Positions 1 to 64,000 of a stretch of 64,000 bases of DNA are shown piece after piece. This stretch comes from Octopus bimaculoides. Lineage: Eukaryota. The notes under the pieces are model-generated. The model was given only the letters and a program-made list of their open reading frames with translations, was not told the origin of the DNA and did not search any database. How positions within the stretch are numbered: the stretch's first letter is position 1; each line of letters starts with the position of its first letter. The stretch is taken from assembly GCF_001194135.2 (NCBI RefSeq), contig NC_068984.1:5550693-5614692 (forward strand). Reading direction: 5' to 3'. The translations under genes and the position numbers were made by a program.

Positions 1-534
1 CAAGTTGGGCGGAAGTTAACGTCATCTGTCAAAAGATAAGGTCAATAGTCGGTTTTTTCTTTATTTCAGAACATCTTAGAAATATAAAAATATTCAATGT
101 TTACAGTATTTCTATAAAAGAAGGATTGTTTCATCTGTGGTAGTTTTCCCGTGGGCATGGTCACAGCTATTGTCTGCTTCCTTAAAGCGGAGCCAAGTTT
201 TGAAAGAACAATAACCAAACAAATTTGTCCAGAACAGTTTCTAAGGAACAGGAATTTTGAATATCTTGACAGTTGTTCGAAGAAATAGTTTACCATTCTT
301 CTTATTCTCCGTTTAATCCTCAAGATACGAAATTCAAACACCCAGTTTCCTCCTTTATTGCAAAGAAGGGAACACGATACGAGAGTCGTCACTCGCGAGC
401 GAGCATGACCTGGAGGCATGTACCACGCTTTCGCTAACTGTCTTACGTGCCTATGTTGTTGTGAACAGATATAAACACCCTTACTAGTCCTTGCATCAAT
501 AAAACATCAAGGATACGACAAATGAAAAGAGATA

Positions 535-730
535 ATACAGTTCTATATTTGAGAGATGAGGAATTATTTACATTATTTACATTTCACGGATATTTGTCCT
601 CATCTCGTTTGTTGTTAACACAACATTTCGGCTGATATACCCTCCAGCCTTCATCAAGTGTCTTGGTGAAATTTCGAACCTGGGTACTCATTCCTAAGGT
701 ATTTTTCGATGCTGTTGTTATTATTATTAT
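535..730 (-). mobile_element. Short non-coding HHR-bearing element (Penelope pLTR / retrozyme-like)
   Basis: Contains HHR at 617-662. Its end AATACAGTTCTATATTT(G/A)AGAGATGAGGAATTAT..TATTTACATTATTTACAT recurs at about 44484-44540. Bounded by an (ATT)n tract at about 717-730. Confidence 0.6.
617..662 (-). ncRNA. Type I hammerhead ribozyme motif, degenerate (C3U, stem III C>T)
   Basis: Minus strand reads GACAC-TTGATGA-A-GGCTG-gagggtatat-CAGCC-GAAAT-GTT-GTGTT. Stem I GACAC/GTGTT, stem II GGCTG/CAGCC. Confidence 0.7.
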
Positions 731-1404
731 GGAAAGAGAAAGAAAGGGGTGGGCATTTGTAACTCCAAGGGTCAATAGGGGCTTTTGGCCAAAATGTGTT
801 GAGAACCTTTGGTTTAAATTGATACAGAGACACGTTTATCTAGGATGGTGGTAGTCCTACAGATACCGTTATCCCTTCACTAAAGATGCAAGGATCATGT
901 ATTGTACCCTTTAAATGTATTCTGCTCAATGACAGACAACCTGGACTAAATAACGAAAACAACTGTGATTTTGTAGAACTCTGCGTCTATGTTTGTATTT
1001 TCATTGCATTTAAAAGACAAGCGATTGCACACAAGCAGTAATTCTCCAAGAGGTGGAACGCCAATAGATTCAAGGAACAAACTTCAGTTATAGAACTTTC
1101 TAGCAAAAGAAAATGAATAAAACAACGCAGGACCGGAACGAGACATGGTTAAATTTTGTTTTATTTTATTTAATTCAAACATTTTTCTTAACATTTCATC
1201 AAAACGAAACATGGATATTCTAGCTTGGAGAATTTCGGAAATCCCAGCAGAGAAAACTCCAGCTTGGAATAAAAGAGGAAAACCTTAACAAACACTAACG
1301 CAGCACTTTTGGGGTGTTGGTGGGACAATGTTTCAGATGGTTATATATATTAGAAAATAACTTATCGCAATACCATGTCTTGAAGAAGAAATATGAAAGT
1401 CTAA

Positions 1405-1978
1405 AACTTGGCATGATCGTGAGTGCGTCGGATCAAATGCTCTGAGGCATTTCTTCCGGCTCTATGAATTCTGAGTTCAAATACCACCTCGGTCAACTTT
1501 GTTTTGTATCCCTTTGAGACACCAGTACTTTAATAGAAATAAAGTACCATTCAGGTACCGGAGGGAGGGGATGTAATCGACGAAGCCTTCCTAAAAAAAT
1601 GTCAGGTCCTGTCCCTTTAGTGGGAATGATTATTATTATGGCGGTGTTCGGCGGCGAGCTGGAAGAATCGTTAGCACGCCGGGCAAAATGAAATTACCGA
1701 GGCCAACTTTGCCTTTCATACTTTCGGGGTCGATAAAATAAGTACCAGTTCGGAATTGGGGGTCGATGCAATCAACCTATTCCTTCTCCCAAAATTGGTG
1801 GCCCTTTGCTGAAATTTGGGACCATTATTATTATATCGGCGACCTGGCAGAATCGTTAGCGCGTCGGACAAAAAGCTTACCAGCATTTCTTCCGGTTCTT
1901 TACTTGATGAGTTCAAATACTGTCGCGGTCGACTTTGCTTGTCATCCTTTCGGGATCGATAGAATAAAGGATCAGTTT
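1405..1978 (+). mobile_element. Three head-to-tail tRNA-derived SINE (family 1) copies
   Basis: Copies at about 1405-1638, 1650-1834 and 1838-1978. A-box-like GCTGGCAGAATCGTTAGC, B-box GAGTTCAAAT (deleted in the middle copy) and body GTCGACTTTGCC..GGGGTCGATAAA..AAGTACCAG, separated by short (ATT)n. Confidence 0.85.
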
Positions 1979-2061
1979 ATCATTTAGAGAACCCACTCAA
2001 ATCAAGATAGTTGACCTTCTTCTAAAATTAAAAGAGATGTCGAAATGTTTATACATACATA

Positions 2062-2062
<1 letters not shown>

Positions 2063-2115
<53 letters not shown>

Positions 2116-2127
2116 GCTATCTATATA
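2063..2127. repeat. (ATCT)n microsatellite
   Basis: Direct reading; abuts the gap at 2129-2518. Confidence 0.95.
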
Positions 2128-2997
2128 TNNNNNNNNNNNNNNNNNNNNNNNNNNNNNNNNNNNNNNNNNNNNNNNNNNNNNNNNNNNNNNNNNNNNNNNN
2201 NNNNNNNNNNNNNNNNNNNNNNNNNNNNNNNNNNNNNNNNNNNNNNNNNNNNNNNNNNNNNNNNNNNNNNNNNNNNNNNNNNNNNNNNNNNNNNNNNNNN
2301 NNNNNNNNNNNNNNNNNNNNNNNNNNNNNNNNNNNNNNNNNNNNNNNNNNNNNNNNNNNNNNNNNNNNNNNNNNNNNNNNNNNNNNNNNNNNNNNNNNNN
2401 NNNNNNNNNNNNNNNNNNNNNNNNNNNNNNNNNNNNNNNNNNNNNNNNNNNNNNNNNNNNNNNNNNNNNNNNNNNNNNNNNNNNNNNNNNNNNNNNNNNN
2501 NNNNNNNNNNNNNNNNNNAGCCAAAATTCCCAATCTTCCATTTTCCTCCAGAGTGTGTGTGTGTGTGTGTTTTGTTAGTTGTAACGAATTCTTCGCTACC
2601 AAAAAAAGAAAAAAAAGAAAAAAACAAAATGGTTATTGGTAAGTGTTGTTCCTTTTTTTGGTTGTTAAATGAGATTATTGTGTTTATATAAAGTAATATG
2701 GGATGTGTATTCTGCAAATGTTATTATTGTAATGATGTAGAGTAGTGTGGTACATATGTTTTGTATTATTGCATTATTGCATTGAGCGCTGTCTATAGGG
2801 TATTATTGTATTCGTTCTTTATTAGAATTGCTATTGAATTAGGGCAGAGTTTTATAGAATTTGTACTGTGTCGAGGAGAGCGACTCATTAGGTTACATGT
2901 AAAGTTAGGAGCCCTGAGTTAGTGGTTCTGTGTTTGTTAATTTGAATTTATGTTACACTCACTTTATATCATATCAATCTTTTTTTTTTTTTGTCCT

Positions 2998-3335
2998 TGT
3001 TTCAATCTTTAGACTGCGGCCATGCTGAGGCACCGCCTTGAAACATTTTTAGTCGAATAATTCGACTCAATGTACTTCGCTGTTTTAGTTTGGTACTTAT
3101 TCTCCCTTCTCTTTTTCTGAACCGCTAAGTTCAGGTAACGTGCACACGCCTACAGCGGTTGTCCAGCGGTGAATGGAAGCACACACACAAACCACGAGCT
3201 TCTTTCAGTTTTCGTCTACCAAATCCTCTCACAAGGCTTTGGTCGACCCGAGACTGTAGTGGAAGGCACTTGCCCATGGTGCGATGCAATGGGACTGGAG
3301 CCAGAATTATGTAGTTGAGGGGTAAGCTTCTTACC
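2998..3335 (-). mobile_element. tRNA-derived SINE family 2, near full length
   Basis: Minus strand has a tRNA-like head, central GGCAAGTGCCTTCCACTACAGTCTCGGGTCGACCAAAGCCTTGTGAGAGGATTTGGTAGACG and tail AGGCGGTGCCTCAGCATGGCCGCAG. Homologous to 6335-6470 and 49114-49570. Confidence 0.85.
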
Positions 3336-3792
3336 AAAAAAAAACAAAAAAAAAAACAAAGCCTGCGCTTAGCCTATTTATATTTTCGTGATTTTCAGTT
3401 TCTTTTCGAAAACCTTTCGGTTCGAATTGCAGAGCACACGTTTTCGATATCTGTCAAGATAAACTATTGCAGCTTTAATCTCGAGGCATAAAGAAATATT
3501 TATATTTTTATTCTCAGGTTTGTTGGTGGGATGGGGTTCTGTTTTTAGCATGTTCTCACCAAAGTCCCACTATTGAAGTCTGTGGATATATTTAGCCTCT
3601 CTGACCACGTGACAGTTTAACTTTAAATGATCCGTTGTTTTCAATTCAAAATCTTCAGTTTATATTAGACCTAGCTGAAGAAACATAAGATCACATGGCA
3701 TCGATAAAATGCGAGGTTCCCATATTTGGTCGCTCCACTCTCAAATCACACGCTACCACCGTACAACGTGAACATGTTTGATAATGCCGCCA

Positions 3793-3835
<43 letters not shown>

Positions 3836-5561
3836 GAACAGAGGAGGAATGTTTAGGAATGGGATTGGCCAAGCGATCCAGATAACTTTGATGAAATCCA
3901 AATAAGGCCTCTAAAGTAAAGTGTTAATTATGAATTAGTAGTTCCAGTTCTTTAAAACCAAAGTTATGCATATAAACGGATTGGCCCCTTGTTTTGCTTG
4001 CGTTGATCAAGTGACGTACACAGCGCTGTATGACTCCAATAATGATCAAAAATCGATTAAAACTGTTCGTTATTTTTTATCAGTTTCCGGAGAAAAAAAG
4101 GAAATTCGACATGCATGTATGTTTCTTACATAGATTAACTTATAAATTACCACAGGTTTTTTTTAAAAATCAGAGCCATCTTGTAACTGAAGCAGTAACA
4201 TCTTTTAGCTGGGAGTATTTCAGTTCTTATCACTCACTTGGCTCACATCTTCGGTGTTCAATCGTGATGGATAATTATCATGGTGAGTTTTCCCTCTCTA
4301 CATTCTTTTTGAGGTATGTTTAGACATTTTACATTCATTCTATTGCTGCTTTCTTGTACCGTTTCTGACATTTTCTCTTTATCTATAACATTTTCTTCAG
4401 CATAATTAACTTAGACATATTTCCATACTGTTTCCTTATATTACAAGAAAAGATATATAAATACTTCAACTTTCCTGACTGCACTAATGAATCTATCTAT
4501 GTTCTCTTCTACCTACTGTTCATCATTCGTTATTATAGTAAAAATACGATGTAGTATTGAAAATCATGGCATTAACTGTTCGAATAAACGACGTAATTTG
4601 TATGCTGTGCACATCATCGCTATTGTTCATATGCTGTGTGTGTGTGCATGTATATATATATATATATATATATAGTGTATGTACATGTACAGAATCTGTA
4701 TATACATGCATATATGTATATATGATGTATAAATAAATAAGTACTGGAGTATTGGTTACGTATTAGTCTACATCTTTTAATCATTCCTAAAATGTCAATT
4801 ATTATGGCATTTTTTCTGTCTTCAATCTTATCATGCTAGATATATTTTCGATTCCGCGAATCTATTTTTCTAATTTTTTTTTTTTTTTTTTGTAGATATG
4901 TAGTTACATAAATTAAAAGATATATTTTTGACAATAATAGTTAACCGATTTGACATGTTCTCGATGCCTGCATGAATCGGTATATTCCCATAACAGAGAG
5001 AATATGTCAATTTTGTCATTCTCTGAAATCCTTTCTGTGTATATTTGTGTCATTCCTTTTTTGTAGATATTTCATACGCTGACATATTTCCCGCTGTATA
5101 AAAAGCAGAAACTCACTCTCTTTCTCTCTTTGCTTTTATGTGTACGTCTATGAATGTATAAGCATGAACACTTANNNNNNNNNNNNNNNNNNNNNNNNNN
5201 NNNNNNNNNNNNNNNNNNNNNNNNNNNNNNNNNNNNNNNNNNNNNNNNNNNNNNNNNNNNNNNNNNNNNNNNNNNNNNNNNNNNNNNNNNNNNNNNNNNN
5301 NNNNNNNNNNNNNNNNNNNNNNNNNNNNNNNNNNNNNNNNNNNNNNNNNNNNNNNNNNNNNNNNNNNNNNNNNNNNNNNNNNNNNNNNNNNNNNNNNNNN
5401 NNNNNNNNNNNNNNNNNNNNNNNNNNNNNNNNNNNNNNNNNNNNNNNNNNNNNNNNNNNNNNNNNNNNNNNNNNNNNNNNNNNNNNNNNNNNNNNNNNNN
5501 NNNNNNNNNNNNNNNNNNNNNNNNNNNNNNNNNNNNNNNNNNNNNNNNNNNNNNNNNNNNN

Positions 5562-5695
5562 NCCGTCATGGTTGACTTCGCCTTTCATCCTTTCGGGGTC
5601 GATAAATTAAGTATCAGTTACGTACTGGAGTCGATCTAATCGACTGGCCCCCTCCCTTAAAAGTTCGGGCCTTGAGCCTAGAGTAGAAAAGGTTT
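5562..5695 (+). mobile_element. SINE family 1, 3' half
   Basis: GACTTCGCCTTTCATCCTTTCGGGGTCGATAAATTAAGTATCAG... follows the gap. Confidence 0.85.
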
Positions 5696-6334
5696 TATGT
5701 GGAAAGAAGTTTCGAGGAGGAACGCTTTAGTTTTCAGTCGTAATCGAAATTATTAGAGTCTTAGTCTTGTGTTTCACACTCTGTAATTCTATTTTTGAAG
5801 ATCCTTTTGATTTTCGTTGTGTTCCACAATTAGGTCGTCAACAGAAAACGCAAGAAAATATTTTGTAAGGCTTCAAGATGGGAATCGACATCGGTCGAAT
5901 CGAATTCCCTTCAATGATTCTTCGAAAGTTATTTTGTCTCTTTCCTGGAAATAAAAGAGCCGTGCTCAAAGTAGTTTCACCTCCAAACAGGAAATGGGTT
6001 AAAAATTTCATACAAAAATTGTTTTTCACAGACATGTTTTGTTTAGTTTTTGATTGAAAGTAATTGATGTAATTAAATCGATCTTATCTTTCAGAAAGTT
6101 GTTTTACCCAATCCAGATCAATAGCAAGCAATAACCGAGATTTGAACACACAACCACAAAAAAAGCGGAAGAACGGTTAAATAATTTCGGCCACCTTCTC
6201 CTTCTCACAGGTTTCCTTGAAACTAAGCAAGCGTTTATCTGATCACATTTACTTTGTCTACCAGTTCCTCATACAGCAGCTAGTATACACATCTAATGTG
6301 AGCTTGCGGTAATATTCATCAACAAGACGCAGGC

Positions 6335-6470
6335 ATGGCTGTGTGGTAAGTTTCCTTAACAACCACATGGTTCCGAGTTCAGTTCCACTGCGTAGCATCT
6401 TGGGTATGTGTCTTTTACCATAGTCCCAGACCGACCAAATTCTTGTGAGTGGATTAGCCCCTTGGCGATC
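6335..6470 (+). mobile_element. SINE family 2, 5' part
   Basis: GGCTGTGTGGTAAG..AACCACATGGTTCCGAGTTCAGTTCCACTGCG..CTTGGGTATGTGTC, with A and B boxes. Confidence 0.8.
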
Positions 6471-7489
6471 CATATAAGATTTTGTTAAAATTTATGTAGA
6501 ATAAATTGCTTATACTTCTAGAATACACAAAATATTTTAACTTTTTGGTATAATTCTTAATAATCTAAGAAATAATCTAAGGCTTCGAATAGCTGTGTAA
6601 GTATAGCAAATAAAATAGGAACCGAAGGAGTAAAAATAGTTGTGAACCACTGCTCAAGGCTAATAAGAGGACCAGAGGCCAGCATCCAGGCATCGCAAAG
6701 AACTCATTAATAACAGTATTACCACTGCTTTGGCTTTGCTGATGCGAGAATTGCAGAAGTTGTCCCTAGAAACCCTCTATTTATATCTGACTGGGGGATG
6801 GGGTCGGAGTCAAACGCTTGTCTTCCATCACACTAGGGGAGGGCAGGACTGGGTGGATGGAATTGCTTGTGTATCGGGGAAATGCCTTGCTGTATTTCTT
6901 TCGCTATATTTCCGTCCTCAATTCTTGGTTAGAAGGAACAATCGCGGCTGTCACCGCCGCTACCGCAGCTACCAGTAAGCGTTTTATGTGTCTCTGTTTC
7001 GAGGCTAGCTTCTCCCTTCCCGCCATCAGAAGGATCTATCTATATTCTGTTTGTGCTCTCAACATTATCGACATAATGTCGGCCAATTAGCATGTTTGAT
7101 GGAATACCACGCAGTATCTGTTCTGTCAGGACTTTGAATTCAAATCCCATTGATGTTCTTTTTACGTATTATCCTTTTCTGGGGTTGATGAAAATGCACT
7201 AAACTTGAGAGAGTAGTTAACTAGTCTGTTTGAAGGTCGAAAGCTATGTCTTACGGCGTTTGTTCTGACGCATTACATTTCGACACAAACGCCAGCGATC
7301 TCGCTATGTTTTCCTCAGTCGCTTGTCTTTTGCTTCGATAAATATCGTCGATGTGTAGTGAGGTGACTTGCATGCATTGCCATCAATAGGATTTCCTCAA
7401 AAAATGTTGCTCAGTCGTGCACAGAAATTTCCTGATGGATGACCAGCATTAACGAAATCTGGCCATTCTTAAAAAAAACAGTCTACTTG

Positions 7490-7740
7490 TAGAGCTAACG
7501 TGCATGTGGCTGAGCACTCCACAGAGACGTGCACCCTTACCGTAGTTCTCAGGGAGATTTAGTGTAACACAGAATGTGACAAGGCTGGACCTTTGAAATA
7601 CAGGTACATCTCCTTTTGTTTAGCTGAGTGGAGTGGAAAAACATGAAATAAAGGACAGGATACAACGCGCCACTCGGAATCGAACTCAGGACCTGACAAT
7701 CGTGACCCAGATATCCTAACCACTAATCCAACCAGTTATT
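7490..7740 (-). mobile_element. tRNA-derived SINE family 3
   Basis: Minus strand head TTAGTGGTTAGGATAT..GAGTTCGATTCCGAG and central TTATTTCATG..CCACTCCACTCAGC, shared with 43551-43750. Confidence 0.7.
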
Positions 7741-7892
7741 TGCCATAGTTCCTTTCGCTGATTCTAATCCAATAGGCCCACTTATTGAATGTATAGCTAT
7801 GCTAACCATTGCACTATTTCACAAATATCACGGCTCTCTAACACATGAGCCATAAAAGTAGCAGCAGAAAAAAAAAATCAATTTTTTTCTTC

Positions 7893-7932
7893 CATGTGGC
7901 AAGAACTGCATGTGGCAAGAACTGCATGTGGC
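7893..7932. repeat. 16-bp tandem repeat x2.5
   Basis: CATGTGGCAAGAACTG x2 plus CATGTGGC. Confidence 0.9.
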
Positions 7933-8344
7933 TGCCGCCGTCGTTGTAAAAAAAAAAAAAAAAAGAGAAGCCATTTATTGTTGATTGAGCTCAGCTTTGT
8001 CAATCAATAGTCCTAAATGGACGTACTACTTTCGACGTTTTCGTAATTAATTTAATAAAATTGAAAATAATTATAGAGGAAAAGACGGTGTAGAGAAACA
8101 ACAGAAGCAAAAATCTGAAACATAGGAGAAAGAAGTGGCAATGGAGTCGGTGGCGGGGTGGGGGTAATATAATTACAGAAATAGAGGAATTAATGAAGTA
8201 TGTAAAAATAGAGTTGTTTAGCAGAAAATATAAGGGGGAAAAAAACACAAAAACACTAATGTTACAGTAACTACTAGTACTGCTACTAACTAACGACGAT
8301 ATTAATGATTTTTATTTTGTAATAGCGATGATGTTTTAATTAAG

Positions 8345-8580
8345 ATAATAAGGATAATAATAATTGTTTCTGATTTAAGCACAAGGCCAGCAATTTTGAG
8401 AGAAGGTATGGTGGTGTCAATTGCAATGACGTCAGACCTTGAGTGGAATTTTGTTTTATCAAAACATGAAGGACGAAAAGCAAAGTCGCCCTCGATGACA
8501 TTCGAACTAAAACTATAAGGAATCACAAAAAAATCGTGCTAAATATTTTTGCCGGTACCCTAAAGATTCTGTTTAGTCTC
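8345..8580 (-). mobile_element. SINE family 1, diverged
   Basis: Reverse complement matches head, B-box and tail (AAGCACAAGGCCAGCAATTTTG); (ATT)n at both ends. Confidence 0.65.
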
Positions 8581-9019
8581 TGCCAATAATGATGATAATA
8601 ATAATAATAATAACGTATAATTTGACCAGTGCAAGGAGTGCGTCTTGTAACATGGCTACCAGTTGTTGGACTACGACTGGGCCCACCCTGCTGCTCAGTG
8701 GGGCACCAACCGGATGCGGAACTTTCCCCATTGGTTCTAGTCCTGTTCACACCGTTATCGTCGTTTATTTTTCTTGGCATTTTCACTCACAAATGACGTG
8801 TTTTTAGGTTATCACCAACCAGTATTTTTATCGAGACACAATCTCTATCAAGGTAGTCCGCCAGGACAGCAGGGTCTTTGCTCCCCTGGCTTTGGGCTTC
8901 AAATGTTCCTTCTCCTAGGTTGCCTGCCACCCAAGGGTAACGAGTGCAGCCTACCCGGAGCATTGGTTATTTTCATGCGCCAGATACGGGTACTTGGTTC
9001 CAACATACACCTAAAAAAG

Positions 9020-9500
9020 GTAATGGACGAAAAACGGAAGGCAAAATCTTCTGGGACTTTGATTTCCAGACAAGGTATTTGAGCACCGAAGGCCGGATAT
9101 AGTAACCTTTAGGAGGGACAAAAAGAGTGCCTAATAATCGACGTAGCAATACCAGGAGATTGACATATCATGAAAGAACGAGAACAAGTTGATAAATATG
9201 GTGACCTACGATGTGGCAGCTACGAGATTCGAACACAAAGGTTATCCCTATTGTCATCGGAGCATTGGGTTCAATACCACTCAATCTGGAAAAAAAAACC
9301 CTGAAAACCTTAGAAATACCCTACAATCTGGATGTATTGCAAAAGTCGGCATTACTTAGACCTGCACGCATATTGCGAAAAGTAGTGTCTCTTTGAGGTC
9401 CTTGTTATGACTTGATAAACTACAAACTCCCAGTAGACACAATATCTCCAATCAACAACCTCACGATATTGTATATTGTGCGACATCTATAATAATAATA
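9020..9500 (+). mobile_element. RLE-type (R4/Dong-like) non-LTR retrotransposon, 5'-truncated, endonuclease domain
   Basis: Disrupted reading KIFWDFDF..HRRPDIV..KKECLIIDVAIPGD..KVIPIVIGALGSIP..LQKSALLRPARILRKV* shows the PD..D RLE motif. Ends in (ATA)n. Confidence 0.85.
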
Positions 9501-9502
9501 TT

Positions 9503-9740
9503 TTTTTTATTTCTTTATTGCCCACAAGGGGCTAAACATAGAGGGGACAAACAAGGACAGACAAAGGGATTAAGTCGATTACATCGATCCCAGTTCGTCA
9601 CTGGTACTTAATTTCTCGACCCCGAAAGGATGAAAGGCAAAGTCGACCTCGGCGGAATTTGAACTCAGAACGTAACGGCAGACGAAATACCGCTAAGCAT
9701 TTCTCCCAGTGTGCTAACGTTTCTACCAACTCGCCTGGCT
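9503..9740 (-). mobile_element. SINE family 1, full length (A-rich tail variant)
   Basis: Complete head, B-box and tail CCCTTTGTCTGTCCTTGTTTGTCCCCTC..GGGCAATAAAGAAATA on minus. Confidence 0.9.
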
Positions 9741-9940
9741 GGAAAAGATTGGTGCAAGTGTGAAGGTAGAACACCTACAAGAATCAGCATTGCTTGGAAC
9801 TGCAAGAATTCTTCGCAGGGTTCTTGAAGCATGACCATTAAACCAGTGTCACCTTAGTCTGCTGGCTGTGGGCAGCTGACACTTTCCATCATAACCAGCA
9901 AAATAATCTGAGAGTTTTCATATAATAATAATAATAATAA
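9741..9940 (+). mobile_element. RLE-type LINE extreme 3' end
   Basis: EKIGASVKVEHLQESALLGTARILRRVLEA*, a 3' UTR homologous to 21015-21090, then a (TAA)n(TGA)n tail. Confidence 0.85.
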
Positions 9941-9944
9941 TGAT

Positions 9945-10160
9945 GATGATTTCAAATTTTTCCCACAAGGGCAGCTTGGGGGTGGCGATTAAGTCGATTA
10001 CATTGAACCCCAGTGCGTAACTGGTACTTATTTAATCGACCCCGAAAGGATGAAATGCAAAGTCGACCTTGGCGTAATTTGAACTCAGAACGAGGCGCGG
10101 GCGAAATTCCGCTAAGCATTTCGCCCAACGTGCTAACGATTCTGGTAGCTTGCCGCCTTA
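9945..10160 (-). mobile_element. SINE family 1
   Basis: Full head and body on minus; (ATT)n on both sides. Confidence 0.9.
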
Positions 10161-10255
10161 ACAATAACAATAATAATAATAATAAGAAGTTCTTTATTAA
10201 CCACAAGTGTTTACATTAAGAAAAACATCATGGACAGGATAGGACAAAACGAAGA

Positions 10256-10290
<35 letters not shown>

Positions 10291-10959
10291 GTCAGGGTTT
10301 TGTGTGTAAACAAGACTAACAATATATATATATTAAATGATACATACATATACAAAAGGAGGAGGAGAAATCGTGTAAGGAAGAGAGAGAATAATGGAAT
10401 TATATACACATCTACCCCGACCCATGTTCCATTTTCTATTTCGTCCTCTATTTTAGAGCGGTTCCATTTTACAGTTTTACCATGTCTACAATGTAAAGTT
10501 CCATTAATTTTTCAGTACATTTCTTCAGTTTTTCACCTGGTTCTTTCTCATATGAAGTTAAGCTGGAGTCAATCCGATCCGTTTTGTGTTTGAGGAGTTG
10601 CCAAAAAGGCACTCATTCTGATTAATTGCATTGTAGCACTGTTACAAGCTAATTAGTAAATTGCACCAATTTATTGCATTTATTGTGAAGCAACTCGATT
10701 TTTTCAGCCTCTGTTTCTTCGTTTACACATTTATTTTGTTTTGTTTTTATCACCCTTTATTTTGGTGATTGCTTAATGATTGTGGAAGCTTTAATATGAG
10801 GCTGGGAGTGAACAGCAGAAAATGTTAAGAAACGCAACGGTAAACAGATATGACTTTGTGTTTCTTTCGATCCGTATGCCTATCGGATATAATTTTACGG
10901 TGAGCATTAATGACCTAGAAACTAAACTAGTTACATGTTTCTGTTGCTCTTTGAAGGCT

Positions 10960-11140
10960 CTCGAAATAATGGCTATATCATTGCAGTCATATCGTGGTTT
11001 CGATTCCCGAGCCGGGGAATGCTTATATTCTTGAGCAAAACATCCCCTTCATTGTACATTGCTCCAATTCATTCAGTGTAAATGAATGCCCTACGATGAA
11101 CCAGTTCCCGCTCCACTGGAAGTTGTGACCTCACTTAGAC
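10960..11140 (+). mobile_element. SINE family 3, diverged
   Basis: GTGGTTTCGATTCCCGAGCCGGG..TTCTTGAGCAAAACA..TTGCTCCAATTCATTCAG matches 43551-43750. Confidence 0.7.
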
Positions 11141-11789
11141 GTCATGGAAAGGGGGGAACTGGACCTAGCAATACTCGGATTCGAGACAGTAATATTCAGC
11201 GCTAACGTTTCTTTTTTATTGCTGGTGCTGTTCTTGATATTGTTTTTAATATCAGGTCGCATTCAGTGATTTATTTTTATGAGTTGTTGCTTTGCTGTTC
11301 TTGTAGTTCATAACCAAGTAAAATTACGAGCGAAGCTTTATATTCATGACCGCTCGACAATATTTTCAAGTCATCATTATCAATTTATCTCGAACCGCAT
11401 CATTGTATGTAAATATATCCTTCCATTTCGTTATCTGCGATTTAAAAGAATTTTGACTCGTATTTCTAGGGAGTCGAGGACCATATTCAGACACCTTGTT
11501 GACTCACTTTCGATAAGTTTTCAATGGCATTAGGGGCTACGCCTACTCTGTGCTTCTTCCTTGTTATACCCTTCTAAGTATGAGACAGGAATAATGGAAT
11601 GGTTAGAATTCTATAGACAACATAGCAATCTTGTTACTTCCAGACATCAACAGTAATACAAAGAACTGTTTCTGGTAAGAAGGCACCTTAAACACCATTT
11701 TATTGCTTTAAATTTCTCTTATGTTACATTCATTGAGACTTCTTCATATTTGAAGAATTTATCCTTCAAAGAATCTCATATTTATTCTT

Positions 11790-12475
11790 TTAAATTTGGT
11801 AGGAGGTTGACAATTTTAATGAGTAATGGGTTAATTGATTCCATCGAACGCTGTAATTGATTGCTACTGAGTCATTGACTCAAAATAGATGAAATACTAA
11901 GCTGACCTTGGCGAGGTCAACTCGGAACGTAAAGATCCAGACGAAATTACACTCAGCGTATTGTTCGACGCACTTACGATTCTACCAGCAGACTACATTT
12001 AACGCTCATATAATGTTTTCAAATTTTTGACACAAGGTCAGTAACATTTGAATGGAGAGGGAACCGATTGAATAGAACCCATTGACTGATACTTTATCTT
12101 GCCGACCACAAGAGACTGAAAACCAAATTTGGTCACGACAGGAATTGAACTCAGATTGTAAATAACTGAAAGAAATGCCACAAAGTAATTAATCCGACTC
12201 GCAAACGATTCTGCCAGCTTGATAATAATCCTTTGATAATCCTTTGATTTTCAAATAATAGTCCTTTCTACTATCGACATAAAGCTTAAAATTTGGGGTA
12301 ATGTGGTTAGTGCATTGTATTGACCCCAGTTGACTGGTTATTTCTTTTTTCAGCCCCCAAACTATAAAAGGTAAATCTGACTTCTGCGGAATTTGAACGC
12401 AGACTGAAAAGACAGACAAAATGCCGCAAAACAAATCGCCTGGCGCGCCCACGTTAACGCTTCTGCCAGCTCTCT
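11790..12475 (-). mobile_element. Three tandem SINE family 1 copies
   Basis: Copies at about 11790-12000, 12015-12225 and 12265-12475, each with ACGATTCT(G/A)CCAGC or CGCTTCTGCCAGC head and GAACTC/GAACGC B-box on the reverse strand. Confidence 0.75.
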
Positions 12476-13389
12476 CTCTTAACCATTCAGATGATAATGA
12501 CAAATATGCTTATTGTTTATGAAAAGTAGATTTTCCGATGTTCTCAGTCGCAGAAATTTCGAAACTGTTTGATTTGGATTTTGAGTAAGTCTCGGTATAA
12601 TTATTTACAGTGTGTGTGTGTGTATGTATGTGTGTATGTGTGTATGTGTGTAAGTATGTATGTGTGTATGAATGCATGNNNNNNNNNNNNNNNNNNNNNN
12701 NNNNNNNNNNNNNNNNNNNNNNNNNNNNNNNNNNNNNNNNNNNNNNNNNNNNNNNNNNNNNNNNNNNNNNNNNNNNNNNNNNNNNNNNNNNNNNNNNNNN
12801 NNNNNNNNNNNNNNNNNNNNNNNNNNNNNNNNNNNNNNNNNNNNNNNNNNNNNNNNNNNNNNNNNNNNNNNNNNNNNNNNNNNNNNNNNNNNNNNNNNNN
12901 NNNNNNNNNNNNNNNNNNNNNNNNNNNNNNNNNNNNNNNNNNNNNNNNNNNNNNNNNNNNNNNNNNNNNNNNNNNNNNNNNNNNNNNNNNNNNNNNNNNN
13001 NNNNNNNNNNNNNNNNNNNNNNNNNNNNNNNNNNNNNNNNNNNNNNNNNNNNNNNNNNNNNNNNNNNNNNNNNNNNNNNNNNNNNNNNNNNNNNNNNNNN
13101 NNNNNNNNNNNNNNNNNNNNNNNNNNNNNNNNNNNNNNNNNNNNNNNNNNNNNNNNNNNNNNNNNNNNCTGGAACGCGACTGACGAAAAAAAATTCCGAA
13201 TGACCCATCCACGTTTTTTCTTGCCCCTTTTTGCATCATCTAACTCTCTGGATGTCTTGTTGTCACCTGTTGTGTTCTTGTCCCATTTTTTATATTTATA
13301 TATATATATATATATATATACCGCTGGTTATAATGCTCTTTCCATCATTTTAGCTTTCGAATAATGCCACCCCGCTGTCTAGGCCAGCA

Positions 13390-13583
13390 TGCCAACATTC
13401 CCCCGAATCGGAAGGCTGGTCCGTCGCAGGGTCACACATTTACAGTTCAGTGTAAATATATACATATAAATATGAAGTGAAGTGTTTGACCCAAGAGCGC
13501 AACACGCACCTCGGGTCGGGAATTGAACACACGATGTAGTCATTCTAAGTGCAACACACTGACCACAAGGGCACGCGCCTCCA
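13390..13583 (-). mobile_element. SINE family 3
   Basis: Minus strand GTGGAGGCGCGTG..GTTCAATTCCCGACCCGAGG..CTCTTGGGTCAAACACTTCACTTC. Confidence 0.7.
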
Positions 13584-14253
13584 CACACACGCACATGTAT
13601 GTATGTATATATATGTATATATATATATTTGTCGCTGTACGTGTATTTTACTGAGAAAGAAGCAGTTTTGAAACAGAACTCATAAAATCCATAGTATATA
13701 CCGATATCCATAAACATACTTACGTCATAACATAAAAACACGCAGAAATACTCAAATATAAGTTAAGCTAAAATATAAATCAATTCGTTGCTTTGTTATA
13801 TGTTGGTTTCATATTGGATACAAGAAGCATATCCTACGTCATTATCTCAAACACTGCAATATTATGCGCAATTCACGTATTATTGAAGCATAAACACACG
13901 CACACAAAATTAATTTAGAAGTGAAATATACTGCGTGTCTTATATATAAGGTATATTGTAAATTGGTTTTACGTTTACAATATCAACGCAATGCAAAAGA
14001 TGACGTATATACTATGGAAGCATATAAGTGCAGACTGTGGTAGGTCCAACTTACGAAATGACTTTTATAATATTTGCTGTATGACGTTAAATATACAGTT
14101 TCGGCAGAGTTGGTAGCGCAGAAGTACTTAGAATATTACCAACATGTCACGGAAAATCATACACCATTACGCTGTATACTTTCATTAGGTTAAGTGAGTT
14201 TATACAGACTCGGTCAGGGCCAATACAGGCAGAAACCTATCAAAGTGTTTATG

Positions 14254-14296
<43 letters not shown>

Positions 14297-14738
14297 NNNN
14301 NNNNNNNNNNNNNNNNNNNNNNNNNNNNNNNNNNNNNNNNNNNNNNNNNNNNNNNNNNNNNNNNNNNNNNNNNNNNNNNNNNNNNNNNNNNNNNNNNNNN
14401 NNNNNNNNNNNNNNNNNNNNNNNNNNNNNNNNNNNNNNNNNNNNNNNNNNNNNNNNNNNNNNNNNNNNNNNNNNNNNNNNNNNNNNNNNNNNNNNNNNNN
14501 NNNNNNNNNNNNNNNNNNNNNNNNNNNNNNNNNNNNNNNNNNNNNNNNNNNNNNNNNNNNNNNNNNNNNNNNNNNNNNNNNNNNNNNNNNNNNNNNNNNN
14601 NNNNNNNNNNNNNNNNNNNNNNNNNNNNNNNNNNNNNNNNNNNNNNNNNNNNNNNNNNNNNNNNNNNNNNNNNNNNNNNNNNNNNNNNNNNNNNNNNNNN
14701 NNNNNNNNNNNNNNNNNNNNNNNNNNNNNNNNNNNNNN

Positions 14739-14788
<50 letters not shown>

Positions 14789-14799
14789 CACACATGTAT

Positions 14800-15338
14800 A
14801 TATTAATAGTTATCGCCAAGCTAACATGACATTCTTGGAAAATAGGAAGAATGCTGCTGTTGATTAGCTACAAGAAGCCATTGCCTCTAGCTAGCTATAT
14901 AACACATAAACCTGTGTCCATTACAACCTTCGAACTGGAGAGATCAGCAGCTTCCCCTTGCTGGTTCAACATCCACAGACTAGTTTCGAGGTATTTTCCC
15001 CTTTTCAATGTGGAGTAGCCGAACCCAGCAGGCGTCGCTGCTGACCGTCTGTTCGAATGTTTATTTACCTATATTCAGTGGAATACATCCACTTGTTTTC
15101 AATAATAGAAATATTAATATTTCTAAATCACTCTAATGGAGACTACGGCAGCAGTACTGGATATTAATAGTTATCGCGAATCTAACATGGCAGTCCAGGA
15201 AAATTGGATGAATTCTGCCGTTGATTAGCCCCAAGAGGACATCGACTTTCTCTAGCTATGTGACACACATACTGGTGTCCATTACAACCATCGAGATTTA
15301 GAAATATTAATATTTCTATTTTTGAAAACAAGTGGACG
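14800..15338. repeat. 134-bp diverged direct repeat plus 44-bp inverted repeat
   Basis: Direct copies at 14800-14933 and 15161-15294. Inverted arms at 15086-15129 and 15295-15338 (2 mismatches), each holding the palindrome TAGAAATATTAATATTTCTA. Confidence 0.85.
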
Positions 15339-15752
15339 TGTTTCTCGTATCTAAAAGAATTGAGAAGAGCGACGTGTCGTAGTTTAAATAAATGGTTGAT
15401 CCTATATTTATAGCTGGAGAATTGTGTAATGTGTTGAGGACGATGCATTTATAAATTACATTAGATCTTCTACAATGGGTTTGTCAAGGGCAGATGGTCC
15501 CAGGACGGCAGTGGACTTATTTTGGGGATTATTTTCAGGAATGGAGGAGATAATACTGTCAGAGGAGAGGTTAGAGATGGGGAGGGGGTAGGAAGGTCTA
15601 AGTTGTTATTACTATTATTATTACTATCGTTGTTATTAATTATTCTATCATTAACTGTGGTGGAAGTTGTGGTAGTATTCTGGTAGTGCTAGTAGGATAG
15701 GTTGCATTATGGCTGTGGTCTAACGTATGGGGTTCAATGCTGGATCTGAGTG

Positions 15753-15988
15753 TTATTTCTTTACTACCCACAAGGGGCTACACACAGAGGGGACAAACAA
15801 GGACAGACAAACACGGATTAAGTCGATTATATCGACCCCAGTGCGTAACCGGTACTTATTTAATCGACCCCGAAAGGATGAAAGGCAAAGTCGACCTCGG
15901 CGGAATTTGAACTTAGAACGTAGCAGCAGACGAAATACGGCTAAGCATTTCGCCCGGTGTGCTAACGATTCTGCCAGCTGGCCGCCTT
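15753..15988 (-). mobile_element. SINE family 1, full length, low divergence
   Basis: Complete match to the other full-length copies. Confidence 0.92.
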
Positions 15989-16307
15989 AGCTGGAGCTGT
16001 GTTTGCCTCGGACGCTTGTACATTCTGAGTTGTTAGAGTGTGAGTTTTGATAGTAGAGAGAAAGCTTTTGTTTATTAGAGGCTGCTATGATAACCACGGT
16101 GTTGGGTGGGGTGGAATAGGATAGATTCAGGGTAGAATTATTAAAGATAGAGTAATACGTGCGTGTGTGTGTGCGTGGATGATTCCCGACGACACGGTTC
16201 CGGGTTCCGCACAGAAGCACACAGATATGTTGGAAATAGAAAAAAATGAAACAAAATTATCATAGATTACGAAGATGAATTTAACAAGGATATCTATATA
16301 TATATAT

Positions 16308-16474
16308 TCAAATTTTTTTCTCCGTGTTTTTCTCCTTGTCTCCGTATTCTTTCTGTTGAAGAGCGTAGCTCGAAACGTCAAAGACTTTCCGTATTCCCGA
16401 GCGTCATACTAATATATACTTTTGTTATTTACACCACCTGTCCTCGTCTGTTGTTATTATTTGTATATTCTCCC
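16308..16474 (+). mobile_element. About 170-nt HHR-bearing element inserted in (AT)n
   Basis: Flanked by (AT)n on both sides; contains a minimal HHR; the sequence after its core resembles 29700-29760. Confidence 0.6.
16348..16384 (+). ncRNA. Minimal type I hammerhead motif with A6U core variant
   Basis: TCTTT-CTGTTGA-A-GAGC-gta-GCTC-GAAAC-GTC-AAAGA. Stem I TCTTT/AAAGA, stem II GAGC/GCTC, loop-less self-complementary stem III (ACGT). Confidence 0.65.
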
Positions 16475-16493
16475 ATATATATATGTATGTATG

Positions 16494-16555
<62 letters not shown>

Positions 16556-16783
16556 AACTCGAAAGTTTCTTACCAAAGTCTATCTGCATAAATCAAAACC
16601 AGCCATGGATTACTGAGAGGAACTTACCAAGGATATAAATAGAAACTTCAAAATTTATTACCGAAGTCGACCTGCATAAATCTAAGCCAGTAAATTTAAA
16701 ACTATTTTCAAAAATACTTTCTCATATATTTTTCTAATTTTAAAACAACATTCGATATATTATATAAAAAACTTTATCTCCTC

Positions 16784-16875
16784 TATCTCTGACGAGTGGA
16801 AGTATTGTCTATCAATGTGTATCAACAATGTATTCCATTATAATGACAATACTTTCCTGAAACGATCGTAAGATG
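16784..16875 (+). ncRNA. Type I hammerhead ribozyme, core intact
   Basis: TATCT-CTGACGA-GT-GGAAGTATTGTC-(33 nt)-GACAATACTTTCC-T-GAAAC-GATC-GTA-AGATG. Cleavage triplet GUA, predicted cut after 16870. Confidence 0.8.
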
Positions 16876-17242
16876 CATTAATTAACAAATTTTTAAGCTG
16901 TCATGTTTCATATATTTATATATATTTTTAATAGAATACTATTTTAGACATATATATTTTCGTGAGAAATTTTTTTGATATTCAATTTCATGCTATTATT
17001 TCAAAATACAGTATATATAATCGCTCGTATTAATGTCTAAATACTTTAAAGTATTAATATTTTTGATATTTTATACAGAGAGCACTCATCATAAATTCAG
17101 TGTATGATATTCTAAAAGAATATATTTAATTAATAATACATATATATAAAACTGAAATATCAAATCATAGAAATACTATACAATGGAAGTTAACTGCAAT
17201 CATATAAAGTTATTTTGTGATTAGATACATACATCCTTTCGA

Positions 17243-17298
17243 CAAGTAAAATTGGAGCAAGTAAAATTGGAGCAAGTAAAATTGGAGCAGGTAAAATT
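17243..17298. repeat. 15-bp tandem repeat x3.7
   Basis: CAAGTAAAATTGGAG x3 plus CAGGTAAAATT. Confidence 0.92.
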
Positions 17299-17571
17299 CA
17301 AGCTACATAGGTTTCGTAGCCACCATATCCTCTGACGTAATAATTACTCAACGAGGAGTACTCAGCTGGCTACTTTTCAGGTCGAAGATACCTTAAATCT
17401 ATGAAGGTTGCAAAAATCTTTTAAGCTTCACGAACTTCGATATCGGAAAAGCCTACAACCTTCGATACCAATAGATTATTAGTGTACCTGAAAGCTGTTC
17501 TTTATACTTACCAGGGTGAGCTCGAAGCTTATAAACTTCCTACACTTATATCTTTGGATGTTATGAATATA

Positions 17572-18525
17572 TAAGGACATGCGTAAGCTCGCAAGGAATG
17601 AAGCCAGTATGCTCCGATGGTTGTGTAATGTTAGTGTGTATACTTGACAGAGTGTAAGCACCTTGAGAGAAAAGTTGGACCTAAGAAGCATCAGTTTTGG
17701 TGTGCAAGAGAGACGATGCGCTGGTATTGTCATGTGGCAAGAATGGATGAGGATAGCTGTGTGAAAAAGTTTCACGCCCTAGCGGTTAATGGAACCTGTG
17801 GAAGAGGTAGACCCAGGAAGACCTGGGATGAGGTGGTGAAGCACGACCTTCGAACATTAGGCCTCACCGAAGCAATGACTAGTGACCGAAACCTTTGGAG
17901 ATATGCTATGCGTGAGAAGACCTGGCAAGACAAGTGAGACCATACCCGTGGCCTTTACCAGTGGTGTAGCCAGCCCACTTACGCGTACCTTTCCTTCATT
18001 GGACATAAAACTCTGCTTGCGAAGATCTGTTGGGGCAAGTGAAAGTGAAATTGAACCAAATTCGATGACTGGCACCCGTGCCACTGGAGTGCTAACAGCA
18101 CCATCCGAGCGGGGTCACAGCAAGAGCAGTTTTCTAGCTTCCGTGCCGATGGCACGTAAAAAGCTCCATTTGAGCCTGATCATTACAAGCGTCGCCTTAC
18201 TGGCACTTGTGCCGGTGACACGTGAACAAAACATTCGAGCGAGGTCGTTGCCAGTGCCGCTGGACTGATTCCTGTACTGGTGGCACGTAAAAAACACCAT
18301 TTGAGCGTGGCCGTTGCCAGTACCGCCAGATTGGCCTTCATGCCGGTGGCACGTAAAAGCACTCACTACACTCTCGGAGTGGTTGGCGTTAGGAAGGGCT
18401 TTCAGCTGTAGAAGCTCTGCCAAATCAGATTGGAGCCTGGTGCAGTCATCTGCTGCGCCAGTCTTCAGTCAAAACGTCCAACCCATACTAGCATGGAAAG
18501 CGGACGTTAAATGATGATGATTATG
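17572..18525 (+). mobile_element. RTE-clade LINE, 5'-truncated 3' end
   Basis: RKLARNEASMLRW..RWYCHVARMDEDSCVKK..GRGRPRKTWDEVVKHDLRTLGLTEAMTSDRNLWRYA, then a long 3' UTR and a (TGA)n tail. Confidence 0.9.
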
Positions 18526-18625
18526 NNNNNNNNNNNNNNNNNNNNNNNNNNNNNNNNNNNNNNNNNNNNNNNNNNNNNNNNNNNNNNNNNNNNNNNNNNN
18601 NNNNNNNNNNNNNNNNNNNNNNNNN

Positions 18626-18776
18626 ATGTATGTATGTATGTATGTATGTATGTATGTATGTATGGATGTGTATAAATATATGCGCTTGTAGTTGTGTGCA
18701 TATATATGTGTATATATATGTGTGCGTATATATATATATGCGTTTGAGTATATGCAAATACATATACATATGCATG

Positions 18777-18808
<32 letters not shown>

Positions 18809-18849
18809 CATATGCATGTGTATATATATGTATATATATATATATATAC

Positions 18850-18925
<76 letters not shown>

Positions 18926-19080
18926 TTATATGTGTATTTGTATATATATACATATATATACATGGATACTCACACACACACACACACACACACATATATT
19001 TATACACACGCATATATATGTATATACATGTGTAGGTATGTGTATGTATGTAAGTATACGCGTATGTGAGCATGCGTGTG
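18626..19080. repeat. Compound microsatellite (ATGT)n/(AT)n/(CA)n
   Basis: Direct reading; the overlapping ORFs are low-complexity artefacts. Confidence 0.95.
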
Positions 19081-19687
19081 TATTCGAGAGTCCTGATGGA
19101 AACTGTAATACACGAAACATACCTCTGCAGTGTTCTCGTTATAAGGTTCAGAACACAGAACATATGTAACAATTGCTCGTTATTTTTCTCTGTTTTCTTA
19201 AATTCCATCTTCTATTATTTTTCTATCTAAATTTAGCTAACTAAGCATTGCGTTGTTAATGTTCGCAAGCATCATTATTTTCAGCATTAACTTCTCAAAT
19301 ACTTTGATGCTATGTTCAAAGACACCTTCTCCCATCTATTCTGCAATATTTCTTTCGCATTTAACCAATATGACATCAAATCATAGGACTTTGTTTCCTA
19401 TCAACCGTGTTAAAATTCTCCGGCATCTTTTCACGCAACGCTCACAATTTCATGTCGTTACTTACATGTATTTTTTTCTCCCCTGATATTTATGTTATTT
19501 TCTGTTTATTCCTCCCAACTCGTAAAGTGCTGCCTCTTTACTATCATCGCGTTTTTTCTCGTTCACTCTTCTTGCTCATTCTTTCACTTTCTCTCAAGAT
19601 CTTGCAACGTTGCTTTCCAACACAAGCGCAGCACGACGCCACGTTTACTACTACTACTACTACTACTATTATAATTATAATTATTGA

Positions 19688-19890
19688 GGCAGCAAGCTGG
19701 CAGAATCGTTAGCTGGAAGAAATACTTAACAGTATTTCGCCCCTCGCTACCTTCTGAGTTCAAATTCCACCGAGGTTGACTTTACCTTTCAACGTTTAGG
19801 GGTCGATAAAATAAGTACCACTTGAACACTGGGGACGATGTAATAGACTCACCCTCTCCACCTAAGTTACTGCCTTTGAAATCATCATCA
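19688..19890 (+). mobile_element. SINE family 1
   Basis: Head GCTGGCAGAATCGTTAGC, B-box GAGTTCAAATTCC, tail running into (ATC)n(ATT)n. Confidence 0.88.
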
Positions 19891-19919
19891 TCATCACTAT
19901 TATTATTATTATTATTATT

Positions 19920-20741
19920 GTTCAGTAGTTTTATTTTTATAACGTGCTTTCACTTCACTACCGAGCGCAGCTCTGTGCGCCTCGGGAATGTGCTGTGGTT
20001 TGCTGTGGTGCTCTTATGTTTACTGTATTGAAAGTGTTTTGCGTAGAATGTGTGCAGTACCCAGTATGCAATTTTCTGTATGTTATATATATTTGTAAGT
20101 CCTGGTGTTTTTGTTATGTATTTGTCTGAATATTTTTTATTATACCTAAGGCATCTACTATGATAGGAATTGTTTCTGTTTTTAGATTCCACATTCGAGT
20201 TACCTCTATTTCCAGGTCTTTGTATTTTGAAAGTTTTTCCATTTCTTTTAGAGAAACGTTGTCATCTGCTGGTATTNNNNNNNNNNNNNNNNNNNNNNNN
20301 NNNNNNNNNNNNNNNNNNNNNNNNNNNNNNNNNNNNNNNNNNNNNNNNNNNNNNNNNNNNNNNNNNNNNNNNNNNNNNNNNNNNNNNNNNNNNNNNNNNN
20401 NNNNNNNNNNNNNNNNNNNNNNNNNNNNNNNNNNNNNNNNNNNNNNNNNNNNNNNNNNNNNNNNNNNNNNNNNNNNNNNNNNNNNNNNNNNNNNNNNNNN
20501 NNNNNNNNNNNNNNNNNNNNNNNNNNNNNNNNNNNNNNNNNTCTGTTGTTATTCCATAGTGTTGGCATAGCTTCCAGTGTATATAGGTACCAGCTCTGTC
20601 GTGTCTGTGAATATATTCCTTCTTAGCCAGGACTGGGCAACCAGAGATAATATGATTTATTGTTTTTTGTCCATCTCCACATATTCTACAGTTACTAGTT
20701 ATATTTCTTTTCATTATGTGTTTTTGGTAATTTCTGGTGGG

Positions 20742-20745
<4 letters not shown>
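19920..20745 (-). mobile_element. RLE-type (R4/Dong-like) LINE, CCHC knuckle plus RLE, 5'-truncated
   Basis: CRICGDGQKTINHIISGCPVLAKKEYIHRHD..IHWKLCQHYG / IPADDNVSLKEMEKLSKYKDLEIEVTRMWNLKTETIPIIVDALG. (AAT)n on both flanks; the gap at 20277-20541 is internal. Confidence 0.9.
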
Positions 20746-20790
<45 letters not shown>

Positions 20791-21003
20791 GGCAGTGAGC
20801 TGGCAGAATAGTTAGCTGGACGAAATGCTTATTGAGATTTCGCCCCTTGCTACGTTCTGAGTTCAAATTCCACCGAGGTCGACTCTGCCTTTCATCATTT
20901 CGGGCTCGATAGAATAAGTACCAGTTGAGTACTGGGATCTATGTAATCGAACTGACTCTTCCGCAGAAATTTCAGTCCTTGTGTCTATAATAGTAAGGAT
21001 TAT
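20791..21003 (+). mobile_element. SINE family 1
   Basis: Full copy between two (TAT)n tracts. Confidence 0.9.
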
Positions 21004-21009
21004 TATTAT

Positions 21010-22095
21010 TATTGCTTTTGCACACCTTCTAACGCTGGAAATGTACTACAGTGTCAGCTGTTCACTGCTAGTGAGCTAAGGTAACACCTCTTATTTTTCG
21101 AGCACCTTCCGGAGTATTCGAGCAGTTCCAAGCAGTGCTGCTTTCTGCAAGTGCTCCACCCTTATTGCAGCCCCTATTTGTTCCACGTATTTCTCGAGAT
21201 TTTTGCTCACTGTTCTCAGGGCTCCGACAATTATTGATACTACTGCTACCTTTTTCATCGACCACAACTGCTTAACTTTCCAAGCTAACCTGTCATATCT
21301 CTCGACTTTTCTTTCTTCCTTATCGCATACCTTATTGTCAGCTGGGCATGCTATATCTATGATCCAGCATCGTTTGCTTTCTTTCTCANNNNNNNNNNNN
21401 NNNNNNNNNNNNNNNNNNNNNNNNNNNNNNNNNNNNNNNNNNNNNNNNNNNNNNNNNNNNNNNNNNNNNNNNNNNNNNNNNNNNNNNNNNNNNNNNNNNN
21501 NNNNNNNNNNNNNNNNNNNNNNNNNNNNNNNNNNNNNNNNNNNCATACGGTCTCACCGTTTTGTCCACAGATTCTGCATTTATCACTTTCTGCTGTGTTG
21601 TCTATTCTGTATTTTATGTAGATTGTTCTTAGTGCTTGGTCTTGGGCAGCACAGATTAGAGCCTCCGTTTCCGGTTTTAAATGCCTTTTAGTCATCCACA
21701 GCCATCTTTTCTCTCTGTCTGTCTTATCTTCACCATCCTTATGAAATTGACCATGCATTCTTGTGTTTACCCACCTATTTTCAGTTTCATTCGTTTTCAA
21801 TTTCTTGCATAGAGCTTTATCTTTGCAATCTTTCATCCTACACAAGCCTGACCTTCTTTCTTCTAATAATAGCGGTTCTGTGGCACTTTTTACATACCAT
21901 GCTATGTTGTTTTCTTCTGCTCTAACGGTGTATTCGCATCCAATAAGTCCTCTTTCCCCTCTTTTTCTTGGTACATACAGTCCGTCTGTTTCAGTTTTTG
22001 GGTGGAGTTAGCAACATCCTTGTCTTTCTGTCTAAGCTGTCTAAGCTCGTTAGCTACTTCCTGAATTTTTAGTCGAATGAATTGTTCCCCGGACA
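21010..22095 (-). mobile_element. RLE-type LINE, RT C-terminus through 3' UTR
   Basis: LDRKTRMLLT..; MHGQF..WLWM..LKPETEALICAAQDQALRT..CRICGQNGETV; CWIIDIACPADNKVCDKEERKVERY..VSIIVGAL..LQKAALLGTARILRKVLEK*. Confidence 0.92.
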
Positions 22096-22107
22096 TATAT
22101 TTTCTTG

Positions 22108-22260
22108 TAAGCCTGGTCCTCATACTATCGGTCTCTTTTGACGAACCGTTAAGTTACGGCAACATAAACACACCAGCACCGGTTGTTAAGCAGTGGTGAT
22201 GGTGGTGGTGGTGAGACACGCACACACACACACACATGCACACACACATACACACGCAAA
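22108..22260 (-). mobile_element. SINE family 2 fragment (similar pieces at 23490-23560, 29830-29970, 31920-32010, 56440-56500 on minus; 60490-60545 on plus)
   Basis: GAACCG(C/T)TAAGTT motif shared with 2998-3335; the other listed pieces match the head or tail of that copy. Confidence 0.7.
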
Positions 22261-22883
22261 CACACATCAATTATTAGTGACAGAAGCAGTTGTAATATTT
22301 AAAAGTAATCTTTATATCTAACTAAACGTGGACGTCTTGTTAGAACACCAACTACTGCATTATTAGTTTTGAAAGATCAACTCGCATAGGTGCTTGGTGC
22401 TTAAAAGAACACACATAGATTATAGCAGACAAGTCATAGTAGTCTGTCCTGAGAGCCGTTGCTAATGATTAATTCTTCGTAGGCCTGATGACCATTTGTG
22501 ACATCAATATCTGAGAAGATGTTGATATTCTATACATTACAGCAGTGACATTTGTCTGGCATGAAACCACTGGATGCCTCCCACTCTCATGATTTCCAGT
22601 AAAATGAAGTCAGGTAATACGAAATTCCTGTGACCATCACAGATGAATCTCGTCTATTACGATCTATATTCGTGCTTCTATGCAGCAAGCGCCTATATGA
22701 GAGAACTTGTCAAGGCTAATGACCAGTCTTCGGTGTTCCAACAAAACATCGATGCTAAGTTGGATGTAAAGATTACCTTTATGATCTTATTTGCTCATCA
22801 ACTCCCCACACATTTTGTAACAGCTATATACTTTGTCTTTTGTTGTATGAATGTAGCTTTATCGAAAAGAATATTCTTAATAT

Positions 22884-22892
22884 AACAACAAC

Positions 22893-22940
<48 letters not shown>
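22884..22940. repeat. (AAT)n microsatellite
   Basis: Direct reading. Confidence 0.95.
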
Positions 22941-23559
22941 TTTGCCTTTCTTGTGTGAGTTTTTCTTCCCTCGATCATTAACGATGTTGGAAAGAAGAGA
23001 TTATTTTCAGGGATTATGAAACGATGCAAAGCAAGGTAAGGTATACAATGTTTGATAAAGAATGGAATTACAACTCAGCACCCAGCATTCAGCTATTGAA
23101 TTCGCTCCATGCTATGGATAGCAGCTCTTATTTTAACAAGCTTTGTTAATAATCTCATGATTATTATATTAAATAAACCCCATTATCGACCGATTCCGAA
23201 GCTGCAGAAGGATCTAATAATAACAAAAAACAGTATAGGTGTTTACGGAGCAGCAAAACTTTCTACATCTATGCACACATTTTTATTCCCATTCTTCTAT
23301 AAACTGCAAACCATTGTGTCCAATAAGCGATGTAGTACGGCGTTAAAGCCTCGTCGTTGAACTTGTTTCAGAATGAAATACAGATGAACGAAGAAAGTAG
23401 ATGAAGCTTCAGGAGGCCTTCAGGACTTTCATATAAAACAAGCTTTTAAACACATGCTAATGATTTTTATTCGTATCATATTTTACATTTCACTTGTTTC
23501 AGTCATTGGACTGCGTACATACTGGGGCACTGCTTTGAAAGTTAGTCGAATAAATCGAC

Positions 23560-23930
23560 ACCAGTACAACATCTGGCCACCTAACTCCCCAGACTGCAAC
23601 CCACTTCATGATTATGTGTGGGGTGCAGTTGAGGGAGAGACCCACAAAATTTCTTGTAACACCAAAACTGAACTGAACCATAAACCACGAAGATACGAAG
23701 CGAACTTCTTAAATACACAGCCTTACCTGCGCCTATATGGAGAGTTTAGAAGAAATAGTTTTAAGATGATGAGAAGGAAACCCTTGCCTTGTTCTAGGCC
23801 AGTTTTCGTTGGTGAAGCGAGATGCGAACGGTTCCTGGAGCAATGTATTTAATATTTGTCACTACAATGGCGAAAACATACAAATGAAAATAAATTTTTG
23901 TAATTCATTTGACAAAAGTGAAGAAAACTA
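23560..23930 (+). mobile_element. Tc1/mariner (maT/DD37D-like) transposase C-terminal relic
   Basis: NIWPPNSPDCNPLHDYVWGAVEGETHKISCNTKTEL matches the WPPxSPDxNPLDY motif. Confidence 0.75.
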
Positions 23931-24382
23931 CTTTATTATCTTCTCTCTGTTATTCCGACAAGCTGAGAGAGAGGAGAAGAAGAAGAAGAAGAAGAAGACG
24001 ACGACGACGACGACACAGATTTGGTTACAACGATCATATATTCATCGGAGGATAGTTATGGAATGAGTCAAAGAATGGTTACATAAACAATGAAACGATA
24101 TGCATGGTGAGATGAGATCGACCAATAGTTCTGCGCTATATGCGAGTACCGCGATGATATGAAGCACAAAATTGATTGAATTATCTCATTAAATTTTACA
24201 TCATTGAACAAATCCATTCATTTCCTCGAACTTTTATTCGAAATTAGACGTACCACTGCGCGTGGAGGAAGTTTGAGTGGAAAAGTCAATTATTATCTTT
24301 CTACTAGTCACACTTTTGAAAAAGACAATAAAAATAGGTAGTTGGCGTCCGAGACATTTTCGTACAACGATGTACACACCTC

Positions 24383-24421
<39 letters not shown>

Positions 24422-24426
<5 letters not shown>

Positions 24427-24710
24427 GATAGAATGAGATAACGAAGCCAAGGCTGTGAGTGGTTTTCAGGATATTTATAATGAAATAGTCTTACAGATGT
24501 TTTGGGGATATTATGGATATCCCTTCATCAGAGACGGTGTGAGAAAATATTTAAGTTCGAATTATCATGGAAAAGGAGAAGATAGAGAATATATAGGGAA
24601 ATAAGAGAATGAAAGTAGAATTAAGACCCATAAAGATATTTTAGTTGAGTCCCATTATTTCAGGAAAATGGTGTATAGAAGTGGAAAAAAAGTATCCTAG
24701 CATCTCATGT
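24422..24710 (-). mobile_element. About 290-nt HHR-bearing element, copy 1
   Basis: Homologous over its whole length to 43785-44060; no ORF; its 3' end abuts (CA)n. Confidence 0.75.
24488..24535 (-). ncRNA. Type I hammerhead motif (G12A mutated)
   Basis: GTCT-CTGATGA-A-GGGATAT-ccata-ATATCCC-C-AAAAC-ATCT-GTA-AGAC. Confidence 0.75.
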
Positions 24711-24958
24711 TTAGTCATTTCGAAGCATGGAGCCGTGGAATCAGTGTTACTTGTTCAAAAGGGTTTTGTGGAGTGAATGAAAATTTGAGAATGTATTGGT
24801 AGTATTTGCGGATAGATGGCGGGAGGAGAGATGGGTTGGAATAGAAAGAGGAGATAGGTAAACTTAGAACAGGAGGAGAAAATGAGAGGAAGAAAGAGAG
24901 AAAAAAGAAAAAAAAAAGGTGGGAGTGAAAAAGCACAATACCTCTCGTGCATATATAT

Positions 24959-25165
24959 ATATACAAGGATGTCCCGGTATCAATGCATTACGGCCGTTTC
25001 AAGCGGTTCAATTTGATCGATCAATGAAAACATTATATCAATTTGAAAGAAACCGCTCTCCTCGGAGCAGACGACCATATAGATTTTCAACTTCGATTTG
25101 TACGGACTATACCAAACTGGCTTGGTGCCTCAATTTAAGTACCTAATTCAATTGAATTTTATGTA
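24959..25165 (+). mobile_element. Probable Tc1/mariner terminal fragment
   Basis: Starts TA-CAAGGATGTCCC after (TA)n, resembling CAGGGTGTCC-type TIRs; no partner TIR seen. Confidence 0.4.
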
Positions 25166-25182
25166 TATATATNNNNNNNNNN

Positions 25183-25462
25183 AGGGAAATTGAACAAGGA
25201 GGCGGACTCTCGGGAAGTTGTTAAATCATTTATATCTTGAATTCTTCTGCAGATGTTTCGACAGAGGACTTTCTATTTCTGTTAACATGTCTGCTTGATG
25301 AGTTTGTTATTTACATCCTTCTTGATGAGACTGATGCATTTCCGACCATAATTTGTCCTTTGGACATTTTGGGAGTGCATCTGTCCAAACATATGTAGAA
25401 GAATTCAAGTTATAAAAGGTTTAACAACATCCTGAGAGTTCGTCTCTTAATTCCATTTCCCT
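25183..25462. repeat. 83-bp inverted repeat (about 83% identity) enclosing an HHR
   Basis: Arms at 25183-25265 and 25380-25462, 14 mismatches in 83. Confidence 0.9.
25318..25401 (+). ncRNA. Type I hammerhead motif (C3U, G12C mutated)
   Basis: CTTC-TTGATGA-GAC-t-GATGCA-t-TTCC..GGGA-g-TGCATC-t-GTC-CAAAC-ATAT-GTA-GAAG. The inverted partner arm retains GTC-GAAAC. Confidence 0.72.
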
Positions 25463-26904
25463 ATTTTCTACTAAATACGATTTACTATCCTGGAATTAAA
25501 TCCTGGGGCACTTAAGCAACATTTAGCTACCTTGTAATTATTCTCCTGGGTTTTTCCTTTAAATTGTAAACTCTCTCTCTTTCTCTCTCATACATATCTC
25601 CAATACTATACGCAATTGAAGCAGAGACGTTACTCGCGAGATTAATGAATGCTTTATTCACGTTATCCAGAGACAACAAATTTTCAGCTCAGCATCTAGG
25701 AATCCATAGAAATAGTTTCCCAAAAGCCAAAATGTCTCTGACCTTCTTGCTGGCCGCTGTTGAGTCGAAGTGTTTTTGACGCTGCAAGTCCTTCAGAGAT
25801 TTTAACAAAATATGCCTGAGCAAAATCAATTCTGTGAGAAATCCATGTTTTCCTCATTACAGGGTAGGAGAAGAGAGATTAATTACAGATGTCGTATCAA
25901 TCACTTTTGCCTTGCCACATTAATTAAGCATATTTAATCATTAATTAGATTCCAAAGTCTCGTGTGGCTGTATGATAAATACACGCAATATCCTACCTCC
26001 AAATATCGCTCTCCACAGGCAAATGAAATAAAACTTTATTTGTATGTTGTTAGAGTAGACGGTGGGTACGGTCATTCTGGCGGGATTGTAACAGAGTTTG
26101 GTGTCCACCTCTACAACATTGGATAAAAGAAGTTATTTTCAAGTAAGCGAATAGCAAAGTTAAAATCGGTGTAATTTTCAATGAAACATCAGTAGGTGAT
26201 GTGACCTCCTATCTGAGTGCTGCAAGATCCACTGACACGGGAAAAGGTGCTGAATAAATATTCCTCATTGATGAGTTAAAAATTAATTCTCGATTGCTGA
26301 AGCAGTCGGGTCAGTTTCCCAAAACTACAGTGTAAAATCAAAATCTGTTAAAGAAACAAGGAAGTGTGACATTTTTGCTCAGATGAAAGGAAGTCTGTGA
26401 TATGTCGAGGTTTCTACCTTCAGAGAGAACGAAAGAAACAGAGAGAAAGAGAAATCGGGAGAGTCTAATTATGTATGAGCAAAATCAATTGTGAGAAATC
26501 CAGGTTTTTCCCATCACGGGGTAGGAGCATCGCTGATGGACAAGTGGGCCAAGGTATCGATCTTGTTCATAGCGCGCCCTCCTCCTGGTTCGAAGGCTTG
26601 TACCACCAAACAGCTGGTCCGCTCTGGCTGCTGGAACTGAAACTAACACGACACTGTTGGAAGGCAGGTTTAGAGAAGGTGCGGGTTAAAACTACGCACC
26701 CTTTACCTCCATTGGTCAGTTGAAGCTTAGACAGTGTCACGTAGCAGGTAACTGGTGCTGCTGACTGCTGGAGCCCACCGGTGTATATTTAAAGGGAAAT
26801 TTGGTAAGATGGTCAGTCGCCTGCTGATATTTGTTGACGCTGACGCTATATCGAAGAAACCAAAGAACAACAAAAAAAAAAGGAGAACGAAGAAACGCAC
26901 TCAA

Positions 26905-27070
26905 CACCAGAGCTGAAGACACCTCCGAAAGAGGTAGGGCACCACGTCGAAAACGGTAGAGGAGTAGGGGCGGCCCAAAACAGGACGTGGTTCCTCCTGA
27001 TGATGCCTTTAGCCACTGGATCCTATAAAGAAACTGTTGAGGTAGCGAACCACGAAACGTAGTTGGAATT
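26905..27070 (+). ncRNA. Possible double hammerhead-like cluster
   Basis: CTGAAGA (26913), GAAAAC-GGTA-GAGGA (26949-26963), TCCTC-CTGATGA (26992-27003) and GAAAC-GTA (27054-27061), plus several 7-8 bp stems; no canonical stem II. Confidence 0.35.
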
Positions 27071-28269
27071 CCTTAGGCTTGCCACTTTTCAATTCCCACA
27101 TTCAGTAATCAAACTGAATATTAAAATCTGTAGAGTTATTTATAAAGTTCACAAAAGTCACATTGATTTTAGATTAGTCTTGGGATGAACAAAAGTGATG
27201 CTTTAGGACTACATGGTAATATTTCGCCTCTGTGGTTTAACAAACTTCATATACATTGTTCTTCGCCTGACACAAAACAATTATTTCTTATCCCAATTTC
27301 TAAATTAATCCATTCAAATTGTAATCAGTGAAATTGCTTTTAGCTTATAATTACCACTCCCAGGCGGTTCAACTGGTAAATGGCAAACGGTCGCCATATC
27401 TCGGAGGTTGAACTCATATATATGTTTAATTGCTAGTCAAAAAAGAAGAAATGACAAATATCATATCACAAGTTCTTGATTTATTAAAAATAAATTTATC
27501 TCCGCCTCTAGACGATATGTATCATAATTGATAAATGGTAATTAAAACCGGCACCATATGAGAAAGGGAGATAATCAGAGAATGAGAAATTCTCCAAAGT
27601 TGACATAACTTTACGGTAAAAGACAAACTTATTGACCACAGAGAAGACAGGTCGTAGCACGTGTTTCTACCCCAATAGACGTCATCAGCACGACATTTCC
27701 CTGGCCTATCTCCAGCAGCAAGGACACTTTGGCAATTACAAAAAAAAAAGTAATTTGCATAAAGTAAACAAAAATGCGCCAAGAGAAATAACTCAGAGGG
27801 GATAAGTGGCATGAGTACGAAAACTCTGAGTAACTGCATCCGTGCTATTTTAATTTCTAAAGACGGATCATTTAATTTAAATTCCATTATTTATCAATAG
27901 TATAGGTTTGAGATTTATTTATATTTTGAACGACGCGCCATTCCAATCTTGATTTTCAGTTTCATTTCTGAGTATATTAATTACAAAACTGAATTTCTGT
28001 AAGAAATTCCGTGCTAATAACATGAACCTAAACCATGACACAGTTCCAGTATCGTTCACCGTGTACAAAGCAACAAGAAAACTTTAGAGAAACTTCAACA
28101 AGATTTATCTGTATGTCTCGTCAGTAACAAGAGGCTGATGTGTCTGGCTTTCAATAAACTTATGATGTAAATCTTCTGATAAAATGTAAATGAACTGAAG
28201 ACGAATAGACTGGGTTTTTTTTCTCCTCTTTGAAAATATGTTGCCTAAAGTAATATTCTGTTGCTCATC

Positions 28270-28430
28270 TAGACGTTGATGTTGTTGTTGTTCTTGGTGG
28301 TGGTGGTCATGATGACAACGAGGATGCTGAAGATGATTATCATTATGATGATGATGATGATAAAAATAAAAACGAGGGTGATGATGACGACTCTGTTGTT
28401 TATCGCTGCTCGTACTTCTTATTGTTATCC

Positions 28431-28476
<46 letters not shown>

Positions 28477-28545
28477 GATGACGCAGTTGTTGATTTACCG
28501 TTGTAGGAGATGGTTATGATGATGATGATGATTATGACAATGACA
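28270..28545. repeat. Compound trinucleotide repeats (GAT/GTT/TAT)
   Basis: Direct reading. Confidence 0.9.
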
Positions 28546-28876
28546 ATGTAACGTTGAGAGTGAGGCTTATGTCGTCGACGTTGTTGAAATTGTTTCTGGT
28601 TGTTTCCCTCTTTTGTTTACCTCTCATATATCTGTCTCAATCACTTTACTTATTATTTCCAATATATTTTCTATAGCTTGTCTCATTTTCCAGCTATTCA
28701 TACCTAACAGCATAAATATAATTTTCCTTTATACATTTTTCTCTCCGTATATTAGCTTTCTCTTTGAGATCAATTATTTTATTCCTATAATTTCTATTTG
28801 CAAAAGAATTCTTTGATATTTTACTCCAAGGTAAAGTTTTTAATCAGTACCAGCCAACAACAGGATACTTTTTTCC

Positions 28877-28934
<58 letters not shown>

Positions 28935-29684
28935 TGTGTGTGTGCTGTTCTTAAATTTCTTCTTTCACAAAAACTTTCACATCAGTGTTGCATTGTAATT
29001 AATATTCCTCCAATATTTCTACTATTCTTCTTTCACTCCTCTTCCCGCCCCGAACTCGCACTTTTCCTTTCATTTTTTTGTCTCTTCTTCATTGCTTTCA
29101 TTTTCCTCTCTTTCTTTCTTTCCTTCCTTTCTTTCCTTTCTTTCTTTTCTCTCTATACACTTTATAACATTCTACAAACTAATTTTCTTCTCACGCAGAA
29201 CAAAAATAAGTTTTGTACCTCAGTTGTATTGCAATTATTCTTTCTACGTTTTTTACCCATTTTTCAGTCGCATCTCTTCTTTTTCTCGTTGTGCCACCTT
29301 CTTTTGCTCTCTCATCCCTCTACCAGTTCACGCCTCCCTTCTATGCAACAGCGTCTCTCACCCATACGGATTCATACACTTCGATCAGGTCTACTTTACT
29401 TTTGCCGTCCTTTTTACTTCGCACTTCTTCACTTTCCTCACAATCAACACACAATACAAGTACACATGTCAGTCTACTTCCGCACTTACAGGCCTCTAAA
29501 TATATACACTCCACGAAAATCATACACACACTACTACCCCTTATGCCCACCTAAAAACATGCTAATACGTACACACACATACTGCGCCTCAGCCCTTCTT
29601 CACAGAACCGCATTTCTACCTGGCGTCTAATACCACCTCCATTTTTATATCAACCACTTATCCTCTTTCTCACTACTATGCATT

Positions 29685-29720
29685 TCTTTTGATGAAAGAA
29701 TGTCCTCCGAAACGTTAAGA
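29685..29720 (+). ncRNA. Degenerate minimal hammerhead motif
   Basis: TCTT-TTGATGA-A-agaatgtcctcc-GAAAC-GTT-AAGA; the flank after the core resembles the 16308-16474 element. Confidence 0.45.
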
Positions 29721-31199
29721 CCCTTTAAGCCTCCTACTTTAAGCGTTAATCTAATTCAATATTTGTTAAATCTTTCATGTATTGGCGTTTTTCATTTTGA
29801 TATTATGCTTTCCATCATATATATATATATATATATATATACATTACTTCAGTCATTAGACCGCCTTGCAGAATTTTCAGTCGAATTAATCGCACCAGTA
29901 CGTTTTAAAATCCTATATATTCGATATATTTTGCCGAACTGGTAAGTTACGGAGACGAAAAAACGCAAGCACAAGAGTATAGAAATGGTATTACCCAAAT
30001 AAGGTATGGTTATCTAGAATAACACTTAGCAGAACTAATATGTTCACACAGAATGTATTCCGTGCTACGCCAAACATAGGTACGGTGTTAAACTATCACA
30101 GTAATCCGATACGAACGATCAACGCTGTCATCTCCTCGTTGTCAACTCTCGACTGTCAACTACCGACAGTTTACACTGTTTCTTTATTTTATTAAAATGC
30201 GTCAATCCACTTTTGATCACGTGGGTGTGGCCAGGCTCCTTCCACAACAATANNNNNNNNNNNNNNNNNNNNNNNNNNNNNNNNNNNNNNNNNNNNNNNN
30301 NNNNNNNNNNNNNNNNNNNNNNNNNNNNNNNNNNNNNNNNNNNNNNNNNNNNNNNNNNNNNNNNNNNNNNNNNNNNNNNNNNNNNNNNNNNNNNNNNNNN
30401 NNNNNNNNNNNNNNNNNNNNNNNNNNNNNNNNNNNNNNNNNNNNNNNNNNNNNNNNNNNNNNNNNNNNNNNNNNNNNNNNNNNNNNNNNNNNNNNNNNNN
30501 NNNNNNNNNNNNNNNNNNNNNNNNNNNNNNNNNNNNNNNNNNNNNNNNNNNNNNNNNNNNNNNNNNNNNNNNNNNNNNNNNNNNNNNNNNNNNNNNNNNN
30601 NNNNNNNNNNNNNNNNNNNNNNNNNNNNNNNNNNNNNNNNNNNNNNNNNNNNNNNNNNNNNNNNNNNNNNNNNNNNNNNNNNNNNNNNNNNNNNNNNNNN
30701 NNNNNNNNNNNNNNNNNNNNNNNNNNNNNNNNNNNNNNNNNNNNNNNNNNNNNNNNNNNNNNNNNNNNNNNNNNNNNNNNNNNNNNNNNNNNNNNNNNNN
30801 NNNNNNNNNNNNNNNNNNNNNNNNNNNNNNNNNNNNNNNNNNNNNNNNNNNNNNNNNNNNNNNNNNNNNNNNNNNNNNNNNNNNNNNNNNNNNNNNNNNN
30901 NNNNNNNNNNNNNNNNNNNNNNNNNNNNNNNNNNNNNNNNNNNNNNNNNNNNNNNNNNNNNNNNNNNNNNNNNNNNNNNNNNNNNNNNNNNNNNNNNNNN
31001 NNNNNNNNNNNNNNNNNNNNNNNNNNNNNNNNNNNNNNNNNNNNNNNNNNNNNNNNNNNNNNNNNNNNNNNNNNNNNNNNNNNNNNNNNNNNNNNNNNNN
31101 NNNNNNNNNNNNNNNNNNNNNNNNNNNNNNNNNNNNNNNNNNNNNNNNNNNNNNNNNNNNNNNNNNNNNNNNNNNNNNNNNNNNNNNTATATATTGATC

Positions 31200-31239
31200 G
31201 GATCAACTGGAACACTCGTCGACGTGTTCCAGTTGATCC
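31200..31239. repeat. Perfect 16-bp hairpin
   Basis: GGATCAACTGGAACAC-tcgtcgac-GTGTTCCAGTTGATCC. Confidence 0.95.
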
Positions 31240-32595
31240 AATGTGGCTTATATATGTATGGATAATATTCATAGTGTACTTCATGTCTGTATGTATAATA
31301 TATGGAGTGTGGTTTACATACATAAATTATAGTAGTGAATAGGCTTAATAAAGTTTATAGTGAGTGTATATGTGTGTGTGTGTACGTGTTTGTGTGTGCG
31401 CGTGTGTGTGTCTGAATTTGCGAGTGAGCTTGTAAAGACCATTTATAAAGTGACGTCAGAGTACAAGAATGCAAATCACATGTGGAGTCAGTAACTCGGG
31501 AAACTTCAACATATGTGGCAAAATGAAATTTGCCATTTTCATAATTTCTTTGATGATTTTAATTATCAGCCAAAGAATATTATTCGAATTTTCTGAAAGT
31601 CACGTTGCCGCATAAGAACACACCTGACCGAAAGATAAGATTGGCATATGAAACCGCTTTGTTTTATTAATAATTTGAGTGGCTATATCAGATTTCTGCA
31701 TTAAATGGGTTAAATAATATAACCTGAGTTAATGTTCATTTGTTGTTACCTGTTTAAATACATCCTTGAAAACTTCAAAAAGGCCCCTTAGAACAATGAA
31801 CGATAAAATATGAGTGATCTCTAATCACATTAACATATTAGCAATCTTGCCGAAGTGTACAGTGAATCGGTGGCTTTACAGCGGTGACGTGGATTTCTCT
31901 CACATGAAACAACAGCCACATACTCTTTTACTTGTTTCAGTGATTTGACTGTGGCCATGCTGGAGCACCGCTTTTAGTCGAGCAAATCAACCACAGTACT
32001 TATTCTTTGGNNNNNNNNNNNNNNNNNNNNNNNNNNNNNNNNNNNNNNNNNNNNNNNNNNNNNNNNNNNNNNNNNNNNNNNNNNNNNNNNNNNNNNNNNN
32101 NNNNNNNNNNNNNNNNNNNNNNNNNNNNNNNNNNNNNNNNNNNNNNNNNNNNNNNNNNNNNNNNNNNNNNNNNNNNNNNNNNNNNNNNNNNNNNNNNNNN
32201 NNNNNNNNNNNNNNNNNNNNNNNNNNNNNNNNNNNNNNNNNNNNNNNNNNNNNNNNNNNNNNNNNNNNNNNNNNNNNNNNNNNNNNNNNNNNNNNNNNNN
32301 NNNNNNNNNNNNNNNNNNNNNNNNNNNNNNNNNNNNNNNNNNNNNNNNNNNNNNNNNNNNNNNNNNNNNNNNNNNNNNNNNNNNNNNNNNNNNNNNNNNN
32401 NNNNNNNNNNNNNNNNNNNNNNNNNNNNNNNNNNNNNNNNNNNNNNNNNNNNNNNNNNNNNNNNNNNNNNNNNNNNNNNNNNNNNNNNNNNNNNNNNNNN
32501 NNNNNNNNNNNNNNNNNNNNNNNNNNNNNNNNNNNNNNNNNNNNNNNNNNNNNNNNNNNNNNNNNNNNNNNNNNNNNNNNNNNNNNNNNNNNNNN

Positions 32596-32635
<40 letters not shown>

Positions 32636-34596
32636 GGAACCAGTGAAAGGTATTGATGTAGGCCATGACATAGTTAAAGAATTTTCCTCTAAAAATAGAA
32701 AATTACTCGACAACTGTACATTCTACAGTTTTCTCTAGTTACCCATTGAAACACAGAGAAGATGAGTGAAGAACGGGTGAAGAATAAAGACAATACCCAA
32801 AATAATGGATCTTCTTACTGGCTGCTAATCACGAATCTGTTTTTAGATATGACGAGTTATTTTCGTAACTACCACAGGAACAGTTTCGCTGTAATTCGTC
32901 TTTTTATTGTTGTTGTATATTTTGTTTATCTATTTTCTTTTTACTTTGCCTTTCGCGTTTTGTTTCAAACGTGTTTCTTTTTACATAATCATTTTATTTT
33001 TGTTCTCATGTTTGTGGAACTAAATTCAGCCGCAACCAATAGTTAAGGTATTACGTCCTTGAAGACATGATAAGAATAGACAGTGTGTATGTACGAGTGT
33101 TTATACATGTTTCTCTCTATGTGTATGTATGTTTATGTATGTACCGGTGTGTCTGTTTGTGAGTTTACACATGTGCATTTATTTTGTATATGTTTATATG
33201 TGTGCAGGTGAGTGTGTGTTTATATATGTGTATATGAGCGTAGGTGATCTGTTATATGTGCATGTGTGTGTATTTGAACATATGTAAGCATGTCTGTACA
33301 TACATATGTGAATATGTGTTTTTGTGTGTTTGTACATGGATGTGAATGGGCGTTTGTCTATGTGTATGCATCTGTATATATGTGTATGCGTATGTTTTAA
33401 ACGATATAACCCAGTAAGCAACGGTCGCCACCGGCTCACCCATCTTCACCATCTTAGCCTATACTACTGCGCGGTGAGATGTCTATCGCTCATTATATAG
33501 TTTTATCTCTAAGTCTGTAACTAACATACAAGACACCTGGGGTTAATAACTTAATTATTGAGTGAGATAATCTTTCTCTACGCACTTCTAGCATGCACCT
33601 CTCTATTTTAAACAAGGTTTTATCATTCACTACCCAAACCTTTACCCAGTACCTCGTCAGTTCATGTCTATTTGGAGTCTGGAATTCAAATATCTGATTT
33701 CAAAAATTTGCTTAGCTATTCGAAACAGACATTTCTGTGTTGTTTGACGAAAGATGAGACGGACTATTTTTCATTTGAAATTATCTCAAGGCGGTTTTGC
33801 AAACACCTTTGCAGTACACACACACGCACACGCACACGCACACGCACACGCGCACACACACACACACATCTGTATGCATATATATATNNNNNNNNNNNNN
33901 NNNNNNNNNNNNNNNNNNNNNNNNNNNNNNNNNNNNNNNNNNNNNNNNNNNNNNNNNNNNNNNNNNNNNNNNNNNNNNNNNNNNNNNNNNNNNNNNNNNN
34001 NNNNNNNNNNNNNNNNNNNNNNNNNNNNNNNNNNNNNNNNNNNNNNNNNNNNNNNNNNNNNNNNNNNNNNNNNNNNNNNNNNNNNNNNNNNNNNNNNNNN
34101 NNNNNNNNNNNNNNNNNNNNNNNNNNNNNNNNNNNNNNNNNNNNNNNNNNNNNNNNNNNNNNNNNNNNNNNNNNNNNNNNNNNNNNNNNNNNNNNNNNNN
34201 NNNNNNNNNNNNNNNNNNNNNNNNNNNNNNNNNNNNNNNNNNNNNNNNNNNNNNNNNNNNNNNNNNNNNNNNNNNNNNNNNNNNNNNNNNNNNNNNNNNN
34301 NNNNNNNNNNNNNNNNNNNNNNNNNNNNNNNNNNNNNNNNNNNNNNNNNNNNNNNNNNNNNNNNNNNNNNNNNNNNNNNNNNNNNNNNNNNNNNNNNNNN
34401 NNNNNNNNNNNNNNNNNNNNNNNNNNNNNNNNNNNNNNNNNNNNNNNNNNNNNNNNNNNNNNNNNNNNNNNNNNNNNNNNNNNNNNNNNNNNNNNNNNNN
34501 NNNNNNNNNNNNNNNNNNNNNNNNNNNNNNNNNNNNNNNNNNNNNNNNNNNNNNNNNNNNNNATATATATATATATATATATATAATATACATAGA

Positions 34597-35460
34597 CTGG
34601 ACCCCGTTATCAGCATTCAAAACTAAATGCAATACCCATTAAATACACTGGACCTGGACAGATTGCAATCCTAGAGGCACAGTCTGTGCGAGACCTGGGC
34701 ATTTACATGAGTACTGATGCATCCTTCCATGTTCATGTTGCTAAATTGGCAATGAACTGCAGGCGGCTGACCGGATGGATTCTCAGAAATTTTAGAACAA
34801 GGGATGAAGAAATAACGATGGTCTTCTGGAAGACGCTTGTCCTAAATCACTTTGACTATTGCTCTTAGCTATGGTCACCAACCAGTGTCAAATTAATTTG
34901 AGAACTTGAGGCATTCCAACGAAGGTACACGAAGATAATCTCTTCAGTCTTTCCCAGTAGCTTATATGCTGCATAGAGACTAAGACTTTATTCCTTAGAG
35001 CGTAGGCGAGAAAAATATGCCATAATATACATCTGGAATATCCTGGAGGGACTTGTCCCAAACTTTGGTATCGAGAGTTACACAAATACTAGAACTGGGC
35101 GCCACTGCGTAGTGCCAAGGACTCCAAATTTGCCATCAAGGTAAAAGGCAAGATACTGCAAGAGCCTGGGCTTCAGAGGACCGCAGCTCTTCAATATCCC
35201 CGCAAAGGACCTGAGAGACCTGCATGGAGTGGACGTAGGTGTCTTCAAAATAAAACTGGACCTCGTACTGTCAAGTGTCCCAGATGAGCCAACGTCGTGG
35301 CAAGAGGTGCAGATGAGGGCAGCTGCATCAAACTCCCTCATGCACCAAATGCCAATTCCTAAAAAGCATTCGTGAAGTAAAATTATGTAGCAACACCAAA
35401 TGGCGGTGCCCCAACATGGCCACAGCGCATGAACTGAATCTAGATTACATCAAATCAAAT
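34597..35460 (+). mobile_element. CR1-group LINE, 3' end of ORF2 and 3' UTR
   Basis: VRDLGIYMS..FHVHV..GWILRNFRTRD..FDYCS*LWSP..FQRRYTK..RLYSLERRRE..FNIP..FKIKLD, disrupted by stops; tail (ATCAA)n. Confidence 0.9.
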
Positions 35461-36129
35461 CAATCAACTGCAAATCGTTGTCAATGATGAGTAGGGAAGG
35501 ATATAGTTCCTAGTCCGTGTATCAGTTCTGACACACAATAATGTCTCAGCGATACAAAGAAATCCTATACATAATAGCAATAATCAGAAAGTAGGGACTG
35601 AACACAGAAACATCTACTATAGTCGATGCAGATAACCACGGGGCCCATATCCCCAAACTTACACGCTGGGAAATAATAGTAGTATTGGGTGTTGTATAGT
35701 TAGTGGCGGTCGGAGTATATTTTGATGTTCTACTTGAACGTTGATGTTCTACTTGAACGTTGAACAGCCACCAAAGAAGGTAAATTTGCGTTACAATAAA
35801 TAATTCTGCTTTTGCTGTATCATAACATAATCCTGTCGTAATTTGTTTTCAAATCTAATAATACACAGAAACCAATATCTACGTCAAGTTTTAGTTGTAT
35901 TATAAGATAGAAATAGCCTGATGTTTATATATGTCTGAGTAAAATTTATGGCTGAGTGTTCGGTTCAGCACAGAAGCACACTGTGTGACAACAACAGACG
36001 CCATACGTCATAATAGAAAATATAGAACGATAACAAAAACCACAAAACCGACAAAAATGGTGACTGGTAGCGCAGTAGAAGCATGGAATAATAATAGGAC
36101 TACTGAATAGTAGAAATAATAATAATAAT

Positions 36130-36480
36130 GATAATTTCAAATTTTGGCACAAGGGGTGGGGGATAAGTCGATTACATCAACCCCAGTGTTCAACTAAAAC
36201 TTACTTTAGCGACCCTGAGATGATGAATAGTAGAGTAGCCCTCGGCGGCATTTGAACTTAGGACGTAAAGACGGATGAAGGTACAAATCCAATGAGTTCG
36301 AGGCAGTGGGTAAGTCGGTTACATCGACTCCGGTACACGACTAGTGATTTATATTCATTGTACCTGCCCCGAAAGAATAGAATACAAGGTTGGCCTTGGC
36401 GTGATATAAACAGGGAGGTTAAGAGCCGGAACTAATACTGAAAGCATATTTTCCGATGCTCTAATGATCCTTCTGTGACG
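36130..36480 (-). mobile_element. Two adjacent SINE family 1 copies
   Basis: Body and tail at 36130-36290; second, more diverged copy at 36300-36480. Confidence 0.7.
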
Positions 36481-37117
36481 AAGCTTATAATGCTGCTGCT
36501 GCTGATGATGGTGATAAGTATTACGTCATAGTGTGGAATGCAAAGCAACATCTTTGAAGAATGTGCAGAGACATCGCCGAGAATTATTTCTAAAAATGTT
36601 GGTAATTGTTATGACAGGTAATAAGAAGGATAATTCGGTCCGAACAAAAATAAAGCACAGAGATATGATAGCAAAAGCAGTGTGTGTCATGGATGGAAAC
36701 AGTCCTAACAGGGCTTTGTTTTCGCTCAGTTCGTTACAGTACAAGAATGATTACGGAAAGACATTATCTCGTAGGTCTGCTAAGCTAACAGTGCCCTCAC
36801 TGTAGTTTTGTGGGAGCATATGTACTAGATACTTACTGCGTTCACTTTCTAAATTCAGAACAGCAGCAAATGGAACCAACATATTTATCAACAGCATCAC
36901 TTATCAAATGATTTCTCAAGGTGCAACGCGTAAAATATATTTTCCCAGTTATTTTAGGTTTTATTAAAAAGAATTTTGTTCTGAGGCCTGCAGGCATTGA
37001 AGATAATGGAGGATCAATTAAACAGGTTAAGATTTTCTTATCTCAGTTTAAAAGAATAAATCTGAATACTGCAAACACGTGTTTTCGAAGCCCAAGTGCA
37101 ATCTCCCTATACTTGTC

Positions 37118-37148
<31 letters not shown>

Positions 37149-37192
37149 ACGCACACGCACACGCGCACACACACACACAGGTATATGCATAA

Positions 37193-37735
37193 ATACACAG
37201 ACATGACAGAAGTAAATAGACGCACTTAAAATCGTTAATATTTATTTAAATCTGAAATTATACATTCAAATTATTTATTAATTATGATAATGTGAATATC
37301 TGATATTTAGTAAGATATACCCTTTACCTTTTCCAATGTAAGGACCCTATTATGCATGCGACTGATCAGATGAATATTTTCTTGAGGTATTTCTTGCCAA
37401 GTTTCATGCAGTAATCTCAAAAGATCTGGCTTTGAGGATGCTTTCTTGTTCTTTTTACGAAGTATCCTGTCCATTATGTCCCAGAAGTGTCCAATGGGGT
37501 CCATATCTGGTGTCAGGTTTGGCCATAAAAGCTTTTTTATGTCATTCTTTTCCAACCAATCTTGCGTCCTTTTAGCCGTGTGACAAGGAGCCACATCTTC
37601 CATAAAGTCTTTAATAATTTCACCACTGGAGAAGGTTTGGAAGAAGTCCTTTCTGCAATATGGACATATATTTATCTGAGTTTATGTTTCCTCAAACTCC
37701 ACCAGTTCTGATCAACTATTGTTCCAAATTGCTCT
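37193..37735 (-). mobile_element. Tc1-family transposon, 3' part with terminus
   Basis: EDVAPCHTAKRTQDWLEKNDIKKLLWPNLTPDMDPIGHFWDIMDR is a degraded DNAPCH..WPxxSPDxNPIE; TA-CACAGACATGACAGAAGT is a TIR-like end. Confidence 0.85.
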
Positions 37736-37826
37736 TTAGACCGTGTTTCATTGTTGGCTACAATCTTTTCACGTCAAATTATTGATCACAGAGTCTCTAG
37801 ACTCACACTAGACCACTGTCAGAAAA

Positions 37827-39020
37827 TATTAGGTTGTTCCGAAAATAATGGCCACTCTAAGTGTTATGGTTTGAAACGCAATTTTATCACAGTATTTTCA
37901 TTATATCTTAGGCGAATTTCGACACAGTTAATAATTGATGTATGCCCTTTAATAATTTTCTACTTATTTCGGTTAGAAAATATTCTTGAAGCATAGGCGA
38001 CCTTAATTACGAACATGAACAAAAAAGAAGCTTCGCTTACTTTTCTTCCATGAGTTCAAACTTGGGCACAATACCTCCCAAACAGCTGCGAATATCACCA
38101 GAGCATGGGGAGAAGGGTCCACAAGCGATCGCACAGTACGAAGGTGGTTTCAGAAATTCCGTAGTAGTGATGAGAGCCTTGAAGGTGAAGAAGGTAGAGG
38201 GCAGTCATGCAGTCTTGACAATGAACAATGGAAAGCAATTGTTGGAAAAAACCCATGTCAAAGTGTCAGAGAAATGTCTCAGGCACTTGGTGTCGGTATA
38301 GCAACGGTCTCATGCAATCCGCAGAAGATTGGTAAGGTGAAAAAGCTCGATAAATGGGTACTGCATGAGCTCTATGAAAATCAAAAGTTCGGCGTTTTGA
38401 AGTGTGCCAGATGCTCTTTCTGCGAAAGGCCAATGATATTTTTCTTGATCAAATAGTCACTTATGATGAAAAGCGGATCTTTTATGATAACCGTAAACGA
38501 TCAGGTCAATGGCTCGATCGTGATGAGTCCCCCAAACATTTTCCAAGATCAAAGTTGCATCATCAAAAGATTATTGTGACTGTCTGGTGGCATGCAATTG
38601 TGTTGTCCGTTACAGCTTTCTGAAAGCCAATCAAAGCATTACAACAGGGATTACTGCAATCAACTCGTTGAAATGCATGCCCACTTGCAAAAAATGAGGC
38701 CTGAATTGGTGAATGGGCGTGGCCTAATTCTGCTCCCCAATAATGCAAAGTCACGTGTTGCAAGAATGACGCTGCAGAAACTCACAGACTTGGGAGACGA
38801 GACTTTACCACATCCTCCAGATTCTCCTGACCTTTCCCCCACTGACTACCATTTTTAAAAAGCATTTAAACACTTTTTGAAGTGATAAAACTCTCAGCTC
38901 CAAACCAGAGGTGGAATCAGCTTTCAAAGATTTCTTAACATCAAAGTCAATAAGTTTTTACCAACGTAGCATAAATAATCCTGTTTATCGATGGCAGAAA
39001 TGCATGGATGATCTTTTCGA
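37827..39020 (+). mobile_element. Mariner (DD34D) transposon, frameshifted and inactive
   Basis: TA plus TTAGGTTGTTCCGAAAATAATGG left TIR; ATG at 38015; HEFKLGH..RRWFQKFRS; KWVLHEL; VTYDEKRIFYDN; NNAKS (second Asp mutated); HPPDSPDLSPTDYHF. Right TIR not seen. Confidence 0.92.
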
Positions 39021-39909
39021 TGCAGATAAAAAACTTGTAGATAATACCACTGCCCGGCCCTCTTTCTCAACATATTCCAGAAGCATTTCTCGTGAACTTC
39101 TCCAGCTTAGGTGTAAACATTCACTCTGGCGAGACACCGTCCATTGTTGTGAAACTGGTATTCATCTAATTAGATTATCGAATGGGATTTGCTATCGCAG
39201 TTAATATCTTTAAGCCAATAGGGCATAATAATCTTATTTCCGTCATCAGCCTCTAGATGGAGATTTCTGACCAAGGAACGCCAGATAATTGATTCAACAG
39301 TTTAACTATGGATTGATAATCTATCAAAATATCAGGCGGCTTATCTTCTCTTCCCGAACATTCCAGGCTTTCTACCTGTAGTAGAAAAGAAATTCTATCG
39401 AAATGTTTAATGTATTATTCCGACTGAAACGACGAGGAGTAAATAATGAAATCACGAGCAGCTGGTGGTATTTAGAAAATATACATCTCAGAGAGAGAGA
39501 GAGAGAGAGAGAGAGTGAGAGAGAGGTTCTCGGAAATAATAACCATCCAATATTCAAACAAAAAATAATCAAATAAAAAGAAGAGATTCTTGAACGATTT
39601 CATGGGCGACCGTTTTCCATGTCAAGACAATGAAGTGCTGAGACAGCGAAATGTCACTTCTAAAAATAGCTGAACACACGTGATTGGGTCAAAATAAATA
39701 AACAAATGTCTGAACTATAGCAATAAACATATATATGAAAATATGTTAAGTTGCTGGTGCCTTTGGAAACTGATGGAGTGGACGTCATAGTTGTTTCTAA
39801 AAATACTCATCCACGCTGTACTCCCCCCTCTCTCTCTCTAACTCCGTTTTCCCCCTCTTTCTGTATACACAGTTTCACACACGCACGCACATACACTATA
39901 CATATATAC

Positions 39910-39973
<64 letters not shown>

Positions 39974-40092
39974 NNNNNNNNNNNNNNNNNNNNNNNNNNN
40001 NNNNNNNNNNNNNNNNNNNNNNNNNNNNTATGGTTATATACATATATATATATATATGTATATACATGCAGGCGCATATACGCATATATGTG

Positions 40093-40131
<39 letters not shown>

Positions 40132-40221
40132 AAAAGAAAAGAGAAAATGGAGATAATATTGATAAGCATCTATTGATTTACATCAATTATTATTTCTGAA
40201 TAATTTACAAAAGACTGCATC

Positions 40222-40337
40222 CCATCTTACAGCTGTTTCTGCTGTAATGTGCTTTGGTATCACCATTATTATGCTAAAAAATATATATCGTAGTTGGTAG
40301 TAAAACCGATTTGAATCATGGAGTTTCATCAGAGTGG
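40222..40337 (-). ncRNA. Type I hammerhead-like motif with long, eroded stem II
   Basis: CCACT-CTGATGA..(about 85 nt)..A-GAAAC-AGCT-GTA-AGATGG; the right half GAAAC-AGCT-GTA-AGA is identical to the 43846 copy. Confidence 0.5.
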
Positions 40338-40423
40338 AAAACAAATAAATAAATATAGACAAGGAAAGGTTGGATATTGTGGGAATCAAGTCATGTGGCG
40401 TGTGTATATAATTGGACTCTCCC

Positions 40424-40800
40424 ATGGAAAAGAAAGGGAAAACAGGATCCAGGGCGGTGGAATATATAAAAAGAAACCCTAAAACCTTCTACAAGTTCGC
40501 AAAAGCGTCTGCCTCAGTGCGATACAGGATAGGGCTACAGTTTGATGAAAAGGGCTCACTGACTGCATACCCCAAAGTGTTTTCATCTCCCAACTAGAAA
40601 ACATGAAAATAAGCAGACCTGATGAATTCCTCAAGAGAAAAGGCGACCATCAATTACATTGACATTACAGAAGAGGATATATTGTCGCCCTTTGACGAGA
40701 TAAACTTAAACTCTGCAACAGGCCCAGATGCACACCCAGAAATTCTGTTAAAACATGCAGGAAATCTCTTGCAAACCCACTGCAAATACTGCAGTCCGCC
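40424..40800 (+). mobile_element. CR1-group LINE ORF2 internal fragment
   Basis: RAVEYIKRNPKTFYKFAK..RIG; INYIDITEEDIL..NSATGPDAHPEILLK..KSLANPLQIL (region between EN and RT). Confidence 0.75.
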
Positions 40801-41814
40801 CTAATGTGGATCTTTTGTCCACGTTTATAGCAACGAGGGATTCTGCTCTCTACCTCACACTTTCATTATTGTTTCTCCGACTGTCACTGTTTCTGAAAGC
40901 TTCTCTAAATTTTCTTCCTTACTTTGTATATATAATTTCCAGAATTTTTCCATGACAATTAGTGGCTTCCGTTTCTGTGGCTTGGAGCACGGTGACCTCT
41001 TTCTCGCTTCCTAGAAGCACAGCCGCCGCCATCCAAGCCACGTCTATTTCAGNNNNNNNNNNNNNNNNNNNNNNNNNNNNNNNNNNNNNNNNNNNNNNNN
41101 NNNNNNNNNNNNNNNNNNNNNNNNNNNNNNNNNNNNNNNNNNNNNNNNNNNNNNNNNNNNNNNNNNNNNNNNNNNNNNNNNNNNNNNNNNNNNNNNNNNN
41201 NNNNNNNNNNNNNNNNNNNNNNNNNNNNNNNNNNNNNNNNNNNNNNNNNNNNNNNNNNNNNNNNNNNNNNNNNNNNNNNNNNNNNNNNNNNNNNNNNNNN
41301 NNNNNNNNNNNNNNNNNNNNNNNNNNNNNNNNNNNNNNNNNNNNNNNNNNNNNNNNNNNNNNNNNNNNNNNNNNNNNNNNNNNNNNNNNNNNNNNNNNNN
41401 NNNNNNNNNNNNNNNNNNNNNNNNNNNNNNNNNNNNNNNNNNNNNNNNNNNNNNNNNNNNNNNNNNNNNNNNNNNNNNNNNNNNNNNNNNNNNNNNNNNN
41501 NNNNNNNNNNNNNNNNNNNNNNNNNNNNNNNNNNNNNNNNNNNNNNNNNNNNNNNNNNNNNNNNNNNNNNNNNNNNNNNNNNNNNNNNNNNNNNNNNNNN
41601 NNNNNNNNNNNNNNNNNNNNNNNNNNNNNNNNNNNNNNNNNNNNNNNNNNNNNNNNNNNNNNNNNNNNNNNNNNNNNNNNNNNNNNNNNNNNNNNNNNNN
41701 NNNNNNNNNNNNNNNNNNNNNNNNNNNNNNNNNNNNNNNNNNNNNNNNNNNNNNNNNNNNNNNNNNNNNNNNNNNNNNNNNNNNNNNNNNNNTATATATA
41801 TATATATATATATA

Positions 41815-42790
41815 TATATCCTTTCCTTTCCCGCTTCTCACTCCTACTCTTTCCATCTCGTCTCATTTCCCCCAACATTCTGCGCCTTCGTATTTTCTTC
41901 ATTCTCTCACACTTCGCTGCTGCTTTTAGATTTAACGTTGTTGCTGTTGTTGTTCTTCTTCTTTCTCTTCGTCTCACCGTCTTCTTCCTCTTACTATCAC
42001 TCCTTCCTGTTAACTTCATTTCCGCCATCTTTCACTTTCCTTTATTTCTGCATTCTTTGCTTTTCTCTCCCACCGCCACCTTCCGTTATTGATCCCTTTC
42101 CCTCTATTTCACTAGTGTCTTTCTTTTTTCTTTCTTTCTTTCCCCGTTTTCTCCTGTCTCTTCCCCTTCCTCTCACTACCACTCACCTCCTGATTGTTAC
42201 TTTCCCTCTGCATCTCTTCTTTCTTCCTGTCTTCTTTCTCTTCTCTTTCTTACCCTTTTCGTTCCCCACCCACCACCACCACTGTCTCTTTCCTTCCACC
42301 TTTCCTCTTATCTCTCTGTCTTCATTATTTCTTTCTATCTCCCCCTCTCTCTATCTCTGTCTTTCTGTCATCCTCCTCCTTAACATCTCAGTCTATCTTA
42401 TATTACACCTGTTTCTATCTCTTGAATATGATCTCCCCTACTCTCTGTCTTTCTTTTTCTCTCTTTCTCACTTTCACTCTTTTCCTTCCCTCCCTCTCGA
42501 TCTCTCCTACCACTTCTCTTTATGTCCTATTTCTTATTCCATTCATCACTCATTAATACGACCAACTCACACACGAATTCACGCACACATACAGCTAGAT
42601 ATACGCATACATCTCGTCACAAGAATACACAAACACATTCACACTTCACACATAGGTATACATAAATTCCCGCATACATAAACACGCTCACACACTAACT
42701 TCCATTTTCTTCTCACACATTTTCTATAATCCGAAGACTCGTTTTCTCCTCCAAGCTCTCTCCTCTCCACCTTTCATCTTATCCTTGTGT
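41815..42790. repeat. Pyrimidine-rich low-complexity tract
   Basis: CT/TTC-rich; the Phe/Leu/Ser ORFs are compositional. Confidence 0.85.
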
Positions 42791-43443
42791 ACAAATATAC
42801 ACACATATTCTCACATACTGTGCACATTCGCACTCAACAACACACACGCACATACTCATATACGCACGTGCACATTATCAAAATATTAGCTTTGTGGACA
42901 AAGATAAGCTGCAGCAAACACCATTTCATAGCACAACCAAGCAGATTTTATATAGTCACGTGTTGCTCTCGTTAGTTTCCGCTTTGTCTATTATTCAGCA
43001 AAGTTTTGTCAATAATGGTGGTAATCCTTTATAATAACAACTTTGAAAAGAGGGAAATCGCTTTCGTAAGATAACCGGAATTGATAATGATACACGGAAC
43101 ACAGGATAAGGAAGAACCTGAAGCAAAAGAGAGAAGCGAAATTGTAAAAACATTGATTGGAATATGAGGAAACCCAGTAGGAATGGATCCTGCGTTGTTA
43201 TCAAATACATACAAAAGAAAATGTCTGTTGTAGACTTGTCTTGCTTTCCACAAAGAAACTGCTGAGAAAATAATCTTGACTGTAACATGTAATATAAGTT
43301 GTGTTGCTGTTGTACGTGAAGTAATGTCGTTTTAAACACGTGACTAACAGCGTATGAAGGACGAAACTGGCTAATTAGTTTAAATGGAATAGGTTAGTTT
43401 AATGAATTACATTTAAGAAACACATAATTAGTATCAAAATATT

Positions 43444-43523
<80 letters not shown>

Positions 43524-43550
43524 TATATATACACATATATATATATTAGG

Positions 43551-43750
43551 TGGAGGTGCGTGGCTTAATGGTTAGGGTATCAGCATCATGATCGTAGGAT
43601 TGTGGTTTCGATTCCTGGACCGGGCGACGCGTTGTGTTCTTGAGCAAAACACTTTATTTCACGTTGCTCCAGTCCACTCAGCCGGCAAAAATGAGTAACG
43701 CTGCGATGGACTGGCGTCCCGTCCAACTGGGGAACATATACGCCATTAGG
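43551..43750 (+). mobile_element. SINE family 3, well preserved
   Basis: A-box TGGCTTAATGG, B-box GGTTTCGATTCC, central TTCTTGAGCAAAACACTTTATTTCACGTTGCTCCAGTCCACTCAGC. Confidence 0.85.
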
Positions 43751-43784
43751 CTTTAAAAGGGCGCATTTATTATTTTATATATAT

Positions 43785-44060
43785 TAGACAATGGGATAAC
43801 AAAGCCAAGGCTGTAATGAGTTTTCAGAATATTTATAATGAAATAGTCTTACAGCTGTTTCTGGGATATTATGGATATCCCTTCAGAGACGGTGTGAAAA
43901 AATATTTGAGTTCAAATTGTTATGGAAAAGGAGGAGATAGGGAATATAGAGGGGAGTAAGAGAATGATAGTAGACATAAGATATTGTAGTTGCAGTTCCA
44001 TTATTCAAGGAAAGCGGTGTATAGAAGTGGTAAAAAAAGTTTCCTATACATGGTATGTAA
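43785..44060 (-). mobile_element. About 280-nt HHR-bearing element, copy 2
   Basis: Homologue of 24422-24710; its 3' end abuts a short (AT)n. Confidence 0.75.
43846..43890 (-). ncRNA. Type I hammerhead motif (3-nt core deletion)
   Basis: GTCT-CTGA[TGA deleted]-A-GGGATAT-ccata-ATATCCC-A-GAAAC-AGCT-GTA-AGAC. Confidence 0.7.
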
Positions 44061-44300
44061 GTTCCAGTAGCAATACATACATATCATATGTATGTATGTA
44101 TGTGTGTATGTATGTATGTGTGTATGTATGTATGTATGTATGTATGTATGTATAAGCTAATGAAAGTGATTACGTCATTCTTGTTCTTTTGTCATGCAGT
44201 AATTCCTCTTACGCTTCGTCCTCAACTGACTTAACTCTAAAGCATAAATATATTGAATTCTAACTGATGGTTATTAGTATTGCTATTACTAAGTGAAATC

Positions 44301-44364
<64 letters not shown>

Positions 44365-44432
44365 ATGTTTGATTGTATGTATAGTTACAGAAGAGAGCCA
44401 ACAAATTTATTGACTATTTACAAGAAAGATTG

Positions 44433-44471
44433 ACAGTAGAAGTTTCGGCGTAGCTGCTTTCGTCAAACTAT
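44433..44471 (-). ncRNA. Degenerate minimal hammerhead motif
   Basis: ATAGT-TTGACGA-A-AGC-agctac-GCC-GAAAC-TTCT-ACTGT. Confidence 0.4.
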
Positions 44472-44540
44472 AGATTATGTTTAATACAGTTCTATATTTA
44501 AGAGATGAGGAATTATGTACAATATTTACATTATTTACAT

Positions 44541-44612
44541 GGGCATATGGCGTAGTGGTTAAGAGAGCGGGCTACTAACCCCAAGATTCCGAGTTCGATT
44601 CCAGGCAGTGAC
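44541..44612 (+). other. tRNA-like sequence (SINE head or tRNA pseudogene)
   Basis: A-box TGGCGTAGTGG, GGG-CTACTAA-CCC anticodon arm, B-box GAGTTCGATTCC; the acceptor stem does not pair. Confidence 0.6.
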
Positions 44613-44904
44613 AAACTCTTTATTGGCATGACTTCCAATTCCTTACATTCTGTGTTCAAATAACACCAGAATCAATTTTGCTGTTCTTTCCTCCAGGTTC
44701 GATATAAATAAACAACCAGGTCTAGTCTTGTAGTCGATGGTATCGACTAACCCTTCCACTCCTGAAGTTGCTGACCCTGCGCCAGAATTTGAAACCATTA
44801 TCACATTTTGCTACTCCTCCCACTTCAATGCTCGTTCTACTCTTCTCTACTTCTTGTTACAAGATTCGTATCTTCGTCCCTATTATCGTATACTGATCTA
44901 TAAG

Positions 44905-45060
44905 TGAAGGCGCGCGGTTAAAGCGTTGCAGTCACGATCACAAGATCGTGGTTTCGATTCGCGGAACGTGTGGCTTGTTGTGTTCTTGAGCAAATCACTT
45001 CATTTCACGTTGCTATAGTCCACTGGGCTTTAAAAGTATAACCCAACGACGAACCGTTCT
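44905..45060 (+). mobile_element. SINE family 3
   Basis: GTGGTTTCGATTCGCGG..GTGTTCTTGAGCAAATCACTTCATTTCACGTTGC. Confidence 0.8.
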
Positions 45061-45166
45061 CGGTCACTCAGGGATCAGGGAAACTGGGCAACCAGCCGCA
45101 TCTATCTATCTATATGCGTGCGGGCACACACACACACACACACATATCAGATAGATAAATAGATAA

Positions 45167-45407
45167 GGCGGTGAGCTGGCAGAATCGTTAGCATGCCGGG
45201 CGAAATACTTAGCGGTATTTCATCTGTCTTTATGTTCTGAGTTCAAATTCCGCCGAGGTCGACTTTGCCTTTCATCCTTTTGGGGTCGATAAATTAAGTA
45301 CCAGTTACACACTGGGATCGGTGTAATAGACTTAATCCTTTTGTCTGTCCTTGTTTGTCTTCTCTATGTTTAACCCCCCCCCGCCCCCGTGGGCAATAAA
45401 GAAATAA
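45167..45407 (+). mobile_element. SINE family 1, full length, inserted in (GATA)n
   Basis: Complete copy with GATA repeats on both sides. Confidence 0.92.
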
Positions 45408-45419
45408 GATAGATAGATA

Positions 45420-45605
45420 TACGAGGTCTGATCAATAAGTATCTGGACTGTTGCGATAGTAACGAAGCTAAAGCACGTAGAGTGAAGTTGCTGACCTTGA
45501 ACTCGCTTGTGTGTGTGCACTAAGTTTTAACGTTCTTGTTCACTTCTGCTGTTCACACCAGTGCTTGGAGGGAAGGTGTGTAGCGTGCGATCGTCGCATT
45601 GACCC
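45420..45605 (+). mobile_element. Mariner-like 5' terminal fragment
   Basis: TA-CGAGGTCTGATCAATAAGTATC resembles CGAGGG..TCAA..AAGT mariner TIRs. Confidence 0.55.
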
Positions 45606-45634
45606 ACCAGCTCTCCGTTTCCTCTTATGTTCAT

Positions 45635-45850
45635 ATTGGATTCAAATTTTGACACAAGGTCAATAATTTCAGAAAGGGGATGAGTCGGTTTTGCATTGAG
45701 CCCAGGGCTTAACTGGTACTTATTTTATCGACCCTCAAATAATGCAAGGCAAAGATAACCTCGGTGGAATTTGAACTCAGGACGTAACGACAGATGAAAT
45801 GTCGCCAAGCATTTCGCCCGGCGTGCTAACGACTCTACCAGCGCGCCTCC
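45635..45850 (-). mobile_element. SINE family 1
   Basis: Full head and body on minus. Confidence 0.85.
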
Positions 45851-47910
45851 TTAATCCCCTTATGTTCATATTGAAAGGAGAGTATTGTTGCTGTTGTTTA
45901 ATATAAGTCATTCCTATAGTTCATAGCGTTCCATGCATGGCCACCTAGTATTGTGTTCACATAATCTATATTAGACTACATTAACCAATATGTCTATCAT
46001 TAAAAAAAACAAACACTACCGTGTGATTTAAAGGAGTTCTGACTGTTATTTCTAACAGATCAAGCAAACATGTAGTCGTTTCATAATTTGTGCGATTTGA
46101 TACAGATTTATGGGCGTAAATTGAAATGCCAATCGAGAGTCTTTTAGTTTAATTTTCATTGGTGGCGTGGTATAGGTCTATGTTGTAAATTTGTATAAGT
46201 AACCAAGGTGTACCAAGGGTGCCCTGGTGGTATGACTGACCATAACATGCGGCACCAACAACTATCACTTGACGAAGCTAAGTTGACATAGGTGTCTAGA
46301 ATTGACCTAGCTGTATCAAACATCATCGTCAATAGCCACAGTAGCAGCAATTGTTGTTGCCTTCATCGTAGTTATCAACGTAATCGTCACCGTTGCTATT
46401 GGCCTTGCTAAATTCTTCGCCACCTTCATTACAACTGCCGCAAAGGCTGTCCTAACAACAGAACTTGCAAATCATAACATGCGAATAGAAGGCGAGTTAG
46501 GTTTCAGTTCTTAGGGCAAGTTAAACTATATGTGATAGACTATCATTCTATCCAGAAGCACGTTTATCTCTCATCCACTTAACGATGATCTTAATGTAGA
46601 TAAATCTCTTCCAGTAGTTTGGATTCATTTGATTAAATAAATGAATAAGACCAGATTTGATTCAATCGACTTTACCGTCTTGATAGTTGGCTCCAGTGCT
46701 TAAGTAATAAATTCTTATTTTATGAACGTCATAAAAAAAAAGATACGGAAAACCGATTCCTGGAGGAACTGACCTCGGAGGTAGAAACCATTAAACATTT
46801 AATACAAGTCATGATTACGTCAACCATAAAACGACCTCAAAGACTACTTACAAGACATTAGTAGTTGAGAGTTAGCTCGTAAAATGTTTTTGCTCGCTTC
46901 TTACTTAACATTGCAAAGAAGAGCACTTGAATAAGGGCCTCCAAAAAATGCAATTATCTCTGCTTTCATTTGGAATCTATAAAACAGGTTTAGAGGGAGA
47001 TCATTTTGGATCTTTACAAACATTAAATCTGCACACGTCCGCGGACACGGACGGACACGCACACACACACACACACAGCCTCTCCCTCTCTCTCTCTCCC
47101 TCTCTCTCTCTCTCTCCTCCCCCTCTCTCTCTCTCCTCCAATTCTATCATTGTTTATTTATCTTTTTCTCTCTCTTTCTCTCTCAGAACCTAAATGTGTA
47201 AGAACAGAGCAAGTAACACACATCAATAAAGACAACAGCATTATATATCGATTGTAAGACAGCGTTATTCAGCAATGGTTACCTCCGCCTATCCCCCCCC
47301 CTGCTCTGGCCAATCATGTGTCTCTACACACTGACTCTAGTTTGTTTCTCTATTCAACACACGACTGAAGATGATGTGGAAGCATTGACATTTTTACCGT
47401 TTGTGTCGTTTTTACTTGCAAATGTTAAACTGAATTCAGATATTTGTCCCTTTAATATATTTTTTTATTCTCGATATGTTTATTTCGCCAGTTAAACTAC
47501 TACTACTACTACAACTACAACTATGGATCGACTCTGAGCATGCTTTTTTAATTAGGAGGGAAGAAACTTACCTGTAGCTTGAGAATGGCGGAGTTATCCG
47601 GGATTTTTGCGTGGGGTTTACCCCGGATTTTCCTAAGTGGACTACCCCGCTATTGGAGATTCTATATATTTATTTATTTAATAATTACTTATTTCTCTAA
47701 TTTCTATTATATATCCTCTCGTATATCCCTTAATGTGGTAGTATTTTCCTTTGGTCGATGTAAACTCCACCTGTTATTGTTTTGTATTTTTTGTTTTGTT
47801 TTGTTTTGTGCACTATAACCCCTCCTTCAACATTGTCCACCATGTCTTGGGTCCTTGTGGCCAATTAAGGAAATTATTATTATTATTATCATCATCATCA
47901 ATACAATTAT

Positions 47911-48480
47911 GGCGGCGAGCTGGCAGAATCGTTAGCAGGCCGGCAAAATGCTTTGCGGTACTTTGTCCGTCTTCGTGTTCTGACTTCAAATTCTGCCGAG
48001 GTTAACTTTGCCTTTCATCCTTTTGGGGTCGATTAAATAAGTACCAGTTACGCACTGGGGTCGATGTAATCGACTTAATCTCTTCCCCCTAAATTTGAGA
48101 ATAATAATAATCATAATAATTATTATTATTACTATGCCCGTGAGATGGCAGAATCGTTAGTACACAGGGTGAAATGCTTAACAGTATTTCGCCCGTCGCT
48201 ACGTTCTGGGTTCAAATTCAGCCGAGGTCGACTTTGCCTTTCATTATTTCGGCGTTGATAAATTAAGTACTATTAGTGTACTAGGGTTGATCTCAGCCAC
48301 TGGCTCCTTTCCCACTCCAATTTCAGCCCTAGTGCATATAGTAGAAACGATTATTATTATTATTGTTGTTGTTACTAAGTTAGCAATCTGCCAAAATCGT
48401 TAGCACGCCTTGCAAAATGCTTAGCAGCATTTCACCAGTCTTTCCCATTCTGTATTCAAATGTAACCTTGGGTAAATGTC
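47911..48480 (+). mobile_element. Three head-to-tail SINE family 1 copies
   Basis: Copies at about 47911-48100, 48136-48350 and 48378-48480 (truncated), separated by (AAT)n/(ATT)n. Confidence 0.88.
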
Positions 48481-49113
48481 TTTCGGTGTAATACTTTAAC
48501 CCAAAATGCTGCTAATGTAACTGCAAAAATCCTTTGAATCGACAGTATGTGAGTTTGGGTGGTCGACCTATAATAGTATTACGGTCTTGTTTAGCATCTA
48601 TATCTGGTCCTAGGAAGCTATTATTAGTGGTCACTATTTTCCTCTGTCCAGGTCTTCAGTCTAAAAATAATCCACGACATAAAACGTTCCTTTATTTGTC
48701 TCAGACTCACTGGAAAAGCGTTGTGGGTGTTGTCCTCCTCATGTATAAAGCACAAAACGTGTTTTGATGCGGACGAGGAAGACGAATTGAAAAACAGAGA
48801 GCTGAGTGTTTACAAAATGACATGAGTTATATGCTATCGTACGAGAAAAGCAAAAATAAATAAAACAAATAAACAAAAAACCTACAATTAACTGAAATAG
48901 CAAACTGGAATGATATGAAGCAGGTTACGATTGAATGAATCGTGTGAACAGTGTATTGGCTGTCATTTGATGAGAGATGAGAGGTCAAAGTCCGTTCTCA
49001 CTTCAATTAAACATTTCATAAAAGACAGCAGAAGAAAGTTTCTCATACTGAATAACAATACTTAGATTTTGTATTATACAAATAATGATTTTAATAATGT
49101 TTATAGCAGAAGC

Positions 49114-49570
49114 GCAGGCGTGGCTGTGTGGTAAGTAGTTTGCGCGGCTGTGTGGTTACGGCGGCGAGGTGGCAGAAACATTAGCACACCGGGCGAAATG
49201 CTTAGCGGTATTTCGTTCTCAGTTCAAATTCCACCGAGGTCGACTTTTGCCTTTCATCATTTCGGGGTCAAAAAATTAAGTACCAGTTACGCACTGAGGT
49301 CGATGCAATCGACTTAATCCGTTTGTCTGTCCTTGTTTGTCTCCTTTATGTTTAGCCCCTTGTGGGCAATAAAGAAATAAGAAGTTTGCTTCCAAGCCAT
49401 ATGGTTCCGGATTCAGTCCCGCGGTGTGGCACCTAGAGCAAGTGTATTCTGCTATAGATTCATGAGAGGATTTGGCAGACTTTCAGAAAACTTAGGTAAT
49501 GTGGTTGATTTGTTGAACTAAAATTCTTCAAGGCGGTGCCACAGCATGGCCACATACTAATGACTGATAC
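49114..49570 (+). mobile_element. SINE family 1 (49160-49380) nested in SINE family 2
   Basis: Family 2 head GGCTGTGTGGTAAG is interrupted and resumes at AAGAAGTTTGCTTCC after the family 1 tail. Confidence 0.85.
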
Positions 49571-49689
49571 AATCACAAGATACATATTGGCATGCATCCA
49601 TATACAAATATATAATTGTGTGTTCGAATCTGACTGTCTCTCAATTTCTGAAACACACAGATATGAACATACATACAACTCTACACATG

Positions 49690-49769
49690 CATATATAGAC
49701 ATATATATATATATAGACATATATATATATATAGACATATATATATATATAGACATATATATATATATA
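49690..49769. repeat. 18-bp minisatellite built from (AT)n with a periodic GAC
   Basis: Repeats of ATATATATATATATAGAC. Confidence 0.85.
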
Positions 49770-50495
49770 NNNNNNNNNNNNNNNNNNNNNNNNNNNNNNN
49801 NNNNNNNNNNNNNNNNNNNNNNNNNNNNNNNNNNNNNNNNNNNNNNNNNNNNNNNNNNNNNNNNNNNNNNNNNNNNNNNNNNNNNNNNNNNNNNNNNNNN
49901 NNNNNNNNNNNNNNNNNNNNNNNNNNNNNNNNNNNNNNNNNNNNNNNNNNNNNNNNNNNNNNNNNNNNNNNNNNNNNNNNNNNNNNNNNNNNNNNNNNNN
50001 NNNNNNNNNNNNNNNNNNNNNNNNNNNNNNNNNNNNNNNNNNNNNNNNNNNNNNNNNNNNNNNNNNNNNNNNNNNNNNNNNNNNNNNNNNNNNNNNNNNN
50101 NNNNNNNNNNNNNNNNNNNNNNNNNNNNNNNNNNNNNNNNNNNNNNNNNNNNNNNNNNNNNNNNNNNNNNNNNNNNNNNNNNNNNNNNNNNNNNNNNNNN
50201 NNNNNNNNNNNNNNNNNNNNNNNNNNNNNNNNNNNNNNNNNNNNNNNNNNNNNNNNNNNNNNNNNNNNNNNNNNNNNNNNNNNNNNNNNNNNNNNNNNNN
50301 NNNNNNNNNNNNNNNNNNNNNNNNNNNNNNNNNNNNNNNNNNNNNNNNNNNNNNNNNNNNNNNNNNNNNNNNNNNNNNNNNNNNNNNNNNNNNNNNNNNN
50401 NNNNNNNNNNNNNNNNNNNNNNNNNNNNNNNNNNNNNNNNNNNNNNNNNNNNNNNNNNNNNNNNNNNNNNNNNNNNNNNNNNNNNNNNNNNNNNN

Positions 50496-50535
<40 letters not shown>

Positions 50536-50569
50536 AAAAGAGTTACGGAATGGAGTATGGGAAGTCAGG

Positions 50570-50652
50570 GCTACATATATTTCGTAGCGAGTGGAACCTC
50601 AGAAGTGATAAAATTCGAGTGAGGTGTATACCGCGGGCTACTCTCTTCAGGC
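50570..50652 (-). ncRNA. Type I hammerhead-like motif
   Basis: GC-CTGAAGA-GA-GTAGC..ACCTCA..TGAGGT..GCTAC-GAAAT-ATAT-GTA-GC; lies about 37 nt from (AT)n. Confidence 0.55.
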
Positions 50653-52624
50653 TAAGGATATCTTGATTAGATTAAAGGCTACACTTTCGGAAGGAGGTAC
50701 GTGTTAACGCAGAGGGGATTCAATCAGGATGTGTCGGTGGGTGGGTGGTGGTCACAGTATGTGAGGGTATATAAATGAGGGGAGAAATAAGTAATAAAAG
50801 GAGAGAAAGAAAAGTAAATAAAATAAAGTAACAAATAGGTGAGTGAGAGAAAGGAGAACTGGACGGGTCGTTGGTAGATAACGTACACACACACACACAT
50901 CAGTTATTTTAAAGAGACAGAATCAATGCAACTGATATAGACATTTGTAGAATTAACCATTTTAAGTGGCAGAGGCGAGTGAATAGAATTGAAGGTATGA
51001 TGAAGTGATTAACAGCAGGTAGACACTGGTAGTGTCAGAGATCGATTACTTTCAATAGAGATAACATGCCATGTCTGATTAAAACTTTCAAGATACCAAT
51101 ATCAGAGAACAACTAGTTGTACCCATGTACAATAATCATACCCGAGCACTTTAAAAATTGTTTTCGTGTTACACCCCAGTTCAATATATAATCGAAACTG
51201 TCTATCAACCAGTCTAGTCTATTTTTCTCTTACCGAATCTCAAGCTCTCTTCTTTTTCTCCGATATATACATATAATGTTGTGTGTGTTTCTATGCGAGT
51301 GTGCGCGCGCACTCGTTTACCGGTTTGCGTATTGCGTGTATACATCTATATTCACGTATATAGGATTGTGTGCGTGCACACACACACACATAAATTCTTT
51401 TGGGGAATTGGATCTCGAAGTACTTACAAACCTATAAATAACAGCATGTAAATATCGAATTGAAAACCCCTTTTGTATAGAAAAGTCGAAGGTTGGCCGC
51501 GGGGTACGAACCTACATTTCCTGTAGACGTATATATATCTCGTATTTCCTCTCTTTCTCTTTTCCCCTCGTTGCTCACCTATTCTTCTACTTCCTCCCTC
51601 TGTTTCTCCCTCTACCACTCTCTCTCTCTTCCCTTTACACCGGCATGGTCACATGCTCCCGGTCAATAATCCTTTCCTTCCTTGGCTTTCGCCAAGCAAA
51701 GCACGCACCAATTTGTCCCTCTCGGGTCCGTGCCTCATCGCGTTCATACACACATAATTTTTCTCGTCTGGCCGTAAAGCCTTTTCTGTTTGTTTTCCTG
51801 TCTTGTTTTTTGTCCGCCACTACANNNNNNNNNNNNNNNNNNNNNNNNNNNNNNNNNNNNNNNNNNNNNNNNNNNNNNNNNNNNNNNNNNNNNNNNNNNN
51901 NNNNNNNNNNNNNNNNNNNNNNNNNNNNNNNNNNNNNNNNNNNNNNNNNNNNNNNNNNNNNNNNNNNNNNNNNNNNNNNNNNNNNNNNNNNNNNNNNNNN
52001 NNNNNNNNNNNNNNNNNNNNNNNNNNNNNNNNNNNNNNNNNNNNNNNNNNNNNNNNNNNNNNNNNNNNNNNNNNNNNNNNNNNNNNNNNNNNNNNNNNNN
52101 NNNNNNNNNNNNNNNNNNNNNNNNNNNNNNNNNNNNNNNNNNNNNNNNNNNNNNNNNNNNNNNNNNNNNNNNNNNNNNNNNNNNNNNNNNNNNNNNNNNN
52201 NNNNNNNNNNNNNNNNNNNNNNNNNNNNNNNNNNNNNNNNNNNNNNNNNNNNNNNNNNNNNNNNNNNNNNNNNNNNNNNNNNNNNNNNNNNNNNNNNNNN
52301 NNNNNNNNNNNNNNNNNNNNNNNNNNNNNNNNNNNNNNNNNNNNNNNNNNNNNNNNNNNNNNNNNNNNNNNNNNNNNNNNNNNNNNNNNNNNNNNNNNNN
52401 NNNNNNNNNNNNNNNNNNNNNNNNNNNNNNNNNNNNNNNNNNNNNNNNNNNNNNNNNNNNNNNNNNNNNNNNNNNNNNNNNNNNNNNNNNNNNNNNNNNN
52501 NNNNNNNNNNNNNNNNNNNNNNNNNNNNNNNNNNNNNNNNNNNNNNNNNNNNNNNNNNNNNNNNNNNNNNNNNNNNNNNNNNNNNNNNNNNNNNNNNNNN
52601 NNNNNNNNNNNNNNNNNNNNNNNN

Positions 52625-52660
<36 letters not shown>

Positions 52661-55117
52661 AAATAAAATGAGACATATACATGCTCATACAAGACCCGCA
52701 TGAGACTCCTCACTCGTATCATTATCGAACCGAGAGTTTAACTACGGTCTTTCCATTGCACTTACTTAGCGTTTACTGCCACCTTCCTCGGTTGGTTCAT
52801 AATTATTGCGGCTTTTTTTCAACGAATTTGATTCAACAGAAACAATAACAGCATGTAACAAAAACATCTTTAAATGATTATTCTGGAGCATATTCACCAT
52901 CTACTTCAATTACTGCTTCCCATTTGCTTGGCAGACGATCAGACCGTCATTTAAAGTTGTTTTTTTGTTAAATATTGTTTTTGTTGAATAAAATCATTTG
53001 TTGAAGTAAAAAAAAAAAAAGCCGCAACAATTATGCACCAACCCAATACAAACGATATCAGTTGCAGCAGTATAACTCGTGGAATATTGTTTAATAAATA
53101 ACCATTGTTATGTGGAATGCTCGGAAGTTAGAACATTCGACATAAACTCTTTATGCCTATGTTGGCAAGACTCAGAACACGAAGGTGCTGAAAATGTCCA
53201 AAATATTAAACTCCGCTTTTCCCCAAGTTGTGAGCGTATCACAACTCGTAACATAATTTATCACACCGCATTCAACACCTTATAAAATATCTTACAATAA
53301 TTCTGCTTGTTCCTCCGTTATTTAGCCCGTCCATAACGCTTTCACCTGATTAGTTGGTCAGGCGGGACGGGGTATGAAAGGAGGGGAGGGCAGGGGAGAA
53401 GAGGGGAGTGTAATGTGAAATTCTGTTTTGACTCAGCTTTTTTTCCTCCGTTACTTAGCCGGTCTGTAATGGTTTCACGTGATTAGTTGAAGAGAAAAGC
53501 GAAAATAAAGTTTCAAATTTTAGCACACCTTAAAATGTAACTACTTAAAATGAGAAGGTATTTGTGGTAGCGTGTACTAGAACTTCTGCATACGTTTTTG
53601 ATATAAGTTATAAACTATACTTCGGATTTGGATTTGGTTTGCGAGATTCTTTATGCGAGTTCGTGTGTTGAAACATATTTTTTGTGTGTGAAGAAAGTCA
53701 TTCTCTTTTAAACCAGTCAACGACTATTGAAAAAGTTGCAAGACACAACGAAAATTTAGGAAAAATATATAAGTAAATGAATGGAAACATTACCGGTGAG
53801 TGTGTTAAATTATAAGGCACTAAAAGAGAATGACTCTCACTAGACATGACCAAATATAAACTATATTTATTAAATCAAATGTATATTGTCATAGGAAATC
53901 CAGAAACGGTTTAGGAACCCAAATTTGCTTTCATTAAAATAGTTATGTTGCTATTTTGCATCATGACCAACACCGGGTATTCTGCTAGTAGAAATCATAG
54001 CAGTTCTCAAGATTTCTACGCGTGATTTATCTCTCTCAACTTTTTGTAATTATTTATTGATTAGTTTTTAAACATTGAAAAAAAAAAGTACCTTGTTTTT
54101 TCGTGTCTTCCACTCCCAGCAGATACGCATCTCTAAAACACACATGCAAATTTTATGAATTTGCTTCTGATTACATTAAAATCCGTCGCATTTATCAGGC
54201 ATATTCATGGAATCAAATATGTTATCTTCGTTTAACAAATTACCATTTCCCTACTGATCTATTGTAATCGTTAAACTACTTCGATGACTCATCGGTGCCG
54301 TCACTAATTGTAATATCGGCATCGTTTCGCAACTGACAAGTGGTTCTATTGTTTTCTTTCCATTTGCGATCTACTGATCTAACAGCCATTCTTTTAGATA
54401 ATCTATCGTTCTGATTCCTCTGTCTACAAGACATCTCTGCTGAAACAAAAAGACGTTGATAAAAACCAACGTTCATTGACGTTATGACCTCATGCTAATA
54501 GATTTATCATCAAACTACCACCTGGTATATAATCAGAGACTCTTCTAACCCGACGACACACCGAATGAGGTCTCTACGAGGTCACCCGACCTCCTGCTAG
54601 ATATAGCATACAAATTTTAATCAAGTAACAATAAAATGCAGATGTTAGAGCGCTCCACGGTATCTTTCCGATGTCTGAACTTCGAGTTCTTATCCTGCCG
54701 GAGTCAAATTTTCTTTACATCATTTCGGATTTGAAGACAAAAATATCACTCCATTATAGCGGATTGCTTGAACAGCAAACTGAAAGAACATTGGACTAGA
54801 TGTGTTGTGGTATTTATTTCGGTTCCTTACGTTCTCAGTAAAAATCCCTTTAAGGCTTATTTGGGTGTTAGACTTAAATCGTCCCTCGGTTTAACTAATG
54901 GGGATTGTACTGCAGTAAACATTGGCGACGGGTCTCCCCTCCCCCGCCAGTCTTGGAAACCTTATCAAAGATCCTGAGTGGGTTGTGCTTTCCCTCCTAC
55001 ATAAAAGTTGAAAAGCGACCATCTTAAGACAATGGATAATGTAGTTCATTTAAACTGCAATTATGATGGGATGGCTATGGCCGGAATGTCTTTCGCTGTA
55101 TGACGGCTCCAGCACAA

Positions 55118-55346
55118 TTAATCTGAAACTAAGCAACAGTCACAGCAAGCATAAAGTCTAAAGTGTAACGGGTTCGAATGAATCAGAGTCACTCTAGGTT
55201 TGCTGGACGTTTGAAACATCAGCTGCGCGAATTCACGGAAGTTTGCCAGGAGGCATCGAGATTTTATGGTTTCTGCACAAGTATTTCTCCTTGCCAAATA
55301 TATTTGGCCACCGCTGCCAACAACCAGAAGCAATCCAAGAATATAA
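55118..55346 (-). CDS. Weak candidate exon, product unknown
   Basis: Polypyrimidine acceptor TTTTTTTTTGTTTATTCTGTTTCTTTTGTCAG followed by an open frame YILGLLLVVGSGGQIYLARRNTCAETIKSRCLLANFREF..; no recognised homology. Confidence 0.15.
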
Positions 55347-55796
55347 CTGACAAAAGAAACAGAATAAACAAAAAAAAAAGAAGCATTTTCAGGACCGCAC
55401 TAGGATTTGCAGAGAAAAGAATCGTTGGTTGATGTTCCGGGTAATAATAGTGACAAGATGAAAGAAGTAGATTGCCAGGAAGAGTAGGAAGGTAGGTAAA
55501 CGCCTTTTCCTTAATACTTTCCAGATAGGTTATGGATCGATTATATATACTCTCCCCTGCCAAATATCAGTCACTATGTCTGTGTTTTATATCAGTAATT
55601 AGTAACGTCGTGATAAGAAAAGTAATGTCACAGTGGAAAGAGTTTATCTGCAAGATAAAAACTAATCACAAACTTCGTACCAAATATGTTGGTTGTAATC
55701 TCGGATTTTGCGGTCTCAGCAGAACATTCAACCCTCTACCCTTGCTGATGAACAAAATTTTATATTTTGGAGTTTTTTATAAATCAAGAGAAGATG

Positions 55797-55827
55797 AACA
55801 CCACCAACCAGTGTGGTTGGTGGTGTT
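55797..55827. repeat. Perfect 14-bp hairpin
   Basis: AACACCACCAACCA-gtg-TGGTTGGTGGTGTT. Confidence 0.9.
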
Positions 55828-56384
55828 TTTGGCAGCGATTTGCGATAAAAAAAACCCCAACTTATGTACTAAAGTTCATACAGGAGAGACGTTCCTGGCA
55901 CAGCCTTGTAAAACGTATCTCATTTGTTGACGCTTCAGGAACAACTCGCTTCTGAATCTATCAATTATGTTTCATCGTTTATCAAGCACCACCTTGATAA
56001 ATTTATAGCCATATGTTTCGACTTTAAAACACACCAACACCAGTTGTTAAGCGGAGACAGGGGAGAAATACACATGAAAAGACNNNNNNNNNNNNNNNNN
56101 NNNNNNNNNNNNNNNNNNNNNNNNNNNNNNNNNNNNNNNNNNNNNNNNNNNNNNNNNNNNNNNNNNNNNNNNNNNNNNNNNNNNNNNNNNNNNNNNNNNN
56201 NNNNNNNNNNNNNNNNNNNNNNNNNNNNNNNNNNNNNNNNNNNNNNNNNAATATAATATACAATATTATATATATTATATATATTATTTTATATTATATA
56301 TTCCATATTCTATATCCCACATTGGTTTTGCAGGAATATAAATAAAACATAAAAAAACAGTGTTGGAACTCTTTTAAACAAAAT

Positions 56385-56427
<43 letters not shown>

Positions 56428-56714
56428 ATACATACACGACTGTCTTTTGGTTTCCTTCCCGAGAACCATGCAGTTAGGAAGCAAGCTTCATGCCACACAG
56501 CTACATCTGTGCCTAGAAAATATATTCGAGAGTGGAATCATATAATTATCGTTCTCAGTGTTTAACTCAGTCAATTAGAAAATATGAAGGAAAATTTGGA
56601 AACAATTCAAATACCTTGCAATCTTCAGTAAGTAGTTATTCCTGTGTCCATCCAGTCATACTGAGGCAGAAGTATGCTTTCTATATACATATTTCGCTTC
56701 ACGAGTACTCTTTG

Positions 56715-56745
<31 letters not shown>

Positions 56746-58990
56746 GGTCGTTTGTATGGTCGCACGTAATAAACACGGTGCAAATGAGTATGATGTCATT
56801 ATTGCTACCTAAGGGAGAAAAACAAATTCCTTTCGATACACTTTTTAATGATGAGAAATTACAGAAAATACAATTAATAATAAAATAGGAAGAAATAGTC
56901 TCTATGCTAATCGCATACCTTCCTTCCGACACGGATACAACAGTAAAGCCTCTAAGTTGGCTAGCCATGTATGGGTTTTGATGTAAGGCCACACCAAATA
57001 CAATAAACTGGAAAATACTTGAAAAGTCCACACCATATGTCAGCGGATAAAAAGAATGAAAGCTATACGTAGCTGAAAGAACACAGATCCTTTTCAGATC
57101 TAAAACCTCCACCGCACTACTGAATTCCAGGTGTGAAATTTTTAGCGGTTGTAAAAATATGGATAATTTCCTGTCAACGAATTGGAAAACACCACCCTCT
57201 CCAGATTGAGTAGCTGTACCGCAGACTCTACGCCACTATCTAGTCAGCCCTATGACTTTACGGTCAAAGGGGACATAACTCTAGTTCACCCCCCCTCCTC
57301 CATTTCTTTTTCTGTTTTTTCAACTTTTCATCTTTTACATCTACTCCCTTCTCACCTTTTCTCTCATCCTATCGTGCTGTTTTAGTTTGTTGTGCCATGT
57401 CGGCATAGCTTGAGGATTGTGTGAAGGTACTAGACGTGTTATAAAAATGTTGTCTGAGATGTTTCATCGGATGAAACTTGTAGTAGTTCATGAAAATACA
57501 TATATATAAAATACATAATTATTTAGTGTACATAATGCACAAGCCCACGTTCTATATACTATAGAAAGTCGGTGGGGGTGGATTGGTTGATACATTTATA
57601 AATGGGTAGAATAAAGAAGCCCAAAAATGTGGACTTTTTTCTTGGTTTCCAAATCTTTGGGAATTTTAGCAATTATTAAAACCTCGCGAAGAATATTCGG
57701 ATATAATGATGAACTCTGGATTTGTAGTTTCTTCATACTATGCAAATCCTATCATTACAACTTCCGTTCGACCATTATCATACAGTTCTTGCTATAAATG
57801 TTATGACACTTGACTCGGACCATGTGATCGATTTAATTCATGGCTATTGTTTAAAAGAATTATCGATTTCTAAACCGACACAAGTCTTTGAAATACACCC
57901 CGAAGACATTCAGGAATAATAGCCTCTGTATCTTACTGGTATTTCATCGACATATTTGAAGTAGTTCGTAATTAAATGCTGCAACACATTTAGGTAAAAT
58001 TAGAGAACGTCGATGTAATTAACATGATTAATTGGATATCCTTGAGATAAATTAATATATTTGCGTATTTTAGATTTTTACATTATTTGTACAACCTGTA
58101 AGTGATATCATATTTGTGAACCATATTCAAATTTCTTTTGTCATAACAAGCATTATAAGTTATTGATATATTACGTTACATAAATATAAACAAATCCACG
58201 TCTAATACATATATTATGCAGAATGTATCGAATTCCATGAGATATGCAACTCATTGTTTTGACATATTTGTAATCATCGTAAGATGTATTTGATGAAAGG
58301 AATAAAAATTAAGTAAAACAGGAGAATCTAAAAAGGAAGACATTTACAATAATTCTTCTAAAGAATGATATGACGTTTAACAATCAAGAAATATTGAGAA
58401 AAATATGTACTTATCAGGTTTTTGCTTCACTTCATTTTGGTACAAAATATTACTTATCTTGAAGACGTCTATATTGAATAAATAATTTAAAAGAGGCTTC
58501 CATACTTCAGGTATTTCCAATTTAATTACACCGCTTTACTACATTAACTCCAACACATAAAATTAATTACTCTACTTTTCCTTATATTTCATGCAGTCTA
58601 CGGCCCATGTAAGGAGAAATATTGAGATAATTTAATTATGGTAAATAGCTGACTTTTAAAATAACACAAAGTGTATGCCCAAAATAATTAAAAATATTTT
58701 CTTTCTGACTTAATTTCTGCGACAGACTGATGTCATCGAATCTAAAATTATCTCGTTTATATTTTCTATCAATCGTAAATATTGATTTCCTAATTTCTAG
58801 TGTATATTATTCCAAATTGTGTCCCAATAAATGTCTGTTACGACATAAAATGTGGATCGACTTCACATTTTTGCTTATAATAATTAGATATTTAGTATTT
58901 ATTCTTGGCTTCGATCGCTTGTAATTACGTTAATAGCATAAATAAGTTTACTTTATTTATCTAAACAAACAAATTGTTTTTCTTTTGCAG

Positions 58991-59062
58991 TTATCTGTTA
59001 CTGTAGAAGTAGGACCCAATAATACAACGCTATCAAAATATATCAACGTTGTACATCAATAG
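58991..59062 (+). CDS. Weak candidate terminal coding exon
   Basis: Acceptor TTTTTCTTTTGCAG, then LSVTVEVGPNNTTLSKYINVVHQ*; AATAAA near 59640 and 59755. Confidence 0.2.
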   Translation, partial: LSVTVEVGPNNTTLSKYINVVHQ

Positions 59063-60599
59063 CGAAACTTTGATATCTGCTATCGTATGTTAGAACTTAG
59101 TACACCTTCCTATGGAGAGTGAAATTATTTAGTCACGGCTCTAATGGTTGGTCCTTACCACATAACCGCAATTTCAACAATAATTAAATACTGATCTATA
59201 GAAACCTACTGGATATAATTCACCTTTTTCTAGATTACATTCCTCCATTCAAAACTTCGAAGCACTTCGAGGTAGACAGCAATATAGAAATACTTTTCAG
59301 ATTCATATTTGTAACATGGAACATTTAATGTAAAAGATTAGAGAAATGTCTTATCTCAGACATGTTCGCTAATTAACCGTTGCCATTCTATTACGAGGCT
59401 GTCTATCAATGAAGGAGGTTTATTACCAAATACCGAACTGGCAGCCAAGCTATGTAAAGAGTCATGTGTGACTTTACTCCGTTTGTCTGCTCTTTTTACG
59501 AGTAACGATATTCACAATTGAACAGTTCACAGCTTTGTTTAGGAGTAAGGTTTTCTTGCATTCATCTACTTGTAAAAGAATGGATGAGGTGGATTTCAGA
59601 GAAACTCATACGCGTATCCACCAATCACTGAGTACTAGAAATAAAGAAACTGAAGATAAAGAGTACATCATTTATTGAATACCTTCTGTAATTCTTACTG
59701 CTTCTATTTGATATTTCATCGTACTATTTCTTTATCTGTATCTGCTGTTGGTGAAATAAAAGCGTTTATTTGATTATTGTATTTCAAGTTTGAGAAAAAA
59801 ACGTGCAAGTATAAGTAGCATCTAATAATGTCTAACCAGGTTGTATAATGAAGGTTAACCATGCTATTTGGTCACCGTTTTCGCAGCAGTTTCCTTATTA
59901 CATTTCAACTTTCGAGTTTACCAATCTCCATATTTTAATATTGTATTTATTAGATAAAATATTAATGATGACATTCACTGGAATGTATTTGGTTAATATT
60001 TCAGTGAACTAAATCTTTGCAATGAGAGATAATAGATTTTTGCGCCTTCAGTCTTCATTTTATAAAATTTTATTTTTGGTTAATTTAAATTTCCTAATTG
60101 TTAATTAAGATGTAATATTTTTAGTTCTGTTATATTCGTTAGGAAAGTCCAGAAAAAAATTGGAATTCATTATTTTGTGACAAATATTGGTAATTTATCT
60201 AATCCCAAAAAGTTGTAAACATTAAATATTAGTTCCAATTTTCGAATTCAATTATGAAAATAAATAAAATCCACTTATTGGTGTATTTAGACGACAAAAT
60301 GGTGGACTTGTTAGTACGTCGGACGAAGCGCTTAGCAGCATTTATTCCGGTACAAATTTACCTTTCCTGTCATCGGAATCGATAAAATAAAATACCAGAC
60401 ACTGATGTTTTATTTCTCATAAGGGGTACACACAGATGGGGACAATACAAGACATGTGGGGACACGAAACAAAGAAAAAAAAAACATAGGTGCAGGAGTG
60501 GCTGTATGGTTCCGGGTTCATTCCCACTACGTGGCACATGGGTAAAAGAAAATAAAGGAGAATCAGTTAATTATGATTTTATTCGACATGTCCCTCTCT

Positions 60600-60930
60600 A
60601 AGATTCACACACTTATTGCAGCCGTCCTTCGGTTTTTATAAGCCCTCTAAAAGAATTCGGAAGGTTGGGTCTCCAATCAGGCCTTTTCTCGATAACGTTA
60701 AAGCCAGGAAGTTTTCAGCACCCCCTCGTATATCCAACGGAGGCCTCAAAAAACTTGTTAAGACCCATATAGAGCAGAACTTATCTGCAGGTCTTGGAGG
60801 TCCAAATCAGAGGTGCAATCTATGCAGGTGTCTTTTCAAAACATTGTTTGGTTTAAAAAGCCACATCAGAAGCCATGATGGTTCTGAGGTACAGGAGGTG
60901 GTCAAACTCTGTATAAGGAGTAGACAACCA

Positions 60931-60933
<3 letters not shown>
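60600..60933 (+). mobile_element. RTE-type LINE 3' end with C-terminal C2H2 finger
   Basis: CNLCRCLFKTLFGLKSHIRSH followed by a short region GTGGTCAAACTC..GAGTAGACAACCA and an (AT)n tail. Confidence 0.6.
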
Positions 60934-60967
<34 letters not shown>

Positions 60968-62344
60968 AAATAATTTTTTTTATTAATGAAGAGTTGAATT
61001 TTATATTGATTACTGAGAATTTTGTGACAACCATTAAAAGCATTGTGTTTAGCAAAAATATACATAAGAAATATCTCTGAGTATCATTGGAAGTTTTGTG
61101 TCCTGGAATCTAGCTTGTGTACATGTGATATATTGTTTGTATAGAGTGGCTGTACTAAACACTGTTAGTTTGACATCAGTAAATTATTTGTGATTTCTTT
61201 TTATAGCTAGGTAATCCCTTTCTTGTAGCGCATGTGATTGCAATAACCGCGAATTCTCCCTCCAATCATATCCCACAGTCTGAAGTACGACGGAAACATT
61301 GGGTGATCTAGTCGAAGATATCCATTAAGAAGAAGGTCACGGCTGGAATACCGTTGACCATAGATGACCCTCGACATATAGAACTCCCAGTTCTATATGA
61401 TTTGTTGAGTGAAACATTAAAACCTTTCATTTCAACAAGATAACTACATTTATATTCAAACTGCCACTTTTCGTTTTATTTTATGATTACGTGTATTTGT
61501 GTCCTGTGCAACATTCTCCCGCCATGGCAGCCTGTGACTTTCCAGGCTGCTAGGACACATGTGGTAACGATGGGTACGGTACCTCTTGTAGCAGGTGTTA
61601 AGAGAGATTACTTCCCAGGCTTTCACATGACTTCATTCAACCACGGAATTTTTCATTGGAAGTTTTGCCATTTTTCAGTTACGGCCAGACAAAGAATACG
61701 ACAAGCAGTAGAGATGTTAAAAGTCAAGCGATACCTGTGCCTGGTGGTCTTTCAGGTTAAAAATTCTATCATGGGGACAAGCCCAGTCTACAAACATCGT
61801 TTGCATTTTTCCAAAAGGACGAGCTTGTCTCCATCATTCGATGCAAATGAAGTCGCAAGTGTCATATCAGTGTTTTCTTCCTTTAGAAAAAGATGTCTAA
61901 GCAAAGATTAGGGGACTCTCATTATTCAACAGCTGAGAAGCGTTTGGATGGCCGTTAAATCTACCGTGTTCATCCACTATTTAGCATGTTTTGATTTACG
62001 TCTTGCAAGTGTCGAACGGAAACCACACGCCCTGCCAAGCAGGTTTGGTCAACTTTTCTGTTTAGTAACCGATGGCCCAACCATGTGAGAGCTTTTCCTC
62101 TGTTATATAATTCCAGTAGCGCTATATATAGATGGGTGTATGTGCGTGTTCAACGTATATACGTACACGTATAGTCATGAATAGGATAAGAATGCTGTAG
62201 ACAGAGGGTTTAATAAGTGCAGAGAGATCGAGATGAACGAGAGATGTTAATTTATATCTCCGTGTGAAGACGTACTGAAAGTAACAAATACACAGGTTCA
62301 AGCGTCTGCATTTTTCTCATATATTTGTTTGTAATATTCTCACG

Positions 62345-62830
62345 AGTTGACGGAATCGTTAGCTTGCCAAAAAAAAAAAAAATGCTCAGCGACATTTCGT
62401 CCGTCCTCAAGTTCTGAGTTCAGATTCTGCCGAGGTCGACACTGACTTTTATGCTTTCGGGTCATTAACCCATAAAGCACTGAGATTTGCACTTACACGG
62501 CATGGACCGCTGAGCACAATTTATGAAAATGAGACTACCATGCACACATAAAAGAAAACAAAAAAATAGTTAAAATATCTTCTCAGTATATAATGGTGGC
62601 AAGTTTTAACATCATCTGAAAAGTCATTAGTTGAGCTATTAGTCCTCTTGGATTGTGGAGAGAGGGCTATCGGAGAGTTTGAGTGACATAAATTAATTGC
62701 ATCTATCTGGGCCACGATCGTGGCCCGTCGCGCTTTATGTGTTAAAACAAGTACCAGTTGATAACTGGAGTCGATGTTATCGACTAGTCCCCTCCCCCAA
62801 AATTTATGGCCTTGTGCTAAAATTTGAAAC
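62345..62830 (+). mobile_element. SINE family 1 pieces (62345-62470 head and body; 62735-62830 tail); other worn copies at 7065, 44625, 54625, 60300, 63815
   Basis: GGAATCGTTAGC..GAGTTCAGATTCTGCCGAGGTCGAC and AAGTACCAGTTG..GGCCTTGTGCTAAAATTTGAAACC. Confidence 0.7.
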
Positions 62831-63107
62831 CGATACTTTCCTTTCATCTGGTGTTAATCCTTACGCCTTCTTCTAAATTTGTCAGAGTCTTTGTTATTTC
62901 CTCCTGTCAATATCGGCTTCGCCTTCTTCCGTCAGCCTACATTACAAGCACCCTTATGTATTAGTCATAACACTCATGTCATTGGTGTAATGTTTGATTC
63001 TTCATATGTACCACTTAACTTGCTTTACTAATGTCTTTTAATACCAGATGTAATTTCCAGACAATGTTGATCGGTGCTGTCCTTCCTGTTCTATTAAAAA
63101 GTTAGTA

Positions 63108-63661
63108 GGATCTTTTTTTAAAACGGGGGCACATATTTCATTAACGAAACACTTTGAAACTTGGAACACTGGTAGAATGTGTCATATAAAACACCTTTTT
63201 CTCTTAGTCTTCTTAAAAAAAAAAGAAATCCATAAATTATTCCATGTTAAAGTTGTCGTATTTCTGTAATTTCAACCAATCACTGACGTCCATTCAGCCG
63301 ATATACATTAAGTGCCGACTACATAAACACACGATTCTGAAACAATTAACCCTAACCCTAACTCTAACCCTAGGGTTAGGGTTAGGGTTAAAGCAAATTT
63401 AAAATGAAAAAAGCAAATAAAACGAAGAATCGTTTGTTTATGTAGTCGGCACTTAATGTATATCGGCTGAATGGACGTCAGTGATTGGTTGAAATTATCG
63501 AAATAAGACAATTTTTTACATGAAATAAATTCGAATCCAAAAATATTTTTCTGTTCTATAACACAAAATAGATAAGTATACGAAATTTGAAAGTCTTTCG
63601 GTACCAAAAACACTACGTAAAACATTAATGAAAAATGTGGCCCCCGTTTTAAAAAAGATCC
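63108..63661. mobile_element. 554-bp MITE, 8-bp TSD, GG termini (Merlin-like)
   Basis: TSD AGTTAGTA at 63100-63107 and 63662-63669; about 37-bp TIR GGATCTTTTTT(T)AAAACGGGGGC(C)ACAT..TTTCATTAA; internal 72-bp inverted repeat. Confidence 0.9.
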
Positions 63662-64000
63662 AGTTAGTATCCCATGGTCACCTGATCATAACCCATTTTC
63701 CTATCTGACACAATTCTCACTGATTCTACAAAATAGTCACATGTACTCTTCTTCCTTCCTTTTTAATAAGACTAAGTTAAATAAAAAAATAAAGAAATTT
63801 ATTTGAATTAACGAACTTTCATCCTTAATATTTGCCGATATTTCTGAGTTCAAATCCAACCGAAATCAAATCACTTTTTGCTCTTCGGCGTTCGATAATA
63901 TCATGTAGAACTCAAGCACTGGTATCGATATCATCGACTATTCCTTCCCTTTAGTTCCCAGCCTTGTGCCTCTTTCTACGAAATCAATTTTGACTGAGAG

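What the first reader, a model, noticed from the sequence alone, without database searches (positions are those of the whole stretch)
617..50652. About 11 hammerhead ribozyme motifs in 64 kb, carried by several unrelated short non-coding elements (possible retrozyme / Penelope-derived system)
Seen: CUGANGA..GAAA..NUH cores with pairing stems at 617(-), 16348(+), 16784(+), 24488(-), 25318(+), 26905(+, uncertain), 29685(+), 40222(-), 43846(-), 44433(-) and 50570(-). Stem sequences differ between families while the topology is shared: type I, very short stem III, often a palindromic tetraloop (GATC, AGCT, ATAT) or none. Several sit in 170-350 nt ORF-less elements with a pyrimidine-rich leader that end 35-100 nt after the cleavage site at a dinucleotide microsatellite. 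Established: Penelope-like elements carry minimal type I HHRs in their pLTRs, palindromic short stem III HHRs cleave as dimers, and metazoan non-LTR retrozymes are 150-400 nt HHR repeats expressed as circRNA. Inference: this genome hosts a diverse, high-copy population of monomeric, microsatellite-anchored HHR elements. No Penelope RT or GIY-YIG ORF is visible here. I cannot tell whether these are already catalogued for this taxon.
Basis: partly seen in the sequence, partly recalled or inferred. Interest (0 to 1): 0.85.

Follow-up and report, generated by a model that had tools for sequence, protein, structure and literature searches.

The report
Decayed Penelope-type hammerhead ribozyme relics
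About half of the reported hammerhead ribozyme motifs are real but mutated leftovers of Penelope-like retrotransposon tails inserted into microsatellites, which is a known and ordinary feature of invertebrate genomes rather than a new or active ribozyme system.

Summary

- **Intact core:** only 16785-16874(+) keeps a complete core (CUGACGA...GAAA...UA), with helix I, a long helix II and a palindromic helix III.
- **One lesion each:** 16348-16384(+) has A6U and 617-662(-) has C3U. The two copies of one ~290-nt family have G12A (24488-24535(-)) and a UGA deletion (43846-43890(-)).
- **Weak:** 29685(+), 40222(-) and 44433(-).
- **Not supported:** 25318(+), 26905(+) and 50570(-).

The credible sites match the published Penelope-like-element (PLE) min-HHR. 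They have a 4-5 bp helix I, an unpaired A at the 5' end of helix II, and a short palindromic helix III. Six of the 11 sites have a microsatellite 45-103 nt downstream.

As a control I recovered 11 intact min-HHRs from PLE loci of another invertebrate assembly. Four lie 138-199 nt after a GIY-YIG ORF, and most have a microsatellite about 70-90 nt downstream. Rfam misses these too, so its silence on the window is uninformative.

The window holds no PLE ORF, no tandem arrays and no strictly intact copy. The best reading is dead, monomeric 3'-terminal PLE remnants or short PLE-dependent derivatives. This is a known kind and of low interest.

The parts
16785..16874 (+). Best hammerhead. Helix I is AUCU/AGAU. 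The core is CUGACGA. Helix II has 14 positions with one U x C mismatch and a G10.1.U11.1 wobble, and its loop is about 35 nt. Then come GAAA, a helix III palindrome ACGAUCGU (2 bp plus a GAUC loop), and A17.
   Evidence: The complete core was read directly. It fails my strict descriptor only because of the mismatch at helix II position 2.
16348..16384 (+). min-HHR with one core lesion (A6U): UCUUU CUGuUGA A GAGC-GUA-GCUC GAAA CGU C AAAGA. Helix III is the ACGU palindrome.
   Evidence: Descriptor hit with one mismatch. Outside model R1 gives 12.6 bits, rank 5. A microsatellite lies 99-103 nt downstream.
617..662 (-). min-HHR with one core lesion (C3U): GACAC uUGAUGA A GGCUG-(10 nt)-CAGCC GAAA UGU U GUGUU.
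   Evidence: Descriptor hit. It is the top hit of outside model R1 in the whole window (15.7 bits, E about 0.08). No downstream microsatellite.
24488..24535 (-). Family A hammerhead, copy 1. CUGAUGA is intact, followed by a bulged A and a 7-bp helix II. G12 is changed to A, and a G-to-U change breaks the helix III palindrome.
43846..43890 (-). Family A hammerhead, copy 2. GAAA and the CAGCUG palindrome are intact, but 3 nt (UGA) of the 5' core are deleted.
24425..24712 (-). Family A element, copy 1 (about 290 nt). It has a pyrimidine-rich leader (74% Y) and the hammerhead about 65 nt from its 3' end. It ends at (CA)n(TA)n, 24383-24424.
   Evidence: Self-BLAST gives 84% identity over 270 nt to copy 2. 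Alignment. Flanks are unrelated.
43790..44052 (-). Family A element, copy 2. It starts about 35 nt from (CATA)n at 44087-44153 and ends in a short TA-rich run.
29685..29720 (+). Weak relic: UCUU uUGAUGA A (helix II decayed) GAAA CGU U AAGA. It has C3U and an ACGU palindrome.
   Evidence: R1 gives 9.8 bits, rank 14. (TA)n lies 97-100 nt downstream. The leader is 69% Y.
40222..40337 (-). Split relic. CUGAUGA is at 40325-40331 and GAAACAGCUGUAAGA at about 40225-40239, the latter nearly identical to family A's 3' half. No helix II can form.
   Evidence: (TA)n lies 98 nt downstream.
44433..44471 (-). Weak relic. It has uUGACGA, a bulged A, a helix II of 2 bp at most, GAAA and no palindromic helix III. 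Helix I is AUAGU/ACUGU.
   Evidence: (TG)n lies 68 nt downstream.
50569..50651 (-). Not supported as a hammerhead. CUGAAGA and GAAA are present, but there is no helix I, position 17 would be G, and an alternative GCUAC/GUAGC hairpin is available. It lies in a 350-nt pyrimidine-rich element (50533-50884) bounded by (TG)n and (TA)n.
26912..26962 (+). Not a hammerhead. GAAA does not follow helix II.
   Evidence: fold z-score +0.76.
25294..25337 (+). Not a hammerhead. It has two CUUGAUGAG motifs but no GAAA. It lies inside a MITE-like element with 83-bp terminal inverted repeats (25183-25265 and 25380-25462).
47361..47400 (+). It has CUGAAGA and a helix II of about 4 bp, with GAAA changed to GAcA.
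   Evidence: R1 gives 14.0 bits, E about 0.25. An (ACT)n microsatellite lies 96 nt downstream and the leader is 67% Y.
16482..16555 (.). A (TGTA)n(TA)n(CA)n microsatellite that lies between the 16348 element (16309-16481) and the 16784 element (16556 to about 16935).

Best explanation
The credible motifs are 16785(+), 16348(+), 617(-) and the family A pair at 24488(-) and 43846(-). Sites 29685(+), 40222(-) and 44433(-) probably belong with them. I read all of these as relics of the minimal type I hammerhead that Penelope-like retroelements (PLEs) carry in their 3' UTR or pLTR.

**Shown.** Each motif sits about 45-100 nt upstream of the 3' end of a short (about 170-350 nt) ORF-less insertion bounded by a microsatellite. 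Almost every copy carries a lesion at an essential core position (C3, A6, G12, or a 3-nt deletion).

**Inferred mechanism.** A PLE RNA, or a short RNA that carries only its 3' region, was copied into DNA by the PLE reverse transcriptase. This happened at a nick made by its GIY-YIG endonuclease, which prefers (TA)n and (CA)n repeats. Copying starts at the 3' end, so severe 5' truncation leaves only the tail with the ribozyme. In an active, tandemly arranged PLE, two such ribozymes pair through their palindromic helix III and cleave the long transcript as a dimer.

**Consequence.** The copies here are single and mutated. They are dead relics, not a working ribozyme system.
For: 1. **Published architecture.** PLE min-HHRs have a 4-5 bp helix I, a long helix II with an unpaired nucleotide at its 5' end, and a helix III that is absent or a short palindrome. 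Most genomic copies are single, heterogeneous and 'probably truncated PLEs' (PMC4209133). Six window sites share the unpaired A straight after CUGANGA. Helix III is ACGU, AUGU, ACGAUCGU or ACAGCUGU.
2. **Descriptor enrichment.** Allowing up to one core mismatch gives 3 hits against 0.33 in shuffles.
3. **Positive control.** In PLE loci L001-L009 the same descriptor finds 11 exact-core min-HHRs in 89.8 kb. Four lie 138-199 nt after the stop of a GIY-YIG ORF (Pfam 26.9 bits, above the cut-off). Ten of the 11 have a microsatellite 28-152 nt downstream. The L001 copy is a 5'-truncated PLE with (ATT)n on both sides.
4. **Same spacing in the window.** Six of 11 sites have a microsatellite 45-103 nt downstream (baseline 7.2%, P about 5e-5). 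For model hits picked blind to microsatellites the figure is 4 of 11 (P about 0.006).
5. **Outside model.** The best hit of model R1 in the whole window is the 617(-) site. Sites 16348(+) and 29685(+) are also among its 25 hits.
6. **Family A.** The two copies (84% identical, unrelated flanks) carry different lesions. At every core position at least one copy keeps the consensus base.
7. **Literature.** PLEs insert preferentially into microsatellites and carry hammerheads near their 3' ends (PMC8557442).
Against: - No PLE RT or GIY-YIG remnant lies next to any site in the window.
- No window element shows significant sequence homology to the control PLE 3' UTRs.
- No Rfam hammerhead hit, and model R1 scores are not significant (best E about 0.08).
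- The overall CUGANGA density equals the shuffles.
- Three sites share the same C3U change with G8 unchanged. That is odd for independent decay and could mean some of them are chance matches in T-rich DNA.
- The two family A copies seem to share a 5' end, which fits a discrete non-autonomous unit better than random 5' truncation.
- The host taxon was not established with tools.
Confidence: 0.7

Rival explanations
1. Discrete SINE-like non-autonomous elements. Under this reading the units are defined short retroposons of about 170-350 nt, not randomly truncated PLE copies. Each would have its own 5' end and pyrimidine-rich leader, would keep a PLE-type hammerhead and tail, and would be mobilised in trans by PLE proteins. 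They would be the monomeric counterparts of animal non-LTR retrozymes.
For: - The two family A copies share about the same 5' boundary and have unrelated flanks.
- Several elements are bounded by microsatellites on both sides within 170-360 nt.
- The leader is pyrimidine-rich in about half of them.
- The 2026 preprint 10.64898/2026.07.22.740005 reports retrozyme families related to pLTRs, with dispersed monomer copies.
Against: - Only one family has two copies, so a shared 5' end rests on n = 2.
- No tandem copies.
- No internal promoter or tRNA-like head was found in these elements.
- The cores are mutated.
Confidence: 0.2
2. Chance resemblance. Under this reading the motifs are fortuitous CUGANGA/GAAA combinations in AT-rich, repeat-rich DNA, picked out by eye.
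For: - Core density equals the shuffles.
- Strict descriptors give 0 hits.
- No Rfam hit, and R1 E-values are 0.08 or worse.
- Three of the 11 sites are clearly not hammerheads.
- Fold z-scores of several sites are near 0.
Against: - The full architecture with up to one mismatch is about 9-fold enriched over shuffles.
- The bulged A and palindromic helix III recur across sites.
- The link to a downstream microsatellite at PLE-like spacing holds even for blind model hits.
- The family A copies carry complementary lesions.
- This reading is likely true for 25318, 26905 and 50570, and possible for 44433 and 29685.
Confidence: 0.08
3. An active retrozyme or circRNA system. Under this reading the elements are transcribed, self-cleave and circularise, as metazoan non-LTR retrozymes do.
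For: - Type I topology with a palindromic short helix III, as in retrozymes.
- One copy, 16785-16874(+), keeps the whole core.
Against: - No tandem repeats with a 150-500 nt period anywhere near the sites. Dimer-dependent hammerheads need a second copy.
- Lesions at C3, A6 and G12 and a 3-nt core deletion lie at positions known to be essential. That they are essential is established knowledge, not tested here.
Confidence: 0.03

Closest known systems
Minimal hammerhead ribozymes of Penelope-like elements (min-HHR; Cervera & de la Pena 2014, PMC4209133; the variants of Lunse, Weinberg & Breaker are cited in PMC6765202)
   Same: - Type I topology with a 4-5 bp helix I.
[quoted passage not shown]
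- Helix III reduced to a short palindrome.
- Single, heterogeneous, dispersed copies.
- A position about 50-100 nt from the 3' end of the insertion, next to a microsatellite.
   Different: - No adjacent PLE ORF in the window.
- All but one copy carry a core lesion.
- The U3 copies keep G8, whereas the published variant is the covarying U3-A8 pair.
- 16785(+) has an unusually long helix II (14 positions with a loop of about 35 nt).
Animal non-LTR retrozymes (tandem 150-400 nt hammerhead repeats expressed as circRNA; argued to derive from pLTRs in preprint 10.64898/2026.07.22.740005)
   Same: - Short ORF-less units carrying a type I hammerhead.
- Monomeric dispersed derivatives are reported for retrozyme families.
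   Different: - No tandem arrangement here.
- The cores are mutated.
- Expression and circularity cannot be tested with these tools.
Schistosoma Sm-alpha / Sj-alpha SINE-like elements with hammerheads
   Same: A short non-autonomous retroposon that carries a type I hammerhead.
   Different: - Those have a tRNA-like pol III promoter and a canonical hammerhead with loop-loop contacts.
- No tRNA-like head was found in the window's hammerhead elements.
- The tRNA-like sequence at 44543-44620 lies on the opposite strand.

Membership tests
PLE-associated minimal hammerhead (min-HHR) | Conserved core C3-U-G-A-N-G-A9 ... G12-A-A-A15.1 ... U16.1-H17 | tested here: inconclusive
   - Met in full only at 16785-16874(+).
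- One lesion each at 16348 (A6U), 617 (C3U), 24488 (G12A) and 43846 (UGA deleted).
- Not met at 25318, 26905 and 50570.
-.
PLE-associated minimal hammerhead (min-HHR) | Type I topology with a short (4-6 bp) helix I closing the motif | tested here: met
   - Helix I of 4-5 bp at 16785, 16348, 617, 24488, 43846, 29685 and 44433.
- The stem sequences differ between families: AUCU/AGAU, UCUUU/AAAGA, GACAC/GUGUU and GUCU/AGAC.
PLE-associated minimal hammerhead (min-HHR) | Helix II with an unpaired nucleotide at its 5' end | tested here: met
   - An unpaired A follows CUGANGA at 16348, 617, 24488, 43846, 29685 and 44433.
- The same feature is present in all 11 control PLE hammerheads.
PLE-associated minimal hammerhead (min-HHR) | Helix III absent or a short self-complementary segment (dimer-forming) | tested here: met
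   - ACGU (16348, 29685), AUGU with G.U pairs (617), ACGAUCGU (16785) and ACAGCUGU (43846, 40222).
- The controls have AAUU, AUAU and ACGU.
PLE-associated minimal hammerhead (min-HHR) | Location in the pLTR or 3' UTR of an element that encodes RT and a GIY-YIG endonuclease | tested here: not met
   - No RT or GIY-YIG remnant in the window (regex; tblastn with a PLE endonuclease gives E above 1).
- No homology to the control PLE 3' UTRs.
- Linkage elsewhere in the same genome could not be tested, because no genome of this organism is available to the tools.
PLE-associated minimal hammerhead (min-HHR) | Self-cleavage (as a dimer) | not testable with these tools
   - Needs in vitro transcription of monomer and dimer constructs.
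- Lesions at C3, A6 and G12 predict that most copies are inactive. This rests on established knowledge of the hammerhead core.
Rfam hammerhead families (Hammerhead_1, _3, _II, HH9, HH10) | Score at or above the gathering threshold | tested here: not met
   - No hit at gathering or at E up to 10, even in a 161-nt search.
- The same library misses a bona fide PLE min-HHR in L001 at E up to 1, so this test has no power for the class.
Animal non-LTR retrozyme | Head-to-tail tandem repeats of the hammerhead unit (about 150-1000 nt) | tested here: not met
   - TRF finds no array with a period above 66 nt.
- Self-BLAST finds no adjacent direct copies of any hammerhead element.
Animal non-LTR retrozyme | Expression as circular RNA | not testable with these tools
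   No transcriptome data were available.
tRNA-derived SINE with hammerhead (Sm-alpha type) | tRNA-like head or pol III A and B boxes upstream of the hammerhead on the same strand | tested here: not met
   - ARAGORN finds no tRNA-like gene.
- The only tRNA-like sequence near a site (44543-44620) is on the opposite strand.

The most novel reading that the evidence does not exclude
This genome, probably a cephalopod's, may hold families of discrete ~170-350-nt non-autonomous retroposons that have not been catalogued. Each unit would have a defined 5' end, a pyrimidine-rich leader and a PLE-type minimal hammerhead, would be targeted to dinucleotide microsatellites, and would be mobilised in trans by Penelope-like elements. 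Such elements would be monomeric relatives of animal retrozymes. They might account for part of the large 'unclassified SINE' fraction reported for octopus genomes (PMC13282606).
Probability: 0.2. Interest if true: 0.45.

Novelty: new member of a known kind. Interest (0 to 1): 0.22.

Why it matters
It matters little beyond annotation.

- **Annotation.** If the reading is right, a share of the short unclassified repeats next to microsatellites in this genome can be labelled as Penelope-derived tails. Hammerhead relics then become a handy marker for them.
- **Method.** Rfam's hammerhead models do not see the PLE min-HHR class, whereas a simple descriptor with a bulged nucleotide and a palindromic helix III does.
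- **Assembly.** Because most gaps fall in microsatellites, which are the elements' target sites, copies are probably under-counted in gapped assemblies.

Tried and rejected
1. **Rfam cmscan.** I ran it on the whole window at gathering and at E up to 10, and on two sub-regions. There was no hammerhead hit. A control later showed the test has no power for this class.
2. **First strict descriptor.** It had no bulged nucleotide and gave 0 hits. It was too strict for the published architecture.
3. **Metagenome scan for family A's helix II.** It gave 0 matches.
4. **Taxon identification.** A LINE ORF gave only unnamed ENA hits, and the encoding contig comes from an unnamed assembly. My octopus guess rests on my memory of the dominant SINE sequence plus the octopus repeat literature, so it is not established.
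5. **PLE coding remnants in the window.** Neither a motif regex nor tblastn with a PLE endonuclease found any.
6. **Homology to control PLE 3' UTRs.** BLAST found only LINE matches. A by-eye resemblance of window 13169-13300 to the control hammerhead-plus-tail (alignment) was not supported by blastn or by an nhmmer profile, so I dropped it.
7. **Outside covariance model R1.** Its scores on the window are not significant on their own (best E about 0.08). I used only the ranks and the microsatellite association.
8. **The 17092-16984(-) descriptor hit.** It has an A at position 3 and an 80-nt loop in AT-rich sequence, so I judged it a chance match.
9. **tRNA-SINE origin for 617(-) and 44433(-).** I considered this because of nearby tRNA-like sequence. 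I rejected it because that sequence is on the opposite strand and ARAGORN finds nothing.

Full report
**Setting.** The window is AT-rich (GC about 27-40%). It has 16 assembly gaps and 67 microsatellite blocks. Interspersed repeats dominate it:
- A tRNA-related SINE family with about 15 copies.
- LINE reverse-transcriptase remnants, Tc1/mariner remnants and a MITE-like element.

I could not establish the organism with tools. The dominant SINE matches my memory of the abundant octopus SINE. The octopus literature describes abundant SINEs, microsatellites and Penelope-like elements, with an old burst at a Jukes-Cantor distance of about 0.2 (PMC13282606; PMC8967140). This attribution remains a guess.

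**Gaps.** No claimed motif or its element is interrupted by a gap. About 11 of the 16 gaps abut a microsatellite, so they are assembly breaks in simple repeats. The (TA)n downstream of the 50570 element runs into a gap, so its length is unknown.

| Site | Status | Detail |
|---|---|---|
| 16785-16874(+) | Complete core | AUCU CUGACGA, long helix II, GAAA, ACGAUCGU, A, AGAU. Helix II has a G.U at 10.1/11.1 and one U x C mismatch. |
| 16348(+) | One lesion | A6U |
| 617(-) | One lesion | C3U |
| 24488(-) | One lesion | G12A, plus a broken helix III palindrome |
| 43846(-) | One lesion | UGA deleted from the core |
| 29685(+), 44433(-) | Weak | U3 and essentially no helix II |
| 40222(-) | Weak | Both core halves present but no helix II |
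| 25318(+) | Not a hammerhead | No GAAA |
| 26905(+) | Not a hammerhead | No GAAA after helix II |
| 50570(-) | Not a hammerhead | No helix I; G at position 17 |

**More than chance?**
- The raw core density is not enriched (28 CUGANGA against 24.8 +/- 4.7 in dinucleotide shuffles).
- Rfam gives nothing at any threshold.
- Cervera & de la Pena (PMC4209133) define the PLE 'min-HHR' as follows: helix I of 4-5 bp, helix II of 7-8 bp with an unpaired nucleotide at its 5' end, and helix III absent or a short palindrome. It works as a dimer. It occurs as thousands of heterogeneous single copies, 'probably truncated PLEs'.
- A descriptor built on that architecture gives 0 exact-core hits in the window. 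Allowing one core mismatch gives 3 hits (16348+, 617- and one probable chance hit), against 0.33 in shuffles. None of 60 shuffles reached 3.

**Positive control.**
- A LINE ORF from the window led to a contig of an unnamed ENA assembly. By luck, that contig carries a 5'-truncated PLE.
- The PLE has a GIY-YIG ORF (Pfam 26.9 bits against a cut-off of 22.6). A min-HHR with an exact core lies 138 nt downstream of its stop: AUGA CUGAAGA A GAUCC-ACGUA-GGAUC GAAA AUU U UCAU. An (ATT)n microsatellite follows within about 75-95 nt and also lies upstream of the copy.
- I used that endonuclease to fetch eight more PLE loci. The descriptor then found 11 exact-core min-HHRs in 89.8 kb.
- Four of the 11 lie 138-199 nt after a GIY-YIG ORF. 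All 11 have the bulged A and a 4-nt palindromic helix III. Ten have a microsatellite 28-152 nt downstream, and eight of those lie at 68-87 nt.
- Rfam misses the L001 hammerhead at E up to 1. The Rfam negatives in the window therefore carry no weight.

**Window against control.**
- The credible window sites share the bulged A, the palindromic helix III and the spacing to a microsatellite. Six of 11 sites have one 45-103 nt downstream, against 7.2% of random positions (P about 5e-5).
- A less biased test uses covariance model R1, built only from the eight unique control hammerheads, searched over the window with filters off. Its best hit in the window is 617(-) (15.7 bits, E about 0.08). Site 16348(+) ranks 5th and 29685(+) ranks 14th. 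None is significant alone.
- Of R1's 11 full-length hits, 4 have a microsatellite 30-110 nt downstream (P about 0.006). One of them, 47361-47400(+), is a new weak candidate.
- The pyrimidine-rich leader holds for five elements, at or above the 95th percentile of the background.

**Family A.**
- The elements at 24425-24712(-) and 43790-44052(-) are 84% identical over about 270 nt and have unrelated flanks. They are transposed copies of one unit of about 290 nt.
- Their lesions differ. At every core position at least one copy keeps the consensus base. The inferred ancestor is GUCU CUGAUGA A GGGAUAU-CCAUA-AUAUCCC (A/C) GAAA CAGCUG U A AGAC. This inference rests on two copies only.
- Both copies begin at about the same point. 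That slightly favours a discrete non-autonomous unit over random 5' truncation.

**Mechanism.** Established knowledge (PMC8557442; PMC6765202; PMC4209133):
- Canonical PLEs carry hammerheads near their 3' ends in pLTRs.
- They insert preferentially into (TA)n or (CA)n microsatellites through a GIY-YIG endonuclease.
- They are frequently 5'-truncated.
- Their hammerheads cleave weakly and only as dimers formed between tandem copies.

What is shown here is the architecture, the spacing and the decay of the copies. I infer that the window's elements are 3'-terminal PLE remnants, or short PLE-dependent derivatives, integrated at microsatellites. They are now inactive because they are monomeric and carry lesions at core positions that are essential for catalysis. 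That essentiality is established knowledge and was not tested here.

**What argues against this.**
- No PLE ORF lies in the window.
- There is no sequence homology to the control PLE tails.
- The model scores are not significant.
- Three sites share C3U with G8 unchanged. The published variant is the covarying U3-A8 pair.
- The weakest sites may simply be chance matches.

**Known or new?**
- Dispersed, single, heterogeneous PLE-type hammerheads are well documented in many metazoans.
- Monomeric retrozyme-like derivatives of pLTRs have been described.
- Microsatellite targeting by PLEs is published.
- I found no paper cataloguing hammerheads in octopus.

At most this is a new member of a known kind. 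The retrozyme reading fails its defining test, because there are no tandem arrays.

**Verdict.** The finding is partly confirmed, is mostly explained by known biology, and is of low interest.

Noticed in passing
window 9499-9735, 9987-10160, 15753-15989, 19687-19849, 20788-20950, 45164-45415, 45691-45854, 47906-48080, 48142-48270, 49157-49383 and others: The dominant repeat is a SINE of about 170-250 nt with roughly 15 copies, 75-89% identical, often ending in a (TAA)n/(ATT)n tail. It has a tRNA-related head and carries no hammerhead. From memory it resembles the abundant octopus SINE, but I did not verify this with tools.
   Followed up: partly
window 25183-25265 and 25380-25462: There are 83-bp terminal inverted repeats (83% identical) of a MITE-like element. 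The left repeat starts right at the 10-N gap at 25173-25182.
   Followed up: partly
window 44543-44620 (+): A tRNA-like SINE head (GGGCATATGGCGTAGTGGTTAAG...GAGTTCGATTCCAGGC) sits on the strand opposite the 44433 site. ARAGORN does not call it.
   Followed up: no
window 533-583 and 44482-44532: A 51-nt module is shared at 94% identity. It lies 3' of the 617(-) motif and 5' of the 44433(-) motif, and in the second case it abuts the SINE head. Its meaning is unknown.
   Followed up: partly
window 20262-22007 (-), 9205-9393 (+), 17635-17934 (+), 40412-40801 (+): These are remnants of non-LTR (LINE) reverse-transcriptase ORFs. The 20-22 kb copy is broken by two gaps. It is 71-77% identical at DNA level to a LINE in the unnamed ENA assembly ERZ25066847 (L001).
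   Followed up: partly
window 23454-23852 (+) and about 38.6 kb: Tc1/mariner transposase fragments are present (WPPNSPDCNPL..., LPHPPDSPDLSPTDYH...).
   Followed up: no
window 18144-18358: A 66-nt tandem repeat of 3.3 copies at 69% match lies next to a long, complex (TA/TG)n tract at 18626-19060.
   Followed up: no
window, all 16 N-gaps: About 11 of the 16 gaps are flanked by a microsatellite on at least one side. Microsatellite-embedded insertions such as these elements may therefore be under-represented or truncated in this assembly.
   Followed up: yes
window 13176-13199 (+) and 47361-47400 (+): These are two further weak hammerhead-like matches to the outside model. The first starts 8 nt after a gap and looks like a hammerhead whose helix II has been deleted. 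Its homology to the control PLE tails was not supported.
   Followed up: partly
L001 13457-14330; L002 4001-5000 and 7729-7759(-); L003 4001-4985; L005 4001-4870 and 1026-1053; L004 3689-3715; L007 5404-5434 and 8043-8070; L008 4915-4945; L009 2601-2631(-): An unnamed ENA invertebrate assembly (ERZ25066843 and ERZ25066847) carries many PLE copies with intact min-HHRs of two types (helix III AAUU/AUAU, and ACGU). They are inserted in (ATT)n/(TAA)n microsatellites. Rfam does not detect them.
   Followed up: yes
window 16246-16319 and 16588-16659: About 70% similarity links the sequence just upstream of the 16348 element with the sequence just downstream of the shared microsatellite. This may be a local duplication of the target region.
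   Followed up: no
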